DNA from: a virus
Length of the DNA: 64,000 nucleotides
Virus record (IMG/VR): IMGVR_UViG_3300044695_003432
Location: 1 to 64,000 of that record
Reading direction: 5' to 3' (one strand)
Part shown: in pieces, positions 1 to 64,000 of the stretch
Position numbering within the stretch: position 1 is the first letter of the stretch
How the letters are laid out: every line of letters starts with the position of its first letter
The notes under the pieces: generated by a model
Databases searched by the model: none
The model's input: the letters and a program-made list of their open reading frames with translations, nothing else
What the model was told of the DNA's origin: nothing
Program-made: the position numbers and the translations under genes

Positions 1-247
1 CGCTCGTGGGCGTGCGCGGCGTTGGCCCGTGCCTGCGCATCCACCACGGGAACAACGTCACGAAAACAAGATTTCTCGTCGTTCTTGTTTTCTTGCGGGG
101 CGGGCTTAGGCAACTCCGCTTTACCACTGTTTGCGGTAGGAAAATCTGGGGGCGTTTCCTTTACTAGCCGCGCGTTCCCAGACGCCTCTGCTGTCAAAAC
201 CGGCGATGTTGCCTTTGGCTGACACTTCTCCCCTTCGACGGGGGTGA
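1..247. repeat. Copy 1 of a near-identical direct repeat (copy 2 at 43820-44072)
   Basis: cgctcgtgggcgtgcgcggcgttggcc... matches 43820 onward with 2 substitutions in the first ~210 bp, then diverges. Confidence 0.95.
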
Positions 248-452
248 GGTGGTAGCCCCAGGCCTTCAGCAGCTCCTCCGCGAGATGCCCCGGAATGTCC
301 TGTTCTTCCGTGTGGCGGTGAACCTCGCTCGGAACCCAATGATCGCGTTCGCCGACGACATGGAAGTTGATCCCGCGGCGGTACTGGAACAGCCACGCAT
401 GACCGGGCTTACTCGTCCACCCGTCGCCAACCATCACGTCGATCGTCTTCAT
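1..452 (-). CDS. Hypothetical protein, runs off the left edge; homologue of 43573-44091 with a longer N-terminus
   Basis: Manual translation from ATG 452: MKTIDVMVGDGW...TSPVLTAEASGNARLVKETPPDFPTAN...; ATGA overlap with the upstream gene. Confidence 0.75.
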   Translation of the reverse strand, partial: MKTIDVMVGDGWTSKPGHAWLFQYRRGINFHVVGERDHWVPSEVHRHTEEQDIPGHLAEELLKAWGYHLTPVEGEKCQPKATSPVLTAEASGNARLVKETPPDFPTANSGKAELPKPAPQENKNDEKSCFRDVVPVVDAQARANAAHAHE

Positions 453-793
453 GCTGCCACCGTCCTTTCCGTTGCCGCCCGAATCTGTGCCTTCGCCCAC
501 ACGCGGGCCGCTGCTTCCTGCAATGAGCCAGCGAACCACACGCCGCCCAATCCGATTCCCTTGTCGCCGTCCGCTATTGCTTCCGCCACCGACGCGACGG
601 CCTTGATAACGCTGCGGTAGCCGCTGTATCCCACAACGCTAGCGACCTGTTCCAGTGTCGCGCTCGTGTAGTGACGCAGCGTGTACGACGCCAGTTGCTT
701 CGCGTACACCGCGCGGGGTGTGCCGTGGGTTTCTTCCCGCACCTTGACTTCCTCGCGTGCCGCTTCCATGACGTACCTGAATGGAATCACCAT
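449..793 (-). CDS. Stand-alone DnaA C-terminal (domain IV)-like helix-turn-helix protein
   Basis: PRAVYAKQLASYTLRHYTSATLEQVASVVGYSGYRSVIKAV resembles the DnaA domain IV pattern; start overlaps the dnaB stop. Confidence 0.6.
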   Translation of the reverse strand: MVIPFRYVMEAAREEVKVREETHGTPRAVYAKQLASYTLRHYTSATLEQVASVVGYSGYRSVIKAVASVAEAIADGDKGIGLGGVWFAGSLQEAAARVWAKAQIRAATERTVAA

Positions 794-2202
794 GCCTGCC
801 CTCCGCTTTCGTCGATGTTCTCGAACCGCGTGCGTTCCGCGTTCCAACGCAGATCAACAACGCCCGTCGGCCCGTTTCGCTGTTTCGCCACGATCAACTC
901 GGCCTTGCCAACCTTGTTGGGGTTCGCGGCCAACCACTCGGGATCGCTGATGTGGTAGTAGTCCTCGCGGTGCAGAAGCAGCACCACGTCGGCATCCTGT
1001 TCGATCGAGCCTGACTCGCGTAGGTCGCTCATGCGGGGCTTATTGCCCTCGCGCGACTCAGCCCCGCGATTGAGCTGTGACAGGCAAATGACCGGCACGT
1101 CCAGTTCGCGGGCCAGGGACTTGATGCCACGGCTGATCGCCGAGACTTCCACCTGTCGGCTCTCGCGTGCCTGTGCGGGGCTGGTCAACAACTGCATGTA
1201 GTCGATGACGATGGCACACACCGGGACGCCCTCACGCTTGCGGGCGAGAACGCGGCGGCGCGCCATTGTGCGGAGTTGGGTCACGGTCAACCCCGCCTTG
1301 TCGATGATGTCGATCGGCATCTTGGCAACCGCGTCGGCGGCACCGAGAACGCGGCGGTACTGGTCGCTGCCCATTGTGCCGTTGCGGAGAACGGGCAGGT
1401 CCACGCCCGCGCGGGCGGACGCGATGCGGTCCCACAGGGCTTCGGCGGACATTTCCAAAGAGAACAGCAGGATCGCCCCCGCCTCGGTTTCGCAGATGCC
1501 CTCGGCCATGTTCACGGCCAGGGCGGTCTTACCCATGCTCGGGCGGGCGGCGACGATGACCAACTCGCCGGGTTGGAAGCCGCTGGTCATGGCGTCGAGC
1601 CGGAAGAATCCCACCTTGACGCCCCGGTTGCCCTTCGGGGAGTCCAGTGCCGCGAGCCGCGCGGTCGTCAGTTCCTTCATGGTGCGAACCACGGCCTGCG
1701 ACTTGGCCTCGGTCAACTCGATAGCCCCGCTCTGGTACTGGTCGAGAACCACAACCACGGCGTCGGAGTTGGTCGGGTCCACTTGGTACGCATTGTGGAC
1801 AGCCGAGGCCGCATTGGTCACGAGGCGGCGAAGGGATGCGGACTGGCCGACGATCTTGGCGTAGTTCAACGCCGTTGCCGCCGAGGGCACACTGTCGGCG
1901 AGTTGCTGTAGGTACTCGACGCCACCAACGGCCTCGAACAGATTGCCGTTCTTGATCGCCTCGACCAATAGCACGAGGTCGATGCGGCCCGTGCGGTCGA
2001 TGATGTCGCACGCCACCCGGTAGATCGCCGAGTGCCGCTCGTCATAAAAGTCCTCAGGGCTGGCGATGTAGGTCTGGACTTCGGCGAGGACGTTCGGGTC
2101 AAGCAGGATGGACCCGAGCAGGCTCATCTCGGCATGGACCGCCGTGGGCACGGGGCGATTGAACAGGGCTTCGAGCTGGACGACGGGTGCGTTACGCTGC
2201 AT
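787..2202 (-). CDS. dnaB: Replicative DNA helicase DnaB
   Basis: AARPSMGKT Walker A, IDYMQL, LSQLNR, SDLRESGSIEQDAD, KQRNGPTG; probable start MQRNAP at 2202. Confidence 0.97.
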   Translation of the reverse strand: MQRNAPVVQLEALFNRPVPTAVHAEMSLLGSILLDPNVLAEVQTYIASPEDFYDERHSAIYRVACDIIDRTGRIDLVLLVEAIKNGNLFEAVGGVEYLQQLADSVPSAATALNYAKIVGQSASLRRLVTNAASAVHNAYQVDPTNSDAVVVVLDQYQSGAIELTEAKSQAVVRTMKELTTARLAALDSPKGNRGVKVGFFRLDAMTSGFQPGELVIVAARPSMGKTALAVNMAEGICETEAGAILLFSLEMSAEALWDRIASARAGVDLPVLRNGTMGSDQYRRVLGAADAVAKMPIDIIDKAGLTVTQLRTMARRRVLARKREGVPVCAIVIDYMQLLTSPAQARESRQVEVSAISRGIKSLARELDVPVICLSQLNRGAESREGNKPRMSDLRESGSIEQDADVVLLLHREDYYHISDPEWLAANPNKVGKAELIVAKQRNGPTGVVDLRWNAERTRFENIDESGGQAW

Positions 2203-3097
2203 GGTGGCCCTCCTTGACCATCGCCACGAACTCGGGCGGGGGTGTATTGATGAACTGAGACTTGGGCCAATTGGCATACTTGGCGTGCTTGGCCTTCACA
2301 GCCGCTACGATTCGTTCTACGGCGTCCGAAGGCAGTTGACGGACCATCAGGGCATCCGACTCTCGGGCGTCTCTAATCGAATCTAATGGCGTTGTAGCCT
2401 TGAGCCAGGGTTCACCCGCGAGCCAACGGTCGATGCGCGGGGCAAACCGATCCGCCCATCCGGGATTGCTCTTGGCCTTCGCAAGTGCGGCCATGATCGC
2501 CGGTGCATGTTGGTCAAGGTTCTTGCGATACCAGTGCAACCGGGCGTGTCCGGGGTCGGGCCGCTTGTTCTCGGGGTAGGCGTGGAAGAACACCTCAAAC
2601 GGCTCGACGGCGTTAGAACCAGAAGACAGAATACATTCTTCTTCTTCATCTTCTACGAAACGGTTATCCGTTTTTGCCGAGGGGGGGATAAGGGGGGGGT
2701 TATCCGAACTTCCAACCCCCCGGTTATCCGAACCCCTTTTCAGGGCAGGATTGCCACCTTTGGCCCCGTTCTCCTTGTTCTTCTCAGACAGTGCAGCGTC
2801 CCGAACCATGCGGCGGCAGAAGATAACGCCGTCCTCAATCGAGTAGACGCCAGCGTGTTCAAGTTCGGCGAGCAACGCCCGGACCTCGGCGGCGTCGGCT
2901 CCCACGTTCCGCGCCAGTTCCTCCGGCGTCGGCGGTCTATTGCGGACCAACAGATACCCGCGCCGTTCGGATTCGTACATGATGCAGATCATCTCCCACC
3001 AAAGCCCTCTCGCCGCGAGCGAACACGCCCGGACCTCGGGGTCTTTCTTCCAGTCCCCGATATAGAACTGCATTGCTGGGCGTTTGTCCTTGGCCAT
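2192..3097 (-). CDS. Phage replication initiator (lambda O-like role)
   Basis: N-terminal RPAMQFYIGDW..D...CSLAARGLW typical of phage initiators; GAKGGNP linker with internal iterons; directly upstream of the helicase. Confidence 0.75.
   Translation of the reverse strand: MAKDKRPAMQFYIGDWKKDPEVRACSLAARGLWWEMICIMYESERRGYLLVRNRPPTPEELARNVGADAAEVRALLAELEHAGVYSIEDGVIFCRRMVRDAALSEKNKENGAKGGNPALKRGSDNRGVGSSDNPPLIPPSAKTDNRFVEDEEEECILSSGSNAVEPFEVFFHAYPENKRPDPGHARLHWYRKNLDQHAPAIMAALAKAKSNPGWADRFAPRIDRWLAGEPWLKATTPLDSIRDARESDALMVRQLPSDAVERIVAAVKAKHAKYANWPKSQFINTPPPEFVAMVKEGHHAA
2662..2733. repeat. Iteron-like repeats (putative origin) inside the initiator gene
   Basis: GGTTATCCG at 2662, 2698 and 2722, plus an inverted GGATAA near 2686. 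Confidence 0.6.
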
Positions 3098-3121
3098 CTT
3101 CTTCGCATCCTTGCGTTCAAT

Positions 3122-3310
3122 TCACTTCCACCACGTCTGTCCCGTCGTCTTCCCGTTCCGTCGCGTGTAGTCCCGTTGTCTCAGCTTGGACTCGTGAACC
3201 GCTTGCATGTGCGTGTGTTCGCCGGTGCTGCGTATAGCGTCGGCTATACAGGTGACGCAGAGCTTGCGGGTCGGACTGTCAAGCGGGGCTTGACACTTGG
3301 GGCATCTCAT
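3122..3310 (-). CDS. Small zinc-finger protein
   Basis: CPKC...CVTC; coupled to the upstream gene. Confidence 0.55.
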   Translation of the reverse strand: MRCPKCQAPLDSPTRKLCVTCIADAIRSTGEHTHMQAVHESKLRQRDYTRRNGKTTGQTWWK

Positions 3311-3711
3311 TCGGTCCTCCTTACGGTCATCACTAACTTCGCATCGTCACCCTTGCTCACCGTCATTGGAAGGTGCGTTAGGCCCGAGTCGTCGTCGATC
3401 AACCCCGCGTCCCTCAGCCCGTCGAAGTACGCCTTGCACCGGGCGAGCAGGTTGTCGTGGTCGCGCTTGCGGGCGTCCTCGAAGGTCCAGGCGAGTTGGA
3501 CCGATGCCCGTTCCCATCGCGGCTCGTCGCGGTTGAGGGCACCCATCGCCACCAACTTCGCGGCCTGCCGGTGCTGCTTCGTGACCTTCGCCTTTGCCAT
3601 GTAGTGCGGGCGTGCGTTCGGCGACAGCATGGGGCTTGGTACGGGGAGCGTGAGTACGACGTGGTTCATGGAGTCCTTTCCGTTATCCCTCGTTGATTTC
3701 CGCCTGTTCAT
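3307..3711 (-). CDS. RusA-like Holliday junction resolvase
   Basis: LPVPSPMLSPN, RKRDHDNL..CKAYFDGLRDAGLIDDDS. Confidence 0.85.
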   Translation of the reverse strand: MNRRKSTRDNGKDSMNHVVLTLPVPSPMLSPNARPHYMAKAKVTKQHRQAAKLVAMGALNRDEPRWERASVQLAWTFEDARKRDHDNLLARCKAYFDGLRDAGLIDDDSGLTHLPMTVSKGDDAKLVMTVRRTE

Positions 3712-3871
3712 CGCGCCGCTTGCGGTCGGTGAAGTCCTTTTCGAGTGCGGCGCGAATCTTGGCGAGGGCGCGGTCGTGCGCTTCCTGGGCGGATTCCTTC
3801 GTGATGCCCGTGATGCGGGCGATCTGGGCGAAGGTGCGGATGGGAGCGGTAAGCGGGTCGTGGTTAGTCAA
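3683..3871 (-). CDS. Sigma70 region 4-like HTH protein
   Basis: RTFAQIARITGITKESAQEAHDRALAKIR. Confidence 0.6.
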   Translation of the reverse strand: MTNHDPLTAPIRTFAQIARITGITKESAQEAHDRALAKIRAALEKDFTDRKRRDEQAEINEG

Positions 3872-3992
3872 GTGCCACCGCCGATCTTCCGCTTGGCCTC
3901 GCGCGCTTCGAGGAAGCGATTGGGCCTCAAGGGCGGTGTTTCCGAACGGCGTGTATTTTCCTTGAGTTTTACGGCCAATAGCGGTCGAGTTT

Positions 3993-4466
3993 TCACGGCT
4001 TCACCCCCGCGTCGGTGGTGGTCTGGGCGGCGAGGGCGGAGGTGGCGGCTTGCCTAGTGGAGTAGCAACTAGCGACTGGAACTAGGGCCGCCCCGCCGTA
4101 GACCTTTGCTGCAACATTCAGTCCATCGGGAACCGGATAGCAAGCGCCGTTCGTGGGGTGCCACACCACACTGTCTTGGCAAGCGATGTACCCATCCGCC
4201 GTCACCGGCAGCGTCCCCAGCACCTTCCTCGGCTCGCCCTTCTCGTCCGCAAACGCTGCCCACTTCTCCCGCTCTGCTGCGACGGCGGCGAGGGCGGTGG
4301 CGTGGTCGTTCTGCCTCGCCCTGTCGCGCTCGACGATCTGATACGCGATGCACGCTCTGATGCGAGTCCGCAAGTCGGCGTAGTGCTCGCCGGTTTCGGC
4401 GAACTCCAATCCGTGGGTGCAGTTGGCCGTCAATGAATCGGCTTCTTTCCATGCCTGGTCGCTCAC
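3993..4466 (-). CDS. Hypothetical phage protein
   Basis: GTG start at 4466 with RBS, overlapping the upstream stop. Confidence 0.55.
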   Translation of the reverse strand: MSDQAWKEADSLTANCTHGLEFAETGEHYADLRTRIRACIAYQIVERDRARQNDHATALAAVAAEREKWAAFADEKGEPRKVLGTLPVTADGYIACQDSVVWHPTNGACYPVPDGLNVAAKVYGGAALVPVASCYSTRQAATSALAAQTTTDAGVKP

Positions 4467-4834
4467 GTTCCGCTCCTTTCGTCCTTCTTCTTCTCCCGCT
4501 TCTCCCGGCGATGCTCGTGCAGTTCCTTCGCCGCGTCGATCATCGCGCGGACAAGCCGCTTCGCCGTGTGGTCGCAGGCTCGCAGGTCGTCGTCGTCGTC
4601 CAGTTCCAGCGACGCCAGCGCGTCGGCAAGGTCCAGTGCGATGTACTGGTCGTCGCCGTTTCGCAGGGCATCCAGCGCCCACCGGATGCACCAGCCGACG
4701 CCCGCGATGTTGTCGCCGGGTTGGTCGTCGGAGTCCTCGAACTCGACGCGACGGACGGCATCGCTCGGCCATGACGTGTGTTCGATTCGTACCAGCGTGC
4801 GTTGGCCTTCGCCGGGTTCGTGCTTGATGCTCAC
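4463..4834 (-). CDS. Hypothetical acidic phage protein
   Basis: ORF in a tightly coupled minus-strand operon. Confidence 0.55.
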   Translation of the reverse strand: MSIKHEPGEGQRTLVRIEHTSWPSDAVRRVEFEDSDDQPGDNIAGVGWCIRWALDALRNGDDQYIALDLADALASLELDDDDDLRACDHTAKRLVRAMIDAAKELHEHRREKREKKKDERSGT

Positions 4835-5163
4835 TACTGGTTCTCCATCTTCGTGTTGTCGCTCAGGGTTTGACGCGACCGGGATATGCGCTCCTGCGCA
4901 TACTTCTCGTGCAGGGTTTCCAGCCGCTCAATCGCGTGCATCGCGTCAATGAGCAATGCTTCCAAGTCGTACTCTCCCCACTCGGCGGCAAGGACAGACC
5001 GATCCCGCAGCCGACGCCACACCTTTGTTGTTTCCAGTTTCGCGGCATTTTCCGACGCTGGAAAACGCTTTGTAGCAGGAGCGACATTGGCGGCGCACTT
5101 GGCACACAGCCGGTCGTCGTCTTCCTCGTGGTACGTTCCGCATCCGTGGCAATGTCCGCTCAT
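4834..5163 (-). CDS. Hypothetical protein with N-terminal zinc ribbon
   Basis: CHGC...CAKC; AGGAG before ATG 5163. Confidence 0.55.
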   Translation of the reverse strand: MSGHCHGCGTYHEEDDDRLCAKCAANVAPATKRFPASENAAKLETTKVWRRLRDRSVLAAEWGEYDLEALLIDAMHAIERLETLHEKYAQERISRSRQTLSDNTKMENQ

Positions 5164-5329
5164 GGCTTGCTCCTTAGAATGGCCCATCGAAACCAATGGC
5201 GAGGCGTCGCAATCTCGATCCGGACTCCACGCCTAGCCCGCTCGATAACCAACGCGGTGCATCCGATCTGCAACCAGAGCAGGCACCCGTAGGCTTGGCT
5301 GTACTCCACGTTTCGTTCAATGCTGATCT

Positions 5330-5662
5330 TCACAGTTCGGCCTCCGCTTTCGTTTGGCGGTTGACGGTGTTACGAGAACGCTCGAAGTCGCGGAGTGTCA
5401 TCGCTTCGGCCTCCGCCCGCAACGCTCGCTCTTTCCACTCGCGGGTTCTTTCCCGCTCTGCTGCGACGGCGGCGGTGAGGGCGTCTTCGATGTCGTGTTC
5501 CAACTGCTCAAACTGCCGGTCCACGATGACCATGCCGTCGTCACGGTTGCGGATCGCGTCGGCGATTCGCTTCGCTGTCTTCTCATACTCGCTCACGTCG
5601 AACTCCTTTGGCTTCGCTGCCATCGCCGCGTACCGGCCTGCTCCCATTCCTCCGAACATCAC
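5330..5662 (-). CDS. Hypothetical coiled-coil protein
   Basis: AAGGAG RBS; position in operon. Confidence 0.55.
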   Translation of the reverse strand: MMFGGMGAGRYAAMAAKPKEFDVSEYEKTAKRIADAIRNRDDGMVIVDRQFEQLEHDIEDALTAAVAAERERTREWKERALRAEAEAMTLRDFERSRNTVNRQTKAEAEL

Positions 5663-5693
5663 TTGCTCCTTTCGCTCACGATCGCGCGTGCGA

Positions 5694-6110
5694 TCAACTG
5701 CCCAAACTCTCCACGCCTGCGGGCGTGCTGCCCCTGAAAATCACGAGGCAAGATGGGAACGGCGCGCCGGTCTTTGCCGTTCCGAACTTGAGCCGCCCGC
5801 GAATGAAACGGATCTCGCTTGCCTTCAACGCGAAGCCGTGCCACCAACGGGTGCAGGTGCGGGCCGGAACTAGAAGCACGACCGTTTTCCCAGCCGACGA
5901 TTCCAGAGCCGCTTTTTCCATCCACGGGTAGATGTCGCTGTACGGCGGATTCACGAAGCAAGGCGACTTCCACTCGCGGAGCAAGCCGTTCTCGGTTCCA
6001 CCAAGCGGGCACGGGTCGTCCGCGAACTGGAACTCGGCATTGAGGGCGTCGTAGACTGCTGCCGGTGTCGCCCACTCATCGCTCGCGCTGGAGAAGAGGA
6101 CGCGGTTCAC
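5694..6110 (-). CDS. Phage DNA N6-adenine methyltransferase
   Basis: SDEWATP, DPC, FVNPPYS, LLVPART, IRFIRGRLKF, APFPS. Confidence 0.9.
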   Translation of the reverse strand: MNRVLFSSASDEWATPAAVYDALNAEFQFADDPCPLGGTENGLLREWKSPCFVNPPYSDIYPWMEKAALESSAGKTVVLLVPARTCTRWWHGFALKASEIRFIRGRLKFGTAKTGAPFPSCLVIFRGSTPAGVESLGS

Positions 6111-6472
6111 CGTCCCCCTCCAATCGCTTCCACGCCTGCGGGGGTGATCGCGTACACGTTCGCGGTGCGGCCCGTGCTGATCTTGCGGGTGCCGATCGCT
6201 TTCAGGTGCCCAAGTTCGTGAACCAACTCGTTCACGCGCGGGTTACAGGTGCTGGTCTGAATGTCCAGCAGTTCGCAAATGTCTTCCTGCGTCATGCCAT
6301 GCTCGCGCCAGTGCGGGGCATTGCACAGTCGAAGGATGCGGGTGCGAATCGTTATGCCGCGCCCGCTGCGGTCGGTCGCCCGTGCAGCCGCGATGCTGGT
6401 CGCGGTTCGATTGTGCGGTGCCGAAAACCTTTCGGTGCTGGCGGCGAAAAGGCTGGGGGTGGCGTCGTCCAT
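6107..6472 (-). CDS. Winged-helix DNA-binding protein
   Basis: GMTQEDICELLDIQTSTCNPRVNEL...TRKISTGRTANVY. Confidence 0.65.
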   Translation of the reverse strand: MDDATPSLFAASTERFSAPHNRTATSIAAARATDRSGRGITIRTRILRLCNAPHWREHGMTQEDICELLDIQTSTCNPRVNELVHELGHLKAIGTRKISTGRTANVYAITPAGVEAIGGGR

Positions 6473-6482
6473 GACGGGCTCC

Positions 6483-6695
6483 TTACTTGGCCTTGCTCAC
6501 GCGATCGAGGGCGAAGCAGCCCGAGATTCCAGCGAGCCACGCGACCGGCGTGTGCCCGCCCAGAACCGATGCGGGATTCGAAACCGTTGTGGTCTTGATG
6601 TCGCCGTTGTCCATTCGCACGTTCACCCGAGTACCGATCGGGCACGCCGCGTTGAACGAGTCCACCTTGTTTTGCAGTGTCGTTTGCTTGTTCAT
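6483..6695 (-). CDS. Hypothetical phage protein
   Basis: AGGAG RBS; FNAACPIGTRV...VLGGHTPVAWLAG. Confidence 0.6.
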   Translation of the reverse strand: MNKQTTLQNKVDSFNAACPIGTRVNVRMDNGDIKTTTVSNPASVLGGHTPVAWLAGISGCFALDRVSKAK

Positions 6696-6723
6696 ACTTC
6701 ACTCCTGCGGCGTTGCCGCGTAA

Positions 6724-6849
6724 TGGGACGGGTGGGAGTCGAACCCACGTTTCCGCACGCCGGGCAGGATCAGTGCCCGCATGTGCGTTGCGTCTCCTAC
6801 GAGCGGTGCAGTGCCTAGGTATCACTGCACTTCGCCACGCCGCCGTCCC
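6724..6849 (-). ncRNA. tRNA-like RNA with enlarged D-arm and extended anticodon arm
   Basis: Acceptor GGGACGG/CCGTCCC-A, T-arm GTGGG-TTCGACT-CCCAC, 7-nt loop CTGATCC; 126 nt. Confidence 0.6.
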
Positions 6850-7040
6850 GAAAAACCCGGCGTCCGCTTTCGCTTGACCGGATTCGCGCACACCAACACG
6901 GTGCCCAGATGCGCGGCCCCACGCGGGGCTTGAATCAGCCGCGCCCCCTTTCGAGAACGCGGATGAGGCTCAGAGAAACCCGCCCCGCGCGTGGCTGACG
7001 TGGGGCGAGTGAGAGTCGCGGTCGGAATGACCGCTTCGGA

Positions 7041-7451
7041 CTAAAAGGGCAAATCGTCGTCGGGAAGTGCGTTGGCGGTCGCCGCTCGCGTGGCGGGCTG
7101 CTGCTGCTCGCCCCCGCCCTTGCTGTCAACGAAGTGGAACGTGTCAACGACAACCTTCAACTTGGACTGCTTCTTGCCCGTGTCCTTGTCGTCCCACTGG
7201 TCGAGCTTCAACCGGCCCTCGATGAGAACGGGGCGACCTTTGCTCAGGTACTTCGCCATCACCTCGGCGGTCTTGCCCCAGGCTTCGCAATCAACGAACG
7301 TGACTTCTTCGCGCTTCTCGCCGCCCTGCGTGGTGTAGTTGCGGTTGAGGGCGAGGCCGATGCGGGCGATCTGTTGACTACCCCCGACCGCTTTCAGTTC
7401 AATGTCACGGGTGAGGTTGCCCATCAGCGTGACCCTATTCAGACTCGACAT
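7041..7451 (-). CDS. ssb: Single-stranded DNA-binding protein
   Basis: LNRVTLMGNLTRDIEL, IEGRLKLDQW, C-terminal DDDLPF. Confidence 0.97.
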   Translation of the reverse strand: MSSLNRVTLMGNLTRDIELKAVGGSQQIARIGLALNRNYTTQGGEKREEVTFVDCEAWGKTAEVMAKYLSKGRPVLIEGRLKLDQWDDKDTGKKQSKLKVVVDTFHFVDSKGGGEQQQPATRAATANALPDDDLPF

Positions 7452-7884
7452 CTTCACTGTCCTTTCCGCCCGCGAACACGCGGGCACGCTTCACTACCAA
7501 CTCGTCCTTCGTCTCGATCTTGAACCACTCGCGGGGCATGTCGGGGTGCGCCTCCATGACGCTCGACGCCTTGTAAGCCGTCTTTGTCTGGAACCGAAAC
7601 AACTCGTCCGGCCCACCCTTTTCCAACAGCCGTTGGCCAACCAGTACGGGTTCAACAACCTTCTTGGTCGTCTTGCGCCCGACGTAGTACCGGATGTCGC
7701 CGTTCACAATCTCCCGCGTGCCCAAGTACGCAATTGCCGCATTGCTGACGTTGGCCTTGAGTTCCCGCACGCGGGCGTTGAGCGTGTCAATCGCGTCGTA
7801 CATGCGGATCAGGTCGTGGTCGTTACCCATGCCGGACTCGATAATCACGGCGGCATCTTCAACCTGTTCAATGAGTCCCTTCAC
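7435..7884 (-). CDS. Hypothetical protein
   Basis: Coupled between the ERF and SSB genes. Confidence 0.6.
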   Translation of the reverse strand: MKGLIEQVEDAAVIIESGMGNDHDLIRMYDAIDTLNARVRELKANVSNAAIAYLGTREIVNGDIRYYVGRKTTKKVVEPVLVGQRLLEKGGPDELFRFQTKTAYKASSVMEAHPDMPREWFKIETKDELVVKRARVFAGGKDSEDVESE

Positions 7885-8513
7885 GCGGCCTCCGTTTCGA
7901 GAATGAACAGGACGGAACCGGCTTCTTCATCCGTCATCTTCGCGCTGACCTTCACGCCAGTAGCCGCGATGATCGGCTTCCACTTGTCCGAGTTGTCGGC
8001 GGAAATCTTCTCGCCGATGCGCCCCTCGATGAGCTTGAACAGCTTTTCCTTCGCGGTCATCTGCTTTGGCGTCTCGGCCACAGCCTTGCGTGCAACCTCG
8101 GCGGCGGCAGGCTTGTCGCCGCGTCCGCTGGCGTGGTTCCCGTCGTCGTCGTCCGTGACGACTCCCACCACGGCAGCAAGGGCGTAGCGGCGGGCGTAGG
8201 TGATCGCGGAACCGAACGCCTGCGGGTCGTTCTTGACCGGCTTCATCGCCAGGGTTGACGACATCCATTGGCCGGATGAATGGATGAGGACGGTTTCAAC
8301 CTCGACGTTGCCGTTGGCGTCCGTGGTCGGGTGCTGGCTGATCGCAAGCCCATTGGCGGCGAGTTCACCCTTGCACGCATCCCACACGGAAGACAGGTCT
8401 GCGTATGACGACTTGAAGAAGGGGTTGGCCCGGTCCTTGATCGCAGACTTCATCTTCGTCTGCGCCTTGCACAGTGCCGCCGCCAGTTCGCCGATGCTTT
8501 CGCTCTTGTTCAT
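7881..8513 (-). CDS. ERF-family single-strand annealing protein
   Basis: NPFFKSSYADL, PQAFGSAITYARRYAL, DDDDGN. Confidence 0.92.
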   Translation of the reverse strand: MNKSESIGELAAALCKAQTKMKSAIKDRANPFFKSSYADLSSVWDACKGELAANGLAISQHPTTDANGNVEVETVLIHSSGQWMSSTLAMKPVKNDPQAFGSAITYARRYALAAVVGVVTDDDDGNHASGRGDKPAAAEVARKAVAETPKQMTAKEKLFKLIEGRIGEKISADNSDKWKPIIAATGVKVSAKMTDEEAGSVLFILETEAA

Positions 8514-8681
8514 GGTGTCTCCTGTAACCCCACCCGCGCCCGTTTCCAGACGCGGATGAGTTGGGGTGGTGTCAATCGTTCTTGTCGCCGTACAAATCGA
8601 GCATGTCGCTGACCAGTACCGCGACGATCGGAAGGGCCATCACAGCGCAGAGGCCGAGGATGACGGAGAGGGCGTAGAGGG

Positions 8682-8891
8682 TCATGCCGGCACCTCCGGT
8701 CGCGTCTCGCCCAACGCGCGGCACTGGCTAAAACCATCGGACTTCCCCGCCGCATACGCGGCTTCGAGGATCGCCTCGAGGATGTACGTCCCGCCCGTCA
8801 TCGCGCCAAAGTCGAGTTTGTGAACCGCTCCCGTCTCGGTCACGACAACCTCGCACTTGCCCGGCCCGGTATAAATGCACTGGTACTTCAT
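8682..8891 (-). CDS. Hypothetical protein
   Basis: ATGA overlap with the upstream gene. Confidence 0.55.
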   Translation of the reverse strand: MKYQCIYTGPGKCEVVVTETGAVHKLDFGAMTGGTYILEAILEAAYAAGKSDGFSQCRALGETRPEVPA

Positions 8892-9211
8892 TCGTCGTCC
8901 CCTTCGTCGCAGTAGCGATCAAACGAGTCGCGGCCTTCGCGCCCGTCGCTCATGTATTCGCGGTTGCGGTCCCGAGCCTCACGCTCGCGGCCACACTTCA
9001 CACACACGCCGTCCGTGGCGTACACCGACTCGGTATCGCGTGGGCCGAGCTTGTTGCACTCGGGGCAACGCACGATGTCGGTTGCCATGCGGGACGCGAA
9101 ACGCATCTCCATCGCAACCAGTTCCGCCGCCTGACCGGGCGTTCCAGGCACGGGCTTGCCGGTCTGAATCGCACGCATGAGTCGGTCGTCGCCTAACCTA
9201 TTGCTGTCCAT
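8888..9211 (-). CDS. Zinc-finger hypothetical protein
   Basis: CPEC...CVKC; GGAG before ATG 9211. Confidence 0.55.
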   Translation of the reverse strand: MDSNRLGDDRLMRAIQTGKPVPGTPGQAAELVAMEMRFASRMATDIVRCPECNKLGPRDTESVYATDGVCVKCGREREARDRNREYMSDGREGRDSFDRYCDEGDDE

Positions 9212-9362
9212 TGGAATCGCACTCCATTTGGGCTTTGCGGCACGCGGTAACGACGTGTGCCGCGACTTTGGAAACCCCCGCGACACTGGAAAGCGACGCG
9301 GGGGGAAGAGAAGAGGGAGAACACCCGCCGCCGCATCTCTGCAAACGGCGGATGATGGAGTG

Positions 9363-9686
9363 CTACGAACGCCTCGCTGCTCGATGCAAAGTGCGGTGAT
9401 TGCTCGCCAGTTCTTCAACGGCAACGCGGGTGTCCAAGAGAGGGCGGTCCATCGCCCTTGCGAGCATCGCTGTTGACTCGCCGAAAAACTCGTCCGTGAC
9501 AAACAACATCCGTGCGATCGCGTCGGCAATCTCGATTGAACTGCCTTCGCTGTAGATGCGTGCCGACGCCGCGCTGTTGGAGTCGAAGGGAATCACGATG
9601 ACCAGTGCGCGGGTGTCAACGAGGTCGTCGGCAAGCCGCTCGCGCGTCTCTTCAACCTCGGGCGACTGGTATCGGGGCTGGCTCAC
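9363..9686 (-). CDS. Hypothetical protein
   Basis: GAGG RBS; GTGA overlap with the small regulator gene. Confidence 0.55.
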   Translation of the reverse strand: MSQPRYQSPEVEETRERLADDLVDTRALVIVIPFDSNSAASARIYSEGSSIEIADAIARMLFVTDEFFGESTAMLARAMDRPLLDTRVAVEELASNHRTLHRAARRS

Positions 9687-9898
9687 GCCGCCACCTCACT
9701 CTCGACGGGTGCGGCCTGCTCGTTCGCCCTTGAGAGGTCGAACGCCTGAGCCTGCACGGTCGGTGAGGCGTTACGGAACCCACGAACGATCGCGGCGAGA
9801 ACCGCTGGCATTCGCAAGCCGTGTTCCTCGGCCAAAGCCCGTATATAGTTGTGGTCGGGTCCGAAAACCTGAACGGTGGTGATCTTCTTTGCGGCCAT
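9683..9898 (-). CDS. Small regulator in the Cro position, ribbon-helix-helix-like
   Basis: Divergent from CI; TTVQV strand followed by two short helices. Confidence 0.6.
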   Translation of the reverse strand: MAAKKITTVQVFGPDHNYIRALAEEHGLRMPAVLAAIVRGFRNASPTVQAQAFDLSRANEQAAPVESEVAA

Positions 9899-10007
9899 GT
9901 CAATATATTATCGGGAACCGGCTTCACTGCAAGTCCTAGAACGGTAAAATCGGGGACTTTTCCCGTAAATCCATTGACCGCATAGGCTTATTGACTATCG
10001 TGTATTC
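9899..10007. promoter_or_regulatory. Divergent lysis/lysogeny promoter region
   Basis: Plus strand: TTGACC(9974)-16-TATCGT(9996), 6 nt before the CI ATG. Minus strand: TTGCAG...TAATAT just before ATG 9898. Confidence 0.6.
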
Positions 10008-10670
10008 ATGTCCCTAGTGTTGGACATGGCAATGCTGACGCCCATCGCGCGTTTTCTCGCCAATCGGCGCGAGGAACTTGGCTTGACTTTGGAGCAAGTC
10101 GGCGCGCTTGTGGGCAAGTCGAAACAGTCCGTGTGGCAGCGCGAGCAGGGCGAGGCGAGGGTAAAACTACGCGAGGCCGAGGCGTGGTCAAAGGCCCTTC
10201 GTGTCCCGAAGGAAACGATTGCGCGTCTCATAAAGAGCGACAGCGGAAATCAGATTCCCGTCATCAACCGCACCGCAGCAGGCCGCGTAGTTGATACCCT
10301 CGAATGGGGTACCACTAGCGTGGAGGGCTTCATGTACGTTGACAGGGATGTCCAGACGGATGAAGACAATTTGTTTGCGGTCGTGGTTGACGGGTCGAGC
10401 ATGGCCCCGACACTGGAAAACAAAGACATTGCGGTTGTGAAGTCGGTTCCGATGGATGCCGACTCCATGCCCGCACCTGGCACCGTCGCCTATGTGCGGC
10501 TCGGGCCTGACTCCAAGACTCCGGGCGGGATGTTGTGCCGCTGGCACCCGCAGCGTGACGGAACGTACCGACTCGACAAGGACAACCCGGCGTTTGCGTC
10601 GGTCGTTGTCCCGCGTGAGCATGTCGAGCAGTTCGGCATCGTGATCCAGCGGCGCACAACCGTGAGGTGA
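10008..10670 (+). CDS. CI/LexA-like repressor (XRE HTH plus S24 peptidase domain)
   Basis: RREELGLTLEQVGALVGKSKQSVWQREQG; AAG cleavage-site motif; VDGSSMAP catalytic Ser region. Confidence 0.9.
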   Translation: MSLVLDMAMLTPIARFLANRREELGLTLEQVGALVGKSKQSVWQREQGEARVKLREAEAWSKALRVPKETIARLIKSDSGNQIPVINRTAAGRVVDTLEWGTTSVEGFMYVDRDVQTDEDNLFAVVVDGSSMAPTLENKDIAVVKSVPMDADSMPAPGTVAYVRLGPDSKTPGGMLCRWHPQRDGTYRLDKDNPAFASVVVPREHVEQFGIVIQRRTTVR

Positions 10671-10673
10671 GGG

Positions 10674-10898
10674 ATGGGCTACAGCAAGTGGGAGATGCTG
10701 GCGGACTTCAACGTGATCCTCGTTGGTCCGGCGATCGTGCTGGTCATCAGCATGAACTACGGCGCGCCGTGGTGGGCGGGGTTGATCCTCGGCATCTTCA
10801 TCGGCGGGCCGCTCGGCAAGTTCCTTCACATGGGGATTGTCGCCGGGTACGAGACGTGGGAAACGGCGTTCGGGAAGGCCCGCACGCCGCACCACTGA
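10674..10898 (+). CDS. Small two-TM membrane protein co-oriented with the repressor
   Basis: Two hydrophobic segments; GAGG RBS. Confidence 0.6.
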   Translation: MGYSKWEMLADFNVILVGPAIVLVISMNYGAPWWAGLILGIFIGGPLGKFLHMGIVAGYETWETAFGKARTPHH

Positions 10899-11019
10899 AA
10901 GTGTGTTTTGGAATGTGTCGCTATAGTCTACGCTAAGTCGTTGTTTGGATAACGATTAGCGTATCCTATTGCCACCATTGCGAGAAATCGCCCTTTTTAT
11001 CGCGCCGTGAAGGGGTTTC

Positions 11020-11066
11020 ATGCTTTCGTAAAGCATAGGTCCAGGGTTCAAATCCCTGAGGTGGCT
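11020..11066 (+). other. attP-like core: 3' portion of tRNA-Thr(CGT)
   Basis: ATGCT-TTCGTAA-AGCAT anticodon arm, AGGTC, CAGGG-TTCAAAT-CCCTG, AGGTGGCT; no canonical D-arm; abuts the integrase 3' end. Confidence 0.8.
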
Positions 11067-12142
11067 TTCGTTTGTGTGTCGATTGTGTGTTGATTCGTTC
11101 CGGCCACCGGCCCTGTCACTCCCGCCATGAACTGGCCCGACTGGAAGTAGTGCCGAGCCGCCACGTCCGCCCGATGCCCGAGCCATTCACACACAGCGTA
11201 GTGCGGGTGCTGCCCGTTCCAATCGGTTTCCAGACTCGCCCGCAGCCCGTGGAAGGGCTTGCCGGGCCATGTCACTCCCGCTTTCTTGCGGATGGACGTA
11301 GCCGCCCGAAGGTAGGAACCCTTCGGCACCGCCCAGCACAGTTCTGCCACGCCGTCCGGCAGGGAATCCCGAGCCTCTTCCAGAAGGGCGTAGAGCCTCG
11401 GAGAGACGGGCACCGTCCGCTTGGCCTGCTTGGTCGTCTCTACCCCGTCACGCGGCCACACGGCAATCGTGCGGGCTTCCCAATCGACGTGTCCCAACTC
11501 CAGCGTCATCGCCTCCATGATCCGCAGGCCGGCGTACCGGGTGAGGCCGAACACCAGCCGCCACGATGCGTTCGGGCAGGCGGCTATCACCTTCTCGACG
11601 TCATCGACCGAGACGTAGGGGTGATCCTCGGACTTCTTGGGCATGGGATTCTTGACCGAATCGAACGGGTTACGGCTGACCACGCCCTGAATCCGCGCGG
11701 CCTCGAACCATGACCGGAGAAACGACACGATCCCCCACACGGTAGAGGGTGAGAGAATGTCGCCGTCCTTGACGTTCCCGCGCCGCTGCTTCCGCAACCA
11801 CGCGATGAAGTCGATCGCCTGGGTGGGCTGGATCGTGTCGAGAACCGCGTCCTTGCGGAAGTAGCGTTCGGCCCATTGCATCGCGGCCTTGTACCGCGTC
11901 ACGGTCGCCTCGTTGAGTTGTTCGTTCTGCGCGAGGTACTTGGTCCGCCAGTCGTCCAGCGTCTTGGCGTCGGACTTGACCGCTTGCGGCGACATGTCCG
12001 CGCAGATGGCGAGGGCATCGCGCCGTGTCACTTCGGAGCGTGCCCCGATGATCTTTCGCTGGAGTGCGTTGTTACCGTCACGCCATGCCGCTACCCAATA
12101 CTTGTTGTTCGTCCACAATCGAACGGGTTTGCGCCGTGTCAC
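11048..12142 (-). CDS. int: Tyrosine integrase
   Basis: AGLR, K, FHGLR, LGH, HY catalytic residues; AAAGGAG RBS. Confidence 0.93.
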   Translation of the reverse strand: MTRRKPVRLWTNNKYWVAAWRDGNNALQRKIIGARSEVTRRDALAICADMSPQAVKSDAKTLDDWRTKYLAQNEQLNEATVTRYKAAMQWAERYFRKDAVLDTIQPTQAIDFIAWLRKQRRGNVKDGDILSPSTVWGIVSFLRSWFEAARIQGVVSRNPFDSVKNPMPKKSEDHPYVSVDDVEKVIAACPNASWRLVFGLTRYAGLRIMEAMTLELGHVDWEARTIAVWPRDGVETTKQAKRTVPVSPRLYALLEEARDSLPDGVAELCWAVPKGSYLRAATSIRKKAGVTWPGKPFHGLRASLETDWNGQHPHYAVCEWLGHRADVAARHYFQSGQFMAGVTGPVAGTNQHTIDTQTKATSGI

Positions 12143-12279
12143 TCAAGGCTCCTTTCGCTAGGTGAAACCCCCGCCGCGTGTCTCCACGCTGGCGAGGGGA
12201 CTTGTGAGAAACCCCTGGCCGTCGCCTTTCAGCGGCGGCAGGGGAGCGGTGGCGCGCGAGGGCCACGCCACCGCAGGAA

Positions 12280-12627
12280 TCAACCTTGCGGCAGGTCTTT
12301 CGCGTGGACCATCGTTGCCATCAGTGCGGCGGCGGTAGCCCTTGCCTTGCGATCGGCGTACTCGTTGCGCTCGCCAGCGACCATGTACGCGAACGTCGGA
12401 TGAAAGTACGCCTCGGGCTTGTCGCCGTCCTTCGCAACGTGCCCGAGTTCGCCCCGCTTCACCGCGTCGCCGAGTGCCTTTCGCACGTCGCGGGGAACAG
12501 AGTTTGTGATAAGCCGCACCCGTTCGGCTAGAACCATTTGCACGTTGGCCTGCGCCAGCGTGATTCGACGGGCGTGCAAATCGTCCTTGATCTTGTCGAG
12601 CGTACTGCCTTGAAGTTCCATCGTCAT
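12280..12627 (-). CDS. Hypothetical early protein
   Basis: AAGGAG RBS; flanked by hairpin-rich spacers. Confidence 0.65.
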   Translation of the reverse strand: MTMELQGSTLDKIKDDLHARRITLAQANVQMVLAERVRLITNSVPRDVRKALGDAVKRGELGHVAKDGDKPEAYFHPTFAYMVAGERNEYADRKARATAAALMATMVHAKDLPQG

Positions 12628-12727
12628 ACTCCTTGTTATCCCCGCCCTGGTCGCCGGGCGCGCGCCGTGTCACTCACGGGAAACCACGCCGAACCCGGTA
12701 TGGTGCGGCGCGGGGTGGGTTAGTCGG

Positions 12728-12985
12728 CTAGCGGCTATTCTGCGACAGTGTGATGCGGGCAATGTTTCGCATGGCAAGCACCTGGTCGGCACTCGAAACC
12801 GACGAATCAAACTGCCCGCTGGCGATTAGCCTGAGCGCGCGCAGCAGAAGCGGGTACGCCTCTGCCCGCCGCAAGCGTTCCGCGTCCAGCCGTTCGCATG
12901 CGTCGGCGTTGGCCCGCATCATCGAACGGTGAGCGGCGAGACAATCGCTCAGGGTTGCGGGGCTGTTGTCTGTGTTCTGTTCCAT
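12728..12985 (-). CDS. Hypothetical early protein
   Basis: AGGAG RBS. Confidence 0.6.
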   Translation of the reverse strand: MEQNTDNSPATLSDCLAAHRSMMRANADACERLDAERLRRAEAYPLLLRALRLIASGQFDSSVSSADQVLAMRNIARITLSQNSR

Positions 12986-13093
12986 CGTTCACTCCTGCCC
13001 TTCCGGGCTTCCCCAACCGTGCGCCGGTTGATGCGGGCTGTCACTCAGCCGAAACCCCTACCTGCCGTGTCCGGCGCGGTGGGGTGAGGATTC

Positions 13094-13732
13094 CTAGACC
13101 AGTGCGGGCATCGACTCCAGCCGTTGCAATGCGGCGCGGGCATTGTTCTTGACATCCCGCATGATCTTGAGCGCGTCCGCTTCCGCGAGTTCAACGCCGA
13201 TCGTTCGCGCGATGTCACTCAGGCGGGATGCGAACGCTGCGGCGAATCCCTGATTCGTCAGCGGGATCGGGATGCAACGGGAAAGGACTTGCTGCGCCGT
13301 AGTGCGCTCGAAGAGTTCTTCCTGATCCTCAGCCGTGGTAGTGAAGAACCACGCGGCATGGTGCGGGATGCGTTCGAGGATGCCGCGCAGTTGGCCGAAC
13401 ACTTGGGGCTTGAGCGCGTGCGCCTCATTGACGATGACGACGCGCCCGCCCTTGCCCCAGCCGGGGCAGCGGAGCATATCGGCGAGCCTTTCCAAGTCTG
13501 AGACGCCCAACTCGGACCCGTCGCCGATTTCCTCGGTGGAGAAATCATCGGCGATCGCGCCGCCCATTATCCGGGCGAGTGTGGTTTTCCCTGTCCCGCT
13601 CGGGCCTGTGATCCAGAACGCGCGCCCGCCGATGATGTTGCGGTCGATGTAACTGCGGGCGATGCCGTGCGCTTTGGGCTGGCCGACAAACTCAGAGAGA
13701 GATCGCGGGCGGAAGGTTTCGTAGATGTTCAC
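13094..13732 (-). CDS. Clamp-loader clade AAA+ ATPase (DnaX/RFC/RarA-like)
   Basis: YETFRPRSLSEFVGQ, GPSGTGKTT, VVIVNEAH, SRC motif. Confidence 0.85.
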   Translation of the reverse strand: MNIYETFRPRSLSEFVGQPKAHGIARSYIDRNIIGGRAFWITGPSGTGKTTLARIMGGAIADDFSTEEIGDGSELGVSDLERLADMLRCPGWGKGGRVVIVNEAHALKPQVFGQLRGILERIPHHAAWFFTTTAEDQEELFERTTAQQVLSRCIPIPLTNQGFAAAFASRLSDIARTIGVELAEADALKIMRDVKNNARAALQRLESMPALV

Positions 13733-14025
13733 GCCGCACCCCCGATCGTCTCAGGCTTGGGGCTTGCCAGTTCCAACTTGTGAACACAGATCGGCGCGCC
13801 GTTGGGATGCTTCGGGTGTGATTCGTCCCACACCCAAGCGACACAACGCCCGAGCGAATGGAACGCCGCGCGGCCCGGATGCCCGAGCGGGGCGAGACGG
13901 AACGCGAGCAACGCCGCGTCCCGGTGGGTAGTCGATTCGACTTCGCGGGCCGACTTCCAATCAAGAGCCGCGTTCGGATCGTCTGAGGGAGCAACGAGAA
14001 CCACGCTGTAGGCTCGGGTTTTCAC
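13729..14025 (-). CDS. Hypothetical early protein
   Basis: Coupled overlaps on both sides. Confidence 0.55.
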   Translation of the reverse strand: MKTRAYSVVLVAPSDDPNAALDWKSAREVESTTHRDAALLAFRLAPLGHPGRAAFHSLGRCVAWVWDESHPKHPNGAPICVHKLELASPKPETIGGAA

Positions 14026-14429
14026 TTGACCCCCCCTTCGGCGCGGGCGATCGCGGCGCGGGCGATGGTTCGGATTTCACCGATCGCAAGGCTTACGTCC
14101 GTGGCGTTTCCCTGACAGCCCGCAAGCCGATCACAGCTCCGCAGCACTTCCAACAACTCCGGCGCGGAAGTCTTGCGGTCGATCAGGTCTGCGATTCCGT
14201 ACACGGTCTTTTCGCCGTACTCGGTCTTGATCCGATCGCGCCCGTTCATGATGACGCGAGCCGCGGCAAGCGCGCCGGGCGTGTAGTCGTCGTCCATCGT
14301 GCGCGGCCGCGCCGTGTCACTCAGGGCATCGGCAAGCCTGGCATGGCCCGGATCGTCGGGCGAACGCTCGGGAAAACACTTCGCCAACTCACGCCGAAGC
14401 GCGGATGCGGCCTTATCATTCAGTGACAT
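14022..14429 (-). CDS. Hypothetical early protein
   Basis: GGAG RBS; APELLEVL...ARAAIARAEG motif common in phage early proteins. Confidence 0.65.
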   Translation of the reverse strand: MSLNDKAASALRRELAKCFPERSPDDPGHARLADALSDTARPRTMDDDYTPGALAAARVIMNGRDRIKTEYGEKTVYGIADLIDRKTSAPELLEVLRSCDRLAGCQGNATDVSLAIGEIRTIARAAIARAEGGVK

Positions 14430-14554
14430 AGGGATACTCCATGTTCCTTGTCCACGCCCCCGGTGCTTGCGGCACGCGGGGGCAACTTATGCGCCGTGTC
14501 ACTTTGACGCGGTGCGGAATCAGGACGCGCACCGTTAGGCGCGCGCCGTGTCAC

Positions 14555-14815
14555 TTAGCGGGACTTCACAAACTCAATCGCACGCCCAGCGGCATCCAGT
14601 GTTCTTGGCATGACAGCGCATCCGGCCCGGTAGACGACAGCGCGGGCGCGGTTCTCATCGTCACAAACCCTCATCGTGTCGGCGTCCGCATCGGGCGGGT
14701 AGTCCAGCACGTCGGCGGAATGTCCGTGGAGATAGTCCAGCACGTCACGCACCGACCAACCGACAATTACGCGCGCGTCGTCCAACATGTTCCCGGCGAC
14801 AGTATTTACGCTCAT
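14555..14815 (-). CDS. Hypothetical early protein
   Basis: GGAG RBS. Confidence 0.6.
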   Translation of the reverse strand: MSVNTVAGNMLDDARVIVGWSVRDVLDYLHGHSADVLDYPPDADADTMRVCDDENRARAVVYRAGCAVMPRTLDAAGRAIEFVKSR

Positions 14816-14898
14816 CGTTTACACTCCATTCGTTGCGGCGAACGTGCTCCGGCGGAGCACAAGCGACGCGCGGGCCTTTCGACCGGCGCGGCGGAGGG

Positions 14899-15228
14899 TT
14901 ACTGCCCGTGTCGGCACCCGATCTGCCCACACTCTGAGCAGTAGTCGCCGCGCTTGATAGCCTTCAACTCATCGCGGTCGCAAGCCTCTAGGTGATCGTC
15001 TCCGACCATGCAGACGACCACGCGACCAGTGGGCGCGAAGTCCACGCCCAACGATTCTCCGTCGTCGTCGAAGGATTCGGTCTGTTCGATTTCATCCCCG
15101 CAGACATACCACGCGACAGACAGAGAACCTCGCCGGTATCGTCCGTCGTCGTCGTTCTCGACGTACAGACCATCGCGCCCAAAGGTGTAAGCCTCAGTAC
15201 CGTCGTCCAGTGTGATCGCGCGTCCCAT
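14899..15228 (-). CDS. Acidic early protein with C-terminal CxxC
   Basis: GGAG RBS; Asp/Glu-rich; CSECGQIGC. Confidence 0.6.
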   Translation of the reverse strand: MGRAITLDDGTEAYTFGRDGLYVENDDDGRYRRGSLSVAWYVCGDEIEQTESFDDDGESLGVDFAPTGRVVVCMVGDDHLEACDRDELKAIKRGDYCSECGQIGCRHGQ

Positions 15229-15308
15229 GTTCGATTCTCCATTCCCTCTTGCGGAGGGGTCGCGGTATTGCGAAGCGTTCCGCGCCGGGTTAGCGGGGCG
15301 GAACGGGT

Positions 15309-15521
15309 TTATCGTTCGATAGACTGCAAACACCGCATCGCGGCTTGGCGCGTCGCGTTCGATTTGAGGTACTCGGCGCGAGTGAACTCGACGTTTCGGA
15401 ACTTACCCGACGGCGTTCGCTCGGCGGTGCATATCTCCGCACCATCGCTCGGGCGAACCACAATGACGTACTCGGCGTCGGCCACGTTTCCCGATCGGAT
15501 AGTAAATCCAGCGTTTGCCAT
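15309..15521 (-). CDS. First early gene of phage A, hypothetical
   Basis: GGAGG RBS just downstream of a sigma70-like promoter. Confidence 0.6.
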   Translation of the reverse strand: MANAGFTIRSGNVADAEYVIVVRPSDGAEICTAERTPSGKFRNVEFTRAEYLKSNATRQAAMRCLQSIER

Positions 15522-15562
15522 GCGCGATCCTCCATGCGTCGAGCGACATGCCCGACACAATG

Positions 15563-15614
15563 ATTATCGCGTGCACCGATGCTATTGCAACACTTGTTCT
15601 AGAATATTCTAGAA
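15563..15614 (-). promoter_or_regulatory. Sigma70-like early promoter with an adjacent perfect 18-bp palindrome
   Basis: TTGCAA-16-GATAAT; TTCTAGAATATTCTAGAA at 15597-15614. Confidence 0.6.
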
Positions 15615-16598
15615 GATCGCTGACAAGTCGTGAAATGGCAAGGGTTATCGGTTCGGGTATCGAACCGCTTTCGACGCGGTTTCGTCGTCGCTCACCCGAA
15701 CGCCAGCACGCGCGACCACTCGCAAGCCTGAGCAAGCGCGACCAACGGGCACGCACCAGCGACACGCACGCGGCCTACCGACGCGACGTAGCACGCACCC
15801 ACCTGGACTACGCCCACACTCTCAGGATGCTTTGGGAGCGGTTTACGCTCGCTCTCAGGCATCCGGCACGGCAGCACCCACGGCACGGGCACCCGATCAG
15901 CAGCCACGCCCCATATGGCATCCTGTGACGTGAGAGAAAAACACTGAGAGAGGGTCGTTTGGTCAGTGGTAGAAAAACACTGGTGAGAGGTCGAACCACT
16001 CACGCACTCGCCCACCATCGCACGCCGGCCCGTCGCTTTCATGTCGCTTTCATCCCTGTCTAGGCACGCTCTCACGCTGTCCGGTAGCGATCAACACACT
16101 CACGCACACATTCGCACGCCAAGTCCAGCATTCGCCGACACTTGCACATGCTTGGTGGAAGCATTGCATCGTCGTCCAGCGTCGTCGCACGTTACGCAAC
16201 ACGTTACGCAACCGCACACGACCAGGCCACTGGGGGGCTGCCCGCGCGTCTCAACTCAACCTTCCCCTCACGTTTTCCGCCATCACTTTTCGGGGGGCAT
16301 CTGCAACCCCGGTGGCTTCCGCGTCCACGGCTCTCGGTGCGGTTTCTGCGTGGGGACGTGGTAATGGGCGTCGCGGTCCTTGTCGTTGCGGTCGCGTTGC
16401 TGTTGGACGTTGAGTTCACGTCGCAACTGGAGTGCGCGCGCTACTGCTCGGTCGTGGGCGTTCATTTCCATCTGGGCGCAACAAAAGAGATACATGATTG
16501 TACGTAGGCAACTTAACGGTTAGCAACAACTAACCGACCAATCTGGACGAGATTCTTTGGGTGCCTGTACGGGTTGAAAAGGGTTGACGGGCTACAAG

Positions 16599-18356
16599 TT
16601 AGTGAGCGGTAAACCTGCTGACGTTCTTGGCGTACTTCCGCTGGATGCGTTCCCGCCATTCCCTCATCTCGTCGGATTCGACGCTGCTCGGGTCTTTGGG
16701 GGCGGCGGCGTAGGTGTACTTCCACGCTGAGAGGCACCCGGCGAGGGCGTCCACGATGTCGTCGTGTTCGAGGCAACCACGGTCGCTGGAGAGGCGGGAC
16801 ACTTGGGTCTGGAACTCGGGGTTCCCCGCGATGGTGGTGGGGATGACAATGCGGCGCATGGACAGAATCGGTTCGATCGTGTCGATGATGCGGCGTTCCT
16901 TGTGGCCCTGGGCGGACGTGACGGGGATGGTGGTGACGAGGCAGGCGAAACCCCGTGGTTTGTCCGGGCGTTCGTTGGGGCGGCAGAGGAGGCGGTTGAC
17001 GTGGATTTCGAGGGCAGCGCGGTAGGCGTCGCCACCGAAGTTGCGTTCGATGGTGATTTCGCTGGTATTCGTCTCGTAAGCGATCCTGGCGAGCGTGGAG
17101 AGGTTCTCTGACGTGGCACCACCTTGGAGGCCACCCAGACGCCGGAGCCAGTAGAAGCCATTCAGGTGGCTTACAACGGCATAGCCGGTCTTGTCCTTGC
17201 CGGTGCCTGCCGGGTCAATGTGCATTTTCGTCCCGGTAAAGGGGGCGAACTGCGTGGCGGTGACGTGGATGGGGGCGTAGAAGCGGTCTTGGCCGAAGCC
17301 TGCACACTCGATCCCCTCGACGGCGGTGCTGCCGAGGTTGTTGCGGGTGCCCCACGAGAGGCTGATGGGGGCTTCGTCGCCGTCACAGTCGTAGACGATG
17401 AAGTTGGAGAGCTTGAGGGGGTAGCGGTCGGCGTCGCCAAGGGTGCGGACAAGCTGGCACTCGCGGAGCCAATCGGACCGGAGGCGACGGCGGATCGCCA
17501 CGTCCTCGGGCTTGAAGCGTTTGGGGAAGAGGCAATCGCCGGGCTTGTAGACGCCCTCGTCAATCCGCTTGCTGACTAGGGGGGCAAGGCGGAAAGTCTG
17601 CTCGTCGGGCAGGGGGGCGCAGAGGGGATAGGCGTAGATCGGGTGCCCCTCCTTCTCCATCTTGCGGGCGATGGTTTCTTCATGCTTGGGGGTCAGCGTG
17701 AAGATAATTTCTGTCGGGTCACGGGAGCCGCCGTCAGCCTCGGGGATGGACGGGTACAGCCAGTGGATGAACTCGGCACACTGGTTATGCAGACGTTCGC
17801 GGGCCTCGAAGGTGATGGTGTTGGCCTTCGTCTCCACGTCGTCGGCGATGACGGTGTGGGCGCGGTTGTTCTCAAGGTTGCCGCCCACGCCGATCGCGGT
17901 GATGGACGCCTGACGGTCGTGGGTGGATGGGCCAACGTCGAAGGACCGCACGTTGTCACGCCGTCCGGGGGTGGGGCGTAGGTGGCGAAGGAACCAAACG
18001 GTGTCGAGCCAACTGCGGATGAGTAGGGAGGTCTTGAGTGCGGTCGTCTCGGACTTACAGGCGATGACGATCTTGCGGCAGGGGTCGCGGAGTAGACGCC
18101 ACACGGCAACGGCGGCGATGAGGTAGGTCTTGCCAAGGCCGCGCGTGCCGAGAATGACCTTGATGGTTTCGGCGGCGTTGGTGGCGTTGGCGACTAGGTC
18201 CAACTCGAACTCGGACAGCGGGGCGCGGCCCGTGCCGTCCTCTTGCTCGGAGCCGATTTCCAACCACAACTCGCGGACGAAGAACTGGATGTCCTCGTCG
18301 AGTTTGAGGAAGTAGACCTGCTGCTCGTCAGTCAGGCCGGGCGGGATGAATGGCAT
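16599..18356 (-). CDS. Terminase large subunit (T7 gp19-like)
   Basis: RGLGKT, RAHTVIADDVE, HIDPAGTGKDKTG, ERNFGG, EHDDIVDAL. Confidence 0.93.
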   Translation of the reverse strand: MPFIPPGLTDEQQVYFLKLDEDIQFFVRELWLEIGSEQEDGTGRAPLSEFELDLVANATNAAETIKVILGTRGLGKTYLIAAVAVWRLLRDPCRKIVIACKSETTALKTSLLIRSWLDTVWFLRHLRPTPGRRDNVRSFDVGPSTHDRQASITAIGVGGNLENNRAHTVIADDVETKANTITFEARERLHNQCAEFIHWLYPSIPEADGGSRDPTEIIFTLTPKHEETIARKMEKEGHPIYAYPLCAPLPDEQTFRLAPLVSKRIDEGVYKPGDCLFPKRFKPEDVAIRRRLRSDWLRECQLVRTLGDADRYPLKLSNFIVYDCDGDEAPISLSWGTRNNLGSTAVEGIECAGFGQDRFYAPIHVTATQFAPFTGTKMHIDPAGTGKDKTGYAVVSHLNGFYWLRRLGGLQGGATSENLSTLARIAYETNTSEITIERNFGGDAYRAALEIHVNRLLCRPNERPDKPRGFACLVTTIPVTSAQGHKERRIIDTIEPILSMRRIVIPTTIAGNPEFQTQVSRLSSDRGCLEHDDIVDALAGCLSAWKYTYAAAPKDPSSVESDEMREWRERIQRKYAKNVSRFTAH

Positions 18357-18469
18357 GGTTCGTTACGGGGTGCCTAGCAGGAGCATGTCAGCGGCCCACG
18401 GGAATGGGTTGTCCTTAGCAATGTCAGCAATCTCGTCGTCGGGCGTTTCATGCACGCTTACCCCCACGG

Positions 18470-19240
18470 CTAGCGGATGATTTCGTACTGAACGCGAGGC
18501 AGTTCGTTCCCCCACTGGCGGATCAGGCTCAACGCCGTCCCCCATGTCGAGGTGTTGTCTTTCGTGGCGTACCGGGGCTTGGCAGGTCCAAGGTGGCCGG
18601 GGTTGAACATCCACTGCGTGCCGCGTGTGGCGGCGGTGATTTCGACGGGCTGGGGCACAACGACGGTGTGGGTGTGGCCCCGCACGGTGAGAAGGTTGCG
18701 GGGACCGCCCAGGAGCGACCACATCCGCAAGCCTTCAAGACGGTCGGAACCGCGCCCGCTGCCTGCCCCGTGGAAGAAGGCGGCGTTTCCGATTCGGAGG
18801 ATGCCGCGTCGGTCGAGCAAGTAGGGTCGGCGTCGCCAGCGTGCGAATGAAGCGTGCCATTCGGTGTTCTCCGGTCGGATGACTAGATCGCGGGCGATCG
18901 CCTTCGGGTTGGTTGGGTCGATGCGGTACTCGTGGTTGCCGTCCATCCAGTGCCACTGGACGCGGCTGGACCGCTTGCCAAGGGCTTTCTGCAACTGGTC
19001 CGACTGACGGGCCATGCAGCGGTACTCGCTGTAGGCGTCAGCCGCTTCGCTGCGTGGATGCTCCGACGCCCACGAGTAGTCGCCCCAGTCGCCGATGTTG
19101 ACGACGTGGGTGATGTCGTTTCGGTGGCGTCCGGCAAGGTCGAGAACCTTCGACCAGTGCGTATCGCTCGTGAAATGGGCGTGAACGTCTGTGATGGGCA
19201 GGATGCAAATACCCGCCCGTCCGCGTGGCGTGAGGATCAA
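18470..19240 (-). CDS. Calcineurin-like metallophosphoesterase
   Basis: TDVH, IGD, GNHE, FHG, GHTH. Confidence 0.88.
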   Translation of the reverse strand: MILTPRGRAGICILPITDVHAHFTSDTHWSKVLDLAGRHRNDITHVVNIGDWGDYSWASEHPRSEAADAYSEYRCMARQSDQLQKALGKRSSRVQWHWMDGNHEYRIDPTNPKAIARDLVIRPENTEWHASFARWRRRPYLLDRRGILRIGNAAFFHGAGSGRGSDRLEGLRMWSLLGGPRNLLTVRGHTHTVVVPQPVEITAATRGTQWMFNPGHLGPAKPRYATKDNTSTWGTALSLIRQWGNELPRVQYEIIR

Positions 19241-20043
19241 TCGTTGCTTCCCTTACCCACCCGCGATGCAATGTCCATGTACGGCTGGAGCGTGCGGACC
19301 TTCTCAGGCCCGGAGTACCACGCGACCACGCCGTCGCAGCCTTGCGCCTGCAACCAAAGGAACTGGTTCTTCCAGAACGTCGGGCTGATCTGGCCGTAGC
19401 CAGCCGACGGGTGAATCTGAGGACAGACGAACGGGATGATCGGGATGCCGATGCCGTAGGCGTGCGCCAGTCGGCGACACTCCCGAATCTGCCACGAGGC
19501 GAAGTCTTTCCAGTGCTGCTCGTTGGTCGAGTTGACGTAGAGGCTGGGCGCAAGGAAGTCGAGCGATTCAAGAAGTTCCAGCGCGAGGTAGTCGTTGGCG
19601 ATGCGGATGCGACGCAGTTCCATCTGGTCGTTGAGGATGACCGCGTTGAAGGCGTTGTAGCCTGTCGGCAAAATGCCGTACAAGCCCACGGGGGCGTTGT
19701 TGGCACCGGAGCGAACGTCGTTGATCGCGTCGCGGGTGAACGCCAGGTCCGGCGTGATGTCGCGTGCGGTGTCAAGGCGAATGTCAGAACGGAGCGGGCG
19801 GTGAGGCTCGCCGAGGCGGTCGGACTTGCTTTCGATGTTGACGACAACCAACGCGCCGGGCGACAGTGACGGCCACTTGCGGGCCTCTGCCGAGTCGTAG
19901 CGGGAGAGGTCGCGCGCCCCGCCCGTGTTGGGCTTCTCGGCGTAGAACCGCTGCCCGTCCACCAGAACGTCGTGGCACCCGTCGATGGGCTTCCGGGGGA
20001 GGAAGGGACGATCGACGGGGTAGAGGCAGTCGTAGATTTTCAT
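19237..20043 (-). CDS. Putative TIM-barrel glycoside hydrolase (GH56/hyaluronidase-like)
   Basis: VVNIE, PVGLYG, ANDYL...LDFLAPSLY, GCDGVVAW; homologous to 50775-51728. Confidence 0.55.
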   Translation of the reverse strand: MKIYDCLYPVDRPFLPRKPIDGCHDVLVDGQRFYAEKPNTGGARDLSRYDSAEARKWPSLSPGALVVVNIESKSDRLGEPHRPLRSDIRLDTARDITPDLAFTRDAINDVRSGANNAPVGLYGILPTGYNAFNAVILNDQMELRRIRIANDYLALELLESLDFLAPSLYVNSTNEQHWKDFASWQIRECRRLAHAYGIGIPIIPFVCPQIHPSAGYGQISPTFWKNQFLWLQAQGCDGVVAWYSGPEKVRTLQPYMDIASRVGKGSND

Positions 20044-20330
20044 TCGGCGAAGTCCTCGATGGGCTTGGACAGCGCGCCGTCCGTGCCGGTGAGTTTGAGG
20101 TGCTTGTTGACACGCTCGGTCAACTTCCCGGCAGGGGTGTTGTGGACCGGAACGTCGGACACCCCCAGCCGCTTGGCCTCCTCAAGGATGACCTTGAGCA
20201 TCGCGGGGGTAGGGCAGACGCGGATAATCTCGCCGGTCTTCTGGTCGAGCATCTGCTGCCCGTTGTCCAGCACGTCGAGCATCCACTTGTGCGCGCCATC
20301 GGCGAGCTTTTGGCGGGTGTCGTTGCTCAT
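20040..20330 (-). CDS. Terminase small subunit (gp18-like)
   Basis: Size, TPAMLKV motif, position before the large subunit. Confidence 0.65.
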   Translation of the reverse strand: MSNDTRQKLADGAHKWMLDVLDNGQQMLDQKTGEIIRVCPTPAMLKVILEEAKRLGVSDVPVHNTPAGKLTERVNKHLKLTGTDGALSKPIEDFAE

Positions 20331-23300
20331 TCCTTGGGCTTCTCCGGCAAGTTGAGAACATTGCGGGCGAAATACTCGACGCCCTTGGTCAGCGGCTCGT
20401 ACTGGAAGAAGAAGGGGACGCCGCGCGTTGCGGCCATCACGTCCTGTACCGAAATGTCCTCGTCCTCAACGAACGGGCGGCGGATGAGTTTGCCCATTGC
20501 GGGGATTGAGCGGTTGGCAAAGTCCATAACGGGAACCGAGCCAAGTCCGCCGCCTTGGATGCCTGACGCGCGGCCCGGCGCGAACACCGGATCGGCACCA
20601 ACGAAACCAGCCGCACCGTCAACCACCATCGGAATCACTGACGAATAGGACGTGCGACCAATCGCCATCGTCCACGCCTTGCCGTTGCCAAGACGTTCCT
20701 CGCGGTATTCCTCGGCGTCGGGGCGACCGAGCGACTTGAGGTACACCATCATGTTGTAGAGGACGTATGAGTAGATCGTGCCCGCCACAAAGCGTTGAGT
20801 AAGGCGAGCGGCGGCAACCGCCTTGTCGCCCTCCATGAACGAGAACGCGGCACGGCCCCACTTGGCGTCGCCCGCGAACAGCATGAAGTCGCGGAACTGG
20901 AACAGGAACCGCCCGAGTTCGTTGTTGGACAACCACGAACGAGCCTCGCCCGTTGGGTTGGTAAAGCCCGCGTCAAGGGCGGACCACATGCCAGCCTCGA
21001 ACGTAGAGAACGCCTCGGCAGACCATTTGTCTTGATTGAGAACGAGGTACTTGCGGCCATTGCTGCCGGTGATCGACTCGACGTGCGGGCGTCCCGCAGA
21101 TGCAATCGTGTCCCACTGCGCGTCTGTCCAACCAAACTCGCGGAGCAGGGCAGCGTTGGGCTTCTTTCCGCTCAGAATCCACTCGCCGACGCGGTGCTGC
21201 ATCTCGTCGCCCATGACGCGATAGAAATAGTCCTGCGTCTGCTGCGCACCCGTGACGCGAGAGCCGAATCGACCAATAGAGGCAACGGCGTTCTCGGCTT
21301 TGCCAAGGGCGGCGTCAATGCCGCTGATCGGCGTTTCCATGACGTGCGTGCGTTCGGAAATCCACGACGCGCCACGGCCCGTCATAAACTCGAACATCCG
21401 CGCGTTCTTGTTCGAGAGCGTGCCGTCCGCGATGCGGTCGGTCAGCTCTGACACGGCGGGAACAACAGACTTTGCCGCCGTGCTGATGTCGGTTACGAGG
21501 TGGGTGATCGGCTCGCCCGCGTTGGTCATGGTGTAGTAGTGCGAAGAAAGCAGCGTGCTTCGGAGCGCGCTACGGGCCATGCGGCCCACGCGAACGAGGT
21601 AGTGGTACTTCGGATCGGTCACGCGAGGGATGCCCACGGCCATGCGGTACATGTCCTCGATGCGGGCGATTTCCCATTCAATCTGCGTGCTGGTCTGGCC
21701 CTGCTGCTTGCCGGTGTATTGCAGATACGCCTTGAGGTCGTCGAAGGTCTTGAGTTGGACCCCGTTCTCCTTCGACAGACGCCGCATGAGTTCCTTGTGA
21801 ACAACGCTGCCGTGGGCACGCCGAATCTGCTTCTTGCCAAGGGCGGCAATGTCGTTCTCTAGCAAGTCCTCGATGGCAAGTTTCTCGCCTCGCGCGGTGA
21901 CGTGGACGTAGGTTTCGTCGATGTCGATGCGGTCGCGGAGAGCGGTGGGCTTGCCCTTGTTCGCACGCCGAGCCTCAACGCGCTCGCGGAACAACTTGAC
22001 CAACGCTTCCTTCTCGCCCTGATCCGTCATCGTCTTGAGGACGACTTCGAGTTCGCCGTCCAGCATGTCAAGGCCAGGGTGCCGGTACTCGTGGCTTCCG
22101 CCGTTCTTGCGAATGTAACTGGCAACCATCGCGGCAATCTCGGGCGGATCGTCGGGGTTGGCGTTTTTGTACGCCTGTGCCAGAGCCTTGAGAACTTCGG
22201 CAGGGCCAATGTCCTTGTCGGCCTGACGCATCTTCCACTGAATCCACTCGCGTAGAACGTGGTTCTGCGTCTTGGTCGTGTCGGCACCTTCGAGGCCGTG
22301 CTTGAACATGACCGCCGCGCTCGGGTCGCTGGCACCCTTGCTGTACGCCTCGACGCCCTCCTTCATGCCGGGGATGTTCTCGTATTCGGCGTACTTGGGC
22401 GTTCCAAACCGACGCTTGGCCTTGGCAACCGCTTCCTTGAAATCGGTTTCGCTGAGTTGCCCGCCCTGCTTCTTGTGAATCTCGAAGGCGTTGAGCAACC
22501 GCGTCTGATACACGTTGTCCATGCCAGCCGAGTGATACTCGGCCCACTTGATACCAGCGGTCTTGACGCCGACCAGCTCGCCGGTGCGGGCGTTGACGCG
22601 GGCGAAGTCGAAGCCAAGCACGTTGGCGGCGATGCGGGCGATTGGATTTCTGCTCGCGCTCGCCACGACGTTCATCGCGCGGGCGGTCGTCCACTTGCGA
22701 AGGCCAGCCGCCCACGGCACTTCGTCGCCGATGTTGTGGACGATGAACATGCCCGCTTCGAGGTTGGGCAGTTTGGTCGTAGTGCCGGGATCGCCGACAA
22801 ACGCCGGGTCGTTGGCCGAAGCCGCACCCATCGCCGGAGCGGGCGGGTTGGCTGCATCGGCGAGAGCGTCGGTCGCGGCGGTCAGGCGGGCGTCGAATCG
22901 AGCGTTCTGATTTTGGGCGACAATCTCATCCGATGTCAACGCCTCCACGTCTGGCGGCAGGTCGTCGTCCACCGACTCGACCATCTCCAGCACGCCAGCA
23001 CGCTTGGCCTCCATCCGCTTGCGGGAGAAGGTGTAGCCGAACTCATTGGCAAACTTACGGGTGAAGTTGGCTTCGAGCGTGGCCTTCAACTCGTCCACAG
23101 TCAGGCCGAGCGTGTCGGCGAACAGTGGGTCAAGGTCGTCGGCATCCACAATGTCAACGCGGCGACCGTCCGTGACGGCCCGCTTGTTGGCAACGCGGGC
23201 GTCGCTCGCGTCAATCGCCTGTGCCTGCAACTCGGACGCACCGGGGAACAGGCGGTCGAGCGCGTCGATGCGGGCCTGCTCCTGCGCGTCGAGCTTCTGC

Positions 23301-24664
23301 AAGCCCGTGATAGCCGACTGGCGGCGAGTAACTTGCGGGGCATCTGGCTGCTTGATCGGCGCGAACTTGAGCGGATTGGGCGATGTGTCGGGGACGTTGA
23401 GTGTCCCGCCGAACGCGGCCAGGCGTTCCGTTGCCGCCGAGCGTCCTGCGAACGTCGTGTCGAGGACTTCGCCAAACTGTGCGTATCGGCCCTGTGCGGC
23501 ACGCTGCAACGCCGGAGCGTCTTCGATGTCCGCAAACACCATCGCTTCGGCGGCGTCTCGCGGGGCGATCGTGGGGCCAAACTCCGCAAGCCGTCCACGG
23601 GCGAGAGCGGCGCGGGGATCGGGCGGGGCGGTGTAGTAGTCCTTGAGTGACGCAAACCCGCCCGGAGAAGTAATGTCGTCAAGCGTGGTGTACGTCATGG
23701 ACACCATCGGCTTGTCCATGAGGCCCGTAGCGGGTGCGGGCTTGCGATTGAGAACGCCAAGGATGGCGTCCACAACCGTTGCCCGGTCGTGAATCTCCCG
23801 CATCGCGGCTTCGGCGAGTTGCTGAACCTTGGGGTCCGGCGTGGGTGCGCCGGGCGGACGCAAACGCGCCTCGGCCAGTCCGCCAAGTCCGCCGAACGTA
23901 CCGCCGAACAACAGGGCCGCGCTGCTCCCGAGAATGATTTCGTTGCGGTCCATGCCGCTCAAGCCGCCAACGACGGGGAAGGGCAGGGCCGAACCGATGC
24001 CGACGCCCGCGCCGACGCGAACGAATCCGCCGCCAGCACGCGAACCAATGGCACCGCCGACCGTTCCGCCGAACGCCGACAAGCCCGCAAGGGCCACGTC
24101 CGCGCCGCGAATGTCGGGGTTGACCGACGCACGGAACGCCTCCATGCCCACGGCAGGAACGCCCGCCATGAATCCGGCTCTGGCGTAACTCGCCATGCGA
24201 GCCGCACGGGTTGCGCCAACCGCGCTACCAAGTCCGCCCGACAGCGCGCCGATGATGGCCTGCTCGGGAAGTTCCGCCACCACGCGGGCGAACACGCCGC
24301 TCCAACCAGCCTGCTCAAGCGTCCGCCGCCGATCCATCTTCGAGAGGTTGTCAACGTAGAGGCTGTAGAGGTGGTCCGCGCTGACGGCGTTCTCGTACTT
24401 GTACCAGAGGTCTTCGTCGATGCCATCGGTCACGGCGTCGATGTCCGTCCGCTTGGGCGACCAGTTGGGGTCGGCAGGGAACGACGGAACAAGCGCGGCG
24501 TTCGCGGCTTCGCTCAGGAAGTTCTCTCGCCATCCAGCCGGGAACGCGCCAAAGAAGCCAACGGACTCGGCCTGTTCCGACGCCGGACGCGGTGCGGCGG
24601 GGTCGGTCGTAACGAGGTCGATCGGATTGACGCGATCGTACCCGAGAAGGTTTGTGCGGCTCAT
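20327..24664 (-). CDS. Internal virion/ejection protein (gp16-like)
   Basis: About 1445 aa, last of three ejection genes; LGRFLFQFRDF motif. Confidence 0.75.
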   Translation of the reverse strand: MSRTNLLGYDRVNPIDLVTTDPAAPRPASEQAESVGFFGAFPAGWRENFLSEAANAALVPSFPADPNWSPKRTDIDAVTDGIDEDLWYKYENAVSADHLYSLYVDNLSKMDRRRTLEQAGWSGVFARVVAELPEQAIIGALSGGLGSAVGATRAARMASYARAGFMAGVPAVGMEAFRASVNPDIRGADVALAGLSAFGGTVGGAIGSRAGGGFVRVGAGVGIGSALPFPVVGGLSGMDRNEIILGSSAALLFGGTFGGLGGLAEARLRPPGAPTPDPKVQQLAEAAMREIHDRATVVDAILGVLNRKPAPATGLMDKPMVSMTYTTLDDITSPGGFASLKDYYTAPPDPRAALARGRLAEFGPTIAPRDAAEAMVFADIEDAPALQRAAQGRYAQFGEVLDTTFAGRSAATERLAAFGGTLNVPDTSPNPLKFAPIKQPDAPQVTRRQSAITGLQKLDAQEQARIDALDRLFPGASELQAQAIDASDARVANKRAVTDGRRVDIVDADDLDPLFADTLGLTVDELKATLEANFTRKFANEFGYTFSRKRMEAKRAGVLEMVESVDDDLPPDVEALTSDEIVAQNQNARFDARLTAATDALADAANPPAPAMGAASANDPAFVGDPGTTTKLPNLEAGMFIVHNIGDEVPWAAGLRKWTTARAMNVVASASRNPIARIAANVLGFDFARVNARTGELVGVKTAGIKWAEYHSAGMDNVYQTRLLNAFEIHKKQGGQLSETDFKEAVAKAKRRFGTPKYAEYENIPGMKEGVEAYSKGASDPSAAVMFKHGLEGADTTKTQNHVLREWIQWKMRQADKDIGPAEVLKALAQAYKNANPDDPPEIAAMVASYIRKNGGSHEYRHPGLDMLDGELEVVLKTMTDQGEKEALVKLFRERVEARRANKGKPTALRDRIDIDETYVHVTARGEKLAIEDLLENDIAALGKKQIRRAHGSVVHKELMRRLSKENGVQLKTFDDLKAYLQYTGKQQGQTSTQIEWEIARIEDMYRMAVGIPRVTDPKYHYLVRVGRMARSALRSTLLSSHYYTMTNAGEPITHLVTDISTAAKSVVPAVSELTDRIADGTLSNKNARMFEFMTGRGASWISERTHVMETPISGIDAALGKAENAVASIGRFGSRVTGAQQTQDYFYRVMGDEMQHRVGEWILSGKKPNAALLREFGWTDAQWDTIASAGRPHVESITGSNGRKYLVLNQDKWSAEAFSTFEAGMWSALDAGFTNPTGEARSWLSNNELGRFLFQFRDFMLFAGDAKWGRAAFSFMEGDKAVAAARLTQRFVAGTIYSYVLYNMMVYLKSLGRPDAEEYREERLGNGKAWTMAIGRTSYSSVIPMVVDGAAGFVGADPVFAPGRASGIQGGGLGSVPVMDFANRSIPAMGKLIRRPFVEDEDISVQDVMAATRGVPFFFQYEPLTKGVEYFARNVLNLPEKPKE

Positions 24665-26817
24665 TAGTATGGGTTGATAACGCTGCGCTCGTACTCGATC
24701 AGGGCGTTGTCGGCAGTGCGGGTTTCCCGCGACTTGATGCCGGAGTCGATGCGGTCCTTGCCAGCATCTTGACGACGCTTCTTGTCTTCCTCGAAGCGGG
24801 CAATCAGGCCCGCCGAGGTGTAAGTAAACCGACGATCCGGGTCCGCCGCCGGGAGGCCACGCTTGCGGACGGACCACAGATCGTCGCGTCCGGGCACCAA
24901 CTCGAACGCGAAGTCGTCCGTGTCGGCACCGCTCTCGCCGACGTATTCGTTGATGATCGACATGGACAACTGCTCGAAGTTGTCGCGGAGCGGGGGCGTC
25001 AAGCCCTTGGCGTCCATGTTGACGTACGCGCCGTTGATGAGCTTGGTAGACGCCTTGATTTCCTCTGCGGCTTCGGACACCGCAAGGTCAGCGGGCATCC
25101 CAAAATCCGCCTTGGCTTCGGCGATGGCGCGGAGGCGTTCCAAGACCTGATGGCTGTTGCGGCTGGAAGTGTCAAGGCCGAGAGTGTTGCGTCCAGCCCT
25201 CTCCACAACCTTGTCGAACACCTGCTTGCGACGGAACGCCTGCACGTCCTCGGACACCGAAGCACCCTCGACCGCAAGCCGGATGGCAACGGCGGGGTCG
25301 CCACCGGCCACCTTCATGTTGTCAAGTGCCGCGTCAAGGAAACGCCGCGTCTTCGGGTCGGTCACGCCGCGTGCCCAATTCGGATCGCGTTCCCGAATCT
25401 CTTTCCATGTGTTGAGCGCGTTCATCGTCGCCGGGGAAGGCTGACCGCCCGTGGCGACTCGCCCCGCCTGACTCACACCGATCTTGAGTTCGCGGTCAAA
25501 CTCCGGCGGATACACGCCGTTCTCACGGGACCAGTCAATCACGCGCGGGAGCCGCGTCATCATGTCGCTGGTTGCGTCGATGCGGCTGAGTTCCGCTTCC
25601 ATCACCCGCTTCTGCGTTTCCTCGCCGGAAACCTTGACCGTACCGCCAGAGGGCAGTTCGAGTTCTTCGTCAACGATCGACGCAAGGGGAACGCCCGCCT
25701 GCACGCGAGACTGCACGCCTTCGATGTAGCCCCTAGTGACGTACTCCTTCTCGGCACGCTGGACGTGCGGGAGGATGCGGTCGTACACGTCAGGGTCGGA
25801 CGTGGCGAGCGACGCAAGGCTGTCGGTGTACGGGGTGCCGGACTGTGCGGCTGCGATGATCGACGCGCCCTGCTGCATAGCCGCGTCCTTGCGAACGGCA
25901 TCGGCGCGGTTGTCGATGATGTCTCGCCACTGGTCGGCCCGACCGGGTGCCAACTGCTGATTTTCGTTGAGAGCGTCCACTGCCGATCGCACGGCGTCAA
26001 GCGGCATCCCGTTATCCAACATGCCGAGGATCATGGCGTTAGCCTGCTCGTACTGGTCGGACTGACGGGAGAGTTTCGCCGCTTCCAGCCGCGCGCGAAG
26101 CGGGTCAACGTCCGTGGCAAACGTGCCTTCGGGAAGTGCGGACGCCAGCCGGGCAAACACTTTTTCGTTCCCCGTCGCCGCCGCCGTCTTCAACCCCGGC
26201 AGAATCACGCCCGCGTAGACCTGCTGCTCGGTGATTCCGGGCAACGCACGCGCGCCCGCAAGAGCCTCGTCAACATCTCCGTTGTACGCCATCTCGCCAA
26301 AGCCATTCATCGCCTCGGCGTTCTTGACGTTCTGACGCTGGCCGAGCTTGACGCGAGCCATGTCAGCAATCTTGTCGGTCGCGTTCTTGCGGTACGCCTG
26401 CTTCCACGCTTCGCTCTTGCTGGCGTACTGCGTCTCGATCTGGGCTTCTACAAGGCTGCTCGCGTACTCGGACGGCTTCACGCCATCGGGAATGACGTTG
26501 GGGTCTTCGTCGAAACTCCGGGCCACGTCGATGTTGTCGAGACTGGACCGATTGAACGCCTCGCCCTTGTCGGATACTTCCTGCCGCGACCGTTCCTCGG
26601 CACTGACCTGCCCCGCCGCCTGCGTGACCTGACCGACAAGCCCGAACGCCTGCCGGAGTTCCGCAAGGTCGTTGCCCTGGTCAATCGCACCGACAGCCGG
26701 GACGTTGAACACCTGCAACGAATCGGTCTGGATCGCGTTCTGCAACTGCTGGCCGTTGAGGAACGCGCCTCCGGGCCGTGCGCCGCGAAGGAGGGGAGCC
26801 GGGGAGAACTGTGTCAT
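24664..26817 (-). CDS. Internal virion/ejection protein (gp15-like)
   Basis: 717 aa helical protein; gene order. Confidence 0.7.
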   Translation of the reverse strand: MTQFSPAPLLRGARPGGAFLNGQQLQNAIQTDSLQVFNVPAVGAIDQGNDLAELRQAFGLVGQVTQAAGQVSAEERSRQEVSDKGEAFNRSSLDNIDVARSFDEDPNVIPDGVKPSEYASSLVEAQIETQYASKSEAWKQAYRKNATDKIADMARVKLGQRQNVKNAEAMNGFGEMAYNGDVDEALAGARALPGITEQQVYAGVILPGLKTAAATGNEKVFARLASALPEGTFATDVDPLRARLEAAKLSRQSDQYEQANAMILGMLDNGMPLDAVRSAVDALNENQQLAPGRADQWRDIIDNRADAVRKDAAMQQGASIIAAAQSGTPYTDSLASLATSDPDVYDRILPHVQRAEKEYVTRGYIEGVQSRVQAGVPLASIVDEELELPSGGTVKVSGEETQKRVMEAELSRIDATSDMMTRLPRVIDWSRENGVYPPEFDRELKIGVSQAGRVATGGQPSPATMNALNTWKEIRERDPNWARGVTDPKTRRFLDAALDNMKVAGGDPAVAIRLAVEGASVSEDVQAFRRKQVFDKVVERAGRNTLGLDTSSRNSHQVLERLRAIAEAKADFGMPADLAVSEAAEEIKASTKLINGAYVNMDAKGLTPPLRDNFEQLSMSIINEYVGESGADTDDFAFELVPGRDDLWSVRKRGLPAADPDRRFTYTSAGLIARFEEDKKRRQDAGKDRIDSGIKSRETRTADNALIEYERSVINPY

Positions 26818-26820
26818 GTG

Positions 26821-27339
26821 TTATGAGCCGTAGGGGAACCGATCGACCTTGGGCTTGTCGGGGAACAGTTGGTTGTAACCCTGACCGATCTGCAAGCCCG
26901 TACTCGCCCCACCCAACGCACCTTTCAGGCCCGCCAGCACGGGACTCTGGTAGTTGGCGAACAACTGGTCGATGCTGCTCTGCGTGCCGAGCCGGACCTG
27001 CTGCAAGGCGTTGCTGTAGTTCGTCTCGGTCGAGCGGTTGGCACGGGCGAAACTGCCGTCAATGCTGAACCCGAGGGCGTCGGTAGACGTGCCAACGCCA
27101 CTCGCGCCACGATCAGCCGCCGACGCGAGAAGGCGACCACGAAGGGCTGCGGCTTCTCGGCGGTTCTGGTCTAACTGTTGCGACCGGCGTTCGGCCAACT
27201 GCTGCGCCTGCAAGCGGGCCGCGTCCTGCGTGTTATCCGCTTGCTTGCGGATTGAGCGATTCCGAGACTCGGCCTCGCCAGCCGCGAGGATTCCGCCAAG
27301 CAGCGCGCCGCCGCCAGCAATAGCCGCCACAGCACCCAT
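26821..27339 (-). CDS. Internal virion protein (gp14-like)
   Basis: Hydrophobic Gly/Ala-rich N-terminus, Q/A-rich coil, GASGVGTS. Confidence 0.75.
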   Translation of the reverse strand: MGAVAAIAGGGALLGGILAAGEAESRNRSIRKQADNTQDAARLQAQQLAERRSQQLDQNRREAAALRGRLLASAADRGASGVGTSTDALGFSIDGSFARANRSTETNYSNALQQVRLGTQSSIDQLFANYQSPVLAGLKGALGGASTGLQIGQGYNQLFPDKPKVDRFPYGS

Positions 27340-27911
27340 TAGCCATCCCTCCCGGTATTGAGGTCCGTCAAGAACTCGATGCTTGGAACGACAACCCGCT
27401 TTGGTGTCGATGAGCGAACCGACCATGCCGCGTCAACGGTGTTGCCGTTGAGGTTGGCGCGGTACAGACCCTTCGCCGTCACGGTGCCGTCTGAGTTGCC
27501 ACCGAACACGCGATCTGAGTTGGCACGCCCGGTCATAGCTCGCCGCACGGTAAAGCCGGAACTCATGTAGTACGCCACGTCCAGATAGCGAACGCACATC
27601 TTGCTCGTGAAGTCAGGGGAGCCGTCCGCCCGCATACGAACCGGATTAGTCGGGATGATGTACCACTCGTAGGTAATGCCCACGCACGCGGTCAAGCCGT
27701 TGTAGTTTCCGGTAACGGACACGGTGTAGGGATACGTCGATGTGTTGAGCGTCGGGTTGGAAATGACCGTGCCCACGCTCGCGCCGGACCCAACAATCAG
27801 ACAGTTGATGTTGATGTCCGCGTAGAGCAGCGTCCATGTCGTTGTGCCAGCCGAGTGCGTGCCGGTTGACAACTCCTGCCGACGATCCATGTGGGGCGTG
27901 AACTCAGGCAT
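27339..27911 (-). CDS. Tail tubular protein B (gp12-like), C-terminal part
   Basis: HMDRR...VGITY aligns by eye with LLDRR...VGLSY of 59972-63208. Confidence 0.7.
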   Translation of the reverse strand: MPEFTPHMDRRQELSTGTHSAGTTTWTLLYADININCLIVGSGASVGTVISNPTLNTSTYPYTVSVTGNYNGLTACVGITYEWYIIPTNPVRMRADGSPDFTSKMCVRYLDVAYYMSSGFTVRRAMTGRANSDRVFGGNSDGTVTAKGLYRANLNGNTVDAAWSVRSSTPKRVVVPSIEFLTDLNTGRDG

Positions 27912-29538
27912 CCGCGCCTCCGCTCTCGCCCGATGCGGACACGCTGGCACCAGTCATAATCAGGGTGCTGCTGGTAGTCATTGGCGAGCCAAGGGGCATT
28001 CCCTCAATCACAAACGAACCCTCGTTTTCCAAGAGGACATACAGCACGCCGTTGATGATCGCGGCGTCAAGCAGCACGTCGTTGGGACCAGAGAACTGCC
28101 ACACGCTCCACGCTGTCTGCACCAGACGCCCGCCCTCGTAACCCCACCGCATGACATAGAAGTTGCGGTACTGATCGCTGGTGATGACGCCAATGAACCC
28201 CGAGTTGGTGTCGGCCACAACGCGTGTCGCGTTGGGCGGGATCAGCCCCTCGACATGCGACGACACCGGCATTGACGTGTAGGCAATCTGCGCGTCGTCG
28301 TAGACGTAGTAGTGAACCGCGCCAGTGTTGCGGTTTTTGACAAAGAACAGGATGCCCGTCTGGAACGGGGCGAGGGCCACGCCGTTCGTCGCGTTGAGCG
28401 AGGTGGACGGGGTAAACGAGACAGACGACGGCGAGAACGTATCGCCCGTCGTGGTCAACTCGAACTGACGCGCGCCGACAGCGGACGCAATGATCGACCG
28501 GCGAAGGGGGCATAGGCGGTCCAGGAACGTCACGGACGGTCCCGGAGTCTTGACGACAACGGGATCGCTATCAACGACTGCCGGAGACGATCCGGCCAAG
28601 TCGTACCAATAGTCATTTAGCGAAGCTGTTTGGGTAGTGACGATGTACGGGCCAGCACCGATGACAAGCCGGTCCTGAAACAAGCACATATCCGCTACCT
28701 TGTTGCCGACTCCGCTATTGGGCGGGCCTCCAAACACCGGCAAAAGTGGGTTTGTCGTAGAGGTGCCACGCGATCCGCGCTGCTCCAAAGTCTCGTTTGC
28801 AAACTCAAACGTCAGCGGCGAGGTGCTGGTCCGCTTGATCGTGTACGGATACTTGGCTTGGTCAATCGCGCCAGTCGTGTTGTTGCCCTCCATCGCAACC
28901 GTGCCGTTGGCGATGTAGGTGTAATCAAGGACCGAGCAGTATCGAAAATCTGCTGCTATTGGATTGTTGAGGGCGAAGTAAGTGGCCGGGGTTCCGCTTC
29001 CAGCCGCAAGCTCAGCCTCTTTCGCAAGTACGTTTCCAACGGGGACAATGCGGGGGTACGGGCTTGCGCTTGTTGCCGGACCCTGCACAAGCAGGTACAC
29101 CTCGTCCTTGTCGCGGAAGATCGGGTGAAGCCGGAGTTTGGTGCCAAGTGCCCACTGTGCCCAAATGGTTGCAATCGTGCCGGTGCCGCCACCGCTCGTT
29201 GTCACGCCCGTAGCGGTGAACGTGCCGGACGTGACCTTGACGGTGATGTGGTTGCCGCCGTCCGAAATGGAGACGATGACGCCAGAGAACGCGGGCGAAC
29301 CAGTAGTGCGGCTAACAGTCTGTCCAACGGACCACGATCCAGACTTGCCGGTGATCGAGAATCGCAGCGTGCCGAGATTGGCAACCAGCTTCGTGCCAGA
29401 GCGGGTAAACGCCCCATACGCCGGGCTGAAATCTGAGTTGAGCGCGTCTTCGACCTGCGACGGATGCCGCAAGTGAGCCGGTTGCTTGGAGATTCCCCCG
29501 TACAGCGACGGCTTCGAGACGATTGTTTGTTCTGGCAT
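27904..29538 (-). CDS. Tail tubular protein B (gp12-like), N-terminal part
   Basis: PSLYGGISKQP, FQDRL, QTAWSVWQF. Confidence 0.85.
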   Translation of the reverse strand: MPEQTIVSKPSLYGGISKQPAHLRHPSQVEDALNSDFSPAYGAFTRSGTKLVANLGTLRFSITGKSGSWSVGQTVSRTTGSPAFSGVIVSISDGGNHITVKVTSGTFTATGVTTSGGGTGTIATIWAQWALGTKLRLHPIFRDKDEVYLLVQGPATSASPYPRIVPVGNVLAKEAELAAGSGTPATYFALNNPIAADFRYCSVLDYTYIANGTVAMEGNNTTGAIDQAKYPYTIKRTSTSPLTFEFANETLEQRGSRGTSTTNPLLPVFGGPPNSGVGNKVADMCLFQDRLVIGAGPYIVTTQTASLNDYWYDLAGSSPAVVDSDPVVVKTPGPSVTFLDRLCPLRRSIIASAVGARQFELTTTGDTFSPSSVSFTPSTSLNATNGVALAPFQTGILFFVKNRNTGAVHYYVYDDAQIAYTSMPVSSHVEGLIPPNATRVVADTNSGFIGVITSDQYRNFYVMRWGYEGGRLVQTAWSVWQFSGPNDVLLDAAIINGVLYVLLENEGSFVIEGMPLGSPMTTSSTLIMTGASVSASGESGGADA

Positions 29539-29539
29539 A

Positions 29540-30331
29540 TCAGGGCATCACGGGAACCCACTCGCTCAACTTGATCGACCGCTCAAGGACGTTCGTGCCC
29601 TTGAGCATGTTGTCCATCCGCTCGAAGTCGAGTTGGGCAAGAGCCTCACGTTGTCCAAGTTTCTGGTCGTCGGTCACGCCGCGCTTCTTGTCCCACTGGA
29701 ACTCACGCGCCGCCTTGCGAGCGACGTACTCCTGAATCCACTCAGGCGTTTCATCCCACGTCCGCACCGTGATCGCGTCGATATAGATGCTGCCGGTGAA
29801 GGTCTGGGTATCCTGGTCCTCGTCGAACAGGAAGCCGTTGTAGACGCCAAGCCGTTTCCACTCGCGGCGAGCGGGGCGGATGAACATGAACGCCGTCTCG
29901 GGGACGGCGTGGAAGGCTGACGTGATCGCGGCGGTAGCGGTGACAGTGGCGCGGGTAGCACCAGACGTGCCGCCAGTCAGGGCACCCGAGGCGTTCCACG
30001 TCCCCGACACGGTATCGACGTACACCTTGCCGCCAGTCTCGTACCGGAACTTGCCGGTGGCACCAGACACAGCCTGCGTGATCGTCTCGTCGTAGGTGAA
30101 CGTGCCCGAACCGCCCGACGCGGTGACGGTGGTATCCGGCAGCGTGAGTTCCACTTCCTCGCGCGTGTTCGCCGCCGTGCCGTAGCCACGCCCGCGTAGG
30201 ACAATCTTCAACTGCCGGTCAATCTCGCTCTCGGCCTCGCCCGCGTCGGACGTTCCGCCCGTGTCCAAAGCGGTCACAGCCGGGTCGCCAAGTGCCCGGA
30301 TGCAGATGTTCACGGCGTCAAGTTTCAGCAT
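29540..30331 (-). CDS. Tail tubular protein A (gp11-like) with insertion
   Basis: LDAVNICIRALGDPAV, WDETPEWIQEYVARKAAREFQ. Confidence 0.85.
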   Translation of the reverse strand: MLKLDAVNICIRALGDPAVTALDTGGTSDAGEAESEIDRQLKIVLRGRGYGTAANTREEVELTLPDTTVTASGGSGTFTYDETITQAVSGATGKFRYETGGKVYVDTVSGTWNASGALTGGTSGATRATVTATAAITSAFHAVPETAFMFIRPARREWKRLGVYNGFLFDEDQDTQTFTGSIYIDAITVRTWDETPEWIQEYVARKAAREFQWDKKRGVTDDQKLGQREALAQLDFERMDNMLKGTNVLERSIKLSEWVPVMP

Positions 30332-30333
30332 GG

Positions 30334-31521
30334 TTATCCACGGAAGGAAGCGATGCGACCATCGGGGGTCAGCATCTGCGTGCGACGGACCTTGACAACA
30401 GTGGTTCCGCCGCCGCCAGTCTCGATCTGGTCAATGACGGGGATCAACAGCGGGAACTTGGTATCCACGTCCGTCCAAGTCGTGCCGTCAGACGACGACG
30501 TGTACTGGAACACGTTGGCGGCGGTGCCGAAGAAGGTGTTGCGCTCGCTGGAGGCCGCCCATTCGACGTTTGCAAACTGGAGGATCGCGTTTGCCGTTGC
30601 GTCGGGCTTGAGGAAGATTCGCACCACGTCGCCAGCCTCAACCTCCTGCGGCGGAATCGGAATCTGCGTAAGGATGATGCCGGGGTTGGACGAAATGGCC
30701 GAGTAGAAGTTGTACGTCGCCGTGCCCGTGGTCTTGAGCGTGGTGCCGTCGCTCTCGTAGACGTTGATAACGAACTCGGGATTTGAGTTGGCGGCGGGAC
30801 GCCACGCCACCCAGAACGACGACACGCGGCAACCAAACTGCGCGTCCCAACGAAGCCCGCGACGGTTGGGGCTGCTCGCCGAGTTCCAGTTGGTTTCATT
30901 CGTGTAGGTCGGAGCGTTCGATGCGTTGACCGTGACCTTGCCAGTCTGGTCAACCGTCCACGCGGTCGGGCAGTTGCCCGTGTGTGCCCACGAACCGCTG
31001 ACAAGCGTGCTGTAGTGGGGCAGCGTGAAGTTGGTCAGCCACGTCTGGTAGCCAGCGCGAATCGTGATCGTGTTGGTGGCGTTCAGGCCCGATCCGGTCG
31101 TGCCCGTGCGGACGGTGATAGCCACCAGCCGAGGGCCGGGGCCGGGATTGGTGTAGGTGTCAACGAACTCGTGGCTAACCACGGTGCCGCTTGTGAGTGC
31201 CGAGCCAGGGCTGTCCTCGACCACCATCGGGGCCGAGCCGCCGCCCGTGCTGGTCAACGGCGTGCCGTCAGGACGGCCACCGTAACCCGCACCGCTGTTG
31301 GTAACGCCCTCGATCGAGACGTTGTACGTCGGGGTGCCAACCGGCGCACCGCCGCCAATCAACTTCGCCGCCGAAATGGTCTGGCCGGGCTGGAGAACGA
31401 CGATCGCCGCAAAGACGTTGTTCGCCGGAGTCGCGCTGTTGAGCGTGATCGTCGCGTGAGTGGCGAAAGGAAGCCGCCCCAGCCCGATCTGCGGGGCAGG
31501 GTTGATGTTGGTAAGTGCCAT
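30334..31521 (-). CDS. Putative virion/tail-associated beta-rich protein
   Basis: Gly/Thr/Ser-rich; lies in the structural operon. Confidence 0.55.
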   Translation of the reverse strand: MALTNINPAPQIGLGRLPFATHATITLNSATPANNVFAAIVVLQPGQTISAAKLIGGGAPVGTPTYNVSIEGVTNSGAGYGGRPDGTPLTSTGGGSAPMVVEDSPGSALTSGTVVSHEFVDTYTNPGPGPRLVAITVRTGTTGSGLNATNTITIRAGYQTWLTNFTLPHYSTLVSGSWAHTGNCPTAWTVDQTGKVTVNASNAPTYTNETNWNSASSPNRRGLRWDAQFGCRVSSFWVAWRPAANSNPEFVINVYESDGTTLKTTGTATYNFYSAISSNPGIILTQIPIPPQEVEAGDVVRIFLKPDATANAILQFANVEWAASSERNTFFGTAANVFQYTSSSDGTTWTDVDTKFPLLIPVIDQIETGGGGTTVVKVRRTQMLTPDGRIASFRG

Positions 31522-31523
31522 AG

Positions 31524-31781
31524 TTATCCCTTGAGCCACGCGCCAATGGCGGCAATGGCCGCACCCGCCGCCGTGGTAATCGCGGTCTTCGACCACGCCT
31601 CGCGGCGTTTCTCGCTCTGTTCCAGACGGTCTACGCGCATGATGACGCCCTTCTCGGGCGAGCCGTTGCCGGTCAGCATGTGCGTGAGCGACTGCTGCGC
31701 GTGCTGGACTTGCTCAAGCCGCTCGTCCAGCCGGGCCATCCACACGGACAGGTCGCGGTCAGTCGGGCCGTTGTTGGGCAT
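31524..31781 (-). CDS. Holin-like membrane protein
   Basis: Coiled N-terminus with LTGNG, C-terminal TM segment. Confidence 0.5.
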   Translation of the reverse strand: MPNNGPTDRDLSVWMARLDERLEQVQHAQQSLTHMLTGNGSPEKGVIMRVDRLEQSEKRREAWSKTAITTAAGAAIAAIGAWLKG

Positions 31782-31783
31782 CG

Positions 31784-32389
31784 TCACGCTTTGTCTCCGA
31801 GTTTCACCTTGCGCTCGGCACGCCTCCAAGCAGCGTCGTAATACGGGTTCATCCGCGACGCCAAGATGCGATCGCGTTGGGCGTCTCGGTTGTGTTCGTC
31901 GGCCTCGCGGTAAAGCTCGTAGTCACGCTCGGCAGCGATGCGGGTGGGCTTGGGGATCAGCCACTCCAACCACTTCACGCCCGCGAGGAACACGGCCAGC
32001 ACCGGCCAGAACTTGATGGCGAGGATCGCGGCGGCGGCGATAAGTGCCAACAGTGTCAAGTTGCTCAGCAACGTGGCCCACCAAGGTGTCACATCTTTCA
32101 CCTTGGGTAGAGCGTTCTGGACCTTGCCCGCCTCAATCTGAATGTCGCGTGCGTTCTGTCCAATCGCCTTGACGTGGCCGGTCGCCTCGGCGTTCTCAGC
32201 CACCAGCGGGGCAAGGGCTTCGGCGTGAGCAACGATGCCAGCCGCAAGCGTCTGGGTGTTGCCAGCGGCGCGGGCGATGTCCTTGGTGCCGGACGTACAG
32301 CCGGAAAGGACCACCAAAGCGATCAGGAACCCCGCCGCAAGGAGGCCGATGCCCACGCGGATCAAGGCTTGGCGAATGTTCTTGGTCAT
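31784..32389 (-). CDS. Lipoprotein with downstream TM segment (unimolecular spanin-like architecture)
   Basis: Lipobox VLSG-C, helical middle, later hydrophobic segment. Confidence 0.5.
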   Translation of the reverse strand: MTKNIRQALIRVGIGLLAAGFLIALVVLSGCTSGTKDIARAAGNTQTLAAGIVAHAEALAPLVAENAEATGHVKAIGQNARDIQIEAGKVQNALPKVKDVTPWWATLLSNLTLLALIAAAAILAIKFWPVLAVFLAGVKWLEWLIPKPTRIAAERDYELYREADEHNRDAQRDRILASRMNPYYDAAWRRAERKVKLGDKA

Positions 32390-32448
32390 AAAAAGACGGC
32401 ACCGTGTTTCCACGATGCCGCCCGCGAAAGGAGGGAAGGGAACGATGG

Positions 32449-33018
32449 TCAGGTGATAACGGCGGTCAGGTCGCCGCCGTGCGCCCACGTCACAAGCAAC
32501 CAGCCGGTCACGGCCAGAGCCTTGTTGCCAACCGGGTCGTTGGCCGTGGCGACGTTGAGGAACATGTCGGTGGCGGTGCCGGTGCCATTCAGGATTGCCA
32601 TAGTGCCGAGCCGGGGCGCGAACGTCGCCGTGACGTTCATCGCTGTCGCGGTCGATGCGATTACGTCCGCCTCGGTGGATGTCAGCGTTGCGTCAGCCGC
32701 AGCGGTCGCCGTGCCGATGGATGACACGAGGCCCGCGTTTACAAACGCGGCAAGGGTGTAGGTGAGGTTTCCGACCACGTTGAACAGGTTGATGTTGCCC
32801 TTGGGAAAGTCAAGAAGTTGGATGCTTCCGCTTCCGTTGGCCCCGTTGTCGGTCAGGGTGAGGACCGTGCTGTTGAACACCAAGAGCGTTTGCCGCATTA
32901 CGTCGCTGGCATCGCCGATTGGGTGAACGGTGACAAGCGCGGTTGGACACGTCACCCGCGCGTCGGCGACGGTTGGGCGTCCCCGAACAATGGCGGGGAG
33001 AACACGGGTTGCTGGCAT
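32449..33018 (-). CDS. Putative capsid decoration protein, paralogue of 34704-35282
   Basis: RQTLLVFN, QLLDFPKG, GTGTATDMFLN, VTW. Confidence 0.6.
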   Translation of the reverse strand: MPATRVLPAIVRGRPTVADARVTCPTALVTVHPIGDASDVMRQTLLVFNSTVLTLTDNGANGSGSIQLLDFPKGNINLFNVVGNLTYTLAAFVNAGLVSSIGTATAAADATLTSTEADVIASTATAMNVTATFAPRLGTMAILNGTGTATDMFLNVATANDPVGNKALAVTGWLLVTWAHGGDLTAVIT

Positions 33019-33027
33019 GGATTTTCC

Positions 33028-34656
33028 TTAGTTTGCGATGCCAGGGGCCGAACCGGACACGGCCTCCGCGAGCGTGACGCACCGATACGTCCCGTCTTTG
33101 AGTCTTGGAACAACAGCGTCCGTGACGACCTTCATAAAGGCTTGCTCTTGCGATCGGTTGGCGTGCCCGTAGAACACCGCCAGCCCGCCGTGGTCGTCCA
33201 AAGCGTCCAGAAGACCCTGCGAAACCGTTGTGTTGTACCCGGTCGCGTGCTGGACTTCGAGGAAGTCGATGTGGTTGGTGGTCGTTGCGTCCTCGGAAGC
33301 CGTCGAGGTGTGGGAAATCACGTCAAGCCCGGCCTCCAACAAATACTCAGACTGCTCCGGCGTCATGTTTCCCTGATGGGTCGCGTAGATGCGGGAACCC
33401 TGCTCAAAGCCGTTGTCCTGTAGCCACCACGCAGCGGGTCGGATGTAGTCGGTCCAGAACTTTTCGGCAGTCAGGGTGCGGCTGTTGATGTAGACGACGC
33501 CGCTGTTGATGTCGCCCTCGTATTTCGACCATCCGTGATTGCCGATCATGTGCCCCGCCCTCTGCATGGCGAGAAGGTCGGCTTTTGACGCATAGCCGGA
33601 CGTGCCGACCAGTTGGGGGTGGACGTGGAAGTTGCCACGGATTCCCCATTTGTCGAACTCCATCGCCGTGTAGATGCAGCCCGCGTAGCCGTCGTCGTCG
33701 CGGAAGGCGACGAGTTTGGTGGAGGGCGTCGGCGTAATGAACTGGAGGCTGTCGAACGTCACGGTACAGGACGTGCCGGTCTTGGAGTTGAGGTAGATGC
33801 GAATGAAGTGGACATCGGCGGGGTTGACGGTGCCAACGGTCGTCGGGTGCAGAACAAGCGTGTTCCAGCCCGGCCCGCACACGGCGGACGAATCGAACTG
33901 CTGGAAGTTCGCCATCGTTTTGGTGGCGGTTGCAAGCGTCGTGTCGTGGAACCCGATGCTGATGTTTTGCACGTTGCCGGACTGCGCCGATTGCTGAGAC
34001 GGATCAACGTACACACGCAAGATGATGAACGGCCATTTGCCCGTTCCACCACTCAGGTCAACGGGTCCAGCACCGCCGTTCGACACGCGGTAGTCGTAGC
34101 GAATTTCTGCTGTGACGCCGCTCGTGGCAGTCAATGCGATAGAGAACGGGGCTGTCTCGCCGCTCTGGACCTCGCCTGAGCGACAGTTGACATAATCCTT
34201 CACGGCGGTTCCGGTTTCAACCTTGAACCGATCCGCCGTGATCGTGGTGCCGTTGGTGGCACCGTAGGTTTCAAACGGGCAGACGTGCGACGTGCGAAGC
34301 CCGCCTTTGCGAAGCCCGCGCGGGGTGACGCGGCCTCGATTCTGGAGAAGCGGGGACACGCGAACGTCGTAGTCGTCTTGCAGGCGGACAGACGCGCGCT
34401 CGGCAAGGGTCAACGCCCCGCCCGTGTTGAGATTCGTAACGTACACGCGATACTGGTTGAACCGGGGCACAACAAGGATGCCGCTGTTGTAGGCGTAGCC
34501 AAGGTTCACGGGCGTGTCGGAATCGTTGTTCCTTCCGTCAACGCGAACCGTGCCACCTCCGGGGAACACAAAGCGGAGCGGGACCGTTGGCGAGGAATCG
34601 GTGTTCTGATACCAGCCGCCGCCGCCAACAGCCGTGATGTTTTGTGCAAGTATCAT
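33028..34656 (-). CDS. Virion-module protein with C-terminal polysaccharide deacetylase (CE4-like) domain
   Basis: AFRDDDGY, GHMIGNHGW, VFYGH; N-terminal beta-rich region. Confidence 0.75.
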   Translation of the reverse strand: MILAQNITAVGGGGWYQNTDSSPTVPLRFVFPGGGTVRVDGRNNDSDTPVNLGYAYNSGILVVPRFNQYRVYVTNLNTGGALTLAERASVRLQDDYDVRVSPLLQNRGRVTPRGLRKGGLRTSHVCPFETYGATNGTTITADRFKVETGTAVKDYVNCRSGEVQSGETAPFSIALTATSGVTAEIRYDYRVSNGGAGPVDLSGGTGKWPFIILRVYVDPSQQSAQSGNVQNISIGFHDTTLATATKTMANFQQFDSSAVCGPGWNTLVLHPTTVGTVNPADVHFIRIYLNSKTGTSCTVTFDSLQFITPTPSTKLVAFRDDDGYAGCIYTAMEFDKWGIRGNFHVHPQLVGTSGYASKADLLAMQRAGHMIGNHGWSKYEGDINSGVVYINSRTLTAEKFWTDYIRPAAWWLQDNGFEQGSRIYATHQGNMTPEQSEYLLEAGLDVISHTSTASEDATTTNHIDFLEVQHATGYNTTVSQGLLDALDDHGGLAVFYGHANRSQEQAFMKVVTDAVVPRLKDGTYRCVTLAEAVSGSAPGIAN

Positions 34657-34667
34657 GTGTCCCCCAT

Positions 34668-34697
34668 AAAAAACCGCCCCCCGTTTCCGGGAGGCGG
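34668..34697 (-). terminator. Intrinsic terminator after the capsid and decoration genes
   Basis: CCGCCTCCCG-GAAA-CGGGGGGCGG-TTTTTT. Confidence 0.85.
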
Positions 34698-34703
34698 ATT
34701 GGA

Positions 34704-35282
34704 TTAGTTGTTGCCGAGCAACGCCCACGTCACGGTAATGGTGCCCGTGACAGTGATGGTGGTGTTGGCCGTCGCTGCGGTTGCGTCCGCCGCGAAGTTG
34801 AGGAACAGGTCTGCTGCGGTAGCGGTGCCGTCCACAAACGCAACGGCCGTATTCACGCCACCGACCGCACCGGCAGATGCAACGAGGGTCAGCGACGTAG
34901 AGGGAAGGACGTTTGCCTGCGTGGAATCAAGCGTGGTGCCAGTCGTCTCGGCAGCGGTGCCGAGAGAGTGAACAACCGCGCTGGTTGCGCCGATGCCAGC
35001 ACCAGCCGTCAACGCCGTAAAGTCGGTCACGGCTCCATAGAACCCAATGTGACCTTCGGGAAGATCGAGAAGCTGGAGTGCGGCAGCACCGCCGCCCGCG
35101 CCGTAATCCGTAAACGGAATGACGGCGTTGTTGAAAGTGAACACCGTCTGACGCAGAACGCCGTTGCCGTACTCCTTCTTGGAGACGCCAAGAGCCTGCG
35201 TAGCGGTGGGGATGGTGCCAACGTCGTTCTGACCCGGAGGACGAGACGACGCGATGGTGGGGGTTGCAGTTGCAATTGACAT
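34704..35282 (-). CDS. Putative capsid decoration/cement protein
   Basis: Directly after the capsid gene and before the terminator; Ala/Thr/Gly-rich. Confidence 0.6.
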   Translation of the reverse strand: MSIATATPTIASSRPPGQNDVGTIPTATQALGVSKKEYGNGVLRQTVFTFNNAVIPFTDYGAGGGAAALQLLDLPEGHIGFYGAVTDFTALTAGAGIGATSAVVHSLGTAAETTGTTLDSTQANVLPSTSLTLVASAGAVGGVNTAVAFVDGTATAADLFLNFAADATAATANTTITVTGTITVTWALLGNN

Positions 35283-35306
35283 GTGTGTTGCTCCTTGTGG
35301 GTTGAA

Positions 35307-36347
35307 TTAGGCGTCGGAGTCGTTGACCTCAATAACGCCAGCGCACCACGGATGCAACTGACCGGCACCCATGAGAACCTGCGACTTGACGAACACGGTG
35401 TTGCGACGCTCATCGGGCTGCATGACCGACTCGACGCCGCCATGCTGCACGATGCCGACCGGGGCCATGCCGTACTGACCACCAGCCGCGACGATCGCCA
35501 CGGGGCGACCAACGGCGATGTTGCTGTCAGTGACCTCAAACGTGCCCTGGTACTTGCTCGGGCCGGTCGTCACGTTGGCGGACGGGATGCGGTTCTTGGC
35601 GACCATCACCTCAAAGCCCGCGATCTTGCCAATCAGACGGCTCTGGAGGTTGTTGCCGCTGGCGTTCTGGGCGTACTGCACGTCCCAGATGCCAGTGTCC
35701 TTCGCCAGAACGCGACGGATGTACGGGTCGATCCACATGTAGCGACCGGCCTCGGGCACGTTGTCGTTGTCCATCGACTCGGCGAGCGTCTGTGCGTCGT
35801 CGAGGAAGTTGGCCGCGCCGGTCGAGGACACGGGGTAAGCCGCCGCAACCGTCTCTTCGTCGCGGGTGACGCGATTGCCGCCGCTGTGAACGGTCAGGCC
35901 GTTCTTGCTGACAGCCGCACCGCGAGCCGTGAGAACAAGCAGGCGGGCGAGGCGGTTGTCGTAGAAGCGGGCGATACGCTCGCCGGTCTTGCGGGCAAGC
36001 GGGCCGAGGATGTCGAAGTTGGCAATCCGCATCTGGTCGAGCGGAACGTCGTGGTGAGCCACAACGATGCCGTCGATCGTGATGTTGCCCTCGTCAATCT
36101 CGAACTGCTGGCCGAGCAGTTCATCGCCGGGAGTGTGTTCCTCGGGATCGGGCGTATCGGCCATCAGGTAGAACTGGTGGCTGTTGCCCTGGCTGATGAT
36201 CTTGCGCTGAATGGCGGGGCTGTCGGCGAAGATAACCTCATCGCGGAAAGCCTCGACAACGCCCATCTGAAACATTTCCTCGGGCGACAGGGCATACTCG
36301 GTGCCTGCCGCGTTGTTGAGGAAACGACTCGGGTTACTGGAAGACAT
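35307..36347 (-). CDS. Major capsid protein (T7 gp10-like)
   Basis: RKIISQGNSHQF, HTPGDEL, ITIDG, MGAGQLHPWCAG. Confidence 0.9.
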   Translation of the reverse strand: MSSSNPSRFLNNAAGTEYALSPEEMFQMGVVEAFRDEVIFADSPAIQRKIISQGNSHQFYLMADTPDPEEHTPGDELLGQQFEIDEGNITIDGIVVAHHDVPLDQMRIANFDILGPLARKTGERIARFYDNRLARLLVLTARGAAVSKNGLTVHSGGNRVTRDEETVAAAYPVSSTGAANFLDDAQTLAESMDNDNVPEAGRYMWIDPYIRRVLAKDTGIWDVQYAQNASGNNLQSRLIGKIAGFEVMVAKNRIPSANVTTGPSKYQGTFEVTDSNIAVGRPVAIVAAGGQYGMAPVGIVQHGGVESVMQPDERRNTVFVKSQVLMGAGQLHPWCAGVIEVNDSDA

Positions 36348-36553
36348 GGATTCACCTCGGGGGTGGAAAGTGGTGGAACGTGCAAACACGCTTCCGGCAC
36401 TTGCCGCGCGCGAGGTGTCCGTGGGCCTCTTGCGAGGGTGTCCACAGGCTCGTCTGCTGGCTAACTGTGACCGTGGCGGCGTGACGCTCGCGGCCTATGG
36501 CTGTGCGTCACGCGACCTGAAAACACGCGGGCGGCTTTCACCGCCCACGGGTG

Positions 36554-36955
36554 CTACTTCTTGAGACGGGCGGACGCGGCCTGTGCCACGCTCAGCCCGG
36601 ACGGACCTTCAATCTCGTCCTCGTCGGACTTGGCCGGAGCCTTGACCGACTTCTTTTCCAACTCAGCGATGCGGGCCTTCGCCTCCGCAAGCTGCGCGGC
36701 GAGCGCGACGGCTGCGGCGTCGTTCTCGTGGAGCGGGCGCGGAGTGTCCTTGGTCTTGGCAATGGCCGCTTCGATCGCCGCGTTGAGTTCTGCGGCGTGC
36801 CCGGTCGTCCACTTGAGGCCGGTCTTGCTGTCAAAGACGATCGCGTACTTACCAGAAACGACGTTGTTCGCCTTGTTCTTGTAAGCACATCCGCCAGAGT
36901 GGATTGACGCCGAGTTTTCGGTCATCCACCTTGCGTACTTGGTCATGGTTGCCAT
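36554..36955 (-). CDS. Hypothetical protein between scaffold and capsid
   Basis: AAGGA RBS; operon position. Confidence 0.6.
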   Translation of the reverse strand: MATMTKYARWMTENSASIHSGGCAYKNKANNVVSGKYAIVFDSKTGLKWTTGHAAELNAAIEAAIAKTKDTPRPLHENDAAAVALAAQLAEAKARIAELEKKSVKAPAKSDEDEIEGPSGLSVAQAASARLKK

Positions 36956-36964
36956 CGAGATTCC

Positions 36965-37822
36965 TTACGAGAAGCGGCGGGTGATTTCCGCCATGTTTGC
37001 CTTGAGCGTGCGCTGTGCGAGAATGTCGCCAGCCATCGCACGCTTGTTGAGTTCCTTGAGTTCCGCCAAGTCCTTCGGTGGCGCGGTGGAGTGCGACGGC
37101 ATGGTCCCGATGACGGGCGAACCGCCCACGTTCTTCTCGTCGTACCGGGCCTTGATGACGCGAACGGCGTCAAGTGCCACCTGCGGGTTGGTGTCGTTGA
37201 GTTTCGCGGCGTAGACCGACAACTCGCCCTCGGGCACGTTGGACTTCGCCCACGTCATAAGGCGGTCGTAGTTCTCCTGCGAGCCGCCCGCGATCTTGAA
37301 CGCCGCCTGCTTGGTCTGCTCTTGGACCTCACGGGCACGCTCGGCCTTGATCTGTGCCGACTCCACCCGCCCAACAAAGATGTCGTTGAGAGCATCCTTG
37401 TTGAGCTTGTAGACCTTTCCGTCCTTGCCCTTGACTTCGATGCTGCCAAAGGCTTTCAGCGAGTCGTCGTCGATGCTCTTGTTCTTGACAAGGTTCTCGC
37501 CGAACTTCGCGGTGTCGAGGCCGATCGCCTTGAACAACCCGTCAATGTCGGTGTCGGCGTACTCGGTCGGCTGCGGGGCGGGAGCGTTACCCGCCAGAGC
37601 CTTGTAGAACGTGACCGCCGCGTCCTTGCTGGCGAAGTAGCCGCCGTCGCCGTAGACGGGTGCGTTGTCCGCCACCTGAACGCCACGGTGCTTGAACAAC
37701 TCGCGTGCGCCCTGCTGGAACGCCGCCTCGTCCTTGAACTTCCCCGCGATCAACTCGGGCTGCGGTGGTGCCGCTCCCGGCGTCGGTGCGGCTTGCACCG
37801 GCGCGGTTCCTGTCTCTGACAT
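36965..37822 (-). CDS. Capsid scaffolding protein (gp9-like)
   Basis: LIAGKFK, AGGSQENYDRLMTWAKSN. Confidence 0.85.
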   Translation of the reverse strand: MSETGTAPVQAAPTPGAAPPQPELIAGKFKDEAAFQQGARELFKHRGVQVADNAPVYGDGGYFASKDAAVTFYKALAGNAPAPQPTEYADTDIDGLFKAIGLDTAKFGENLVKNKSIDDDSLKAFGSIEVKGKDGKVYKLNKDALNDIFVGRVESAQIKAERAREVQEQTKQAAFKIAGGSQENYDRLMTWAKSNVPEGELSVYAAKLNDTNPQVALDAVRVIKARYDEKNVGGSPVIGTMPSHSTAPPKDLAELKELNKRAMAGDILAQRTLKANMAEITRRFS

Positions 37823-37832
37823 TCAATTCCTT

Positions 37833-39395
37833 TCAGGCTTGGGGTGCGGCTTGCTGCTGCGCAATGCCACCAGCGGCGCGTGCCGCTTCCTGAATGACTG
37901 CCGTTGCCCCGTCCGCCTTCACTTGGTCCGCCATCGCTTTGCGAGCCTCTTGCTCCAACTGCGCTGGCGTCTTGATAAGCCCAGGCTCGGCCACCCCCAA
38001 TGAACGAGCCGCGAGACTGAGAAGCACGTTCTGATCCAACTGCTTGACCGCCTGCTCGCCCATCGCACCCGCGAGTTGTGCCAACTGCATCGCACCCTCG
38101 GCGCGACGCTTCTGGTTGATCGCGGCGATACCCGTGGTCGATACCACGTCGGCGAACTTCATCTTCTTGGCGTCGAGCAACCCGCTCCGCGTGCCCATGT
38201 CGATCGCGGCCCACAGGAGCGGCTTCTGCTGCTGGTCGTGGATGGTCGAGAACAGGTCGCCAAGCCAACCCTGCAACTGCTCGGCGGTCTGCTTCCATGC
38301 CGTGCTGTGACGGCCAGCCTCGCCCTTGGGAGCGGCGTCGGCGTCAAGGAGCATGGTCTTGGATAGGTCGTCTTGGCACCGCATCCAAACCTGCTGAACA
38401 ACTTGGAAGTCGGCAAGTTTCTCGACGCCGAGCATGGCAACGTCTTGCAAGCGACCGCCCTCGACGCGGCCACCGACGATGATCTTGCCCGACTCGATAG
38501 CCAAGTCCTCGGGACGGAGCGTGCTGCCGGTGCCGATGACGGGGTTGAACTTGCTGGCGTGTTCCGCCCAATCCTTCATGCGACCGGCGAAGAACTCGTT
38601 GGACTCGAAATCGCCGCCGTGCAGTTCAATCAGGCCGCGCCCGTAGTGGTCGTTGCCCGCCCGCTTGAAGTCGGTTTGGAAGATGCGGGCCGTTTCGTGC
38701 TGAGCCTCGAACACCTGCTTGTCTTGGATTTCCTGCGTCAGCACCCACGAGTCGTCAGACTGACGCTTGTAGAGCGTGAATACGTCAACGTCCTCGCCTT
38801 CCTTGACCTCGATTTGGGCCTGAATGTCAGCGGGCAGGCGTGCGGGGTTGACGCATTCCTTGATGACGTGGTAGTCAACCTCGCCGTAGGCGTCGCGGCG
38901 GGTGCGGTACTGGTCGCGGGAGAACACGCGCTTGGCGAAGTCCTCATTCCCGCGAAGGCCGATGCCCTCAAGCGTGCTGCCGGTGATAAGCAACTGCGTG
39001 AGCGAAATACCTGTCTGGGCGTAGAAGCCGGGAACGACTTTCCGCTTGCTCTTGACGTGGCTGCTCTCGATCGCCGCCTGAATCTTCACGCCCTCGACGT
39101 ACAGGGCGTTGACGATAACCGTGTATTCCTCGGGGCTGATGGAATACTTGCTCTCAGGCTCCACGTCCAACTCGAACCAGCCGTCGCCGGGGAACAGGAC
39201 GGAGCGGAGTTTGCCGACGCAGTTGGCGATGCCACGGGCGGCAAGCGAGTTGTTGGGGTTGCGGAGCCGGTCGCCAGCCTGATAGCCCTGCTCCGGCATC
39301 ACGAACGGCATGGAAATCGACGCCGCCCAACGCGCCCGATCCAAGACCTCCGACGCATCGCCGGTGCCTTGGTCGAACAGTTTTTGGATGCTCAT
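37833..39395 (-). CDS. Portal/head-tail connector (gp8-like)
   Basis: ARGIANCVGKL..LFP...WF, RRDAYGEV, HYGRGLIE. Confidence 0.9.
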   Translation of the reverse strand: MSIQKLFDQGTGDASEVLDRARWAASISMPFVMPEQGYQAGDRLRNPNNSLAARGIANCVGKLRSVLFPGDGWFELDVEPESKYSISPEEYTVIVNALYVEGVKIQAAIESSHVKSKRKVVPGFYAQTGISLTQLLITGSTLEGIGLRGNEDFAKRVFSRDQYRTRRDAYGEVDYHVIKECVNPARLPADIQAQIEVKEGEDVDVFTLYKRQSDDSWVLTQEIQDKQVFEAQHETARIFQTDFKRAGNDHYGRGLIELHGGDFESNEFFAGRMKDWAEHASKFNPVIGTGSTLRPEDLAIESGKIIVGGRVEGGRLQDVAMLGVEKLADFQVVQQVWMRCQDDLSKTMLLDADAAPKGEAGRHSTAWKQTAEQLQGWLGDLFSTIHDQQQKPLLWAAIDMGTRSGLLDAKKMKFADVVSTTGIAAINQKRRAEGAMQLAQLAGAMGEQAVKQLDQNVLLSLAARSLGVAEPGLIKTPAQLEQEARKAMADQVKADGATAVIQEAARAAGGIAQQQAAPQA

Positions 39396-39613
39396 GGGAT
39401 GTACAAGCCGCTACCAGCCGGGGGCACGCCGGTCGTCGGGATCAGATACGAGTCGATGTTGCGGCGACGGGCGCGGCGTGCAGCGGCCTCGGCCTCGGCC
39501 TGCATGTTGGCCTGAGACGATGCGGGGTCCGCTGACGCCGCGTAGTCCGGCACGTTGGCCTGCGGTGCGTTGACGCCGAATACGCCGTCAACGAGACTTC
39601 CAACGGCACTCAT
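39392..39613 (-). CDS. Small virion protein preceding the portal
   Basis: Position; C-terminal SGLYIP. Confidence 0.6.
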   Translation of the reverse strand: MSAVGSLVDGVFGVNAPQANVPDYAASADPASSQANMQAEAEAAARRARRRNIDSYLIPTTGVPPAGSGLYIP

Positions 39614-39786
39614 CGGGGTTTGTTGTCCTTGGCGGCGATGATCTCGATGTCCTCAATGACAGAGGAAACACCAAGGTTCATCGCCAGTTTGTGAGAGTCG
39701 CGGCAGGCGTCAAGGCTCTGCGGCGGGGCAAGGCGATCCCGGTAGTGGTTCCGTAACCACTTACACAAGTCGGCGGCTTGCTGCAT
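39610..39786 (-). CDS. Small hypothetical protein
   Basis: LCKWLRNHY...LGVSSVIEDI; coupled to the downstream gene; start uncertain. Confidence 0.5.
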   Translation of the reverse strand: MQQAADLCKWLRNHYRDRLAPPQSLDACRDSHKLAMNLGVSSVIEDIEIIAAKDNKPR

Positions 39787-40252
39787 ATTGAGCGGGATGG
39801 GATTCGTCGATGACGACTTCGGTTGCGCCTCGGGCACGAAGGTACTCGTATAAGAGGATGGGCGACAACAAGTTATCGGGCGTGGCGTACCCGCACAGAG
39901 CAAGGTACTCCCGACAACGCGACACGCAGTTGGAGTGACGGACCCGCCCGCCTGACCAGAGGTACGCCAGTCCACGGGCAACGCTTATCGGGCGTTTGTC
40001 CAGACTGACATGCTCGGGGTTGAACGATCGCTCAACGGCAATAGACAGAACGGTCTGTATCATCGGCTGACGGATTGCAGCCTTGAAGGGGATAAGTCGC
40101 TCCCCTTTCTCAACCGTGCGTTCGACGATGGTTTCGTGGTCGCCATAGGCGACGTGAACCAAGTGGCTTCGCGTGGCGAGCGCGGCGATCGCGTTGGCCG
40201 GGTGCCATATGGCCCCGGACGCGAAGATAACCCACGCCTGTTGAACGGTCAC
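39761..40252 (-). CDS. Permuted papain-like (His before Cys) peptidase/amidase candidate
   Basis: HLVHVAY...NCVS...SPILLY. Confidence 0.5.
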   Translation of the reverse strand: MTVQQAWVIFASGAIWHPANAIAALATRSHLVHVAYGDHETIVERTVEKGERLIPFKAAIRQPMIQTVLSIAVERSFNPEHVSLDKRPISVARGLAYLWSGGRVRHSNCVSRCREYLALCGYATPDNLLSPILLYEYLRARGATEVVIDESHPAQYAASRRLV

Positions 40253-40276
40253 TCAATACACGTTTGGTTTATCGGA

Positions 40277-42676
40277 CTAGCACATTGCATAAGCGGCGTT
40301 TATGACGCTGCTTGGGTCATAGTCGCCGTTGATGGGCGGTGCTGGCAACTCAATGTCAGGGTGCTGCTCGCGCCACTGGAACCACAAGTCCGTAAGCAGC
40401 GGCGTCTGGTGGATCGCCGCGAACTGCTCGCGTGCGATCAACCCGACTTCCTCGGCAGTCTCCGCGTGTGACCAGAACGAGTCATGCACGGCAAGGAACG
40501 AAATGCCCTGGTTGCGGCAAGTGATCGCCGCCTTCATCATCGCGGCAGCATCGACGCCATGCACGAAGTTGGGAGCCGAGCCGGACACCTGCTTGCGGGC
40601 GTTGACAGACCGCTCATTGTCCATTTGCATCCAAAGAACGCCAAAGCACGTTTCAACTTGCACTGCGTTCTTTGCGTAGTACGGCTGCACGCACCGCCAG
40701 CCGATCGGCGTCCGCCACATCACCGGGCGGTTGGACTCTGCGATCTGACCGGCGCACGTCCGCACCCAATCCATCGCCGCCGTCACAAGCGGGAACACCT
40801 CACGCACCGACTTCAACACCGACTTCGCCAGAATCGACGCGGCCTCCTTCGCGTGTTCGCTCTCTAGCCCGAGCTTCTTGAACTTGCCCATGATCTGATC
40901 GCGTGCCCCGTACTCCGTCACGCCGTAGGGCGTCGTCATCACGGGCTGCTTGCACACTTCTTTGCCGTACTTCCTGACCGCGTGCAGGGCCATTGCCACA
41001 GCCTCGGGCGTGCCCTCCCCGTCTCCCGCCAAGTACGTCAGCACCCGCTTGGCAATCTCGGCGTACAGCGCACTCGGCTTGTCGTTCTCGACCAAGTTCA
41101 CGAACGGTGCCGCCGTCGCGTCTCGCGTCATGGCAACGAAGTGCTGGAACCCGCTCGCCGTCGCGTCCCGCTGGATGGGCAGGTGTACCGCGTGGTCACG
41201 CGACTGCAACGCCTTGCACGCGGCGAGGAACTGCAACGGGTTCTCGGCCTGCCGCCAGAAGTCGGTGTTGAACGGGTCGCGGGCGGACATGAACACGTCC
41301 CGCATGTTGGACTTCACCCATTCAACCCGGTCGTCGAATGAAATCTTGTCGTGGCCGTACATCGTCGCGGCCTGGATTGCCACCTGCCGCATCACCCCGT
41401 CGCCGTCGCGGGCCTCGGCGAACTGGAACAGCGACCGCTCCATGTCCCCGCCGTAGTGGTTGAAGTAGTGGGGGCGTGCGTACATCCGGCCCCGGAAGTC
41501 GCCCTGGTGCGGGACGTAGAAGCGCGGCTCGTTCTCGAACTCGCGGGCGACCTGCCGACACTGGAACGCGGCATAGAACGCGGACTCGTTCTTGATGTTC
41601 TTGCGGTGAATCTCGACACATTCACCGCGCCACTTGCGGAGAATGTCCGCGTCCTCGGTCTGCGGCTTGGGCGGGTTGTTGAACGCCGTGGACGCGGGCA
41701 ACCCTGCCACGTCGCCGCCTTCCTCGATGAGCCGGTCAATCACGCCCAGCATCCAACCGTTCACCTTGAGCGGGGTGTTGCCCAACGCCTCCATGCCGTC
41801 GATGAACTCGCCCAACTCCCCGATGCCGTCGCGGATCAACTGCCGCTGCGCCTTCGTGGACTTCGTGAGCATCCCCATGCGGATCGTGACGTAACTACCG
41901 TGGGTGCTGTCCGCGTGCTTGTACGGGGGAATCACCATCGGCGGGTAGACCGGCGAGACTGCCGCCAACGCCTGATGGTCGTGCATGATCGTCGCACGAA
42001 TCTTCGGGTCGATGGTGAACATCGAACGCATCTTCTTCCCGGTGCCGACGTTCTTGCGGTGGAAAGCCAGCGCAAAGGGCTGCGATTCATCGTTGCAAGA
42101 GCAAGCCCCGACAGCATCCCACACGAACGCCGCCCCGACCTTGACGCACAGAACGCTGTCGTAGATCGCCTCGGGGTCCAGAATCTTGGCGTACCGATTC
42201 ACGTCCATCGCGGCAATCGCGTTCTTTCGCCGCTTCTTGAACATGGCTTTGAGAAGGTCTTTCTTCTTCTCCTTCTGCCAGCGGTCGAGTTGGGCCTGCG
42301 CCAGAATCGCACGGCCAACCGCGATGTAGAGTTTCTGCTGCGTCACACCTTCGGGTTCGCGGAGCAGGCAGTTGAGCATCTGCGTCAGCGTGATCGCCGC
42401 CGCCTTGTTGGGCGACACCAGCGAGTAGATGCCGACGTACTCGGTGGGGGTTTTCTTGTTCTCGCCCACCAGTGATCGCCGCTTCTGGCGGATGGCGAGG
42501 GTCATCGCCACCGCCCAATGAGCGAGCCAGCGACGGCCCGGCGCGGTGGATGCGTAGCGGCCCTTGTCGTGGGCCTTGTCGCGGTCGCGGAAGTAGCGGA
42601 GTCGTCCTGCCTCCTGCGCCTTCTTCTCGATGAGTATTTGCCGGTCGAAGTCCGTTCCGTACAGCAATCCGCTCAT
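40277..42676 (-). CDS. T7-type single-subunit DNA-directed RNA polymerase
   Basis: PMVIPP, DFRGRMY, DATASGFQH (motif A), KQPVMTTPYG (motif B), PNFVH, VHDSF (motif C). Confidence 0.97.
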   Translation of the reverse strand: MSGLLYGTDFDRQILIEKKAQEAGRLRYFRDRDKAHDKGRYASTAPGRRWLAHWAVAMTLAIRQKRRSLVGENKKTPTEYVGIYSLVSPNKAAAITLTQMLNCLLREPEGVTQQKLYIAVGRAILAQAQLDRWQKEKKKDLLKAMFKKRRKNAIAAMDVNRYAKILDPEAIYDSVLCVKVGAAFVWDAVGACSCNDESQPFALAFHRKNVGTGKKMRSMFTIDPKIRATIMHDHQALAAVSPVYPPMVIPPYKHADSTHGSYVTIRMGMLTKSTKAQRQLIRDGIGELGEFIDGMEALGNTPLKVNGWMLGVIDRLIEEGGDVAGLPASTAFNNPPKPQTEDADILRKWRGECVEIHRKNIKNESAFYAAFQCRQVAREFENEPRFYVPHQGDFRGRMYARPHYFNHYGGDMERSLFQFAEARDGDGVMRQVAIQAATMYGHDKISFDDRVEWVKSNMRDVFMSARDPFNTDFWRQAENPLQFLAACKALQSRDHAVHLPIQRDATASGFQHFVAMTRDATAAPFVNLVENDKPSALYAEIAKRVLTYLAGDGEGTPEAVAMALHAVRKYGKEVCKQPVMTTPYGVTEYGARDQIMGKFKKLGLESEHAKEAASILAKSVLKSVREVFPLVTAAMDWVRTCAGQIAESNRPVMWRTPIGWRCVQPYYAKNAVQVETCFGVLWMQMDNERSVNARKQVSGSAPNFVHGVDAAAMMKAAITCRNQGISFLAVHDSFWSHAETAEEVGLIAREQFAAIHQTPLLTDLWFQWREQHPDIELPAPPINGDYDPSSVINAAYAMC

Positions 42677-43009
42677 TCAGCCTCCTTTGTCCAAAGCCTC
42701 CACCGCCGCCGCGAGTGCGAGGAAGCGGGTGTTTCCACCGACGCCATTCTCGTACTCCCAATAGGCACAGTCCCCTACCGCGTCGTCGCACAAGTTGATC
42801 GTTCCCAACCTCTCCACCATCGCCCACGCGATCGCGGAGAGGGCGTGAAGCGGGTGGCACCATCCGTCAAACTCGGAACCGTCGTGCCAGTGTTCCGCGT
42901 CGAGTCCGTCGTGGTGGCGGCGTTGCACCGTCTTCGGCCACCACTCCGCGTCCTTGTACGTTTTGTACAACTCCACCGCCTTCGCGTGGTCTGCTTCGGT
43001 GAATGTCAT
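42677..43009 (-). CDS. Hypothetical protein
   Basis: Coupled ATGA overlap. Confidence 0.55.
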   Translation of the reverse strand: MTFTEADHAKAVELYKTYKDAEWWPKTVQRRHHDGLDAEHWHDGSEFDGWCHPLHALSAIAWAMVERLGTINLCDDAVGDCAYWEYENGVGGNTRFLALAAAVEALDKGG

Positions 43010-43260
43010 GGCTTCCCTTTCCGCTCGGTGCCGTTGAGGATGGCGAGGATGTCGCGCTTGTGGATGTACCAGCGGTCGGGTGCCGCCTGCTCGCACAGTT
43101 CCCTCACCCTGCGGAGTTTCTCGCGGTCGTTCGTCCACTCGCGGGTGAGGACGGTCACGATGTCGCGATCCGTGTCGCGATCGCCATTTGCGGGCTTCTT
43201 TTCGCCCCGAATCGCGTCACTTTGTCGCGATTTCTGTCGCGATTCACGCTTCTTCGCCAT
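43006..43260 (-). CDS. Hypothetical protein
   Basis: GGAGG RBS. Confidence 0.55.
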   Translation of the reverse strand: MAKKRESRQKSRQSDAIRGEKKPANGDRDTDRDIVTVLTREWTNDREKLRRVRELCEQAAPDRWYIHKRDILAILNGTERKGKP

Positions 43261-43462
43261 CGCTCGCCTCCTTGATCGTCTTCTCCACTTCCTGCCGAAT
43301 GACGTACCCGAGTGCGGGCAGGTCCACGCCGAACAGCCGACGATACTCACGGGCACGGTTGACGATGCGGTTGGCACACTCGTTGGCGGCGATCTGGTCG
43401 TCGGTCCAGCCGCCGAGGTAGAGCGTGAGCGACTGCGTGTTTTGGTCAAGTGGAAGGGGCAT
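43244..43462 (-). CDS. Hypothetical protein
   Basis: AAGGAGG RBS. Confidence 0.55.
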   Translation of the reverse strand: MPLPLDQNTQSLTLYLGGWTDDQIAANECANRIVNRAREYRRLFGVDLPALGYVIRQEVEKTIKEASDGEEA

Positions 43463-43572
43463 CGCTCGCCTCCTTCTTCGAGTTGTCAAGTGCGGCTTGA
43501 CTGCTGGGGGAACTATTCGATGTTGTCGAAAGGTTCACTTGCTTCTCCTTTTCCACTTTCCACCCCGAAACG

Positions 43573-44091
43573 CTAATTTGCGGGGCGTGATTTAGTGCTG
43601 GGTTGAATTTCGTCGGCGATGGTGATGCCCGCTTCGGCAAGAGCAGCGCGCCACGCATGATCGCGGGCATGGATCATCCGCATCTCGGCGTCGGTGAACA
43701 GGCCGGGCGTTTTCGCAACGGTCGGTGCCTTCACCACCATCGCGGCGGGCTTGGGTGCGGGCTCAACTGCGGCGAGGCGGGATTCGAGGGCGGTGATGCG
43801 CTTCCATGCCTCGTGTAGCCGCTCGTGGGCGTGCGCGGCGTTGGCCCGTGCCTGCGCATCCACCACGGGAACAACGTCACGAAAACAAGATTTCTCGTCG
43901 TTCTTGTTTTCTTGCGGGGCGGGCTTAGGCAACTCCGCTTTACCACCGTTCGCGGTAGGAAAATCTGGGGGCGTTTCCTTTACTAGCCGCGCGTTCCCAG
44001 ACGCCTCTGCTGTCAAAACCGGCGATGTTGTCTTTTGCTGACACTCGGGCTTCTCCCCTTCGCCGGGGGTGATCGTGTTCTCGCTACTCAT
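43573..44091 (-). CDS. Hypothetical protein spanning the A/B junction (shared gene)
   Basis: Near-identical to the ORF at the window start over its central part. Confidence 0.75.
   Translation of the reverse strand: MSSENTITPGEGEKPECQQKTTSPVLTAEASGNARLVKETPPDFPTANGGKAELPKPAPQENKNDEKSCFRDVVPVVDAQARANAAHAHERLHEAWKRITALESRLAAVEPAPKPAAMVVKAPTVAKTPGLFTDAEMRMIHARDHAWRAALAEAGITIADEIQPSTKSRPAN
43820..44072. repeat. Copy 2 of the direct repeat shared with 1-247
   Basis: Direct sequence comparison. Confidence 0.95.
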
Positions 44092-44363
44092 GCTGCCACC
44101 GTCCTTTCCTTCCGAATCTTCTTCAGAATCTTCTTCACATCGCTCGCCGCGGTCTCGGGAACTTCCATCCCCATCCGCTCGGCGATCTCCCGGAGTACGG
44201 GATCGTTGACGAAAGCCCGATGGAGTTTACCCAGGGCTCTCTGCTCGATGGCGAAGGCATTGGCCTTTGTGCAGGGGGTTCCGCGGGCGGTGAGTATCTC
44301 GGCACACTCGCCGAGGGTGCGGATGCCGGAGTTACGCTCTTCTTTGGTGTAGCCGGTGCTCAT
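44088..44363 (-). CDS. Sigma70 region 4-like HTH protein
   Basis: RTLGECAEIL...AFAIEQRALGKL. Confidence 0.55.
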   Translation of the reverse strand: MSTGYTKEERNSGIRTLGECAEILTARGTPCTKANAFAIEQRALGKLHRAFVNDPVLREIAERMGMEVPETAASDVKKILKKIRKERTVAA

Positions 44364-44743
44364 GCCGCCACCCCCATTCCCATATCCTCGGCAAACTCCT
44401 CGGCTTCATCCTGCGGCCATTCCTGATTCGTGTATTCACGGGGAGCGAACGCGGCGAAGATCACATCCTCTTCGTTGATCCCCTCAAGGACCGCGGGCAC
44501 GTCGATCGAGACCTCTTCGATCCCGGAATCTTCCCACTCGATTGCGTTCCGGAGGCGGAGGCAGGAGAAGAGGGACATGAGCCGGATGGGCTCCTCGTCG
44601 AGGGCATCGAGAGCCAGAGTCAGCCGGGAACCTACGGGGGCCGGTGTGAACAGAGCCCGGAGGTACTCACGGGATTCGCGGGCGATGCTCCGCGTCCATG
44701 CGTCGAGGACCAAGGTACGGTAAGACTTCTTCCGATCTGCCAT
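44360..44743 (-). CDS. Hypothetical early protein with acidic C-terminus
   Basis: Follows a cassette repeat; GGAG RBS. Confidence 0.65.
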   Translation of the reverse strand: MADRKKSYRTLVLDAWTRSIARESREYLRALFTPAPVGSRLTLALDALDEEPIRLMSLFSCLRLRNAIEWEDSGIEEVSIDVPAVLEGINEEDVIFAAFAPREYTNQEWPQDEAEEFAEDMGMGVAA

Positions 44744-44822
44744 GATGCAAAGACTCCAAAGGCCCCAGCGTCATTGCTAGGGGAAACGATCCGAGACCGG
44801 GTAGGGTGTCGGATCGGATGGA

Positions 44823-45677
44823 TCAGCGAACGGGGAACCCCTCGCCGCGGTCGAAGTACCGGACGACGGTTCCGGGGTCGGTGTGGCTTCCACCGGCGTA
44901 CCGCATCGTTTTTCCGCCGGTCGGCCACCAGTCCGGGAAGCGGTGCGACTTGCTTTCAATGCCCGTGACGGTTCCGGAGCGGCTGTCAGACTTGTAGCGG
45001 ACAGTCTGCTCTACCGGGCGGTCTTCGCGGCGGAGGTAGACCCCGACGCGGACAGTGCCGATCCCGGAAACCTCAGAGAACCAGTGCGCGGAGCAAGTGC
45101 TATTTGAGTAGTGCGGGGAGTGAGCCCAGAAGGTGACAGGGGCGATCGGCGTGCGTTCCGGGTTTCCCTTCTCTGATCGGGACTCCGGACAAATGCTAGT
45201 GCATCCGTCCCGGCGAATCTCCGCGGGGATCGGAGGAAGTGCCGCAACGATCCGGAGAAGATCGGACCAGGAGAGCCCGCCTTCTTTGTGCATCGAGAAC
45301 GAATCGCCGTAGGTGAGCCAGGCGGCTTCGGTAGAGTGGTGCCCTAGCACCGTCACCAGCCGGGGCGGAAGGTCTTCGAGGGCGTGGCGGATGATGGCCT
45401 CAGTCTCGGCCTTCAGGATATCTTGTTCGGCCTTCTCGATTGCCTTTACCCAGATATCCGAAACGGGCACGGCGATTGGGTATTCTGACGTGAGATCGTT
45501 AGGGGCGAAATAGCCCTCGACGGTGGAGCCACTGAGGAACCACTCCCCCTTTTTAGGTGGGCGGCTCTCCCCCGTTGGCCGTACTTTGGTAGCCGTTCCC
45601 GCTCGGGTCCGATCCTCTTCCGCGATTGGGTAAAGGCGGCTTCCGGGAAACTCCCACTTCATGTCTCTAAGCTGCAT
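44823..45677 (-). CDS. Hypothetical early protein
   Basis: Bounded by repeats; TGESRPPKKGEWFLSG motif. Confidence 0.7.
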   Translation of the reverse strand: MQLRDMKWEFPGSRLYPIAEEDRTRAGTATKVRPTGESRPPKKGEWFLSGSTVEGYFAPNDLTSEYPIAVPVSDIWVKAIEKAEQDILKAETEAIIRHALEDLPPRLVTVLGHHSTEAAWLTYGDSFSMHKEGGLSWSDLLRIVAALPPIPAEIRRDGCTSICPESRSEKGNPERTPIAPVTFWAHSPHYSNSTCSAHWFSEVSGIGTVRVGVYLRREDRPVEQTVRYKSDSRSGTVTGIESKSHRFPDWWPTGGKTMRYAGGSHTDPGTVVRYFDRGEGFPVR

Positions 45678-45755
45678 GGCTTTACCTTTCAAAGGCTCCG
45701 GCGGTATTGCCGGAGGAATCGACCCGGAACCGTTTCGGGTGCCGGATCGGATACT

Positions 45756-46085
45756 TCAGACAGTGCAGGCGGGTCCGTAGGGCTTGCTAGAAAGTCCCTC
45801 TCGGACCAGGATGAGACGCGAACCCGTGAAGGGGATGCGATCTCCGTCGCGGGGATAGACCCACCATTCGCCCCGCGACTGAGAGACGTAGAACCCCAGA
45901 GCGAACTGGGCCGCGGCTTGATTCATGCGGAGCTTGGTTGTCGCGGTTTTCCAGCCGCCCGTATTCAGATCGATAAGGGAGGAGTCAAACGAAACCACAT
46001 CGGTATTGTGATACCGAACGATCGTTCGCCCCCCCTCAGCGCGAATAGAGGTAGCTACGCCGGAGACTTTCAGAGTTTGGGCCAT
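45756..46085 (-). CDS. Hypothetical phage early protein
   Basis: Bounded by repeats; YHNTDVV...LNTGGWKTATTKLRMN. Confidence 0.75.
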   Translation of the reverse strand: MAQTLKVSGVATSIRAEGGRTIVRYHNTDVVSFDSSLIDLNTGGWKTATTKLRMNQAAAQFALGFYVSQSRGEWWVYPRDGDRIPFTGSRLILVREGLSSKPYGPACTV

Positions 46086-46164
46086 TGCTTTCCCTTTCAA
46101 AGGCTCCGGCGGTATTGCCGGAGGAATCGACCCGCAAGCGGTTAGGCTAGCTGGTCGGATGCTT

Positions 46165-46299
46165 CTACTCCGCGTCTCTGCTGCCAGGCTCCTCGGGGAA
46201 GAGGGCATCGGCGGCGGATTGGAGGAAGAGGGGTAGGAGGGTGCAGAGGAGGAGGGAGAGGAGGACCAGGGAGAAGAGGAGGAGGGAGGCATAGAACAT
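46165..46299 (-). CDS. 44-aa membrane peptide (not in the ORF track)
   Basis: MFYASLLLFSLVLLSLLLCTLLPLFLQSAADALFPEEPGSRDAE; GAAAGGG RBS; exactly fills the gap between two repeats. Confidence 0.7.
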   Translation of the reverse strand: MFYASLLLFSLVLLSLLLCTLLPLFLQSAADALFPEEPGSRDAE

Positions 46300-46433
46300 C
46301 GGTTTCCCTTTCATCTACCGATGGCCTATTCCATCGGTGAATCCGCCGATGAGACTTTCATCTAATCGGAAGGAAGGGGAGAGGAGAAAACCACCCAGGG
46401 CGGTTACCCGCGTCTGGGTGGCTGAAAGGGAAA

Positions 46434-46673
46434 CTAGTGGAGCTGTTCGGCGGAGTAGTGTACGCCGATCATCGAAGCGGATACGACGAGATCAAAGGCA
46501 AATGTACAGATGAGAGGGTCGGGACAGTCGAGACGGAACCGGATTTCTTCTATGGCCTTTGCCTTTGAAGGGGCCCTGATACCATCGAACACCAGGGATA
46601 CTTGCGGATCGCTCGGTCGGGGCTTGTCCTTTGGACCAGCGAAGTATGCGACGCGGACGGAATAGCTTTTCAT
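46434..46673 (-). CDS. Hypothetical early protein
   Basis: Bounded by repeats. Confidence 0.7.
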   Translation of the reverse strand: MKSYSVRVAYFAGPKDKPRPSDPQVSLVFDGIRAPSKAKAIEEIRFRLDCPDPLICTFAFDLVVSASMIGVHYSAEQLH

Positions 46674-46756
46674 CGGGTGCCCTTTCAAAGGCTCCGGCAC
46701 AATCGCCGGAGGAATCGACCCGCAAGCGGTTACGCTAGCGGATCGGGTTGATTGGT

Positions 46757-47332
46757 CTAGAACTCTTCACCCTCTTCGGTGTACCGTTCTTCGTCTTGGT
46801 CGAGATACTCCAGGATGCCTGCCTCGGAGATTCGGTACTCCAAGTCATCCTCACAGATTCGCATGATCCGATCGGCTGCCCAATCGAATCCTCGGGAAAG
46901 GGTTTCACCGGATCGGATGGCGTCTAGGACAGCTTCGATAACGTCATCATCGAAGCAGACGCCAGACAGGCCACAGATACCGGGAAACTTTCCATCCTTC
47001 AACTGGTCTGGAGTGTAACCCTTGGGACGGAGGCATTCCCAGAACCATTCTTCGACCTTCTCTCCGGTATCGGAGAGGGTATCAATCTCATCATCCCCCA
47101 AGAAGGATTGGCGGAGGCTACACCGATTCCCGCGATTGTACGGGCCGATGCTCCAATCGCTCAGGGTAACGCACAAGGCATCGGCGAGCTTCTTCAGAGA
47201 ATCAATACACTCGGAGAGGGTGAAGTTATCGTCATCCCCGCCAATGTCCTCGGCGATATCGGCGATAACCCGATCCTGAGACTTTTCTGACAGCTCAGAG
47301 AATGAATACAGCTCGGTCTCTTGCGTTCTCAT
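46757..47332 (-). CDS. Highly acidic early protein
   Basis: Bounded by repeats; LYSFSELSEKSQ...YTEEGEEF. Confidence 0.75.
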   Translation of the reverse strand: MRTQETELYSFSELSEKSQDRVIADIAEDIGGDDDNFTLSECIDSLKKLADALCVTLSDWSIGPYNRGNRCSLRQSFLGDDEIDTLSDTGEKVEEWFWECLRPKGYTPDQLKDGKFPGICGLSGVCFDDDVIEAVLDAIRSGETLSRGFDWAADRIMRICEDDLEYRISEAGILEYLDQDEERYTEEGEEF

Positions 47333-47410
47333 CTTTGACCCTTTCAAAGGTTTCCTAGCGACATGCTAGGGAATCGATCCGGTAGCCTTTCAGCTACGGG
47401 ATCGGGTGAA

Positions 47411-47611
47411 TCATTCGTAATCGTGCCAGTCTCGGACTTCCCCACGCGTCTGAAGTCTCCAGTTCATATCGGGCTCGGCATCGCGGTATGCCTGCAAAGT
47501 TTTCAGTAGATACGGAAGTCTATGGGGCAGATCGGACTCGTGGACTGTCCAGCGAGAATCGACGGTGAACCAACCAGGGCCGGACGACACTAAACGGAAG
47601 TTATTCGGCAT
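47411..47611 (-). CDS. Hypothetical early protein
   Basis: Bounded by repeats. Confidence 0.65.
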   Translation of the reverse strand: MPNNFRLVSSGPGWFTVDSRWTVHESDLPHRLPYLLKTLQAYRDAEPDMNWRLQTRGEVRDWHDYE

Positions 47612-47687
47612 TGTGTTCCCTTTCAAAGGTCCGGCGGTATTGCCGGAGAATCGATCCAGCATCCTTTCGGATGCCGGATCGGATGGA

Positions 47688-47945
47688 TCATTCGTCGTCC
47701 TCTTCAAGCAGATACACAATCCCACAATGTTTGCATGTCGGCAGGGGATGCCCGATCGGAGGCACGATCCTAGGGGCGGGTTCATGTCGGCAGTTGTCGA
47801 TATCGTACAGTTGATCCTTCAGCTCTTGGGCATTGTTCTCGATCTCTTCGATCTCTTCCTGAGAGAATCGATATCTCAGGGATGCCCGATCCGAGAGGAT
47901 GGATTCGATCTCTTCGATGCGTTCGGCGAGCTGTTCGCGTGTCAT
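47688..47945 (-). CDS. First early gene of phage B, acidic coil plus CxxC
   Basis: GAAAGGG RBS; CKHC. Confidence 0.65.
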   Translation of the reverse strand: MTREQLAERIEEIESILSDRASLRYRFSQEEIEEIENNAQELKDQLYDIDNCRHEPAPRIVPPIGHPLPTCKHCGIVYLLEEDDE

Positions 47946-48069
47946 GTGTTTCCCTTTCAAAGGAATGAGTGAAAACCCCGCACGCGGTTTCCCGCATGCA
48001 GGGCGTTTAGGTTTCGGTTTCACTTGTCAGAGAAGGGGATTCGGGCCGTTGCCCGTCTCCGATGAGTGA

Positions 48070-48098
48070 AGTATCGGCTATACGAGAAGGAAAGACAA
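48070..48098 (-). promoter_or_regulatory. Sigma70-like early promoter of phage B
   Basis: TTGTCT-17-GATACT upstream of the cassette array. Confidence 0.5.
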
Positions 48099-48605
48099 TC
48101 GGCTTGTTTGCGGATTCGGAAAGATTGTGTCTAAGGGGCTGAAAAACAGGGGCTTGCGTTTAGATGGTTTTCTGGTAGGATCGGGAGAGATTGGAGCGAT
48201 ACCGATGGAATGGATGATTGAATGGGTGTTTGGGTATGGGCCGATTGTGTTTGCTGGGGTCGTGGTCGGCTGGTGGCTGAGAGACAGGGAAGAGAGACGA
48301 AAAGCCCCAGTCACGAAAACTGGGGCAAGGGTTGAATGATCGTTCAAGGAACAGAGGCACGATGCTCGATCGCTCCAGCGGATTGAAAGTCTGCAACGGG
48401 TGGCGTGATTCGCTGCACTATCGGCAGGGCTTGTGTCCGCACACGTGCCGATGCTCGCGGATGCGGTCGCTCGGGCGGGCTCGGGCAGGCTCGCGGCCCC
48501 ACCCCCACGGGGGGAATCCGCCTGGCCCGCTAAACGATACCCTCTGAAAAGTTTCTGCTAGAAAAGCGGACCTAGGGATTTCTCCCCAGATCGCCTATAA
48601 CGCCA

Positions 48606-48845
48606 TTAGACCGCATTAGAGCCATTCCTAGACCGGGTGGACCCTTGGGTATCCCCAACCCCTAGAACGCCTCCTGAGCCATCTAATGCCCTCCCAGACC
48701 CATCCACACACGAGTTCATCTCCCCAACGGTTCCTATCCTTCTCAGAGCCTCTCTCGCAACCGTTTGAACCCCCTCGCATCCCATCCTAGCCACCCTCTG
48801 GAGGGCATCCTCGGCTATGAGCAGGCGGGATCGGTCATCCATCAC
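48606..48845 (-). CDS. Hypothetical protein
   Basis: Coupled to the upstream gene after terL. Confidence 0.45.
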   Translation of the reverse strand: MMDDRSRLLIAEDALQRVARMGCEGVQTVAREALRRIGTVGEMNSCVDGSGRALDGSGGVLGVGDTQGSTRSRNGSNAV

Positions 48846-49102
48846 TTCCTCCCTCTGCGTCTCGTCTGCGTCTTTCCTGCGTCCACCTCTGCGTCCACCT
48901 CTGCGTCCACCTCTGCGTCCACCTCTGCGTCCCCCTTCACAACCCCGTCCACCCCTCCCTCTCCATCTCCTCCTCCATCTCCGCCAACATCTCGTCCAGG
49001 TTCATCACCTCCACCCTTCACCTCCTCCCCCTTGGGGGGTTCAGCCTGAGCGACGTACATCTGCTTGATCGAGTCCCAATAGTTGATTAGCGAGTGATCC
49101 AT
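48842..49102 (-). CDS. Low-complexity acidic protein with DAEV repeats
   Basis: AGGAG RBS; 12-bp tandem repeat. Confidence 0.5.
   Translation of the reverse strand: MDHSLINYWDSIKQMYVAQAEPPKGEEVKGGGDEPGRDVGGDGGGDGEGGVDGVVKGDAEVDAEVDAEVDAEVDAGKTQTRRRGRK
48877..48931. repeat. 12-bp tandem repeat CTGCGTCCACCT, about 4.5 copies
   Basis: Read directly. Confidence 0.9.
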
Positions 49103-50778
49103 GAGTGGTGCTTTCTGGGCTCCTTGGCCCCTACCTGAAACTTGAGGAACTTGTCCATCTCCATCTTCCACACCCGATCCTTTGCTCGGGCGTTCTCCTC
49201 CTCGGTCTTCTGACTCATCACCTCGGTCCAGGATTGAACCGCGATGGCGACGGCTTCAAGCCGGTCATCGTGAGCCAGACACCCTGCCATCTTGCGGATG
49301 TGGGTGAGCTGGTAGAAGAGCTGGTAGGTCTTAGCGACCTCTGAGGGGTAGCTGGCGGTGGACTTGTAATCCCGCTCGATGAGAGCGGCGTTGACGATCA
49401 TCTTGTGAGACTCGATGATCGGACCAAGGGTGTCGATCATGCGGGCCTCTTTGTTGCCCTTGGACCAGGGAGCATCCTCTACGGAGCAGAGTTGATTCCC
49501 TCTGACTGCCGCTTGGAGCATCTTGGTGAACATGCCTCCGCCGTAGTTAGGCTCGCAGAAGATCCGGTTCACCTTGTACCGCTTGGCGATGGAGGCAAGG
49601 CGGGTGAGGGTGGTGTCTGAGAAACCCTCAAGGAACCCCCCAGCATCGAGGAGGAACATCTGCCCATGCAGATACCCCACAACCCCGTATGCGGTCTCGT
49701 CCTTACCCCGGCCTGACGGATCTACTCCCATGTGAATCCCCACGAAGGGGAGCCTGAGAGCGTCCTTGAGAGCCACACCGCGGTACGGCCTGTCTCCCCT
49801 GAACCCCACCAGATTGACGTTCTTGATCTCCTGGTCTGGGTCGTTGTTCCAGGCCACCCGTTCCGGGATGTCCCCGGTGTCGAAGTCGTAGAAGCAGAGG
49901 TCTCTGTACCGGAAGGGGTACATCTCTGCATCCTGCATCTTCGGGTTCAGCATGAACTGAAGACCGAAGGTGGCACGGCCAATCGAGGACTCGATCTCCT
50001 GGAGCTTGGTCTCGGGGAAGCGGGTGGGCTCTGTAGGCTTGCCCTCTAGGGTGGGGTCTTTCTCCAAGTCCTTGAGCAGGTCTTCAGAGATGTCCCCATC
50101 CACCGCTTCGATGTCAGCCTTGCTGGGATACCGAGCGGTCCAGACGGTCTTCTTGTACCCTCGCTTCTCCAGCTCGGCGTACAGGGTCTCCTCGGTCTGG
50201 GGAGTACCGAGGTAGCAGATCCTCCCCGTCTCCGGCTTGGCGATCATCTCGAACTCTTTGACCTTCTCTGCGATCTTCTCTCGCATGAGGACGGTCTCTG
50301 AGTTCTCCGGGGTCTCGATGTCGTCGGGGATGATGAGATCGGCACGGAAGCCGGTAATCATGCCCGTGATCGGACGGGAGTACACAGAGGGGAACTGGCC
50401 TGACTTCACACAACCGACATCGAAGGCAATGGCGGAGTCTCGCTGACCGGGGTTCGGTCGGAGAGGCTCCAGCACATCCATCCCCTGAATCAACATCCGG
50501 GAAAACTTGGAGAACTCATCCGCTCGGCGGGCACCGCCTGAGCAGACGAGGATGTTCCACGAAGGGTTCCAGTACAGGAACCAAGGCACCGCACAGCCGG
50601 TGATGATCGACTTACCAATCCCGCGGGGGGCCTCGATGATCTGACGCTCGGGACCGTGTTGGATCTTGTGAGCGATCGAGTACTGGAGGGGGGTGGGGGA
50701 AGGGAGACCGAGATGCTTGAAGGCGAGGTAGAGGAAGTTCCGAAAGTCCCGCAGGGCGGGGTCGGGGGTGTAGTTCAT
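49087..50778 (-). CDS. Terminase large subunit (T7 gp19-like)
   Basis: DFRNFL, APRGIGKS, RADLIIPDDIE, LGTPQTE, VDPSGRGKDETAY, HDDRLEA. Confidence 0.96.
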   Translation of the reverse strand: MNYTPDPALRDFRNFLYLAFKHLGLPSPTPLQYSIAHKIQHGPERQIIEAPRGIGKSIITGCAVPWFLYWNPSWNILVCSGGARRADEFSKFSRMLIQGMDVLEPLRPNPGQRDSAIAFDVGCVKSGQFPSVYSRPITGMITGFRADLIIPDDIETPENSETVLMREKIAEKVKEFEMIAKPETGRICYLGTPQTEETLYAELEKRGYKKTVWTARYPSKADIEAVDGDISEDLLKDLEKDPTLEGKPTEPTRFPETKLQEIESSIGRATFGLQFMLNPKMQDAEMYPFRYRDLCFYDFDTGDIPERVAWNNDPDQEIKNVNLVGFRGDRPYRGVALKDALRLPFVGIHMGVDPSGRGKDETAYGVVGYLHGQMFLLDAGGFLEGFSDTTLTRLASIAKRYKVNRIFCEPNYGGGMFTKMLQAAVRGNQLCSVEDAPWSKGNKEARMIDTLGPIIESHKMIVNAALIERDYKSTASYPSEVAKTYQLFYQLTHIRKMAGCLAHDDRLEAVAIAVQSWTEVMSQKTEEENARAKDRVWKMEMDKFLKFQVGAKEPRKHHSWITR

Positions 50779-51728
50779 GGTTTCTTCAGAAGCAGACCGT
50801 CTCCGTAGCCTTCGGATTCACCCGCACGGATGCAGTTGAAGGACCCGGTGGCTTTGGCTTTGGCGTCTCGGAGTTTCCTCCACCAGGCCCAGGTGAAGTT
50901 GAATGGGGTGTTCAGGGTGAATCCGGGGACACCGTTGGCGACTCTCTCAGAGAGATACCCGAAGTCCCACGCCACCACTCGCTCACCCGTCTCCGCTGCG
51001 GCATCGACCATGAAGGACCACTGACGGTCATCCACAAGCCGATACTTCCAGTTGTCGTTGGTTGGGTGGTACTGAGGGCTGAGCAGGATGTACCGCTTGG
51101 CGTTGGGGTTCAACCGGCGGGACTCGTTCACCGGCCCGAGCATCCTGGTCTTCCATTGCTCGTTGGTGTGGGAGTCTGAGTAGTGGTTGTAGAACGGGTA
51201 GCACTGGATGTAGTGCGAGTCGAGGTACTGCCCCAGCCGTGCGTAGGTGTAGTCGTTCGCGGTGCGGTACTGGATCATCTCGGCCCCGCTGGCCTGGATC
51301 GGGAGCCAGTAGGGGTTGTAGAAGCAGTCGTACATCCCCAGCTCACACGATGTCGGAGCGTTGGCTCGGAACACGTCGATGAGGGTCTTGATGTACGCAC
51401 AGTCCTCGTCGATGTTGGCGTTCGAGGCGTTCTGCCCGTAGCCGTTGACGGAGGTGGGCATGGAGGACTGCTGGACGATGCGGACATTCCCGCCTCGGTT
51501 GATCTCCTCTACGTCAAGGCAGACCTTGGTGCCGGGGGGAATGGCTCGGCAGTAGGAGGCCCAGTGAGCAGCGTCATAGACACCCGTGCTGTAGTCTCCG
51601 TCCGGGGAGTTGACGGACGGCTGATACCACTGGCGGATCAGCACCACCACCGGATCGACTCCCTGCCTTACACAGTCGGGGAAGGTGGGCCGACCATCGG
51701 CGTAGCCGAAGATGTTGCAGTAGATCAT
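50775..51728 (-). CDS. Putative TIM-barrel glycoside hydrolase (GH56/hyaluronidase-like)
   Basis: CLDVEE, LGMYD, ANDY...LDSHYIQCYP; homologue of 19237-20043. Confidence 0.55.
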   Translation of the reverse strand: MIYCNIFGYADGRPTFPDCVRQGVDPVVVLIRQWYQPSVNSPDGDYSTGVYDAAHWASYCRAIPPGTKVCLDVEEINRGGNVRIVQQSSMPTSVNGYGQNASNANIDEDCAYIKTLIDVFRANAPTSCELGMYDCFYNPYWLPIQASGAEMIQYRTANDYTYARLGQYLDSHYIQCYPFYNHYSDSHTNEQWKTRMLGPVNESRRLNPNAKRYILLSPQYHPTNDNWKYRLVDDRQWSFMVDAAAETGERVVAWDFGYLSERVANGVPGFTLNTPFNFTWAWWRKLRDAKAKATGSFNCIRAGESEGYGDGLLLKKP

Positions 51729-51946
51729 GCGGTCTTCTGATTCTCTTGGAAGGGGAGGTTCTCGGCGAGCTTCAGGATGGGGGAGTTCTTCTGACCGGCT
51801 TGGATGCCGTGGTCATGCAGGAGCTTCCGCATCCGCTCTTTGTCCTGCGGGGATGCCTCACCGCTCTCCAGGAGCTTGAGGTCTGACTCGATCAGAGTGG
51901 TCATCATCTGAGCGAGCATGTCTTTATCACTGGGCATGGCCTGCAC
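51725..51946 (-). CDS. Terminase small subunit (gp18-like)
   Basis: SGEASPQD...RKLLHDHGI...LAENLPF. Confidence 0.8.
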   Translation of the reverse strand: MQAMPSDKDMLAQMMTTLIESDLKLLESGEASPQDKERMRKLLHDHGIQAGQKNSPILKLAENLPFQENQKTA

Positions 51947-52217
51947 TCACAAGGGAGAGGATCTTGAGGATCGTCGCTGAGTTGAGGATGAAGGTGAGGA
52001 CGGCGAGACCCCCGAGGCCCATGTAGAGGTGCTTCTTCAGGTGGTCGATCTCGCCCCTCTGCTCTCGGGCTTGGGTCTGGATTGAATCAAGGAGTTTGCC
52101 ATTCATGGTTTCGCGTTCCTCGGCACGCTCGATGAACTGGTCGAGCTTGCCGGTCAGGAGTCCGATCTTTTCGCAAAGCTCGGCCACTACGGATTGGTCG
52201 GGCATGGGGGTTTCCAA
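51927..52217 (-). CDS. Holin-like membrane protein
   Basis: Coiled N-terminus, C-terminal TM segment; T7 gp17.5 position. Confidence 0.55.
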   Translation of the reverse strand: METPMPDQSVVAELCEKIGLLTGKLDQFIERAEERETMNGKLLDSIQTQAREQRGEIDHLKKHLYMGLGGLAVLTFILNSATILKILSLVSAGHAQ

Positions 52218-52222
52218 TGGGG

Positions 52223-52256
52223 TGAAGAGACACCCCCGCGGTTAGGCGGGGGTGGC
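52223..52256 (-). terminator. Probable intrinsic terminator
   Basis: CACCCCCGC-CTAACC-GCGGGGGTG-TCTCTT. Confidence 0.6.
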
Positions 52257-52260
52257 TTGA

Positions 52261-55200
52261 TTAGCGACCAGAGTTCTTGAGCAGCTTGTTCACCTCTTCG
52301 GAGGAGGTGAGCCCGCTCTCAAGCAGGGCGTCGATGTTGAGACCGCTGGAGGCAGCTTTCAGCTTGGCGGCATCGGGCATCACGGATTGGCCCGTTGTCG
52401 TTCTGAAGTGCTCCTCGGTCATGGCGAGGGCGGTGAGCTTGTACTTCTCGTAGATGGATCGGAGAGCCTGCACCCGGTAGTTGTACGAGTCGCCTCCCTT
52501 GTAGGGGAGAGCGGTGCTCTTGTACTGCGGGGTGTTGATGAGCTTCTCAAGAGCCTCATCCACGAGGGCCTTGGACCCATCCGGCATGGGGAGCTGGACT
52601 CTGCCAAGAGTCTCTCGCCAGTAGTCGAGATAGGTCTGACCGCTCTTGTCACGGTAACTGCGGAGGTTGATACCAGGGCCGTACATCTCCTCGGGGGGAG
52701 TGAGCACGGTTCCGGTGGCAACGAGTTCCTTCATCACGGGGGTCTGAGAGATGGGTCCGCTTTGGAACGGAGAGACCACATCGGCAACACGGTTATGGCC
52801 GGTGATGAGGTTCCACGGAGCCGCTCCCCGCATCCCGGTCGTCACTCGACCGAAGATGTCTCGGGCGGGGTCGGAGAACTCAGACCAACCAGGGACACGG
52901 TTGCGGATGGCACCGAGCATCCCATCGGTCTCTCGCTTCTGACCATCGAACGCAACCGCCACGTCACGGACGATGCCGGGAACGATGGAGCCTGCGTAGG
53001 AGTTCAGAGCCTTCTCCACTTGGCCGGGGGAACCCTCCAGAAGGGAGAAGAGATTGGAGAGGCCGGTGAGGAAGGTGTCGTTACTGAGCTGGCTTTGGAA
53101 GACCAGCAGCATCTTCTCGGCGATGGTCCCCCGTTCGTTCTCGTCCGTCGCCACATCGAGGGTCTCCATCATGTCTGCGATAGCCATGAGGGGACGGCTG
53201 ATGGGGGAGTAACGGTTGAGCGGGTAGACCCTTCCGTTGATGATGAGGGAGTTGGGAACCCAGCCGGTGTCCATGAGAGCCTTGCGGGTCTGAGGCTCCG
53301 TGGGACCGGAGCCAGTCAGGTTGCCCGAGGCGTACAGAGACACCGCGGGCAGAGCAAGCATCGTGGACATCACGAGCTCCCCCTTCGCATGTGCCCGCGT
53401 GAGCGGATCAGGCGAAGAGAGGCGTGCTCGGAACTGCTTACCGGCCTCAGAGGGCCGGAGGTAGTTGAAGCCCAGAGTCATGTTGGCACCGTCCGTCAAG
53501 AGGTTCGACGGGGTGCGGAGGAAGGGGACGAAGAGACGGAGGACAGGAGCCTTCTCTCGGGTCTTCTCAAGCGATCGAGCGAGGCTCCCGTTGAGAAGGT
53601 CGGAGGTCCACGTTGCCGCAGCGGCTTCGTCTACGCCGCCTTGGAACAGGAAGGTCTTTCCATCGGCGGTCTTCGAGGCCGTCCCGTCGATGCCGTAGGC
53701 AACCTTGAGGTAATACTTCTGGAACTCCTCTGCCTTGTCCCCGGAGATTCCGAGGAGGCGGGCATCGGCGTTGGCCTGCGTCTTCACCCAAGCCTGGTAC
53801 GAGACGTTCTTGAACCACTCGTCAGAGGTGTTGAGTACAATACTCGGGCCTCGGGCCAACTTGCCAAGGATGCCGGGGAGAACCGGCTCATGCTCTCCAA
53901 GGGAGTGCTGAGAGAGAATCGGCCTCTCTTTCTTCCAAGCCCGCGTGGCGTTCTGAACCGCTCGACTGTTGAGCTTGAGGGACTCGAAGGAAGTTTCAAG
54001 AAGGTTTCGGAAGTGGTTGGAGACGAGTTTTAACTGCTGAGGATCACCCTCGTTGATCGCCCCAAGGGCTTCCTTGAGGGGGCGAAGGACGAGCATGTTG
54101 AGCCCGGTACTGAGCGGGTTGTGGTTGATGGTCTTGACACTGGAGAGCAGACCGTTCTGCCACACTTCAAGAGCTGCCTTGCCCACCTTGCCCGCGATGC
54201 CCCAGAAGTTCTCAACTGCTTGGGCGGCTTCGGACGGGCCGAGGCCTGCACGGAAGACCGCTTCGGCGTACTTCGCCTGGGCTTTGAGGACTTCAGGGCT
54301 GGCCTTGACCACATCGAGATGGGCCTTGGCCTCGGCGAGGATCTCCTCGAGCTGGCGGAGCTGGGTTGCTTGGGCGGTGGTGGGGGTTCCTTTGACTTCA
54401 GCGAGGAGTGCGGCCTTGGCGGATTCAGCGGACTCGACCATATCCATTGCCCGTTGGAGAACGGGGTGGAAGGTAGTGCCCGCTTCTTGAGCAGCCTTGG
54501 CGACCTTCTCCGCAGCCGGGTCGGCTTGACCTGCGGCTTTGGTGGAGGTGATGCGATCCCGCTCGACGCCGAGGCGACGGAAGACCTCATCGAGGGCTTC
54601 TGACTCCTTGGTGAGGTGTTCGACATCGTTGATCTGGAGGGCTCGACCGACAACTCGGTTCAGAGCCTTCCGCTCAACGGTGGCGTCGATCATCCCGTTC
54701 AGGAACTCCGCACTCATCTTCATGTCGCCCTTACCTGCCATGCGGGTTGCAAGGAGGCCGTTGGCGACGACTTTGGCGTTGGCACGAGCGACCAGGGCAG
54801 GGAGCTTCTCGCCGACGCTTGCCCAGTTGTCCTGAAGGAACTTGAGCTGGGTGGGGTCGTCGATGAGTTCCACCACGTCCTTCCACGTCTGGTCGTTGGA
54901 CTGGTTGATGCCAGCGACGACGGAGGCGGCTTGGTTGGTGGTGGAGTCGATCGCCTTGTGGAGCTCGTCGATCGAGGGGGTGCCTCCGAGGGTTCGGAGG
55001 TTGGTGTGTTCAAGGGTGGCGAGGGCGATTGCGTCCGAGGGGATGGCACCTTCGGACATGAGGGCTTGGACGGTGGAGACGGCGGGGGGAGGAGTGGGGG
55101 CTGAGGCGGCGGGGGGAGGAGTGGGGGCTGGGGCGGCGGACTGACCAAGTTCCGCTGGCCCACGACGAGCTTGGCCACTGACCAAGCTCGACTGAGCGTT

Positions 55201-57168
55201 ACGGATAACAGCATCCTCGTTCAATACGATGGTTCCAATAGTGCCATCTAGGTTGAAAGAGAGCACGTCGTATCCGGCTGTTTTCGCCTTTACGACCGCA
55301 TCGTTTACCGCGTCCACGAGGGTTTCGCCCTCATTCAGCGACGAGCCGATGTAATCATTCGGGGGCCGCTCCCGACCAAGAAGCGTCCAGAACCCATCGT
55401 CGCCTTCTCGCAGAATCTTGGCTTCAGGCTTAGCGACAATCGTTTCAATGCTCGGGCCGTAACTTCTGGCGGATTCCGCCGAGCGGGCCATGAACGTCAT
55501 GCCTTTTGCGGCATTGAACGGCTCCGCGATCCGCTCGGTTCGGGACGGGTTGGTTCCTCGATAGAACACCCGAGATGGGTCTGCGGCGGCGGGGGGCCGC
55601 TCGATCATTACAATGTGCTTGACAGGCCCGTTGGGCGTGTCGTGCATGTAAGCAACGGAGTCGAATCCCATCGACTCCATCCAGTCGGCCATTGCGGAAC
55701 CGCTGAGCTTCTCCGGGGGGATTGCCTCCGCCTCGCCTTTGGGGCGTTTAGACTTCCAGACATCGTGAGTGCCCGCTTCGTTTCGGAGAACCCGCCACAC
55801 AGGCATCGGCGGATCTACGTCCCCGCCGGATACAGACATCGGCCCCCTGAGAGGCCCGTCGAGAACAGCCGAAACTTCCTTGGGCAGATCATTCCGCCTC
55901 CAGTTAGGAGGTAGCGGGGGAAATCCCATAGCGTTGTTGATGGCCTCGGTGAACTCCACAAACGTCTGCTTCGGCCCGGATTTGGTCAGATCGAGCGTCT
56001 TCTTTGGGGCAATCTCAAACTCCGCCACGGTTCCGTCTGCACGGGGCTTGTGGCCGTGGAGGATCTCGAAAGACTCCGCACCCTTACCGGGGTTCCGCTT
56101 GTCGTACCTCGCCACGGTTCGGGAGTCGGTGGATGCGTACCTTGCCGCATCCTCGGGGTCCGTGGTGTAGAACTTGAACGGGGCCGTAGGCGGGGTGTCC
56201 TGGCCGGGGCGGATTATGTTGTCGATGGACTGAACGCCGGAGAGATGCTTGCCGCCTTCGAGCGGGGCCATGTCTCCGCGGTAGACTTTGACAGCGGCGA
56301 TTGGGGCCGCATTCGCCGCATCCCCCACAACGCCATTAGACGGCACTACAGCCGTTCCAGCATTGGATGCACTCTCGGATGCACCTGAAGGTACGGACGC
56401 ATCCTGGGGCATCGTAGAGGCTTTGGGAGCCTGTAGGGCCTGGGCCTCTGCCGCCAGCTTGTCTTTCTGGGCTTGGATCTTCGCCAGCAGGGCCGCAGAC
56501 TCCTCGGCGGAGGCGGCTTTCTGGAGGCCCTTGGTCAGTTTGACAAGGGTTTCGATGGTGCCGAGGGCACCGTCCATAACCACGCCTTCGAGGGAGGCTT
56601 TGAGCTTCCGCTTGAGGATGGAATCATCCGCGTTCGTGGACAGGGCACGGGTGAAGTAGTTGTTCGCCGGGCCACCGAGGCGGACCAGGAGGTTTGAGAG
56701 GTTCTCGTTCTCTTGGTTGGCGAGGGCAAAGGAGGTGGCGGCACCCTGACCGGCCATCGTGGAGAGCTGCCGGAGGGCACCAGCACCACGGGAGGGAGTG
56801 AACCCAGCACCCAGCAGGCCGTAGCCAGCGGTGAACTCCAGAATCCCCTCGGCCACGGGACCGGCGGGGGTGGAGTATTGCAGGGCCGAGGGCATGGAAG
56901 CCTCTCGGTCCTCGGCTGAGACGGTGGAGAGGGTGCCGGGGCCGAAGGCAGCGTTCGCTACCGCGGCGACGTTGTTGGTGATGAGGTCGTCCTTGAGTGC
57001 TCCAACAGCACGGGGGACAGCCTTGGCGACATCTGCCGCCATCTTGAGGTTGTTGACGTAACCCTCTGCGGCTCCCTGAACGAAGCCTTTGCCCATTTCG
57101 GCGGCGTAGTCCAGGATGCCGGGGTCAGAGGGGACGGGCTTTGAGGAGGGGGTTTCGGGGTTGCTCAT
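52261..57168 (-). CDS. Internal virion/ejection protein (gp16-like) with two ART-like inserted domains
   Basis: 1635 aa; DEWFK, FVPFLRTPSN, GNLTGSGP..GWVPNS; YRG motifs at about aa 296 and aa 535. Confidence 0.8.
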   Translation of the reverse strand: MSNPETPSSKPVPSDPGILDYAAEMGKGFVQGAAEGYVNNLKMAADVAKAVPRAVGALKDDLITNNVAAVANAAFGPGTLSTVSAEDREASMPSALQYSTPAGPVAEGILEFTAGYGLLGAGFTPSRGAGALRQLSTMAGQGAATSFALANQENENLSNLLVRLGGPANNYFTRALSTNADDSILKRKLKASLEGVVMDGALGTIETLVKLTKGLQKAASAEESAALLAKIQAQKDKLAAEAQALQAPKASTMPQDASVPSGASESASNAGTAVVPSNGVVGDAANAAPIAAVKVYRGDMAPLEGGKHLSGVQSIDNIIRPGQDTPPTAPFKFYTTDPEDAARYASTDSRTVARYDKRNPGKGAESFEILHGHKPRADGTVAEFEIAPKKTLDLTKSGPKQTFVEFTEAINNAMGFPPLPPNWRRNDLPKEVSAVLDGPLRGPMSVSGGDVDPPMPVWRVLRNEAGTHDVWKSKRPKGEAEAIPPEKLSGSAMADWMESMGFDSVAYMHDTPNGPVKHIVMIERPPAAADPSRVFYRGTNPSRTERIAEPFNAAKGMTFMARSAESARSYGPSIETIVAKPEAKILREGDDGFWTLLGRERPPNDYIGSSLNEGETLVDAVNDAVVKAKTAGYDVLSFNLDGTIGTIVLNEDAVIRNAQSSLVSGQARRGPAELGQSAAPAPTPPPAASAPTPPPAVSTVQALMSEGAIPSDAIALATLEHTNLRTLGGTPSIDELHKAIDSTTNQAASVVAGINQSNDQTWKDVVELIDDPTQLKFLQDNWASVGEKLPALVARANAKVVANGLLATRMAGKGDMKMSAEFLNGMIDATVERKALNRVVGRALQINDVEHLTKESEALDEVFRRLGVERDRITSTKAAGQADPAAEKVAKAAQEAGTTFHPVLQRAMDMVESAESAKAALLAEVKGTPTTAQATQLRQLEEILAEAKAHLDVVKASPEVLKAQAKYAEAVFRAGLGPSEAAQAVENFWGIAGKVGKAALEVWQNGLLSSVKTINHNPLSTGLNMLVLRPLKEALGAINEGDPQQLKLVSNHFRNLLETSFESLKLNSRAVQNATRAWKKERPILSQHSLGEHEPVLPGILGKLARGPSIVLNTSDEWFKNVSYQAWVKTQANADARLLGISGDKAEEFQKYYLKVAYGIDGTASKTADGKTFLFQGGVDEAAAATWTSDLLNGSLARSLEKTREKAPVLRLFVPFLRTPSNLLTDGANMTLGFNYLRPSEAGKQFRARLSSPDPLTRAHAKGELVMSTMLALPAVSLYASGNLTGSGPTEPQTRKALMDTGWVPNSLIINGRVYPLNRYSPISRPLMAIADMMETLDVATDENERGTIAEKMLLVFQSQLSNDTFLTGLSNLFSLLEGSPGQVEKALNSYAGSIVPGIVRDVAVAFDGQKRETDGMLGAIRNRVPGWSEFSDPARDIFGRVTTGMRGAAPWNLITGHNRVADVVSPFQSGPISQTPVMKELVATGTVLTPPEEMYGPGINLRSYRDKSGQTYLDYWRETLGRVQLPMPDGSKALVDEALEKLINTPQYKSTALPYKGGDSYNYRVQALRSIYEKYKLTALAMTEEHFRTTTGQSVMPDAAKLKAASSGLNIDALLESGLTSSEEVNKLLKNSGR

Positions 57169-58922
57169 TGATCGGATTTCTTAGCGGGAGCGAGGGAGGG
57201 CGAGTCCGAGGAGGACGAGCCGGAGCGGGTGGCGTTGAAGGGGATCTCGGACTGAATCTGCTTGACGAACTCGGTGAGCTTGGACATGGCATCCTCGGGG
57301 AGGATCTTCTTGCCCCCGCGGGAGTTCATCTTGTAGGAGAACCACTTCTCAGACAGAGCGGCCTTGGCACGGACGATGCGGGCTCCGGTCTCACTGGAGG
57401 CGGAGGGCATACCAGGCATCGGGAAGGCGAAGGCGGCTGCTGCCGGATCGTTCTCGATGTATGCGGCGACGAGCTGCTGCTCGGCGACTCGGTACGCATC
57501 TTCGATCGTGGGGAACTTCTCGGCCTGCTCGGCACGGTCGATCCACTTCGAGGCCTCGTGCTCGGTGATGGCACCGTTCTTGGCGAGGTAGAAAACATAC
57601 TCAGTGCTGAGGGGATCACGAGGATCGAGTTCCTCAGACATGATGTTCGAGCGGATCAGGGCGTTCGGGGCAGAGCCGATCTCACGATCGAGCTCGTTGA
57701 CGCGATCCGTGAGTTCCTTCGCTGCCCCCATCTGGCGGAAGGCATCGAAGAAGCGGGCACGGGCTCCGGGGAGATCTCCGGTTTCCTTGACGTAGCCTTC
57801 GAGTTCGCCTCGAAGGTACTTGAGGGCCTCGGAGGAGGCTTGGCTATCGGCGGTGTGGATGTTCGAGGACAGCTTGTATCGCTCATTGAAGTAGCTCTCG
57901 AAGGCCCCCGGAGGGACGTTCTGGAGCATCTCCGGGGGGAGACGATGCGAGAGGGGATTCTCCCCCGCGGCGGTGTGGGCGTAGAGCGAGTCGCTAGCGG
58001 ACTTGCCCCAAGTGTCTGCGGCTTGCTTGACCGCTTCGGACTGCTGCTTCATCTCTTGGAGGATGAGCGAGTTGACGCGGGTGGCGGTGTTGTAGCGGAC
58101 TTCCTGAGCGGCGGCGGTGTTGCCGAGGGGAGCTCCGTCCTTGCCCTTGAGTTGAGAGAGGATGCGGGGGGCGAGGTTGGCGTCCTTGGCTTGGAGGGAG
58201 GCCTCTTCGATGGACTCGTAGAGGATCTTGTTGGCGATCGTGGGGTGCATGGTCCGAAGCATCTCGTCGAGATGGGTCTGGACCTCGGCCACGCCATCGG
58301 CTGAGTCGAACTTCGAGCCAGCGGTAAAGATGGAGGTGAGGTAGTCTCGGGCCTTCTCTTGGCGTTCCACCTGACGCTCTTGGGAGCGTTGGTTGGACCA
58401 CTGGTTCAGAACCCGAGACTTCATCGAGTCGAGTTCGGGGACCGCAGCCTCGGCAGCGAATGGCGAGAGGTTCTGAGCGAAGCCGGAGAAGTGCTCATCC
58501 CAAAGAGAAGCCACCGCGTCGGGGTTGTCTTGGAACCGAGCGGGGTCTTCTTCGAGCTTCTTATCGAACCCGAGAGCGAGCTTGCGGGCCTCGGCCTTCG
58601 CCACCTCCTGCTCGGCCTGAGCCATCGACCAGGGGTTATCCGCCCAAGGGATCTCTCCAGCATCGACCGCCTTCTTGAAGGAGGCCATGTTGTCGAGACG
58701 CTTGGTGAGGACATCCTTGGTGGCTCGGAGTTCCGAGGCACGGCGGTAGGCGGAGAACTGGCGATCGAGGACGCCTTGGAGGCGGGGATTGAACTCGCGG
58801 AGAGACGCGGCAAGCTGAAGGGCCGGGTTGGCGGGGGCAGGGGCGGCGACATCGGCCTGCCGGAACTGATCCACAGGGCGGGCCTGCGGGTCAAGGGGGA
58901 CGTACGAGTTCATCGAGGACAT
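57165..58922 (-). CDS. Internal virion/ejection protein (gp15-like)
   Basis: PQARPVDQF, LAASLREFNPRL, NPW; gene order. Confidence 0.75.
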   Translation of the reverse strand: MSSMNSYVPLDPQARPVDQFRQADVAAPAPANPALQLAASLREFNPRLQGVLDRQFSAYRRASELRATKDVLTKRLDNMASFKKAVDAGEIPWADNPWSMAQAEQEVAKAEARKLALGFDKKLEEDPARFQDNPDAVASLWDEHFSGFAQNLSPFAAEAAVPELDSMKSRVLNQWSNQRSQERQVERQEKARDYLTSIFTAGSKFDSADGVAEVQTHLDEMLRTMHPTIANKILYESIEEASLQAKDANLAPRILSQLKGKDGAPLGNTAAAQEVRYNTATRVNSLILQEMKQQSEAVKQAADTWGKSASDSLYAHTAAGENPLSHRLPPEMLQNVPPGAFESYFNERYKLSSNIHTADSQASSEALKYLRGELEGYVKETGDLPGARARFFDAFRQMGAAKELTDRVNELDREIGSAPNALIRSNIMSEELDPRDPLSTEYVFYLAKNGAITEHEASKWIDRAEQAEKFPTIEDAYRVAEQQLVAAYIENDPAAAAFAFPMPGMPSASSETGARIVRAKAALSEKWFSYKMNSRGGKKILPEDAMSKLTEFVKQIQSEIPFNATRSGSSSSDSPSLAPAKKSDQ

Positions 58923-59531
58923 TTATGCCTTTCCGAACAGCGGGCGATAGAGCCAATCGTTCGAGGTCTTATTCGGGTCGTAGGGACCGGAGCGGGTCTG
59001 CTGCATCCCGGTGTCGTAAGCGTCGATCGCAGAGCCGCCAATGCCGAAGAGAAGGCTGAGCGGATTGCCGCCTTCAACGGGACGGGGGCGAGCGGAGACG
59101 ATGCGGTTGGCGGCATCGGTGCGGAAGCCTTCAGCATCGCGGGCATCCTGAGCACGCCGCCAGTTGTAGTTGAGGAGGAGGTTGTTCTCGGTGGCCGCGG
59201 CTTGGCGGTCGAACTCGCCGAGAAGGTTGTTCATGGTCTGAGACGAGAGACCGCGGGAGCCGAGGGCGGTGGCAGCGGCGGAGCGATCTTGGATGCTCCG
59301 GCGGGCACGCTCGGTGCCTTCATCGAGAAGGGCCTCACGCTCTTGGAGAGCACGCTCACCCTGAGCTTCGAGCTGAAGGTTGTAGTTGCTCTTGGCGTTC
59401 TTGGTGATCTCGCTGTAGACCTGGTTCTGGTATTCGTTCTCAGACTCGGCCCGCTGGTTCTCACCGACGTACTGAGCGGTGGACTGGCCGATGCCCAGAG
59501 CTAGAGGGATTGCTGCGGCGACGGTGCACAT
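58923..59531 (-). CDS. Internal virion protein (gp14-like)
   Basis: MCT start, hydrophobic N-terminus, Q/E coil. Confidence 0.8.
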   Translation of the reverse strand: MCTVAAAIPLALGIGQSTAQYVGENQRAESENEYQNQVYSEITKNAKSNYNLQLEAQGERALQEREALLDEGTERARRSIQDRSAAATALGSRGLSSQTMNNLLGEFDRQAAATENNLLLNYNWRRAQDARDAEGFRTDAANRIVSARPRPVEGGNPLSLLFGIGGSAIDAYDTGMQQTRSGPYDPNKTSNDWLYRPLFGKA

Positions 59532-59971
59532 GAGGAGTAGAACTCTCTGAAGATGACACCCTTGATGTGACGCTCACCGCTGAAGGTGAAGCCCATGTGG
59601 GTGAGCCATCGGACGTGGACGGTGTTGCGGGAATCGACAAGATTCCAGAGGTGGGGGAAATCGAGATGGAAAATGGTTTTCCAGAGCTTTGCGGTTCGCA
59701 TAAACCAGCGGACATTGAGGGCCATGCGATCGGTGCCCATGAGCCACGGGACACCCACGAGTTTGTTCTCGGGGTGGGGGCCGCATCCGAAGACACCGAC
59801 AATCCCCTCGGCATCCACACCGACCTTGCAGGTCGAGGAGAGGCGAAGGGAGTAGAGAAGTGCCTCCTCCGGGCTTTCACCGAAGGAGGCGAGGATTTCA
59901 CGATGGTCCGCGGCACGGAGGTTGGGGGCGAGGTCGAGAAGATCACGCTCCGTTGCATCACGGATTTCCAA
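59501..59971 (-). CDS. T7 gp13-like acetyltransferase-fold protein
   Basis: LRAADHREI, PWLMGT, LWNLVDSRNTVHVRWLTHMGFTF. Confidence 0.85.
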   Translation of the reverse strand: MEIRDATERDLLDLAPNLRAADHREILASFGESPEEALLYSLRLSSTCKVGVDAEGIVGVFGCGPHPENKLVGVPWLMGTDRMALNVRWFMRTAKLWKTIFHLDFPHLWNLVDSRNTVHVRWLTHMGFTFSGERHIKGVIFREFYSSCAPSPQQSL

Positions 59972-62900
59972 TCAGGTTTTCCTTGAGTCAGGGGACCAGT
60001 TCCCTTCCCATGAGGCCTTGGAGAACCAGGCCGGGAACATGGAGTCATTGAGAAGGGTGGCGGTGGTCTCCTCGTTGCGGCCTCCCACCCAAGCGATGAA
60101 CTCGCCGGAGGTGAGAGAGACGGTTGAGGGGGCCGATCCGTTCCCGTTGGGGAGCTGGTCCGTGAGGGCGTAGGTGGCCGTGGGGCGACCGCCTGAAGGA
60201 GTCACGAGGAACGAGAACCCAACCGCATCGGAGTAGTTGATGCGGAGGCGGTGGATCTGGAGCCGACCGTTGGTATCAGCGAGCGAGCCTCCGCCGGGGA
60301 GGGGATCACGGACGTAGAACGGGGAGAAGACAGAGGACTGTGTGTAGGACAGGCCCACCCACACAGCCTTGCTCTCCCAGTTGCCCGTGAGGCGAAGCTC
60401 GGTGGCGGAGCCTCCGACTTGCTGAGCGATGATCGAGCCGACCGTTCCGAAGGTGGGCTGAGGGGTTGCCACGATCGTTCCCACCGAGGGCTTATCCCAA
60501 GGCAGGGTGACGGTGGTGTAGTTGCCACCAGCGTTGTAGGTTCCACCCGCGGGGGTGACTGAGACGCGACGATCAAGGAGGACCGGGTACGCGAGGGTTC
60601 CATCGGTGTAGCCGATGTCGAGGTTGAAGACCTCAAGCTCGGTGCCGGTGACTCGCCGGATCACCATGTAGAGCTTCGAGTCAATGCACCCGAGGCCGTA
60701 GATCGTGTCATCGTTGGTTCCGTTCCCTGAAGGGGCGGGAGACCAGCGATGCCAACCGGCAAGGACAGTGCGATCACCCTCGGTGGCCCACTGGTGGACC
60801 CAGATCTTCTTCCGATCCCCAGAGCACAGCACGGCGAGGAACTTCTCAGGGACCACACAGCAGAGCTGGATGGGGTTGCCGGAGAGGTAGGTAGCGACGT
60901 GCTCAGTGCGGGGGTTGGAGGAGGCGATCTCGTTGTATGGGTCGATCACGAACTCTCGGATCTGAGTGAACGATCCGCTGCGGTAAGGGGCGAAGAGCCG
61001 CCTCTCCGCGTTGACCGGGCGGCAGTTGGCGTAGGTATCGTGTTCCGACTCGATCTCAAAGCGAGCCGTCTTGGCGGTATAGGAACCGTTGACGGTGAGG
61101 CGGAGCTGAGAGCGATCCCCGAAGACCATCGCACGGTTGGCGAAAGGAGAGCCAGCGTGGAGGGTGAGGACGGAGTTCGTGCCAGCCTCGAAGTCGATCG
61201 GGTCGGAGTCTTGGACGGTGAGAGCAGTTCCCCTCCAGAAGTCGTAGAAGTTACCTGCCACACTCGCTGAGGCGTTGGAGCCGGAGACGAAGTGGAGGCG
61301 ATTCTCGAAGAGGAAGAGATCCTGGATCTTCTGGCCCACGAAGGCGGGGGCCGGAGCGGTGATCTCATCGCCTGCCCCACGGGAAGCCCAGGCTCCCTTG
61401 GAGATCTGGAAGTAGATCTGGTTCGGAATACCCGTGACGGTGCCGGAGACGTTATCCACCTTGCGGGTGATGACGTGAGGCATCGAGGCGAGATCGAAGG
61501 AATCGGTGATGCAGGGCTTATCGACTTCGACCCAGAGACCTCGGCCCACCACGAAGTCCGTGGCGGGGGTGGGGGTGATCTCGAAGCGGACGTAGTAATC
61601 GTCCTGACCCGAGGAGGCACTTCCCTTCACGGTCATTACATCGCCATGCTCCGCGGTGTCGGGGAGATCGGCGAAGGAGTTGACTTGGTTGTAGGCGAGG
61701 CGGGTATAGGAGTTGCCTACGGAGTCGGTGATCTCTGCGGTGAGTGCGGCGTTATCGAAGCGAGCGATGCGGAAGACACTATCGCCGGGGCGGTAGTCAA
61801 CACCGTAGGTGCCGAGGTTGAGCTGTTGAGCGATGAGCGAGGCGAGCTGAGAGACGATGTAGCTCGTCTGGATCTTCGTGGCATCGTCCGTGGGGGTGAC
61901 GTACTCGACGGCCTTACCATCGACCTGAACGCGGTAGCGAACTCCGTAGCCGCCTTGGCGAATCCAGAAGAGAGCGACGTTCCGCTTACAGAAGAGAACA
62001 TCCGGGATGCCCGAGGCGGTGAGATCGACGGAGACACTCGCACGGGAGTTTGTGCGGTAGACCGTTCGGCCATCGACCAGGGCCTCTTGGCGGAAAGTGT
62101 CCGTTGCCCATGAGAGCTGGTACTTGGAGCAAGTGTTGACGTAGCCGGTGATGACACTCGGCTTCGCGGTGATCGGGGAGCCTTCGAGGACGGACCCACC
62201 GGGCCACCCACCGGAGTAGTAGGTAACGAAGTCGAGGGTCTGGTCAATGAACAGACGCTCATGGGCCGCGGCGACCGAGAGCATCGACTTGGTGTTATGG
62301 CCGGTGAGGTGGTAGCGGTGGGTTGTGGTGTTGGAGCCGTCGATCGTGTTGGAGCCGACCTTGACGCCGATGATCTTCATGCCGGGGGCGATGAGGAGCT
62401 TGGCGGAGGTGTAGGACCAGTTACTCGGGGGAGAGGTGTTGCTGAGATCGTTGGGATCTCGCACATCACCCTGGCCCGCGGCGGGCAGGGTACAGGTGCG
62501 GCGGTAGGTGCCAGTGACTTCCCATCGGCTGTTGCCTGCATCCCAAGTGGTTGAGCCGGTGATGATGAACTCAACGAGATCGGTGCCGAGGTACGGGGCG
62601 TCGTTGACGTTCTCTTGGAGGAAGCGGACGTTACCGGAGAAGGCCACGTTCGCTCGAACACAGTTGTAGCAGGTGGCCGAGCGTTGCTCGGGGATGTTGC
62701 CTGCGTACCAGTTCCAGAAGTTGAGGGTGACGCTCTCGGTTCCACACGAGGGGGTTGTGGAGGAGGAGACAGAGGCGAGGGCGGGAGTGACACTCCGGTT
62801 CACGAGGAGCGTGGTGTCCGCAAGCGTGAGAGCACGGAGATCGTGGCGAGGGGTAGAGCAGGCGAGGTACGCGGCGGTTCCCGAGTCGTAGATGACGGGG

Positions 62901-63208
62901 AAGGATGTGCCAGCGAGGTTGAACGCCTTGAGTTCACCCGAGCGGAACAGGAAGAGGTACTGCTCCGAGGCATCCCTTCGGATGAAGTGGACCATCGGAT
63001 CGTTCGTGGCGTTCGCGTCCCCGGTGGTCTGGGAGGAGGTGAGGAGGCGAGCGATGTACTGAGACGATGGACGCTTACCCAATCCCTTGAGCGGGGAGAG
63101 GAAGGAGTTCTCCTGCGATGCAAACTGAGACGGGGCACGGAGCGGAGCGGTCTGCTGAGAGACGCCGCCGATGAGATTGGGGATAAGCCCCGAGACAGGT
63201 ACAGGCAT
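59972..63208 (-). CDS. Tail tubular protein B (gp12-like) with a large insertion
   Basis: IPNLIGGVSQQ, GLGKRP, IRRDASEQY, MPH, FENRL, DPID, WHRW; 1078 aa. Confidence 0.92.
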   Translation of the reverse strand: MPVPVSGLIPNLIGGVSQQTAPLRAPSQFASQENSFLSPLKGLGKRPSSQYIARLLTSSQTTGDANATNDPMVHFIRRDASEQYLFLFRSGELKAFNLAGTSFPVIYDSGTAAYLACSTPRHDLRALTLADTTLLVNRSVTPALASVSSSTTPSCGTESVTLNFWNWYAGNIPEQRSATCYNCVRANVAFSGNVRFLQENVNDAPYLGTDLVEFIITGSTTWDAGNSRWEVTGTYRRTCTLPAAGQGDVRDPNDLSNTSPPSNWSYTSAKLLIAPGMKIIGVKVGSNTIDGSNTTTHRYHLTGHNTKSMLSVAAAHERLFIDQTLDFVTYYSGGWPGGSVLEGSPITAKPSVITGYVNTCSKYQLSWATDTFRQEALVDGRTVYRTNSRASVSVDLTASGIPDVLFCKRNVALFWIRQGGYGVRYRVQVDGKAVEYVTPTDDATKIQTSYIVSQLASLIAQQLNLGTYGVDYRPGDSVFRIARFDNAALTAEITDSVGNSYTRLAYNQVNSFADLPDTAEHGDVMTVKGSASSGQDDYYVRFEITPTPATDFVVGRGLWVEVDKPCITDSFDLASMPHVITRKVDNVSGTVTGIPNQIYFQISKGAWASRGAGDEITAPAPAFVGQKIQDLFLFENRLHFVSGSNASASVAGNFYDFWRGTALTVQDSDPIDFEAGTNSVLTLHAGSPFANRAMVFGDRSQLRLTVNGSYTAKTARFEIESEHDTYANCRPVNAERRLFAPYRSGSFTQIREFVIDPYNEIASSNPRTEHVATYLSGNPIQLCCVVPEKFLAVLCSGDRKKIWVHQWATEGDRTVLAGWHRWSPAPSGNGTNDDTIYGLGCIDSKLYMVIRRVTGTELEVFNLDIGYTDGTLAYPVLLDRRVSVTPAGGTYNAGGNYTTVTLPWDKPSVGTIVATPQPTFGTVGSIIAQQVGGSATELRLTGNWESKAVWVGLSYTQSSVFSPFYVRDPLPGGGSLADTNGRLQIHRLRINYSDAVGFSFLVTPSGGRPTATYALTDQLPNGNGSAPSTVSLTSGEFIAWVGGRNEETTATLLNDSMFPAWFSKASWEGNWSPDSRKT

Positions 63209-63801
63209 TAGGCGTATCCATAGCGGAGGTCTCTGAGGACATCCGGGTTCTTGAAGATGTTGGCGTCACGGACTCGCGTATCGTCGCGGAGCATCTCGGC
63301 CCACGATCTCTGCTCCTGCTCTCCGATGGTTTGCTGGAGTTCACGGGAGCCGAAGATGCGGTCTTGGAAGATGCGGGAGGCTCGGTGGGTGATGTATGCC
63401 TTGGCGTTCTCAGGGAGATCGTCGAAGTCCAGGGCGAAGACGATCCGCTCTGCGGTGTAGTCTTGAGTGAGGACATCGGTTCCGGTTACGGTGTCGTAGA
63501 GGAAGCCGTTGCGGATCACGAGGAGAACGGTGGGGTACTTGAAGGTGGAGATCTCAACCCGCATGGCCCCGGTGGGGACGGCGATCTTGTTGGAGCCGTT
63601 GCGGGTGAGGGCGACTTCGGTGCGGGTGTTGAAGGCCCACCCGCGGGTCTGGACTTCCCGGCTGACTTGCCGGAGGATGTTCAGAGCCTTCCCCATGTCC
63701 GAGGAATCGCTGAGGCCGGAGATGGACGCGATGGGGGCTTCGTTGATGTCCCGAAGCATGATGTTTACGGCTTCGAGTTCAGTGGTCGCGGAGAGGGGCA
63801 T
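63208..63801 (-). CDS. Tail tubular protein A (gp11-like)
   Basis: TELEAVNIML..INEAPI, VQTRGWAFN, FDDLPENAKAYI. Confidence 0.93.
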   Translation of the reverse strand: MPLSATTELEAVNIMLRDINEAPIASISGLSDSSDMGKALNILRQVSREVQTRGWAFNTRTEVALTRNGSNKIAVPTGAMRVEISTFKYPTVLLVIRNGFLYDTVTGTDVLTQDYTAERIVFALDFDDLPENAKAYITHRASRIFQDRIFGSRELQQTIGEQEQRSWAEMLRDDTRVRDANIFKNPDVLRDLRYGYA

Positions 63802-63816
63802 GGGGGTTCCTTATGG

Positions 63817-63852
63817 AAAAACACCCTCCAGACTTTTCAATCTGGAGGGTGC
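63817..63852 (-). terminator. Intrinsic terminator after the capsid gene
   Basis: CACCCTCCAGA-loop-TCTGGAGGGTG-TTTTT. Confidence 0.85.
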
Positions 63853-63888
63853 TATGACGGTCACTGTTGACCGAATCAACAGTCAGGA

Positions 63889-64000
63889 TTAGCTGAGCTC
63901 GGACTCGCCGGTGGCGATTTCGATAGCAGCCTCGGGGCGGAGGACACCGTGTCCAGCAACGTACTTGCCGACAACGATGGACGCCTGACGGGCCACCGAG
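63889..64000 (-). CDS. Major capsid protein, C-terminal fragment
   Basis: Manual translation SVARQASIVVGKYVAGHGVLRPEAAIEIATGESELS matches the gp10-type C-terminus. Confidence 0.9.
   Translation of the reverse strand, partial: SVARQASIVVGKYVAGHGVLRPEAAIEIATGESELS

Follow-up and report, generated by a model that had tools for sequence, protein, structure and literature searches.

A probable temperate freshwater podovirus joining a lambda-style early half to a T7-type RNA polymerase and virion

Autographiviridae lacking a DNA polymerase (MPP-C, AG-11) and temperate T7-like phages (Pasto, LUZ100) are both already known. DNA polymerase is no longer a core gene of the family, the groups AG-1.2-1.4 and AG-11 being examples (PMC12361551). 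AG-11 comprises 23 uncultured marine genomes described there as lacking DNA polymerase, SSB, exonuclease and endonuclease, with a primase and a helicase encoded upstream of the RNA polymerase (RNAP). The MPP-C cyanopodoviruses are isolated T7-like phages of marine picocyanobacteria, with 37-38 kb genomes and no identifiable DNA polymerase (PMC9860041). Pasto (Rhizobium), LUZ100 (Pseudomonas) and the Rhizobium vTRX32-1-like phages are temperate T7-like phages with an integrase and a tRNA-linked attachment site at the left early side (Pasto record and the papers PMC10134795 and PMC8631192). The pelagiphage HTVC019P is placed with them here, its gene content being taken here from the LUZ100 paper (PMC10134795).

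The window analysed here is the 64,000-nucleotide stretch at positions 1 to 64,000 of an 85,132-bp IMG/VR record. Its positions 1-43819 are referred to as phage A, and a second T7-like phage in the same record as phage B. We consider it probable that 1-43819 is the complete genome, some 43.8 kb long and either circularly closed or terminally redundant, of a temperate podovirus from freshwater that has not been cultured. Its virion half and its RNAP are T7-type, and the other half is a mosaic temperate module in the style of lambda. A sequence-only reading of this DNA had listed an integrase, a CI-like repressor, ERF, SSB, an iteron-bearing initiator, DnaB, RusA, an RNAP and a T7-type virion, and Pfam and PHROG searches recovered every one of them.

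Phage A is similar to AG-11 in having a T7-type RNAP but no DNA polymerase and no T7-type SSB, exonuclease or endonuclease, and in carrying replication genes upstream of the RNAP which are only distantly related to those of T7 (PMC12361551). AG-11 is marine and is described with a primase and a helicase, while phage A is a freshwater phage that has DnaB and an initiator bearing iterons but lacks a Toprim or Prim-Pol primase. The AG-11 text mentions no CI/S24 repressor, ERF or RusA (PMC12361551), all of which are found in phage A. Like MPP-C, phage A is a T7-like podovirus without an identifiable DNA polymerase; the small genomes and marine picocyanobacterial hosts set MPP-C apart (PMC9860041). 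With the temperate T7-like phages it shares the RNAP, the T7-type virion and a single direction of transcription (Pasto record; PMC10134795; PMC8631192). However, Pasto encodes T7-type SSB, endonuclease, primase/helicase, DNA polymerase and exonuclease downstream of the RNAP (Pasto record), LUZ100 is described as having the same set (PMC10134795), and vTRX32-1 is reported to have DNA polymerase and helicase genes (PMC8631192). Phage A has no such set, and the interval from int to the RNAP is taken up by lambda-style genes instead. The premise that Autographiviridae normally keep their own DNA polymerase and primase is weakened by DNA polymerase having been dropped as a core gene in print, and part of the architecture (no DNA polymerase, replication genes upstream of the RNAP) already occurs in AG-11. 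No account of the complete lambda-style early half turned up in the literature within our search reach.

The early half resembles that of lambdoids (lambda, P22, HK97 and relatives) in its divergent repressor switch, int/attP, ERF- or Red-type recombination, RusA and an initiator gene with iterons inside it; use of the host polymerase would be a further likeness. Unlike lambdoids, phage A has a T7-type virion, DnaB replaces the P-type loader and no N or Q family was found. In lambda, the early operon ends with the late activator gene. In phage A, an RNA polymerase gene stands where Q would.

All phage A genes but two are on one strand, and unless stated otherwise the features below lie on the minus strand. 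The T7 order RNAP-portal-scaffold-capsid-tail-internal proteins-TerL is kept. It comprises scaffold and portal (36965..39395; phrog_1018; Pfam Head-tail_con, 2.8e-14), a T7 gp10A-like major capsid protein (35307..36389; Gp10A-like, 7.6e-13), a tail nozzle in two ORFs with a tail protein (27339..30331; Phage_nozzle, 4.8e-47; phrog_457, phrog_446), the gp16-like, gp15-position and gp14-like internal virion (ejection) proteins (20327..27339; phrog_342, 3.5e-55; phrog_805, 3.2e-6) and a T7-type large terminase (16599..18356; Terminase-T7_RNaseH-like, 1.9e-25). Four large virion-module proteins (717, 542, 395 and 268 aa), the first of them in the internal virion region, matched no Pfam or PHROG family in the scans carried out. 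Phage A thus has two traits of Autographiviridae, a single-subunit RNAP and T7-type virion and packaging genes in T7 order. A third, the T7-type replisome downstream of the RNAP, was not found in it by six-frame Pfam searches; this classical feature is no longer universal in the family (PMC12361551).

The replication and recombination genes begin with a DnaB-type replicative helicase (787..2277; DnaB_C, 1.8e-90; DnaB, 7.2e-26), whose best phage match has 38% identity. Next to it is a replication initiator or replisome organizer (2192..3097; PHROG 9327, 13246 and 270, covering primosomal protein, replisome organizer and replication initiation, 5.5e-10) with an internal putative origin: CGGATAACC occurs three times at 2662-2730 inside the gene, adjoining an A+T-rich run. 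RusA Holliday-junction resolvase (3307..3711; Pfam RusA, 8.5e-5) scores 23.6 bits against a cut-off of 22.8. A Dam-type N6-adenine methyltransferase (5694..6110; Dam, 6.6e-22), an SSB of the bacterial/PHROG-44 type (7041..7424; phrog_44 single strand DNA binding protein, 7.2e-37) and the ERF single-strand annealing recombinase (7881..8513; ERF, 5.6e-29) follow; the ORF next to SSB (7435-7884) has no Pfam or PHROG family. A clamp-loader-like AAA+ module is located at 13094..13732 (phrog_5846 'clamp loader of DNA polymerase', 1.8e-25; RFC small subunit in PDB, 6e-7).

The claim that no DNA polymerase, primase or T7 exonuclease is recognisable in phage A has held. When the entire 85-kb record was searched in six frames with Pfam at E<=1, DNA_pol_A (above cut-off), Toprim_2 and 5_3_exonuc_N matched phage B only (73.5, 76.4 and 72.7 kb), so that the replisome genes of phage B serve as a positive control within the same record; DNA_pol_B, Prim-Pol and Phage_endo_I had zero matches in the same searches. 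One further, sub-threshold DNA_pol_A match, at 67.3 kb, also lies in phage B. DNA_pol_A was likewise absent from all three relatives' records searched whole, and the DNA polymerase, primase-helicase and exonuclease of phage B had no match in 24 close loci. The absence and the gene order make replication of phage A by host polymerase (Pol III) plausible: the initiator would bind its iterons and the phage DnaB would recruit host primase and Pol III. This is an argument from absence, and the four large family-less virion-module proteins count against it. Marine loci L020-L044, which we guess to be MPP-C/AG-1-like, are without DNA polymerase, yet keep a T7-type primase-helicase and exonuclease.

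The product of the single-subunit (T7-type) RNAP gene (40277..42676; RNA_pol, 8.6e-94; RPOL_N, 8.9e-16) aligns end to end with T7 RNAP (PDB, 2.4e-58) and with mitochondrial RNAP, including the ...QRDATASGFQH..., ...MTTPYGVT... and ...VHDSFW... blocks. Its best identity to isolates is 28% (LUZ100). As had been proposed, the gene comes last, on the downstream side, in a string of early and replication genes that share one direction, and the virion genes follow it directly. Strong sense-strand terminators were found only at 36549-36526, 34697-34674 and 32423-32394, and none in the DnaB-to-RNAP interval. Host RNAP could express RNAP, portal and scaffold, since these are upstream of the first strong terminator. 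At 36499..36549 an intrinsic terminator (10-pair hairpin and T run) precedes a conserved GCGTGAC(G/A)CACAGCC element and the structured leader of the capsid gene; the element and GCAA hairpins are kept down to the 45% group, with compensating changes. A repeated phage-promoter consensus was not found over the late region, the sole candidate being ahead of the capsid gene. AGTGACACGGCGC is the only clearly repeated strand-biased motif and occurs in the early-left operon and integrase, not in late genes. Pfam and PHROG scans of the small early proteins revealed no Q-like or N family, though small divergent proteins could escape such scans. Gene order, terminators and this absence make it plausible that the RNAP is the late switch of phage A. 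Against this stand the missing late promoter consensus, the early location of AGTGACACGGCGC and the access of host RNAP to the RNAP, portal and scaffold genes.

The 761-bp non-coding stretch at 15522..16282 (from the gene model) is the likely place of the genome ends, judging from the layout of Pasto. It contains an early promoter at 15590-15563 (TTGCAA-16-GATAAT), with a palindrome, TTCTAGAATATTCTAGAA, just upstream. On induction or infection, host RNA polymerase would transcribe the minus-strand early genes from two starts: the promoter at about 15.56 kb, serving the small genes and int, and a promoter opposite cI, serving ERF, SSB, Dam, RusA, initiator and DnaB and reaching the RNAP gene with no strong terminator between. 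The phage RNAP would then take over the virion genes, set behind strong intrinsic terminators abutting the next start codons. The capsid gene, with its own conserved post-terminator element and leader, would be laid out like the promoter-gene 10-terminator unit of T7.

The lysogeny module includes a tyrosine integrase (11048..12142; Phage_integrase, 2.7e-10; Phage_int_SAM_5) and a CI-like repressor with HTH and S24 autopeptidase domains (10008..10670, plus strand; HTH_31, 3.5e-9; Peptidase_S24, 3.3e-8, covering 1-116 of 116). Divergent from the latter across a 109-bp gap is a small protein in the Cro position (9683..9898), which has no Pfam or PHROG family. The gap itself (9899..10007) contains two sigma70-like sites on the plus strand and, by eye, TTGCAG..TAATAT on the minus strand. 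The tRNA-derived attP was borne out by direct reading: the predicted core at 11020..11066 (plus strand) is the 3' part of tRNA-Thr(CGT), with anticodon arm, variable loop, T arm and 3' acceptor strand, and overlaps the integrase stop. ARAGORN called no full-length tRNA in the sequence. The phage would integrate at the tRNA-Thr(CGT) gene by its own integrase and be kept silent by the self-cleaving S24 (LexA/CI-type) repressor. An integrated copy, which the sequence-only reading had proposed to look for, was not found: a scan of genome contigs yielded only a 3.6-kb fragment in a MAG, and integrase scans only free phage contigs. The case for lysogeny is therefore made by the genes and attP.

Phage A could instead be effectively virulent, its lysogeny genes being relics (a view discussed for LUZ100) and its RNAP driving most transcription as in T7. 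Such a phage would leave no integrated copy to be found, and LUZ100 is reported not to have given stable lysogens despite its integrase (PMC10134795); a GTGACAC-core 13-mer ahead of the early-left genes could also be a phage-RNAP promoter. We regard this as unlikely, as phage A has int, attP and the CI/S24 repressor in intact form and three relatives (G001, G002, L062) conserve them at 49-58% identity. Besides, L062 has the same tRNA-Thr fragment in the same place with compensating T-stem changes, which are expected if each phage tracks the tRNA of its own host. A temperate phage A remains the preferred reading, and it would be a natural example of a single-subunit RNAP that may be controlled by a CI-type switch, which makes it interesting for regulatory design.

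The 85,132-bp record is not a single genome: two distantly related T7-like phages, A and B (20-32% protein identity), are fused via a common early block of about 1 kb. This near-identical block (43006..43819; self-blastn) acts as a mis-join repeat, and 1-247 matches 43820-44072 at 95.7%. Its depth is raised in all three independent runs studied, and contigs break at its borders. The A:B word depth was about 6-13 to 92-136 in run X2, about 15 to 4-9 in X4 and about 3-6 to 2-7 in X6. A bridge over 43006-44080 was found in none of the 24 pieces listed. It is very improbable that the record is a true molecule, in which A and B recombined within the block to give a co-integrate or tandem double prophage. 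The block would permit such a single-crossover fusion, and A and B do co-occur: of the 21 runs listed (11 studies), 19 contain half or more of the words from a stretch spanning both. However, their depth ratio swings from about 1:10 to about 2.5:1 among runs, loose contig ends carry other flanks at 43006 and 44078, the record's contig starts and stops precisely at the block and carries no host DNA, and each half holds a full virion gene set. The A-to-B join is an assembly path through the common repeat. A viral record rated '100% complete' can thus be two phages fused via a common 1-kb cassette, which calls for caution.

Of the one circular gene order claimed for 1-43819, the gene content stands; the closed circle does not, the stretch being one unit of a two-phage chimeric contig. 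Closure is inferred rather than read, because the contig passes from A to B at 43819/43820. In-silico closure yields a single open 294-codon frame over the joint, its 5' part at 1..500 and the rest at 43573-43819, and 159 of 163 aligned residues of the product are identical to the 172-aa product of phage B. We infer the circular order of phage A, and the same joints are found in G001, G002, L062 and other independent contigs.

The hybrid itself is a genuine lineage and not an assembly artefact, since each of the two joints between the arms is found again in independently assembled IMG/VR contigs. G001 (41,459 bp; CheckV 97%; ends overlapping by 332 bp at 97%) has the entire phage A gene order. 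G002 (33,106 bp) extends without a break from portal through RNAP, DnaB, ERF, CI, int and TerL to nozzle, and L062 repeats the TerL-int-CI-ERF side. The syntenic relatives that the sequence-only reading called for thus exist: a DnaB homologue (91-97% identity) is found no more than 2.3 kb upstream of the RNAP in 7 of 24 close loci, and initiator or RusA homologues upstream of it in three more. That the lambda-style arm (1-16 kb) stems from one phage and the RNAP/virion arm from another is hardly credible, even with one demonstrable false join in this record and a highly mosaic clade, as both joints appear in separately assembled contigs of other metagenomes (G001, G002, L009-L015, L062) and the int-to-TerL joint lies inside the record's contig, outside any repeat.

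The T7 RNAP-plus-virion block can therefore run on a wholly different early programme of repressor-controlled lysogeny, ERF/SSB recombination and iteron initiator with DnaB, with no phage polymerase. The mosaicism is evident where, in the same relatives, DnaB is 91% identical and RNAP 59%. RusA is 93% identical in relatives, and DnaB 91-92% in the loci of seven of them. Other relatives have different temperate-type modules in the position ahead of the RNAP (AAA_24; SNF2 and methylase; initiator and IstB/DnaC-like). In nature the block has been exchanged against several alternative temperate replication modules, which bears on the debate over a temperate origin of Autographiviridae. There is a slim chance that this freshwater clade preserves or has re-created an ancestral T7-like form, a host-replicated lambda-style temperate podovirus with the RNAP as late activator in the place of Q, before the T7 replisome was gained. 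A quick, unrooted IQ-TREE analysis of 22 RNAPs puts the A clade (six rows, support 100) beside two metagenomic RNAPs of 1,200 aa and away from seven named phages and phage B. This position outside the seven named Autographiviridae sampled is compatible with an ancestral form, as is the swapping of temperate replication modules in front of an RNAP-virion block that stays fixed, neither indicating a direction. The split of the nozzle into two ORFs is also seen in G001.

The IMG/VR record IMGVR_UViG_3300044695_003432 is an 85,132-bp viral contig of the linear class with a CheckV completeness of 100, and it contains two RNAP genes (40.3-42.7 kb and 80.2-82.7 kb). A full set of RNAP, portal, capsid, nozzle and terminase genes is present in the unit 1-43819 (phage A) and again in 43820-85132 (phage B), the proteins of the two being only 20-32% identical. 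Self-comparison of the record revealed only two meaningful repeats: 1-247 resembles 43820-44072 (95.7%) and 43006-43145 resembles 84993-85132 (98.6%). These repeats place a block Y(43006-43145)-Z(43146-43819)-X in the middle of the contig, which begins right after Z and ends right before it. Such a layout is typical of an assembly path that runs through two genomes with one repeat in common.

Depth was evaluated by placing contigs from three independent freshwater runs on 37000-51000. Word depth of A-specific DNA, B-specific DNA and the shared block was about 6-13, 92-136 and 50-83 in run X2, about 15, 4-9 and 41-46 in run X4, and about 3-6, 2-7 and 9-12 in run X6. The block borders are contig break points, and the loose ends at 43006 and 44078 carry other flanks. 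No bridge between A-specific and B-specific DNA was found among the 24 pieces listed (120 further pieces exist). On this evidence A and B are distinct phages that share the same waters and were joined in error during assembly. The sequence-only reading had drawn the unit boundaries correctly. Closed in silico, A has a single open 294-codon frame over the joint, and its product shares 159 of 163 aligned residues with a 172-aa protein of B, through the C-terminus.

The early-gene block of about 1 kb (43006-44072 in the window and 84993-85132 in the record) is 96-100% identical between A and B. Since its depth in X4 (41-46) exceeds that of A and B combined (about 21), further phages probably carry it. 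The stretch over the A/B junction (39500-48500) is present, whole or in part, in 20 runs from 11 studies.

In a codon-usage gene model the minus strand carries all genes of A but two, cI (10008-10670, +) and the gene of a small membrane protein (10674-10898, +). Family searches bear out the gene content read from the sequence in both halves: DnaB, integrase, RusA, ERF, SSB, an initiator (initiator/replisome-organizer family) and a CI-like repressor with an HTH and a full S24 domain in the early half; TerL, nozzle, Gp10A-like capsid, portal and RNAP in the T7-type half. Dam has a family match as well, and the virion module adds a gp16-like internal protein, a gp14-like protein, tail proteins and a scaffold. 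The ORF 7435-7884 was rejected as SSB, the family match being to the neighbouring 7041-7424. T7 RNAP and mitochondrial RNAP both align with the RNAP of A over its full length, and the blocks which we take to be the catalytic motifs are conserved. CGGATAACC occurs three times inside 70 bp of the initiator gene and is adjoined by an A+T-rich run.

Two overlapping ORFs, 544 and 190 aa long, encode the tail nozzle (T7 gp12-like, 27339-29538); the shorter one corresponds to the C-terminal end of that family's profile. The related contigs G001 and G002 have the split too, which rules out an assembly error. Between the capsid and tail genes (32449-35282), a 542-aa protein of no family is flanked by two paralogues of PHROG 11997, a family with no assigned function.

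According to the sequence-only reading, A joins a lambdoid switch and replication half to a T7-type RNAP and virion. Protein search and pattern scans outlined a clade of RNAPs that are 43-97% identical to that of A; a single-protein scan of viral contigs with the RNAP gave no match, and an alignment-based scan gave 38 loci. The order RNAP-163 aa-73 aa-portal-scaffold-capsid is kept in all of the 24 close loci with sufficient downstream flank. In 7 of the 24, a homologue of DnaB (91-97% identical; the top two values come from end fragments of 77-79 aa) lies at most 2.3 kb upstream of RNAP, and most of the 7 have an initiator, RusA, SSB or ERF further upstream; another three have initiator or RusA homologues upstream. 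Syntenic relatives were sought and found: G001 (41,459 bp, 97% complete, with overlapping ends) has the entire gene order of A, G002 (33,106 bp) crosses both arm joints without a break, and contig L062 matches A on the TerL-int-cI-ERF side. The hybrid architecture is confirmed as real, and it is recurrent in fresh water.

Other members of the clade have alternative temperate-type modules before RNAP: an AAA_24 recombinase, an SNF2 helicase with a methylase, or an initiator with an IstB/DnaC-like loader. In the same relatives DnaB is 91% identical while RNAP is only 59% identical. The early half is thus swapped in lambda fashion against a stable RNAP-virion block.

The reported lack of a T7-type replisome in A held up in a six-frame search of the whole record (E<=1). 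DNA_pol_A above the cut-off (73.5 kb), Toprim_2 (76.4 kb) and 5_3_exonuc_N (72.7 kb) were matched only in B, which therefore serves as a built-in positive control; B also has a sub-threshold DNA_pol_A match at 67.3 kb. DNA_pol_B, Prim-Pol and Phage_endo_I had zero matches in the whole record. Four proteins of A (717, 542, 395 and 268 aa) had no Pfam or PHROG family match in the scans run, and all of them lie within the virion module. DNA_pol_A is absent from all three of the related contigs G001-G003, and none of the 24 close loci matched the DNAP, primase-helicase or exonuclease of B.

A clamp-loader-like AAA+ module of 212 aa (13094-13732; PHROG clamp loader 1.8e-25, RFC small subunit 6e-7) is located in the early-left operon of this phage without a polymerase. 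It is also found in G002 and L062 (72%), not in G001. The module could engage the host replisome.

None of the isolates is close to A, the best matches being 28% for RNAP (LUZ100), 32% for TerL and 38% for DnaB. A quick unrooted tree built from 22 RNAPs shows the A clade as monophyletic, paired with two metagenomic RNAPs of 1,200 aa and separate from Pasto, LUZ100, Ralstonia P-PSG-11, Aeromonas T7-Ah, Syn5, ParKuw1, Caulobacter Quill and phage B. The sister group in this tree, P0008-P0011, comprises metagenomic single-subunit RNAPs of about 1,200-1,270 aa that are 28-32% identical and have an extra 400 residues.

Temperate T7-like phages are already established, as described for LUZ100 (PMC10134795) and vTRX32-1 (PMC8631192). 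Autographiviridae without DNAP are established too, with the MPP-C cyanopodoviruses (PMC9860041) and the groups AG-1.2-1.4 and AG-11 (PMC12361551) as examples. The marine group AG-11 is described as devoid of DNAP, SSB, exonuclease and endonuclease, with primase and helicase upstream of RNAP; compared by this description, it is the nearest published layout to A. The temperate phage Pasto has a full T7 replisome in its record. Its layout, with terminal repeat, early genes, HTH protein and int before RNAP, is mirrored in A by the stretch 15522-16282 with its promoter into the small genes and int. Terminal repeats of A would be expected near 15.6-16.3 kb. A is a variation on kinds already known, temperate T7-likes and DNAP-less Autographiviridae. 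In the open-access library searched, no description was found of a full lambda-style early half (CI/S24 repressor, ERF, initiator, DnaB, RusA) on a phage with T7-type RNAP.

A distant RNAP group, L020-L044 from IMG/VR, is 27-30% identical in the best segment. In 15 of its 25 loci the exonuclease comes directly after a T7-type primase-helicase, and the DNAP of B had no match in any of the 25. Our guess is that these loci represent the marine cyanopodovirus type without DNAP that is described in print.

TerL is followed by 761 bp of non-coding DNA (15522-16282). At its end are a palindrome and a good sigma70 promoter, TTGCAA-16-GATAAT (15590-15563, -), the best of its kind in the phage, which points into the small genes and int. 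The perfect palindrome TTCTAGAATATTCTAGAA, within 15563-15620(-), lies a few bases upstream of this promoter and may be the operator of the early-left operon. The gap at the cI/cro position contains promoter-like sites facing both ways. No strong terminator interrupts the minus-strand string ERF-SSB-Dam-RusA-initiator-DnaB-shared block-RNAP. Judging from these signals, a plausible mechanism is that host polymerase would read the small genes and int from the 15590-15563 promoter, while a promoter in the cI/cro gap would drive the terminator-free path from ERF to RNAP.

The only strong sense-strand terminators of A are located at 36549-36526, 34697-34674 and 32423-32394, the last two abutting the next start codon. 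The polymerase that transcribes the tail and ejection genes therefore has to read past these terminators or undergo attenuation, much as T7 RNAP does at its terminator after gene 10. Directly after the terminator 36549-36526 there are the element GCGTGAC(G/A)CACAGCC (36499-36513) and a capsid leader of roughly 150 nt. The terminator, element and GCAA-loop hairpins of this mRNA leader (36348-36553) are conserved over the clade (loci L008, L012, L016 and L053). The hairpins covary down to relatives with capsids 32-41% identical, with compensating stem changes CCTC/GAGG, CTTC/GAAG and CCGA/TCGG. The element and leader are consistent with an RNAP-dependent late class, but they make up one site and not a family.

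The asymmetric 13-mer AGTGACACGGCGC is the sole repeated strand-biased motif, with 8 matches against 1.6 expected. All copies are co-oriented on the minus strand within 11264-14556, mostly just before the small early-left genes and the integrase start, and also in int. They are exact in G001 and G002 despite diverged flanks and are absent from B. AGTGACACGGCGC and the capsid element have a GTGACAC core in common. The 13-mer could be a promoter of the phage RNAP or a stoperator-like repressor site. An intergenic 16-mer comparison brought out only this 13-mer family, 14-mers with up to 2 mismatches yielded mostly GC-rich chance repeats, and short cores such as CGTGAC were uninformative. The 150-bp "gap" that separates the 163-aa gene from the 73-aa gene was rejected as a promoter region, being a conserved small gene.

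Scanning of genome contigs found a sole match to A, L006 (WLEH01000148.1, 3,621 bp), which is 98% identical from the RNAP end to portal and was assigned to an Actinomycetota MAG. Elsewhere this MAG lacks both a match to 1-20000 and a matching tRNA-Thr, so L006 was probably mis-binned. The attP-derived tRNA pattern was found in 0 of 401 Actinomycetota genomes. A single-protein scan with the integrase gave no match; an alignment scan gave three loci, all of them free phage forms.

The putative attP core of A (11020-11066, +) overlaps the integrase stop and reads as part of a tRNA-Thr: the anticodon arm, with CGT as anticodon, then the variable loop, the T arm and the 3' strand of the acceptor stem. 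ARAGORN found no whole tRNA. L062 has the same fragment in the same position, with compensating changes in the T stem. A weak Rfam tmRNA match (6721-6849, -; 18.7 bits, gathering score 47, E 0.0011) is placed in the 345-bp gap from SSB to the next gene and may represent a tRNA-like RNA or the remnant of an old attachment site.

Follow-up and report, generated by a model that had tools for sequence, protein, structure and literature searches.

An oversized tRNA-shaped element after ssb in a temperate Phycisphaerales phage, possibly a tRNA-derived RNA with no decoding role

Results

The 64,000-nt stretch of DNA analysed here (the window), part of an 85-kb viral record, carries a leftward erf-ssb-replication operon in which ssb (7041–7487, minus strand; Pfam SSB, 9e-29; phrog_44) is followed, as the first-pass annotation had pointed out, by a hairpin-rich gap of 345 nt, running from the ssb stop at 7041 to the next ATG at 6695. 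Read along the minus strand, the gap opens with a hairpin-rich spacer (6885–7040) that aligns with L004:3896-4115 and is common to relatives that do not have the element described below. It continues with a terminator-like hairpin, AAUCCGGU...GCCGGGUU, and its T-run (6855–6851); this region (6851–6884, minus strand) was identified in the fold of the gap, is still alignable to L004 and was not listed by a consensus terminator scan. It stops 1 nt before the element itself, a tRNA-shaped RNA gene of 126 nt on the minus strand (6849–6724). The 28 nt from there to the next ATG (6723–6696, minus strand) comprise a trailer and the 5' UTR of the next gene, with a small hairpin GCGGC-AAC-GCCGC (6719–6707) and an RBS, AGGAG (6706–6702), the ATG (6695–6693) following directly on this segment. 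The gene so introduced is a 70-aa ORF (6483–6695, minus strand; phrog_9165) that is not specifically linked to the element; its homologues in F116-like Pseudomonas phages precede an HTH regulator, and the 64-nt spacer there is without an annotated tRNA gene.

The element, present in a single copy in the 85-kb record, folds with 39 pairs, 38 of them Watson-Crick (position p within it is window position 6850-p). Its ends form an acceptor stem in which GGGACGG (6849–6843) pairs at 7/7 positions with CCGTCCC (6731–6725), followed by a discriminator A at 6724 and by the trailer TTA (6723–6721), with no CCA encoded. Upstream of the 3' acceptor strand lie a 5-nt variable loop, GAAAC (6753–6749), and the T-arm GUGGG-UUCGACU-CCCAC (6748–6732). 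The arm at the anticodon position (6787–6754) is over-long, with ~12 bp in total: CGCAC/GUGCG (5 bp), a small internal loop and CGGGCA/UGCCCG (6 bp), capped by the 7-nt loop CUGAUCC (6773–6767), which reads as a U33-like U, GAU, then C37 and C38. The first-pass annotation had named the perfect 7-bp acceptor with its discriminator A, the canonical T-arm with TTCGACT, the extended arm CGCAC..CGGGCA-CTGATCC-TGCCCG..GTGCG with GAT in its loop and the missing CCA, and all of these stand.

Its further description of a branched D-arm holding two hairpins stands only in part. The D-arm (6840–6790) is indeed enlarged, a 4-bp D-stem GCGT/ACGC (6840–6837 with 6793–6790) enclosing GTGCAGTG/CACTGCAC within a D-loop of 43 nt, but the second hairpin, the 3-bp CTC/GAG, is optional, and is the only helix noted beforehand that the MFE fold does not recover. 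In that fold GGCG/CGCT lengthens the first hairpin, CGTAGGAG thereby being unpaired; the inserted hairpin then occupies 6836–6802 (35 nt, 12 bp; GGCG-AA-GUGCAGUG, loop AUACCUAGG), and the unpaired strand CGUAGGAG (6801–6794) carries a GG. On this model the D-arm seems better described as a D-stem, a GG-containing strand and a single long inserted hairpin.

With an MFE of -59.6 kcal/mol, the element has a z of -2.42, and 4 of 200 shuffles were equally good; the identical fold persists in the 356-nt context of the whole gap, and none of its seven helical segments contains a mismatch. The bare motif of a T-arm and a 7-bp acceptor 60–260 nt apart is, on its own, weak evidence against chance, since at least one match turned up in 13 of 100 shuffled windows. 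A chance fold is excluded because parts of the element are identical to parts of real tRNAs, and by this comparison the element is derived from a tRNA.

The host of the phage was placed in the Phycisphaerales because the 47-nt attP core (11021–11067) has exact matches in 55 of 55 Planctomycetota genome loci, the titles of which read Phycisphaer- in 47 cases, Tepidisphaera in one and 'Planctomycetota bacterium' only in seven. The acceptor and 3' end of the element are identical at 34 of 36 positions (acceptor 7/7, 3'-terminal 29 nt 27/29) to a Phycisphaerales tRNA(CAU) gene (genome G394, L127:1449-1522); this tRNA(CAU) finds its best match in E. coli genes annotated as tRNA-Ile, and by sequence looks like tRNA-Ile2. 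The host tRNA-Ile(GAU), with the anticodon arm CACCC-CUGAUAA-GGGUG, likewise begins GGGA and ends UCCC-A-UU. The T-arm is 17/17 identical to that of the host tRNA-Leu(UAA), and the AGACGCA of the element matches the D-arm of host tRNA-Leu in its 3' half. A leucine-type frame was accordingly considered, the combination of AGACGCA with this T-arm being tRNA-Leu in 39 of 41 viral matches, but Leu identity was not assigned because a class I tRNA(CAU) is the better fit for the acceptor, variable loop and 3' end. By eye, positions 13–25 of the element look like the 5' half of a tRNA-Leu D-arm.

None of 29 Phycisphaerales tRNA genes encodes CCA, 22 of the 29 have a TT trailer, and 28 of 29 have T8. 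The element has in common with the host tRNA(CAU), tRNA-Ile(GAU) and tRNA-Leu(UAA) the A73, the UU trailer, the absence of an encoded CCA, the 5-nt variable loop and the 7-nt loop with its U33-like residue and GAU; it differs from them in C8, in the 43-nt D-loop with a 12-bp hairpin, in an anticodon-position arm of ~12 bp rather than 5, in C37/C38 and in its length of 126 nt. Judged as a canonical tRNA, it has the 7-bp acceptor with A73 and the 5-bp T-stem with a 7-nt UUCRANY loop, and fails at position 8 (C for U), in the D-loop (7–11 nt would be expected) and in the anticodon arm, where an internal loop separates 5 bp from 6 bp and where U33 is kept but C37 is not a purine.

Gene finders passed the element over. 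ARAGORN called no gene in the 64-kb window or in the 85-kb record (at relaxed thresholds its 407 calls were nonsense), and an Rfam search of the element gave no family at gathering score. In E-value mode the best match was tmRNA (RF00023; 6721–6849, 18.7 bits, E 2.2e-05, gathering score 47), the alignment covering the acceptor and T-arm only, with one weaker match of the same clan suppressed below it. The element is neither a canonical tRNA, nor a tmRNA, nor an intron-bearing tRNA.

In the collections searched, from which the window's own and near-identical records were possibly masked, the element is an orphan. The region 6400–7500 had no blastn match among 50,697 phage records, and viral-contig scans with four patterns yielded no homologue: the interior patterns gave 86 matching stretches, in whose 80 listed loci model R1 found nothing at E<=0.1, and a second pattern gave 0 stretches. 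Nor was any of the 39 loci from an acceptor-anchored metagenome scan homologous to it. Among 401 Phycisphaerales genomes a pattern search found no homologue, and BLAST returned only matches of 22–42 nt, mostly to the element's 3' end, with a few short ones in the upstream spacer; the seven 3'-end loci inspected were ordinary tRNA genes. Model R1 matched just tRNA-Leu(UAA) and other ordinary tRNAs in 5 host genomes, and in 5 related phage records a single 72-nt stretch, probably an ordinary tRNA. At 24 SSB-related loci ARAGORN called 0 tRNAs, and a motif scan of the same loci offered one candidate (L006), a different 128-nt tRNA-like sequence that was rejected for want of any meaningful alignment to the element. 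Neighbouring proteins used as queries led to no related viral loci, and the 70-aa downstream protein matched itself alone in a large protein collection, its identical form being encoded by 12 contigs. The closest relative spanning the gap, L004, has an SSB 78% identical to that of the window; it has neither the element nor a T-arm, and holds a NUMOD4/HNH homing endonuclease gene in the same slot. A 448-nt variant contig, from run X15, matches 6846–7040 with 17 differences and 9 gaps and diverges at 6846. Since L004 does without the element and the X15 contig departs at this point, the element sits at a mosaic junction.

The phage is present in 20 runs from 11 freshwater studies. The aligned contigs covering the element are DNA and show zero differences over it, its helices thus being free of sequence variation. 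We count two results against an expressed RNA: none of the listed runs holding the phage is an RNA run, and no sigma-70-like promoter was found for the element, which moreover lies behind the terminator-like hairpin.

The acceptor-anchored scan did, however, recover tRNAs of similar architecture. Thirty of its 39 loci (for example L027:1396-1522), and also L042:1506-1633, are tRNAs with a D-loop hairpin that lie in phage tRNA arrays. In an alignment of the 23 distinct sequences among the 30 loci, 96.7% of cells pair, against 40–49% in slid controls, and 7 pairs have changed on both sides, which shows that other phages have the D-stem around a long hairpin under selection as a design. These array tRNAs resemble the element in their acceptor stem (by design of the search), in a 4-bp D-stem with a long hairpin, in a length of 125–128 nt, in encoding no CCA and in being missed by ARAGORN. 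Unlike the element, they have U8, a D-loop beginning AGCCUGG and a 5-bp anticodon stem with normal 7-nt loops (UGU, UCU, UAU and GUU; GAU in L042), and they probably decode, given these normal anticodon arms and the tRNA-array setting. The element, for its part, has its insert 5' of the GG, an over-long anticodon arm and a solitary position in an early operon (0 tRNAs in the 85-kb record), and shows no sequence homology to the array tRNAs outside the frame.

Discussion

We suggest that this phage element encodes an RNA of tRNA origin which has no decoding role, is excised by RNase P and RNase Z and acts as a tRNA mimic. This is the best explanation we can offer, and we give it about an even chance of being correct. 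The first-pass annotation had also read the element as a tRNA mimic, and the tRNA-derived frame, the host-like processing context and the failure of the decoding features support that much; its interpretation as a whole is only partly supported, the two roles it put forward (decoy for an anticodon nuclease, or RNase P/Z processing signal) being unproven rather than refuted. With an arm of excessive length and non-canonical residues at positions 8 and 37, the RNA would be unable to read codons, while the acceptor/T-arm minihelix of host type is intact and the 3' maturation context is also that of the host (A73, UU trailer, no encoded CCA). Following established tRNA biology, we posit that the element is transcribed together with the leftward erf-ssb-replication operon, that RNase P would cut at G1 (6849) and RNase Z after A73 (6724), and that the host CCA-adding enzyme would then add CCA, yielding a stable RNA of ~129 nt. 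The same cuts would part the ssb transcript from the downstream message. The released RNA would putatively occupy a host factor that binds tRNA, such as a tRNA-directed defence nuclease or an enzyme acting on tRNA-Ile. A more specific version, which we think distinctly unlikely, holds that the element is an Ile-type decoy, combining the acceptor and T-arm of tRNA-Ile2 with an IleRS-type GAU on an over-long rigid arm and a hairpin handle in the D-loop, and that it titrates a defence anticodon nuclease, TilS or IleRS. Such a decoy would act after RNase P/Z processing and CCA addition, and would protect translation, or reprogramme it, while the planctomycete is infected.

A serious rival to the mimic, possible although on the unlikely side, is a junction relic: a host-type tRNA gene caught at the module junction and broken by two palindromic DNA insertions, passive and with no RNA role. 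It would account for a singleton without a homologue in any search, and for the fact that homology with L004 and the X15 variant contig stops exactly at the 5' end of the element, in a slot that takes insertions, as the homing endonuclease gene of L004 attests; the lost canonical residues (C8 and C37), and a terminator-like hairpin upstream with no promoter match, also fit. It is harder to reconcile with seven helical segments free of mismatches and with inserts that both lengthen native stems coaxially instead of disrupting them. Neither the T-loop nor the host-like TT trailer is damaged, junk tends to be lost under the pressure on a 42-kb phage genome, and the hairpin sequences are not recurrent in the 85-kb record, unlike a mobile palindrome. 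For the same reason, the absence of recurring 11-mers in that record, a repeated promoter or mobile palindrome was rejected as a candidate. The tRNA shape might instead serve purely as punctuation, a cis-acting RNase P/RNase Z signal, comparable to mascRNA or to mitochondrial tRNA punctuation, that would split the ssb message from the downstream one, stabilise both and leave the excised RNA jobless. The setting is apt, inside a polycistronic leftward operon, 1 nt past a U-run hairpin and 28 nt ahead of an ATG, with a small hairpin and an RBS in the trailer, a host-like minihelix and trailer, and a weak mascRNA-type match (17.4 bits, gathering score 42.5). However, this purpose would call for no more than a plain minihelix or an ordinary tRNA, which leaves two long perfect hairpins and a GAU loop unexplained, and L004 manages without the element at the same junction; we therefore regard punctuation alone as unlikely.

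The remaining readings fare worse. If both inserts were removed after transcription, a decoding tRNA of ~75 nt could result, for instance with the loop AUGCGGC (anticodon GCG, Arg), and ARAGORN, which makes no call on the intact element, does call a tRNA in 6146 of 11050 variants freed of the inserts in silico, most commonly tRNA-Arg(gcg) (1275), the anticodon being arbitrary since the deletion borders were chosen by us. Yet inserts of 35 and ~17 nt are far below the size of self-splicing group I introns (200 nt or more), Rfam gave no intron family either at gathering score or with E<=10, and no 3-4-3 bulge-helix-bulge could be seen by eye at the insert borders in the MFE fold. Neither the phage record nor any of 5 host-order genomes has the tRNA-splicing endonuclease domain PF01974 (the control was positive in 4 archaea), and C8 would stay in any case, all of which makes this reading very unlikely. 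We find a DNA-level element, such as a second attachment site, an origin or a single-strand initiation signal, scarcely credible: the hairpin-rich gap does adjoin recombination and replication genes, and att cores are often tRNA 3' ends, as the phage's own at 11021–11067 illustrates, but here the representation extends beyond a 3' core to an entire tRNA, with its 5' acceptor strand, D-stem and T-arm, 4 kb away from the integrase and the real attP. The chance that the element is a miniature or unusual tmRNA is practically nil. That reading draws on the Rfam match and on the likeness of an acceptor stem and T-arm flanking a long insert, and a motif scan detected an alternative 7-bp pairing from 6986, which would make a 263-nt version with GGGGCGG (6986–6980) as the 5' acceptor strand. 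It is effectively refuted, as the first-pass annotation had anticipated in denying tmRNA: 18.7 bits is far under the gathering score of 47, with acceptor and T-arm alone aligning, pair 3:70 is G-C and not G-U, there is no tag frame and no pseudoknot, the two halves are ~90 nt apart against >250 nt in tmRNA, and ARAGORN called neither a tmRNA nor a tag anywhere in the 85-kb record. As for the 263-nt version, 6855–7040 is common to L004, which has no T-arm.

Returning to the non-decoding RNA that we favour, several known systems invite comparison. The species 1 and species 2 RNAs of phage T4 (rnaC, rnaD) are oversized, tRNA-framed stable phage RNAs that do not decode, and they lie in the tRNA cluster of a large lytic phage. 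The element, which we liken to them by description, stands alone in a recombination/replication operon of a 42-kb temperate T7-like phage. As in mascRNA/MALAT1 (RF01684), a tRNA-like fold lies within a longer transcript, with predicted cuts by RNase P at the 5' and RNase Z at the 3' end, the Rfam score nevertheless falling short as given above. The CI RNA of P4 and the C4 RNA of P1/P7 are phage regulatory RNAs matured by RNase P; an antisense regulator was considered for the element and rejected, the loop complements having no target in the 85-kb record. In tRNA mimics of the Y RNA/YrlA type the ends make the Ro-binding stem and the tRNA-like module is permuted, whereas the ends of the element form the acceptor stem, and it reaches the threshold of no Rfam family. 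As described in one commentary, the tRNA-Lys of phage T5 is a nuclease-resistant phage tRNA that counters the AriB nuclease of PARIS (PMC11455837). Like such resistant tRNAs, the element is a phage-borne tRNA-type sequence whose anticodon stem-loop is altered and which tRNA-cutting host defences have plausibly shaped; T5-type tRNAs work and replace the cleaved host tRNAs, while the element, presumed non-decoding, would need to act as a decoy. Literature searches, including passages of three reports (PMC7609411, PMC11455837, PMC7824862) whose supplements may list such candidates, brought up no phage tRNA-like RNA that bears one hairpin in the D-loop and another in the anticodon arm.

We note that, should the RNA be made and stable, jumbo phages with tRNA arrays would not be alone in mimicking tRNAs: one tRNA-framed RNA would be in use in the early operon of a temperate T7-like phage of 42 kb that infects the Phycisphaerales, hosts for which there is almost no phage biology. 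Such an RNA would further provide a natural tRNA scaffold that tolerates large hairpins both in the D-loop and at the anticodon position, with a bearing on substrate measurement by RNase P, RNase Z and the CCA-adding enzyme and on engineered tRNA scaffolds. Should the Ile-type decoy be true, small temperate phages of planctomycetes would gain their first described counter-defence by tRNA mimicry. The element enlarges the set of tRNA-shaped genes overlooked by standard finders; were it merely a junction relic, there would be nothing unusual about it.

The 25 nt at the 3' end of the element recur exactly at one other locus in the viral contigs, L002, in an unrelated phage. Called by neither ARAGORN nor Rfam, this locus looks, on reading by eye, like a tRNA-Leu(UAA) gene that carries ~190 nt of inserted sequence.

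A tRNA frame carrying two inserts

The tRNA-like gene 3' of ssb is read on the minus strand from 6849 to 6724 as 126 nt, GGGACGG...CCGTCCCA, in which the first seven nucleotides pair perfectly with the last seven before a terminal A, and a T-arm of textbook form (GTGGG-TTCGACT-CCCAC) lies immediately 5' of the 3' acceptor strand. GCGT/ACGC encloses an 8-bp hairpin (GTGCAGTG/CACTGCAC) in the D region, and a long single arm (CGCAC/GTGCG plus CGGGCA/TGCCCG, capped by CTGATCC) stands at the anticodon position. These four arms, all described in the first-pass annotation, are borne out by sequence reading and by the ViennaRNA minimum free energy (MFE) fold, which has 39 pairs (38 of them Watson-Crick) at -59.6 kcal/mol (z -2.42; 4 of 200 shuffles equally good) and persists in a fold of the complete 356-nt gap. 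Only the first of the two hairpins claimed for the D-arm appears in that fold: it is lengthened by GGCG/CGCU, CGUAGGAG stays unpaired, and the second, a 3-bp CUC/GAG hairpin, is absent. The distance from the ssb stop (7041) to the next ATG (6695) is the 345 nt that had been claimed.

ARAGORN, suggested at the outset as a check, made no call either within the window or across the full 85-kb record, and Rfam assigned the element no family at gathering score; the best match in E-value mode was tmRNA, whose 18.7 bits fell short of the gathering threshold of 47 and came from alignment of the acceptor and T-arm only. When ARAGORN was given in silico variants, removal of both inserts yielded a tRNA in 6146 of 11050, removal of the D insert alone in 37 of 170, and removal of nothing in none. 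There is a sound cloverleaf beneath the inserts.

Host group and tRNA origin

The attP core of the phage (11021-11067, plus strand) is 47 nt long and corresponds to the 3' part of a tRNA-Thr(CGU) from the anticodon stem. Because it occurs exactly in 55 genome loci, all Planctomycetota (47 with Phycisphaer- assignments, one Tepidisphaera, seven known to phylum only), the host group is, by attP matches, Planctomycetota and mostly Phycisphaerales. Among 29 distinct tRNA genes from these host-group genomes, none encodes CCA, 22 have TT after the discriminator and 28 have T8; judged by this survey, the element follows the host norm in lacking CCA and in its UU trailer, but departs from it in C8.

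Our own scan for a T-arm with a 7-bp acceptor strand 60-260 nt upstream found matches in 13 of 100 shuffled windows; the bare motif is thus not rare, and we take identity to real tRNA parts as the decisive evidence. The 17-nt T-arm is that of a host-order tRNA-Leu(UAA), and a Phycisphaerales genome tRNA(CAU) shares the acceptor (7/7) and 27 of the last 29 nt. The latter is probably a lysidine-type tRNA-Ile2, since its best match is to E. coli genes annotated as tRNA-Ile (83.9% over 56 nt). The host-order tRNA-Ile(GAU), like the element, starts GGGA and ends UCCC-A-UU. On these identities, the element is tRNA-derived.

The exact 25-nt 3' end recurs in one other viral contig, L002, from a low-GC phage, as the last 25 nt of what by eye is an apparent tRNA-Leu(UAA) gene (L002:2886-3155, plus strand). 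Its anticodon loop is split by about 190 nt, it adjoins tRNA-Gly and tRNA-Asn, and it drew neither an ARAGORN call nor an Rfam intron or tRNA family at gathering score.

Genomic setting and conservation

In this IMG/VR virus record the gap holding the element belongs to a leftward operon, where it follows Erf (8513-7881) and SSB (7487-7041) and is itself followed by genes for a 70-aa phrog_9165 protein, a winged-helix-like protein, a replication initiator and DnaB, in that order. F116-like Pseudomonas phages also have the 70-aa gene, and because annotations there place no tRNA gene next to it, we see no sign, on that basis, that its product is a partner of the element. Across 11 freshwater studies the phage is present in 20 runs, of which none is recorded as RNA.

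The search for homologues that might display covariation came back empty in phage records, viral contigs, one metagenome scan and 401 Phycisphaerales genomes, as did the covariance model of the element in five host genomes and five related phage records. In L004, the closest relative spanning the gap (SSB 78% identical), the spacer is alignable to about 6855, beyond which its RBS follows directly and the element is absent; over 6846-7040, a 448-nt contig from sequencing run X15 aligns with 17 differences and 9 gaps, and its remainder does not match the window. Because both matches end there, the 5' start of the element, on these alignments, is exactly a mosaic junction. Four other freshwater runs supplied contigs that cover the element partly or fully, with zero differences.

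L004 also carries a NUMOD4 plus HNH_3 homing-endonuclease gene (L004:3547-3900, plus strand) directly after ssb, so that this same intergenic slot is an insertion hot spot. The hairpin-rich spacer after ssb (6885-7040, minus strand; L004:3896-4100) is conserved, also in the X15 contig, while the flanking genes differ; it has no Rfam match and may act as a terminator/antiterminator or as some other RNA element.

Possible function and alternatives

The element combines an intact host-type minihelix and a host-type trailer with non-canonical decoding parts. Because RNase P, RNase Z and the CCA-adding enzyme recognize the acceptor/T-arm domain, we posit that the operon transcript would be cut at 6849 and after 6724, releasing an RNA that would then be CCA-tailed. 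The ssb message would be left with its 3' end in a U-run hairpin (6884-6851), and the next message would begin 28 nt ahead of its ATG with a small hairpin at its 5' end. The released RNA would be a putative tRNA mimic; its Ile2-type acceptor and GAU loop suggest, from a single sequence, tRNA-Ile-reading factors as the target, the odds of a chance GAU triplet being a few percent. To our knowledge, a non-decoding tRNA decoy of a phage is undocumented. Variant phage tRNAs able to overcome defences that cut tRNA have been described for T5 and PARIS (PMC11455837).

The main rival to a tRNA mimic, which we consider unlikely but well worth weighing, is a relic left at the mosaic junction. Such a relic would fit an element that is a singleton, has C8 and a breakpoint at its 5' edge, follows a terminator-like hairpin and lacks a promoter match; this reading sits poorly, however, with seven flawless helices and with inserts that lengthen native stems rather than disrupt them. 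That the element is pure punctuation of the transcript we hold to be less probable again, and an element acting at the DNA level very improbable.

A decoding tRNA is argued against by the 43-nt D-loop, the anticodon-position arm of about 12 bp (versus 5 normally) and C at both 37 and 38 of the loop; from tRNA geometry, such an arm on an L-shaped tRNA would carry the loop far past decoding distance. The intron-containing tRNA named at the outset as a refutation was not matched: with lengths of 35 and about 17 nt, the inserts fall far below the size of a group I intron, no Rfam intron family matches, no bulge-helix-bulge motif was seen in the element, and the splicing-endonuclease domain PF01974, recovered in four archaea as a control, is absent from five of five host-order genomes and from the phage. 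A spliced decoding tRNA is accordingly only marginally less doubtful than a DNA-level role. Least credible of all is a mini-tmRNA, given that G3 pairs with C, a tag frame is absent and ARAGORN is tmRNA-negative.

Other oversized tRNA-like genes

Oversized, non-decoding, tRNA-framed phage RNAs are a known kind, such as the T4 species 1 and 2 RNAs. What is new here is that the gene stands alone, within the early operon of a small, temperate, T7-like phage of planctomycetes, that it has hairpins at the D-loop as well as at the anticodon position, and that its frame is Ile-like.

An acceptor-anchored metagenome scan gave 39 loci (25 of them covered by the ARAGORN array check), 30 with one 125-127-nt gene in phage-type tRNA arrays (L027:1396-1522, L029:5267-5393 and L064:992-1118, all minus strand, and 27 further loci). 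This gene adjoins tRNA-Glu(CUC), draws no ARAGORN call and had no description in the literature searched; its cloverleaf is canonical, with U8, AGCCUGG in the D-loop and an anticodon stem of 5 bp, and the D-loop contains a hairpin of about 53 nt. In an alignment of 23 distinct sequences, pairing holds in 96.7% of cells versus 40-49% in slid controls, and seven pairs are changed on both sides, five in the anticodon stem, covariation that supports both cloverleaf and insert. The anticodon varies on one chassis: mostly UGU, with UCU in L028 and L064, UAU in L032 and GUU in L038. By this comparative evidence, a D-stem around a long hairpin shows itself to be a selected design in phage tRNA genes, and the D-arm of our element is, by analogy, plausible as RNA. 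These genes are not homologous evidence for it, because the shared acceptor was imposed by the search pattern.

The same scan included a tRNA-Ile(GAU)-like sequence whose D-loop carries about 50 inserted nt (L042:1506-1633, minus strand), adjoining a 124-nt sequence (L042:1371-1494, minus strand) that scores 57.7 bits as Rfam tRNA and has no ARAGORN call. Three more kinds of tRNA-framed sequence, 114-118 nt with the same acceptor (L031:10465-10579, minus strand; L044:502-615 and L047:236-353, plus strand), had no ARAGORN or Rfam call. Peat-type metagenome contigs L036, L039, L048 and L049 carry an ordinary tRNA-Lys(UUU) with acceptor GGGACGG and a second GGGACGG about 50 nt upstream, which is probably trivial. 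A phage with an SSB 64% identical (L006) has a different 128-nt tRNA-like RNA (L006:4194-4321, plus strand), whose D-arm is normal, whose middle is branched and whose loop reads CUUUUGC. It closes a non-coding stretch of about 340 nt that lies downstream of ssb; just upstream of it (L006:4143-4200, plus strand), the DUF3800-VIII RNA family matches below threshold (34.2 bits versus a gathering score of 40.2).

Follow-up and report, generated by a model that had tools for sequence, protein, structure and literature searches.

The window analysed here comprises the first 64,000 nt of the viral record IMGVR_UViG_3300044695_003432, an 85,132-nt sequence in which two T7-like phages, termed alpha and beta, are joined via a common 1-kb segment. 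In the left-end early region of alpha, an uncultured freshwater T7-like phage, eight consecutive genes run on the minus strand from 47945 down to 44360, each preceded by a related repeat unit. The array lies immediately downstream of the terminase gene and the genome end; the integrase, a T7-type RNA polymerase and the genes for replication (DNA polymerase) and structure (portal, capsid) come after it, a position that is the T7 early-gene slot. The tyrosine integrase of alpha is a match to the general phage integrase family and occupies the customary lysogeny position. The array is presumably transcribed by the host polymerase.

The eight cassette genes, all on the minus strand, encode proteins of 44 to 284 residues, and Pfam and PHROG searches gave no match for six of them. 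No family match was obtained for p1 (47688..47945; 85 residues, acidic), p2 (47411..47611; 66 residues), p4 (46434..46673; 79 residues) or p7 (44823..45677; 284 residues). The gene p5 (46165..46299) encodes a hydrophobic peptide of 44 residues, and p8 (44360..44743), the final unit-bearing gene, encodes an acidic protein of 127 residues. The very acidic p3 (46757..47332; 191 residues, with 48 D+E vs 19 K+R) matches phrog_10310, of unknown function, and besides the window's own copy, 17 further metagenome proteins match it at 38–99% identity, some of them on contigs of 39–58 kb. The remaining protein, p6 (45756..46085; 109 residues), belongs to the Kyano_Gp96 family (PF23790, E 1.8e-7) and to phrog_554. 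Two further genes behind p8 overlap by 4 nt, carry no unit, and likewise returned no Pfam or PHROG match.

The units exactly fill the stop-to-start gaps of the eight successive genes, with gaps between p1 and p8 of 76, 78, 83, 134, 79, 78 and 79 nt. Each unit follows a fixed order: the stop codon, about 7 nt, a 30-nt first hairpin (HP1), a single-stranded xUUC linker, a second hairpin (HP2) with a stem of 6–8 bp, a 12-nt palindromic box containing the Shine-Dalgarno sequence, and an ATG 6 nt beyond the box. The initial annotation had described eight genes, each led by such an element, six of them canonical and two divergent; the gap sequences bear this out, and its features and coordinates hold, with the correction that gene direction and repeat sense both follow the minus strand. 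A model, R1, was built from the six canonical units, which score 79–102 bits, a circular result given that the same six trained the model. The divergent units, outside the training set, score 25.8 bits (46297-46375) and 23.0 bits (47943-48013). Folding z-scores of the canonical units range from -2.7 to -5.5, and only 0–3 of 200 shuffles fold as well. Pairwise divergence among units is 14–39%.

The canonical units, all on the minus strand, are built as follows. E2 (47612..47687; R1 91.8 bits) has an HP1 at 47652-47681 of 13 pairs, perfect except for one G·U and closed by a GAAA loop, then an AUUC linker, an HP2 within 47629-47648 and a box at 47618-47629. In E3 (47333..47410; 79.3 bits), HP1 (47375-47404) is followed by an AUUC linker, an HP2 of CCUAGC/GCUAGG with a 5-nt loop, and a box at 47339-47350. 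E4 (46674..46756; 94.2 bits) comprises HP1 at 46716-46745, HP2 at 46692-46711 and a box at 46680-46691. E6 (46086..46164; 99 bits; HP1 46128-46157, HP2 46104-46123, box 46092-46103) is a mosaic: its HP1 is 94% like the inner stem of E4, with three broken pairs, and its HP2 and box are 100% identical to those of E7. The 42 bp shared by these two units, already noticed in the initial annotation, are exact (45685-45726 = 46093-46134). E7 itself (45678..45755; 101.9 bits) has HP1 at 45720-45749, HP2 at 45696-45715 and a box at 45684-45695 with one mismatch, and E8 (44744..44822; 84.5 bits) has HP1 at 44787-44816, a UUUC linker, HP2 at 44763-44782 and a degenerate box.

The two divergent units modify this plan. 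E1, the leader of p1 (47946..48016, minus strand), departs from the two-hairpin layout claimed for the whole series, which holds for the other units: it consists of an HP1-type hairpin (47975-48004; 12–13 bp, GAAA loop), a UUUUC tail and a box (47952-47963), and lacks HP2. E5 (46300..46433, minus strand) was correctly flagged as divergent, and its 134-nt gap proves to be composite (MFE -67.7, z -6.97). It contains a complete but sequence-divergent unit, with HP1 at 46343-46372, an AUUC linker and HP2 at about 46318-46337, together with a terminator-like hairpin followed by UUUU at about 46390-46420 and then a CU-rich spacer. In addition, the box region of E5 (46302-46319) pairs with an 18-nt segment at 46417-46434 that is 89% complementary to it, lies 97 nt upstream of the box, overlaps the p4 stop codon and runs just beyond it.

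The 12-nt box CCTTTGAAAGGG occurs in exactly five copies in the 85,132-nt record, all in the array and all on the minus strand. Allowing up to two mismatches, 13 matches are found vs 3.9 expected, a count reached in 0 of 100 shuffles (the palindrome being counted on both strands). The box in turn makes up a third hairpin, a weak one, and its 3' half, AAAGGG, is a Shine-Dalgarno sequence, so that AAAGG(G) is presented 6 nt ahead of each ATG; other alpha genes use ribosome sites of the AGGAA or AAGGA type. The start of p7 was placed at the ATG at 45677, in preference to a longer TTG ORF, because this ATG lies 6 nt after the box.

Both hairpins covary, in agreement with the original observation that the stems vary while pairing is kept. 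In a set of 12 HP1 copies drawn from three sources, themselves related, 93.1% of cells are paired vs 67.6% in shuffles, and for the eight HP2 copies the figures are 93.9% vs 72.3%; none of 500 shuffles reaches the observed value in either case, although the choice of windows from folds of the same sequences inflates these percentages, but not the double changes. Changes on both sides are seen in 11 of 12 HP1 pairs and in 5 of 7 HP2 pairs, and slid controls of HP1 are only 25–41% paired. HP1 is 30 nt long in all 13 copies. Its shape is an 8-bp lower stem, a Y·Y mismatch at position 9 (9/13 copies) and an A-U pair at position 10, giving a helix of 12–13 stacked positions (in most copies 8 bp and 3–4 bp on either side of a 1x1 mismatch), about one helical turn, closed by a GAAA loop in 8 of 13 copies. 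Within this otherwise covarying hairpin, C1-G30 is kept in 12 of 12 copies and A10-U21 in 10 of 12; among the residues that follow, U32 and U33 never vary, and 11 of the 12 copies have C34. The HP2 loop conserves AAU(ACC), with A9 and U10 invariant. A conserved lower stem or a coaxial partner for HP1 was not seen in folds of the units.

Across the HP1 frame, the 13 copies hold 136 Watson-Crick pairs and 14 G·U; A·C does not occur, and the other mismatches number 19. The restriction to G·U, together with the GAAA loops, assigns the fold to the sense strand, and the folded molecule is, as far as sequence can tell, most likely the sense-strand mRNA. G·T pairs are tolerated in single-stranded DNA too, so that the strand asymmetry is no strict proof of RNA, and whole-unit folding energies are mixed, the sense strand being more stable in 6 of 10 units (E1–E8 and the two units, L015a and L015b, of metagenome contig L015).

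Related units are also found in phage beta. The beta units, all on the minus strand, are more divergent in sequence and share the architecture of those of alpha. Beta unit 1, in the beta early region (15237..15314; R1 38.5 bits), has an HP1 of 30 nt in which position 9 is a C·C mismatch, a CUUC linker and a 4-bp HP2 bearing an AAUACC loop as in alpha, followed by a 5-bp hairpin and a GGAG ribosome site. Beta unit 2 (14827..14902; 17.9 bits) is composed of HP1, a CUUG linker, HP2, a small hairpin and GGAG. In beta unit 3 (12631..12722; 24.1 bits), position 9 of HP1 is a C·U mismatch, the linker is UUUC, and a copy of the 13-mer repeat of beta stands in the slot of HP2. A match to the units in a cultured phage was not found, and an Rfam search with E up to 10 returned five matches, the best at 23.1 bits vs a threshold of 63.5, which confers no family membership; here too the initial annotation, which had recognised no known family, stands.

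These features are best explained, we suggest by analogy and with a probability of about 0.58, if the repeat acts at the RNA level as an intercistronic junction of a T7-like early operon, one that processes or stabilises message and presents each gene for translation, and that also serves as a homology linker. The early genes would be copied by the host polymerase into one long transcript. HP1 would close off the upstream message at its 3' end, whether following an endonucleolytic cut in or beside the hairpin or as a plain exonuclease barrier, and HP2 with the box would act as a standard 5' leader, providing each foreign gene with a uniform ribosome entry context and insulating it from its neighbours. 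The putative cut could be made, with about equal likelihood, by RNase III on HP1 or, in the A/U-rich linker that separates the hairpins, by an enzyme specific for single strands, RNase E for example. As a side effect, the conserved junctions of ~80 nt would be homology patches through which units exchange parts and related phages swap unrelated genes. In favour of this reading, no unit contains a sigma-70-like promoter: a strict scan of 43000-49200 found none at all, and a relaxed scan gave three sites, all outside the units. The sole one upstream of the array, a candidate early promoter at 48070..48098 on the minus strand (TTGTCT, 17 nt, GATACT), is weak and unconvincing, matching 8 of 12 positions, which counts against the reading, as do the shortness of the HP1 helix and its lack of large internal loops, and the U-run terminator-like hairpins before p1 and in mid-array fit poorly with continuous transcription. 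The initial proposal of a structured element that standardises expression is a fair one, given a strand-specific fold that is continuous with every cassette gene's ribosome-binding site; its put-like antitermination variant is not supported, there being eight copies, one per gene, and no Rfam match. The anti-host role that it proposed for the genes is a putative one, six of the eight products matching no family.

It is unlikely, but worth weighing, that the units are mainly DNA homology linkers for cassette shuffling, recombination between them inserting, deleting or exchanging single genes among co-infecting phages, as with the PeSL (promoter-early stem-loop) cassettes of T4-type phages, the RNA fold being secondary. 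On the 1.3-kb contig L015, the one relative compared, two units 92% and 81% identical to those of alpha lie between unrelated genes, and tblastn of its four ORFs against the record found no homolog (E above 0.1). Likewise, none of the alpha cassette proteins p1–p9 has a homolog in beta, the contigs of 39–58 kb that carry p3 homologs are other genome types, and E6 joins an E4-like HP1 to the HP2 and box of E7. According to Arbiol et al. (2010, PMC2839356), PeSL exchange requires no more than short patches of homology and produces mini-circles. Nevertheless, the compensatory changes, fixed 30-nt length, G·U-only asymmetry and GAAA loops show selection on a folded single strand rather than on identity as such, and a divergence of 14–39% makes the units poor recombination substrates. 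In three metagenome runs, no deletion or unit-to-unit joint was found in the array among those listed, all six joints lying outside 44,100-48,100, and the listed contigs cross five of the eight units colinearly, bearing in mind that contigs hide rare variants. None of the runs found to carry the stretch is an RNA run. Of the recombination idea of the initial annotation, the part supported is that the units behave as conserved linkers.

An explanation of similarly low probability holds that the units are binding sites of a specific protein, phage- or host-encoded, either a translational repressor or activator or a structure-specific endoribonuclease, which would recognise HP1 by its base and its Y·Y mismatch, together with the UUC tail and AAUACC loop, much as is suspected for SAS/ESAS. 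The sequence invariants within a covarying hairpin, the constant HP1 length and the AAUACC loop shared with beta argue for it, as does the parallel with SAS/ESAS, an SD-containing 13-bp box with inverted repeats upstream (PMC3203893). The invariants could also reflect recent common ancestry of the copies, and no candidate RNA-binding protein or nuclease was found, six of the eight cassette proteins and the two following genes having no Pfam or PHROG match. Taken further, and again improbably, the junction might be the site of a dedicated sequence- and shape-specific RNA-processing or RNA-binding factor common to a guild of freshwater T7-like phages. Recognition by such a factor would rest on the 30-nt HP1, with its C-G base, its Y·Y at position 9 and its A-U at position 10, and on the AAUACC loop and UUC tail, and each junction would be cut or clamped. 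If so, any gene placed between two junctions would automatically yield an insulated monocistronic message, and the alpha, beta and L015 phages could trade single genes at junctions by homologous exchange, a natural plug-and-play cassette system for which an integrase would not be needed.

Less probable still is that the hairpins are transcription attenuators or terminators that grade expression along the array or isolate cassettes. The UUUUC after HP1 of E1 and the UUUU after the separate hairpin of E5 point that way, and PeSL stem-loops act as terminators (PMC2839356). None of the six canonical units was flagged as terminator-like, only AUUC or UUUC following HP1, and promoters that would restart transcription were not found within the units. 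Very improbable is an integron-like array of attC-type folded single-stranded sites recombined by the phage tyrosine integrase: alpha encodes such an enzyme, and its single-gene cassettes are indeed separated by imperfect palindromes that are conserved at the ends and variable in the middle, but GTTRRRY is absent from all eight units and the one stray RYYYAAC lies in a loop (the lack of core motifs was noted from the outset), several stems are perfect without extrahelical bases, each unit carries the next gene's ribosome site, the integrase is of the general phage family in its usual place, and the metagenome runs gave no joints within the array.

The intercistronic-junction reading can be set against several known systems. 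The attC sites of integrons carry the core motifs GTTRRRY and RYYYAAC and fold as a strand with extrahelical bases. The units resemble them as imperfect palindromes placed between single-gene cassettes, the ends being conserved and the centre variable; they differ in lacking core sites and extrahelical bases and in carrying a ribosome site, and neither core motifs nor metagenome joints gave evidence of site-specific recombination. Overall, of the initial interpretation, the structured expression element and the linkers are retained, and the integron-like mechanism and put-like antitermination are not. REPs (repetitive extragenic palindromes) are intercistronic palindromes of ~30–35 nt in enterobacteria that are co-oriented with transcription and can shield upstream mRNA from 3' exonucleases; they reside in the chromosome, share a conserved head sequence of their own and owe their spread to dedicated transposases. 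HP1 is likewise a ~30-nt intercistronic palindrome co-oriented with transcription, but a unit is joined to the following gene's ribosome site and a REP is not.

The PeSL cassettes were reportedly treated by Comeau et al. (2014, PMC4122927). In the account of Arbiol et al. (PMC2839356), PeSLs, like the units, are conserved stretches of ~80–100 nt from upstream stop to downstream start, with a stem-loop and Shine-Dalgarno inside and ORFan genes beside, conserved above the flanking genes and serving as recombination linkers. They differ in their strong sigma-70-like promoter and AT-rich upstream region, both absent from the alpha units, and in stem-loops of G/C tracts that act as terminators; the mini-circles of PeSLs were not seen for alpha. 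The alpha units have the stem-loop, and the SD and start codon at the 3' end, and no internal sigma-70-like promoter. The SAS of Cluster K mycobacteriophages is, according to Pope et al. (2011, PMC3203893), a 13-bp box, GGGATAGGAGCCC, 3–7 bp before starts, and ESAS adds 17-bp conserved inverted repeats just upstream of the SD-containing SAS, both having no known function. Both systems place a partly symmetric SD-core box of 12–13 nt near the ATG of non-structural genes of different families, with inverted repeats immediately upstream. The SAS/ESAS sequence is different, ESAS arms keep a consensus around a variable spacer whereas alpha arms covary, and SAS are spread over half a genome whereas alpha units are contiguous, one per gene. 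Membership of the units in SAS/ESAS is rejected on the box sequence and the covarying arms, the design being analogous.

The hairpins of the T7 early intergenic regions are the RNase III processing sites R0.3, R0.5, R1, R1.1 and R1.3 of the early polycistronic mRNA. When T7 (V01146) was folded, each of its five early intergenic regions gave a related hairpin whose base is conserved and whose top varies, in gaps of 62–184 nt (76–134 nt in the alpha array). The likeness to T7 RNase III sites drawn in the initial annotation is apt, given that the array sits in the early region at the left end of a T7-like genome: both systems place related hairpins, conserved at the stem base and variable above it, a few tens of nt before the ribosome site, in the stop-to-start gaps of small left-end early genes, and the alpha units occupy the intercistronic positions expected of such signals in an early operon. 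There is no sequence similarity between the two. T7 hairpins have upper stems of 9–10 bp, large internal loops and short lower stems, whereas alpha HP1, compact at 30 nt, has a single Y·Y mismatch and no large internal loops, and is followed, except in E1, by a second hairpin and by the palindromic ribosome-site box. In signals of the T7 type an internal loop or bulge restricts the cut to one strand. According to PMC1540722, T7 processing is a single-strand cut that leaves a protective 3' hairpin, and E. coli RNase III substrates typically span two turns, the shortest reactive helix being 11 bp from cut to loop; HP1, at about one turn, is at this lower length limit. In sequence the junctions form a new family, within a type of gene punctuation already familiar from phages, with a putative function.

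The eight small early genes p1–p8 (47945 down to 44360) are each led by a related element, as the initial annotation had proposed, with genes and repeats alike on the minus strand. The gaps between successive genes on this strand measure 76, 78, 83, 134, 79, 78 and 79 nt; the two genes that follow p8 overlap by 4 nt, leaving no gap. Six gaps hold canonical units, matching the original count, and these are built in a fixed order: stop codon, ~7 nt, a 30-nt first hairpin (HP1), a 4-nt linker (AUUC or UUUC), a second hairpin (HP2) of 6–8 bp with a loop of 5–6 nt, a 12-nt box (CCUUUGAAAGGG), 6 nt and AUG. Their folding z-scores range from -2.7 to -5.5, and the 42 bp reported as identical in two units match exactly. 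The box has five exact copies in the 85,132-nt record, all within the array and on the minus strand. The two copies singled out as divergent do diverge, but their anatomy differs from the original description. The p1 leader consists of an HP1-type hairpin (12–13 bp, GAAA loop), UUUUC and the box, and lacks HP2, whereas the 134-nt gap contains a complete unit (E5), with stem sequences different from the canonical ones, plus additional elements upstream. These are a terminator-like hairpin with a U run, which precedes the unit, and a segment that overlaps the stop codon, extends slightly beyond it and complements E5's own box (arms of 18 nt, 89% complementary, 97 nt apart). The 11-mer ATCCATCCGAT, which precedes HP1 in the second and eighth units (E2 and E8), also occurs directly after the stop codon of the RNA polymerase gene of the array-bearing phage, hereafter alpha (80227–80237 of the whole record, outside the window); no hairpin lies behind this copy, which could be the remnant of a unit or could match by chance.

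The box is linked to translation by its 3′ half, AAAGGG, placed 6 nt ahead of every ATG; ribosome sites of the AGGAA or AAGGA type serve other alpha genes, which identifies the box as the Shine-Dalgarno element. In the predicted fold, its 5′ half can pair with the 3′ half to form a weak third hairpin. Beta, the second T7-like phage in the record, has divergent units of like architecture, in which the slot of the box is occupied by a 5-bp hairpin of different sequence placed directly before a GGAG site. The long-range box pairing at E5 suggests that RNA structure can control access to the ribosome site.

Thirteen copies of HP1 were set in a frame of two 13-position arms around a 4-nt loop: eight from alpha, three from beta and two from L015, a metagenome contig with two units. 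The frame contains 136 Watson-Crick pairs, 14 G·U pairs, no A·C and 19 other mismatches. Position 9 is a pyrimidine–pyrimidine mismatch in 9/13 copies, position 10 is A-U in 10/13, the loop reads GAAA in 8/13, and the bases after the hairpin are xUUC in 12 copies and CUUG in one. The earlier proposal that stems vary while pairing is kept held for both hairpins: the paired fraction of cells, somewhat inflated because the windows were picked from folds of these same sequences, is 93.1% for HP1 versus 67.6% after shuffling, and 93.9% for HP2 (eight copies) versus 72.3%, a level reached by none of 500 shuffles in either test. Compensatory changes are not subject to this inflation. Both sides change at 11 of 12 HP1 pairs (12 copies, ungapped alignment; slid controls, 25–41% paired) and at five of seven HP2 pairs, and two HP2 loop positions are invariant. 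Of the alignments of unit copies, A4 leaves out E1, which MAFFT shifted by one column, and A5 leaves out E3, which has a 5-nt loop. The occurrence of G·U without A·C, together with GNRA-type loops, points to folding of the sense strand, and the fusion of this fold to a ribosome site points further to mRNA. Folding as sense-strand single-stranded DNA keeps a small residual probability. By position, strand, fold and ribosome-site fusion together, the units are most likely RNA junctions between the cistrons of a long early transcript. The message upstream would be capped by HP1, an endonuclease would cut the A/U-rich linker between the two stable hairpins or HP1 itself, and HP2 with the box would provide a standard leader for the downstream gene.

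The genomic setting of the array is composite. The IMG/VR record (85,132 nt) holds two complete T7-type gene sets: alpha carries an integrase, a T7-type RNA polymerase, SSB, primase-helicase, family A DNA polymerase, exonuclease, portal, capsid, nozzle and terminase, and beta its own RNA polymerase, portal, capsid, tube, nozzle and terminase, plus an integrase, ERF and DnaB. Segment 43006–44072 is repeated at both record ends (window 1–247 and record 84993–85132; 95.7% and 98.6% identity), contig depth over 42968–44137 is 2–5 times that of the array in two of three metagenome runs, and loose contig ends branch at 43006 and 44109. The end repeats and this pile-up indicate that ~1 kb of common sequence joins two phages, in what is either a chimeric assembly or a co-integrate. 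In alpha, the array starts ~1.1 kb downstream of the terminase gene, with the integrase and RNA polymerase genes further downstream, a slot equivalent to that of the host-transcribed early genes of T7. The closest cultured phages by terminase are podophages of Mesorhizobium, Rhizobium and Ralstonia (44–46% identity); a proteobacterial host for alpha is a reasonable guess, no more. Several other repeats were seen. Between terminase and array lie two terminator-like hairpins (48304–48326 and 48569–48592) and an ORF (48842–49171, minus strand) in which four tandem 12-nt repeats (48887–48932) encode a repeated DAEV motif. Four tandem 12-nt repeats, GGAGTAGTACTA, lie ~120 nt upstream of the alpha RNA polymerase start (record 82820–82860, outside the window, minus strand) and could be an operator or promoter array. 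Beta carries six exact copies of an 11–13-mer, AGTGACACGGC..., in one orientation in and between early genes (12030–14555, minus strand), and one 13-mer copy fills the HP2 slot of a junction unit.

Other carriers were sought by exact-pattern scans followed by R1, a covariance model of the six canonical units. In IMG/VR, one scan returned a single chance match in AT-rich coding sequence and no carrier, and a second returned 41 matches (best R1 score 19.1 bits), none counted as real; none of 44 matches in GTDB genomes was real either (best 16.4 bits). The metagenome scan gave 59 matches, real only in L015 (1,273 nt), whose two units score 78.3 and 77.5 bits and which also resembles E5 in combining a motif complementary to the box with a terminator-like hairpin and a gene for a small hydrophobic peptide. 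The whole array had no blastn match among 50,697 cultured-phage records, and the unit has no match in Rfam (best of five weak matches 23.1 bits, threshold 63.5). An R1 match at 57884–57981 (17.2 bits) falls within a large virion gene and was discarded as false. The phage was listed in 20 DNA runs from 10 studies, and no RNA run carrying the stretch was among the matches listed.

Relatives of alpha were followed through individual genes. Its RNA polymerase has no close relative in IMG/VR. Two related polymerases, P0001 and P0002, are 94% and 78% identical to it; P0002 is present in IMG/VR only as contig L076, which begins inside the polymerase gene and hence includes no early region, and R1 found nothing over the 15 loci of this search. 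The terminase search yielded one complete genome, IMGVR_UViG_3300033120_000213 (45% identical), where the terminase gene is followed at 11863–12371 by three repeated TTGACA-type promoters, like T7 A1–A3, and then by early genes that are tightly packed; this early region lacks junction units. Against IMG/VR, p7 matched two near-identical records only, and p3 and the second gene of L015 matched nothing. Mesorhizobium phage Lo5R7ANS, a relative in culture, has stable hairpins (z -3.0 to -4.2) in four of its seven early gaps or leaders; they do not form a repeat family. Its first early gene (locus L178, 1020–1120) has a long hairpin followed directly by a UUGAAAGGG ribosome site, with the ATG 8 nt later; this unusual wording is identical to that of the array's box.

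The genes between the junctions differ. Likeness between L015 and the record is confined to the units (92% and 81% identity to E2): the four ORFs of L015 have no homolog anywhere in the 85 kb, and the alpha cassette proteins have none in beta. The alpha units are themselves mosaic, with the HP1 of E6 94% like that of E4 and its HP2 and box identical to those of E7. Taken together, these findings indicate that junctions are shared and exchanged around differing genes, which is the PeSL-like side of the array. In three runs belonging to different studies, contigs span E1, E2, E3, E5 and E7 in one order, and in these contigs no deletion or circle joint was seen within the array, all six listed joints lying outside it; because contigs hide rare variants, this colinearity is weak evidence against frequent shuffling. 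Raw-read run X21 barely covers the stretch (6 reads, all <90% identity).

In Pfam and PHROGs, only two cassette proteins match: p3 (phrog_10310, function not known) and p6 (45756–46085), of the Kyano_Gp96 family (PF23790), named after T4-like cyanophages and here found in a T7-like freshwater phage. The p3 profile gave nothing below E 0.66 against PDB sequences, and p7 had no usable match in the protein atlas. With so few matches, the initial description of the cassette genes as anti-host stays a guess. P3 (46757–47332) is very acidic (48 D+E of 191 residues), and the acidity of p1, p3 and p8 is the sole hint at DNA-mimic-like proteins. Homologs of p3 (38–58% identity) lie on metagenome contigs of 39–58 kb, which are phages of other genome sizes; p3 is a mobile small-gene family. 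P0122, 80% identical to p3, comes from a contig of 1,289 nt.

Turnover of anti-host genes is fastest in phage early regions, and to our knowledge the correct expression of newly acquired early genes is poorly understood outside T7 and T4. The array is an unusually clean case: a single junction design, strongly covarying and with specific invariant bases, serves eight genes, a second phage has like architecture, and in a third fragment like junctions surround unrelated genes. The novelty lies in the sequence family and in its design of three parts, namely a 30-nt HP1 of fixed length carrying a Y·Y mismatch, an HP2 whose loop is conserved, and a palindromic Shine-Dalgarno box; the sharing of one architecture by two very different T7-like phages that occur together is likewise new. 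Should a defined factor cut or bind the junctions, they would serve as a compact natural part for insulation and processing, and would also mark cassette arrays in metagenomic phages; as stable hairpins and nothing more, they would be another example of ordinary phage gene punctuation.

Several other identities were set aside. For all their exchange, the units are not PeSLs by the definition available from PMC2839356, since a sequence scan found no sigma-70-like promoter inside any unit; terminator-like features were flagged in none of the six canonical units. Phage-RNA-polymerase promoters would share a contiguous ~20-nt consensus, and here variable hairpins split the conserved blocks. Mobile DNA of MITE or REP type is at odds with units that span exactly stop to start and carry a ribosome site. 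The attC core motifs are GTTRRRY and RYYYAAC; the units contain none of the former and one stray copy of the latter, in keeping with the absence first noted. Put-like antitermination, also suggested at the outset, does not fit: put-type antiterminator RNAs typically occur once, behind a promoter, unlike the eight copies here, one per gene.

The closest general design is that of T7 itself, whose five early intergenic regions, folded from the record, form related hairpins, conserved at the base and variable at the top; these we take to be RNase III sites. As described in the text available from PMC1540722, E. coli RNase III substrates typically span two helical turns, and the shortest reactive helix has 11 bp between cut and tetraloop. 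HP1 is only about one turn long, which makes RNase III a possible cutter but no likelier than a single-strand-specific enzyme. A dedicated protein reader would also be compatible with the invariant bases within a covarying hairpin, its fixed length and the conserved AAUACC loop, a putative arrangement that would parallel the SAS/ESAS boxes of Cluster K mycobacteriophages, unexplained in the available text of PMC3203893.
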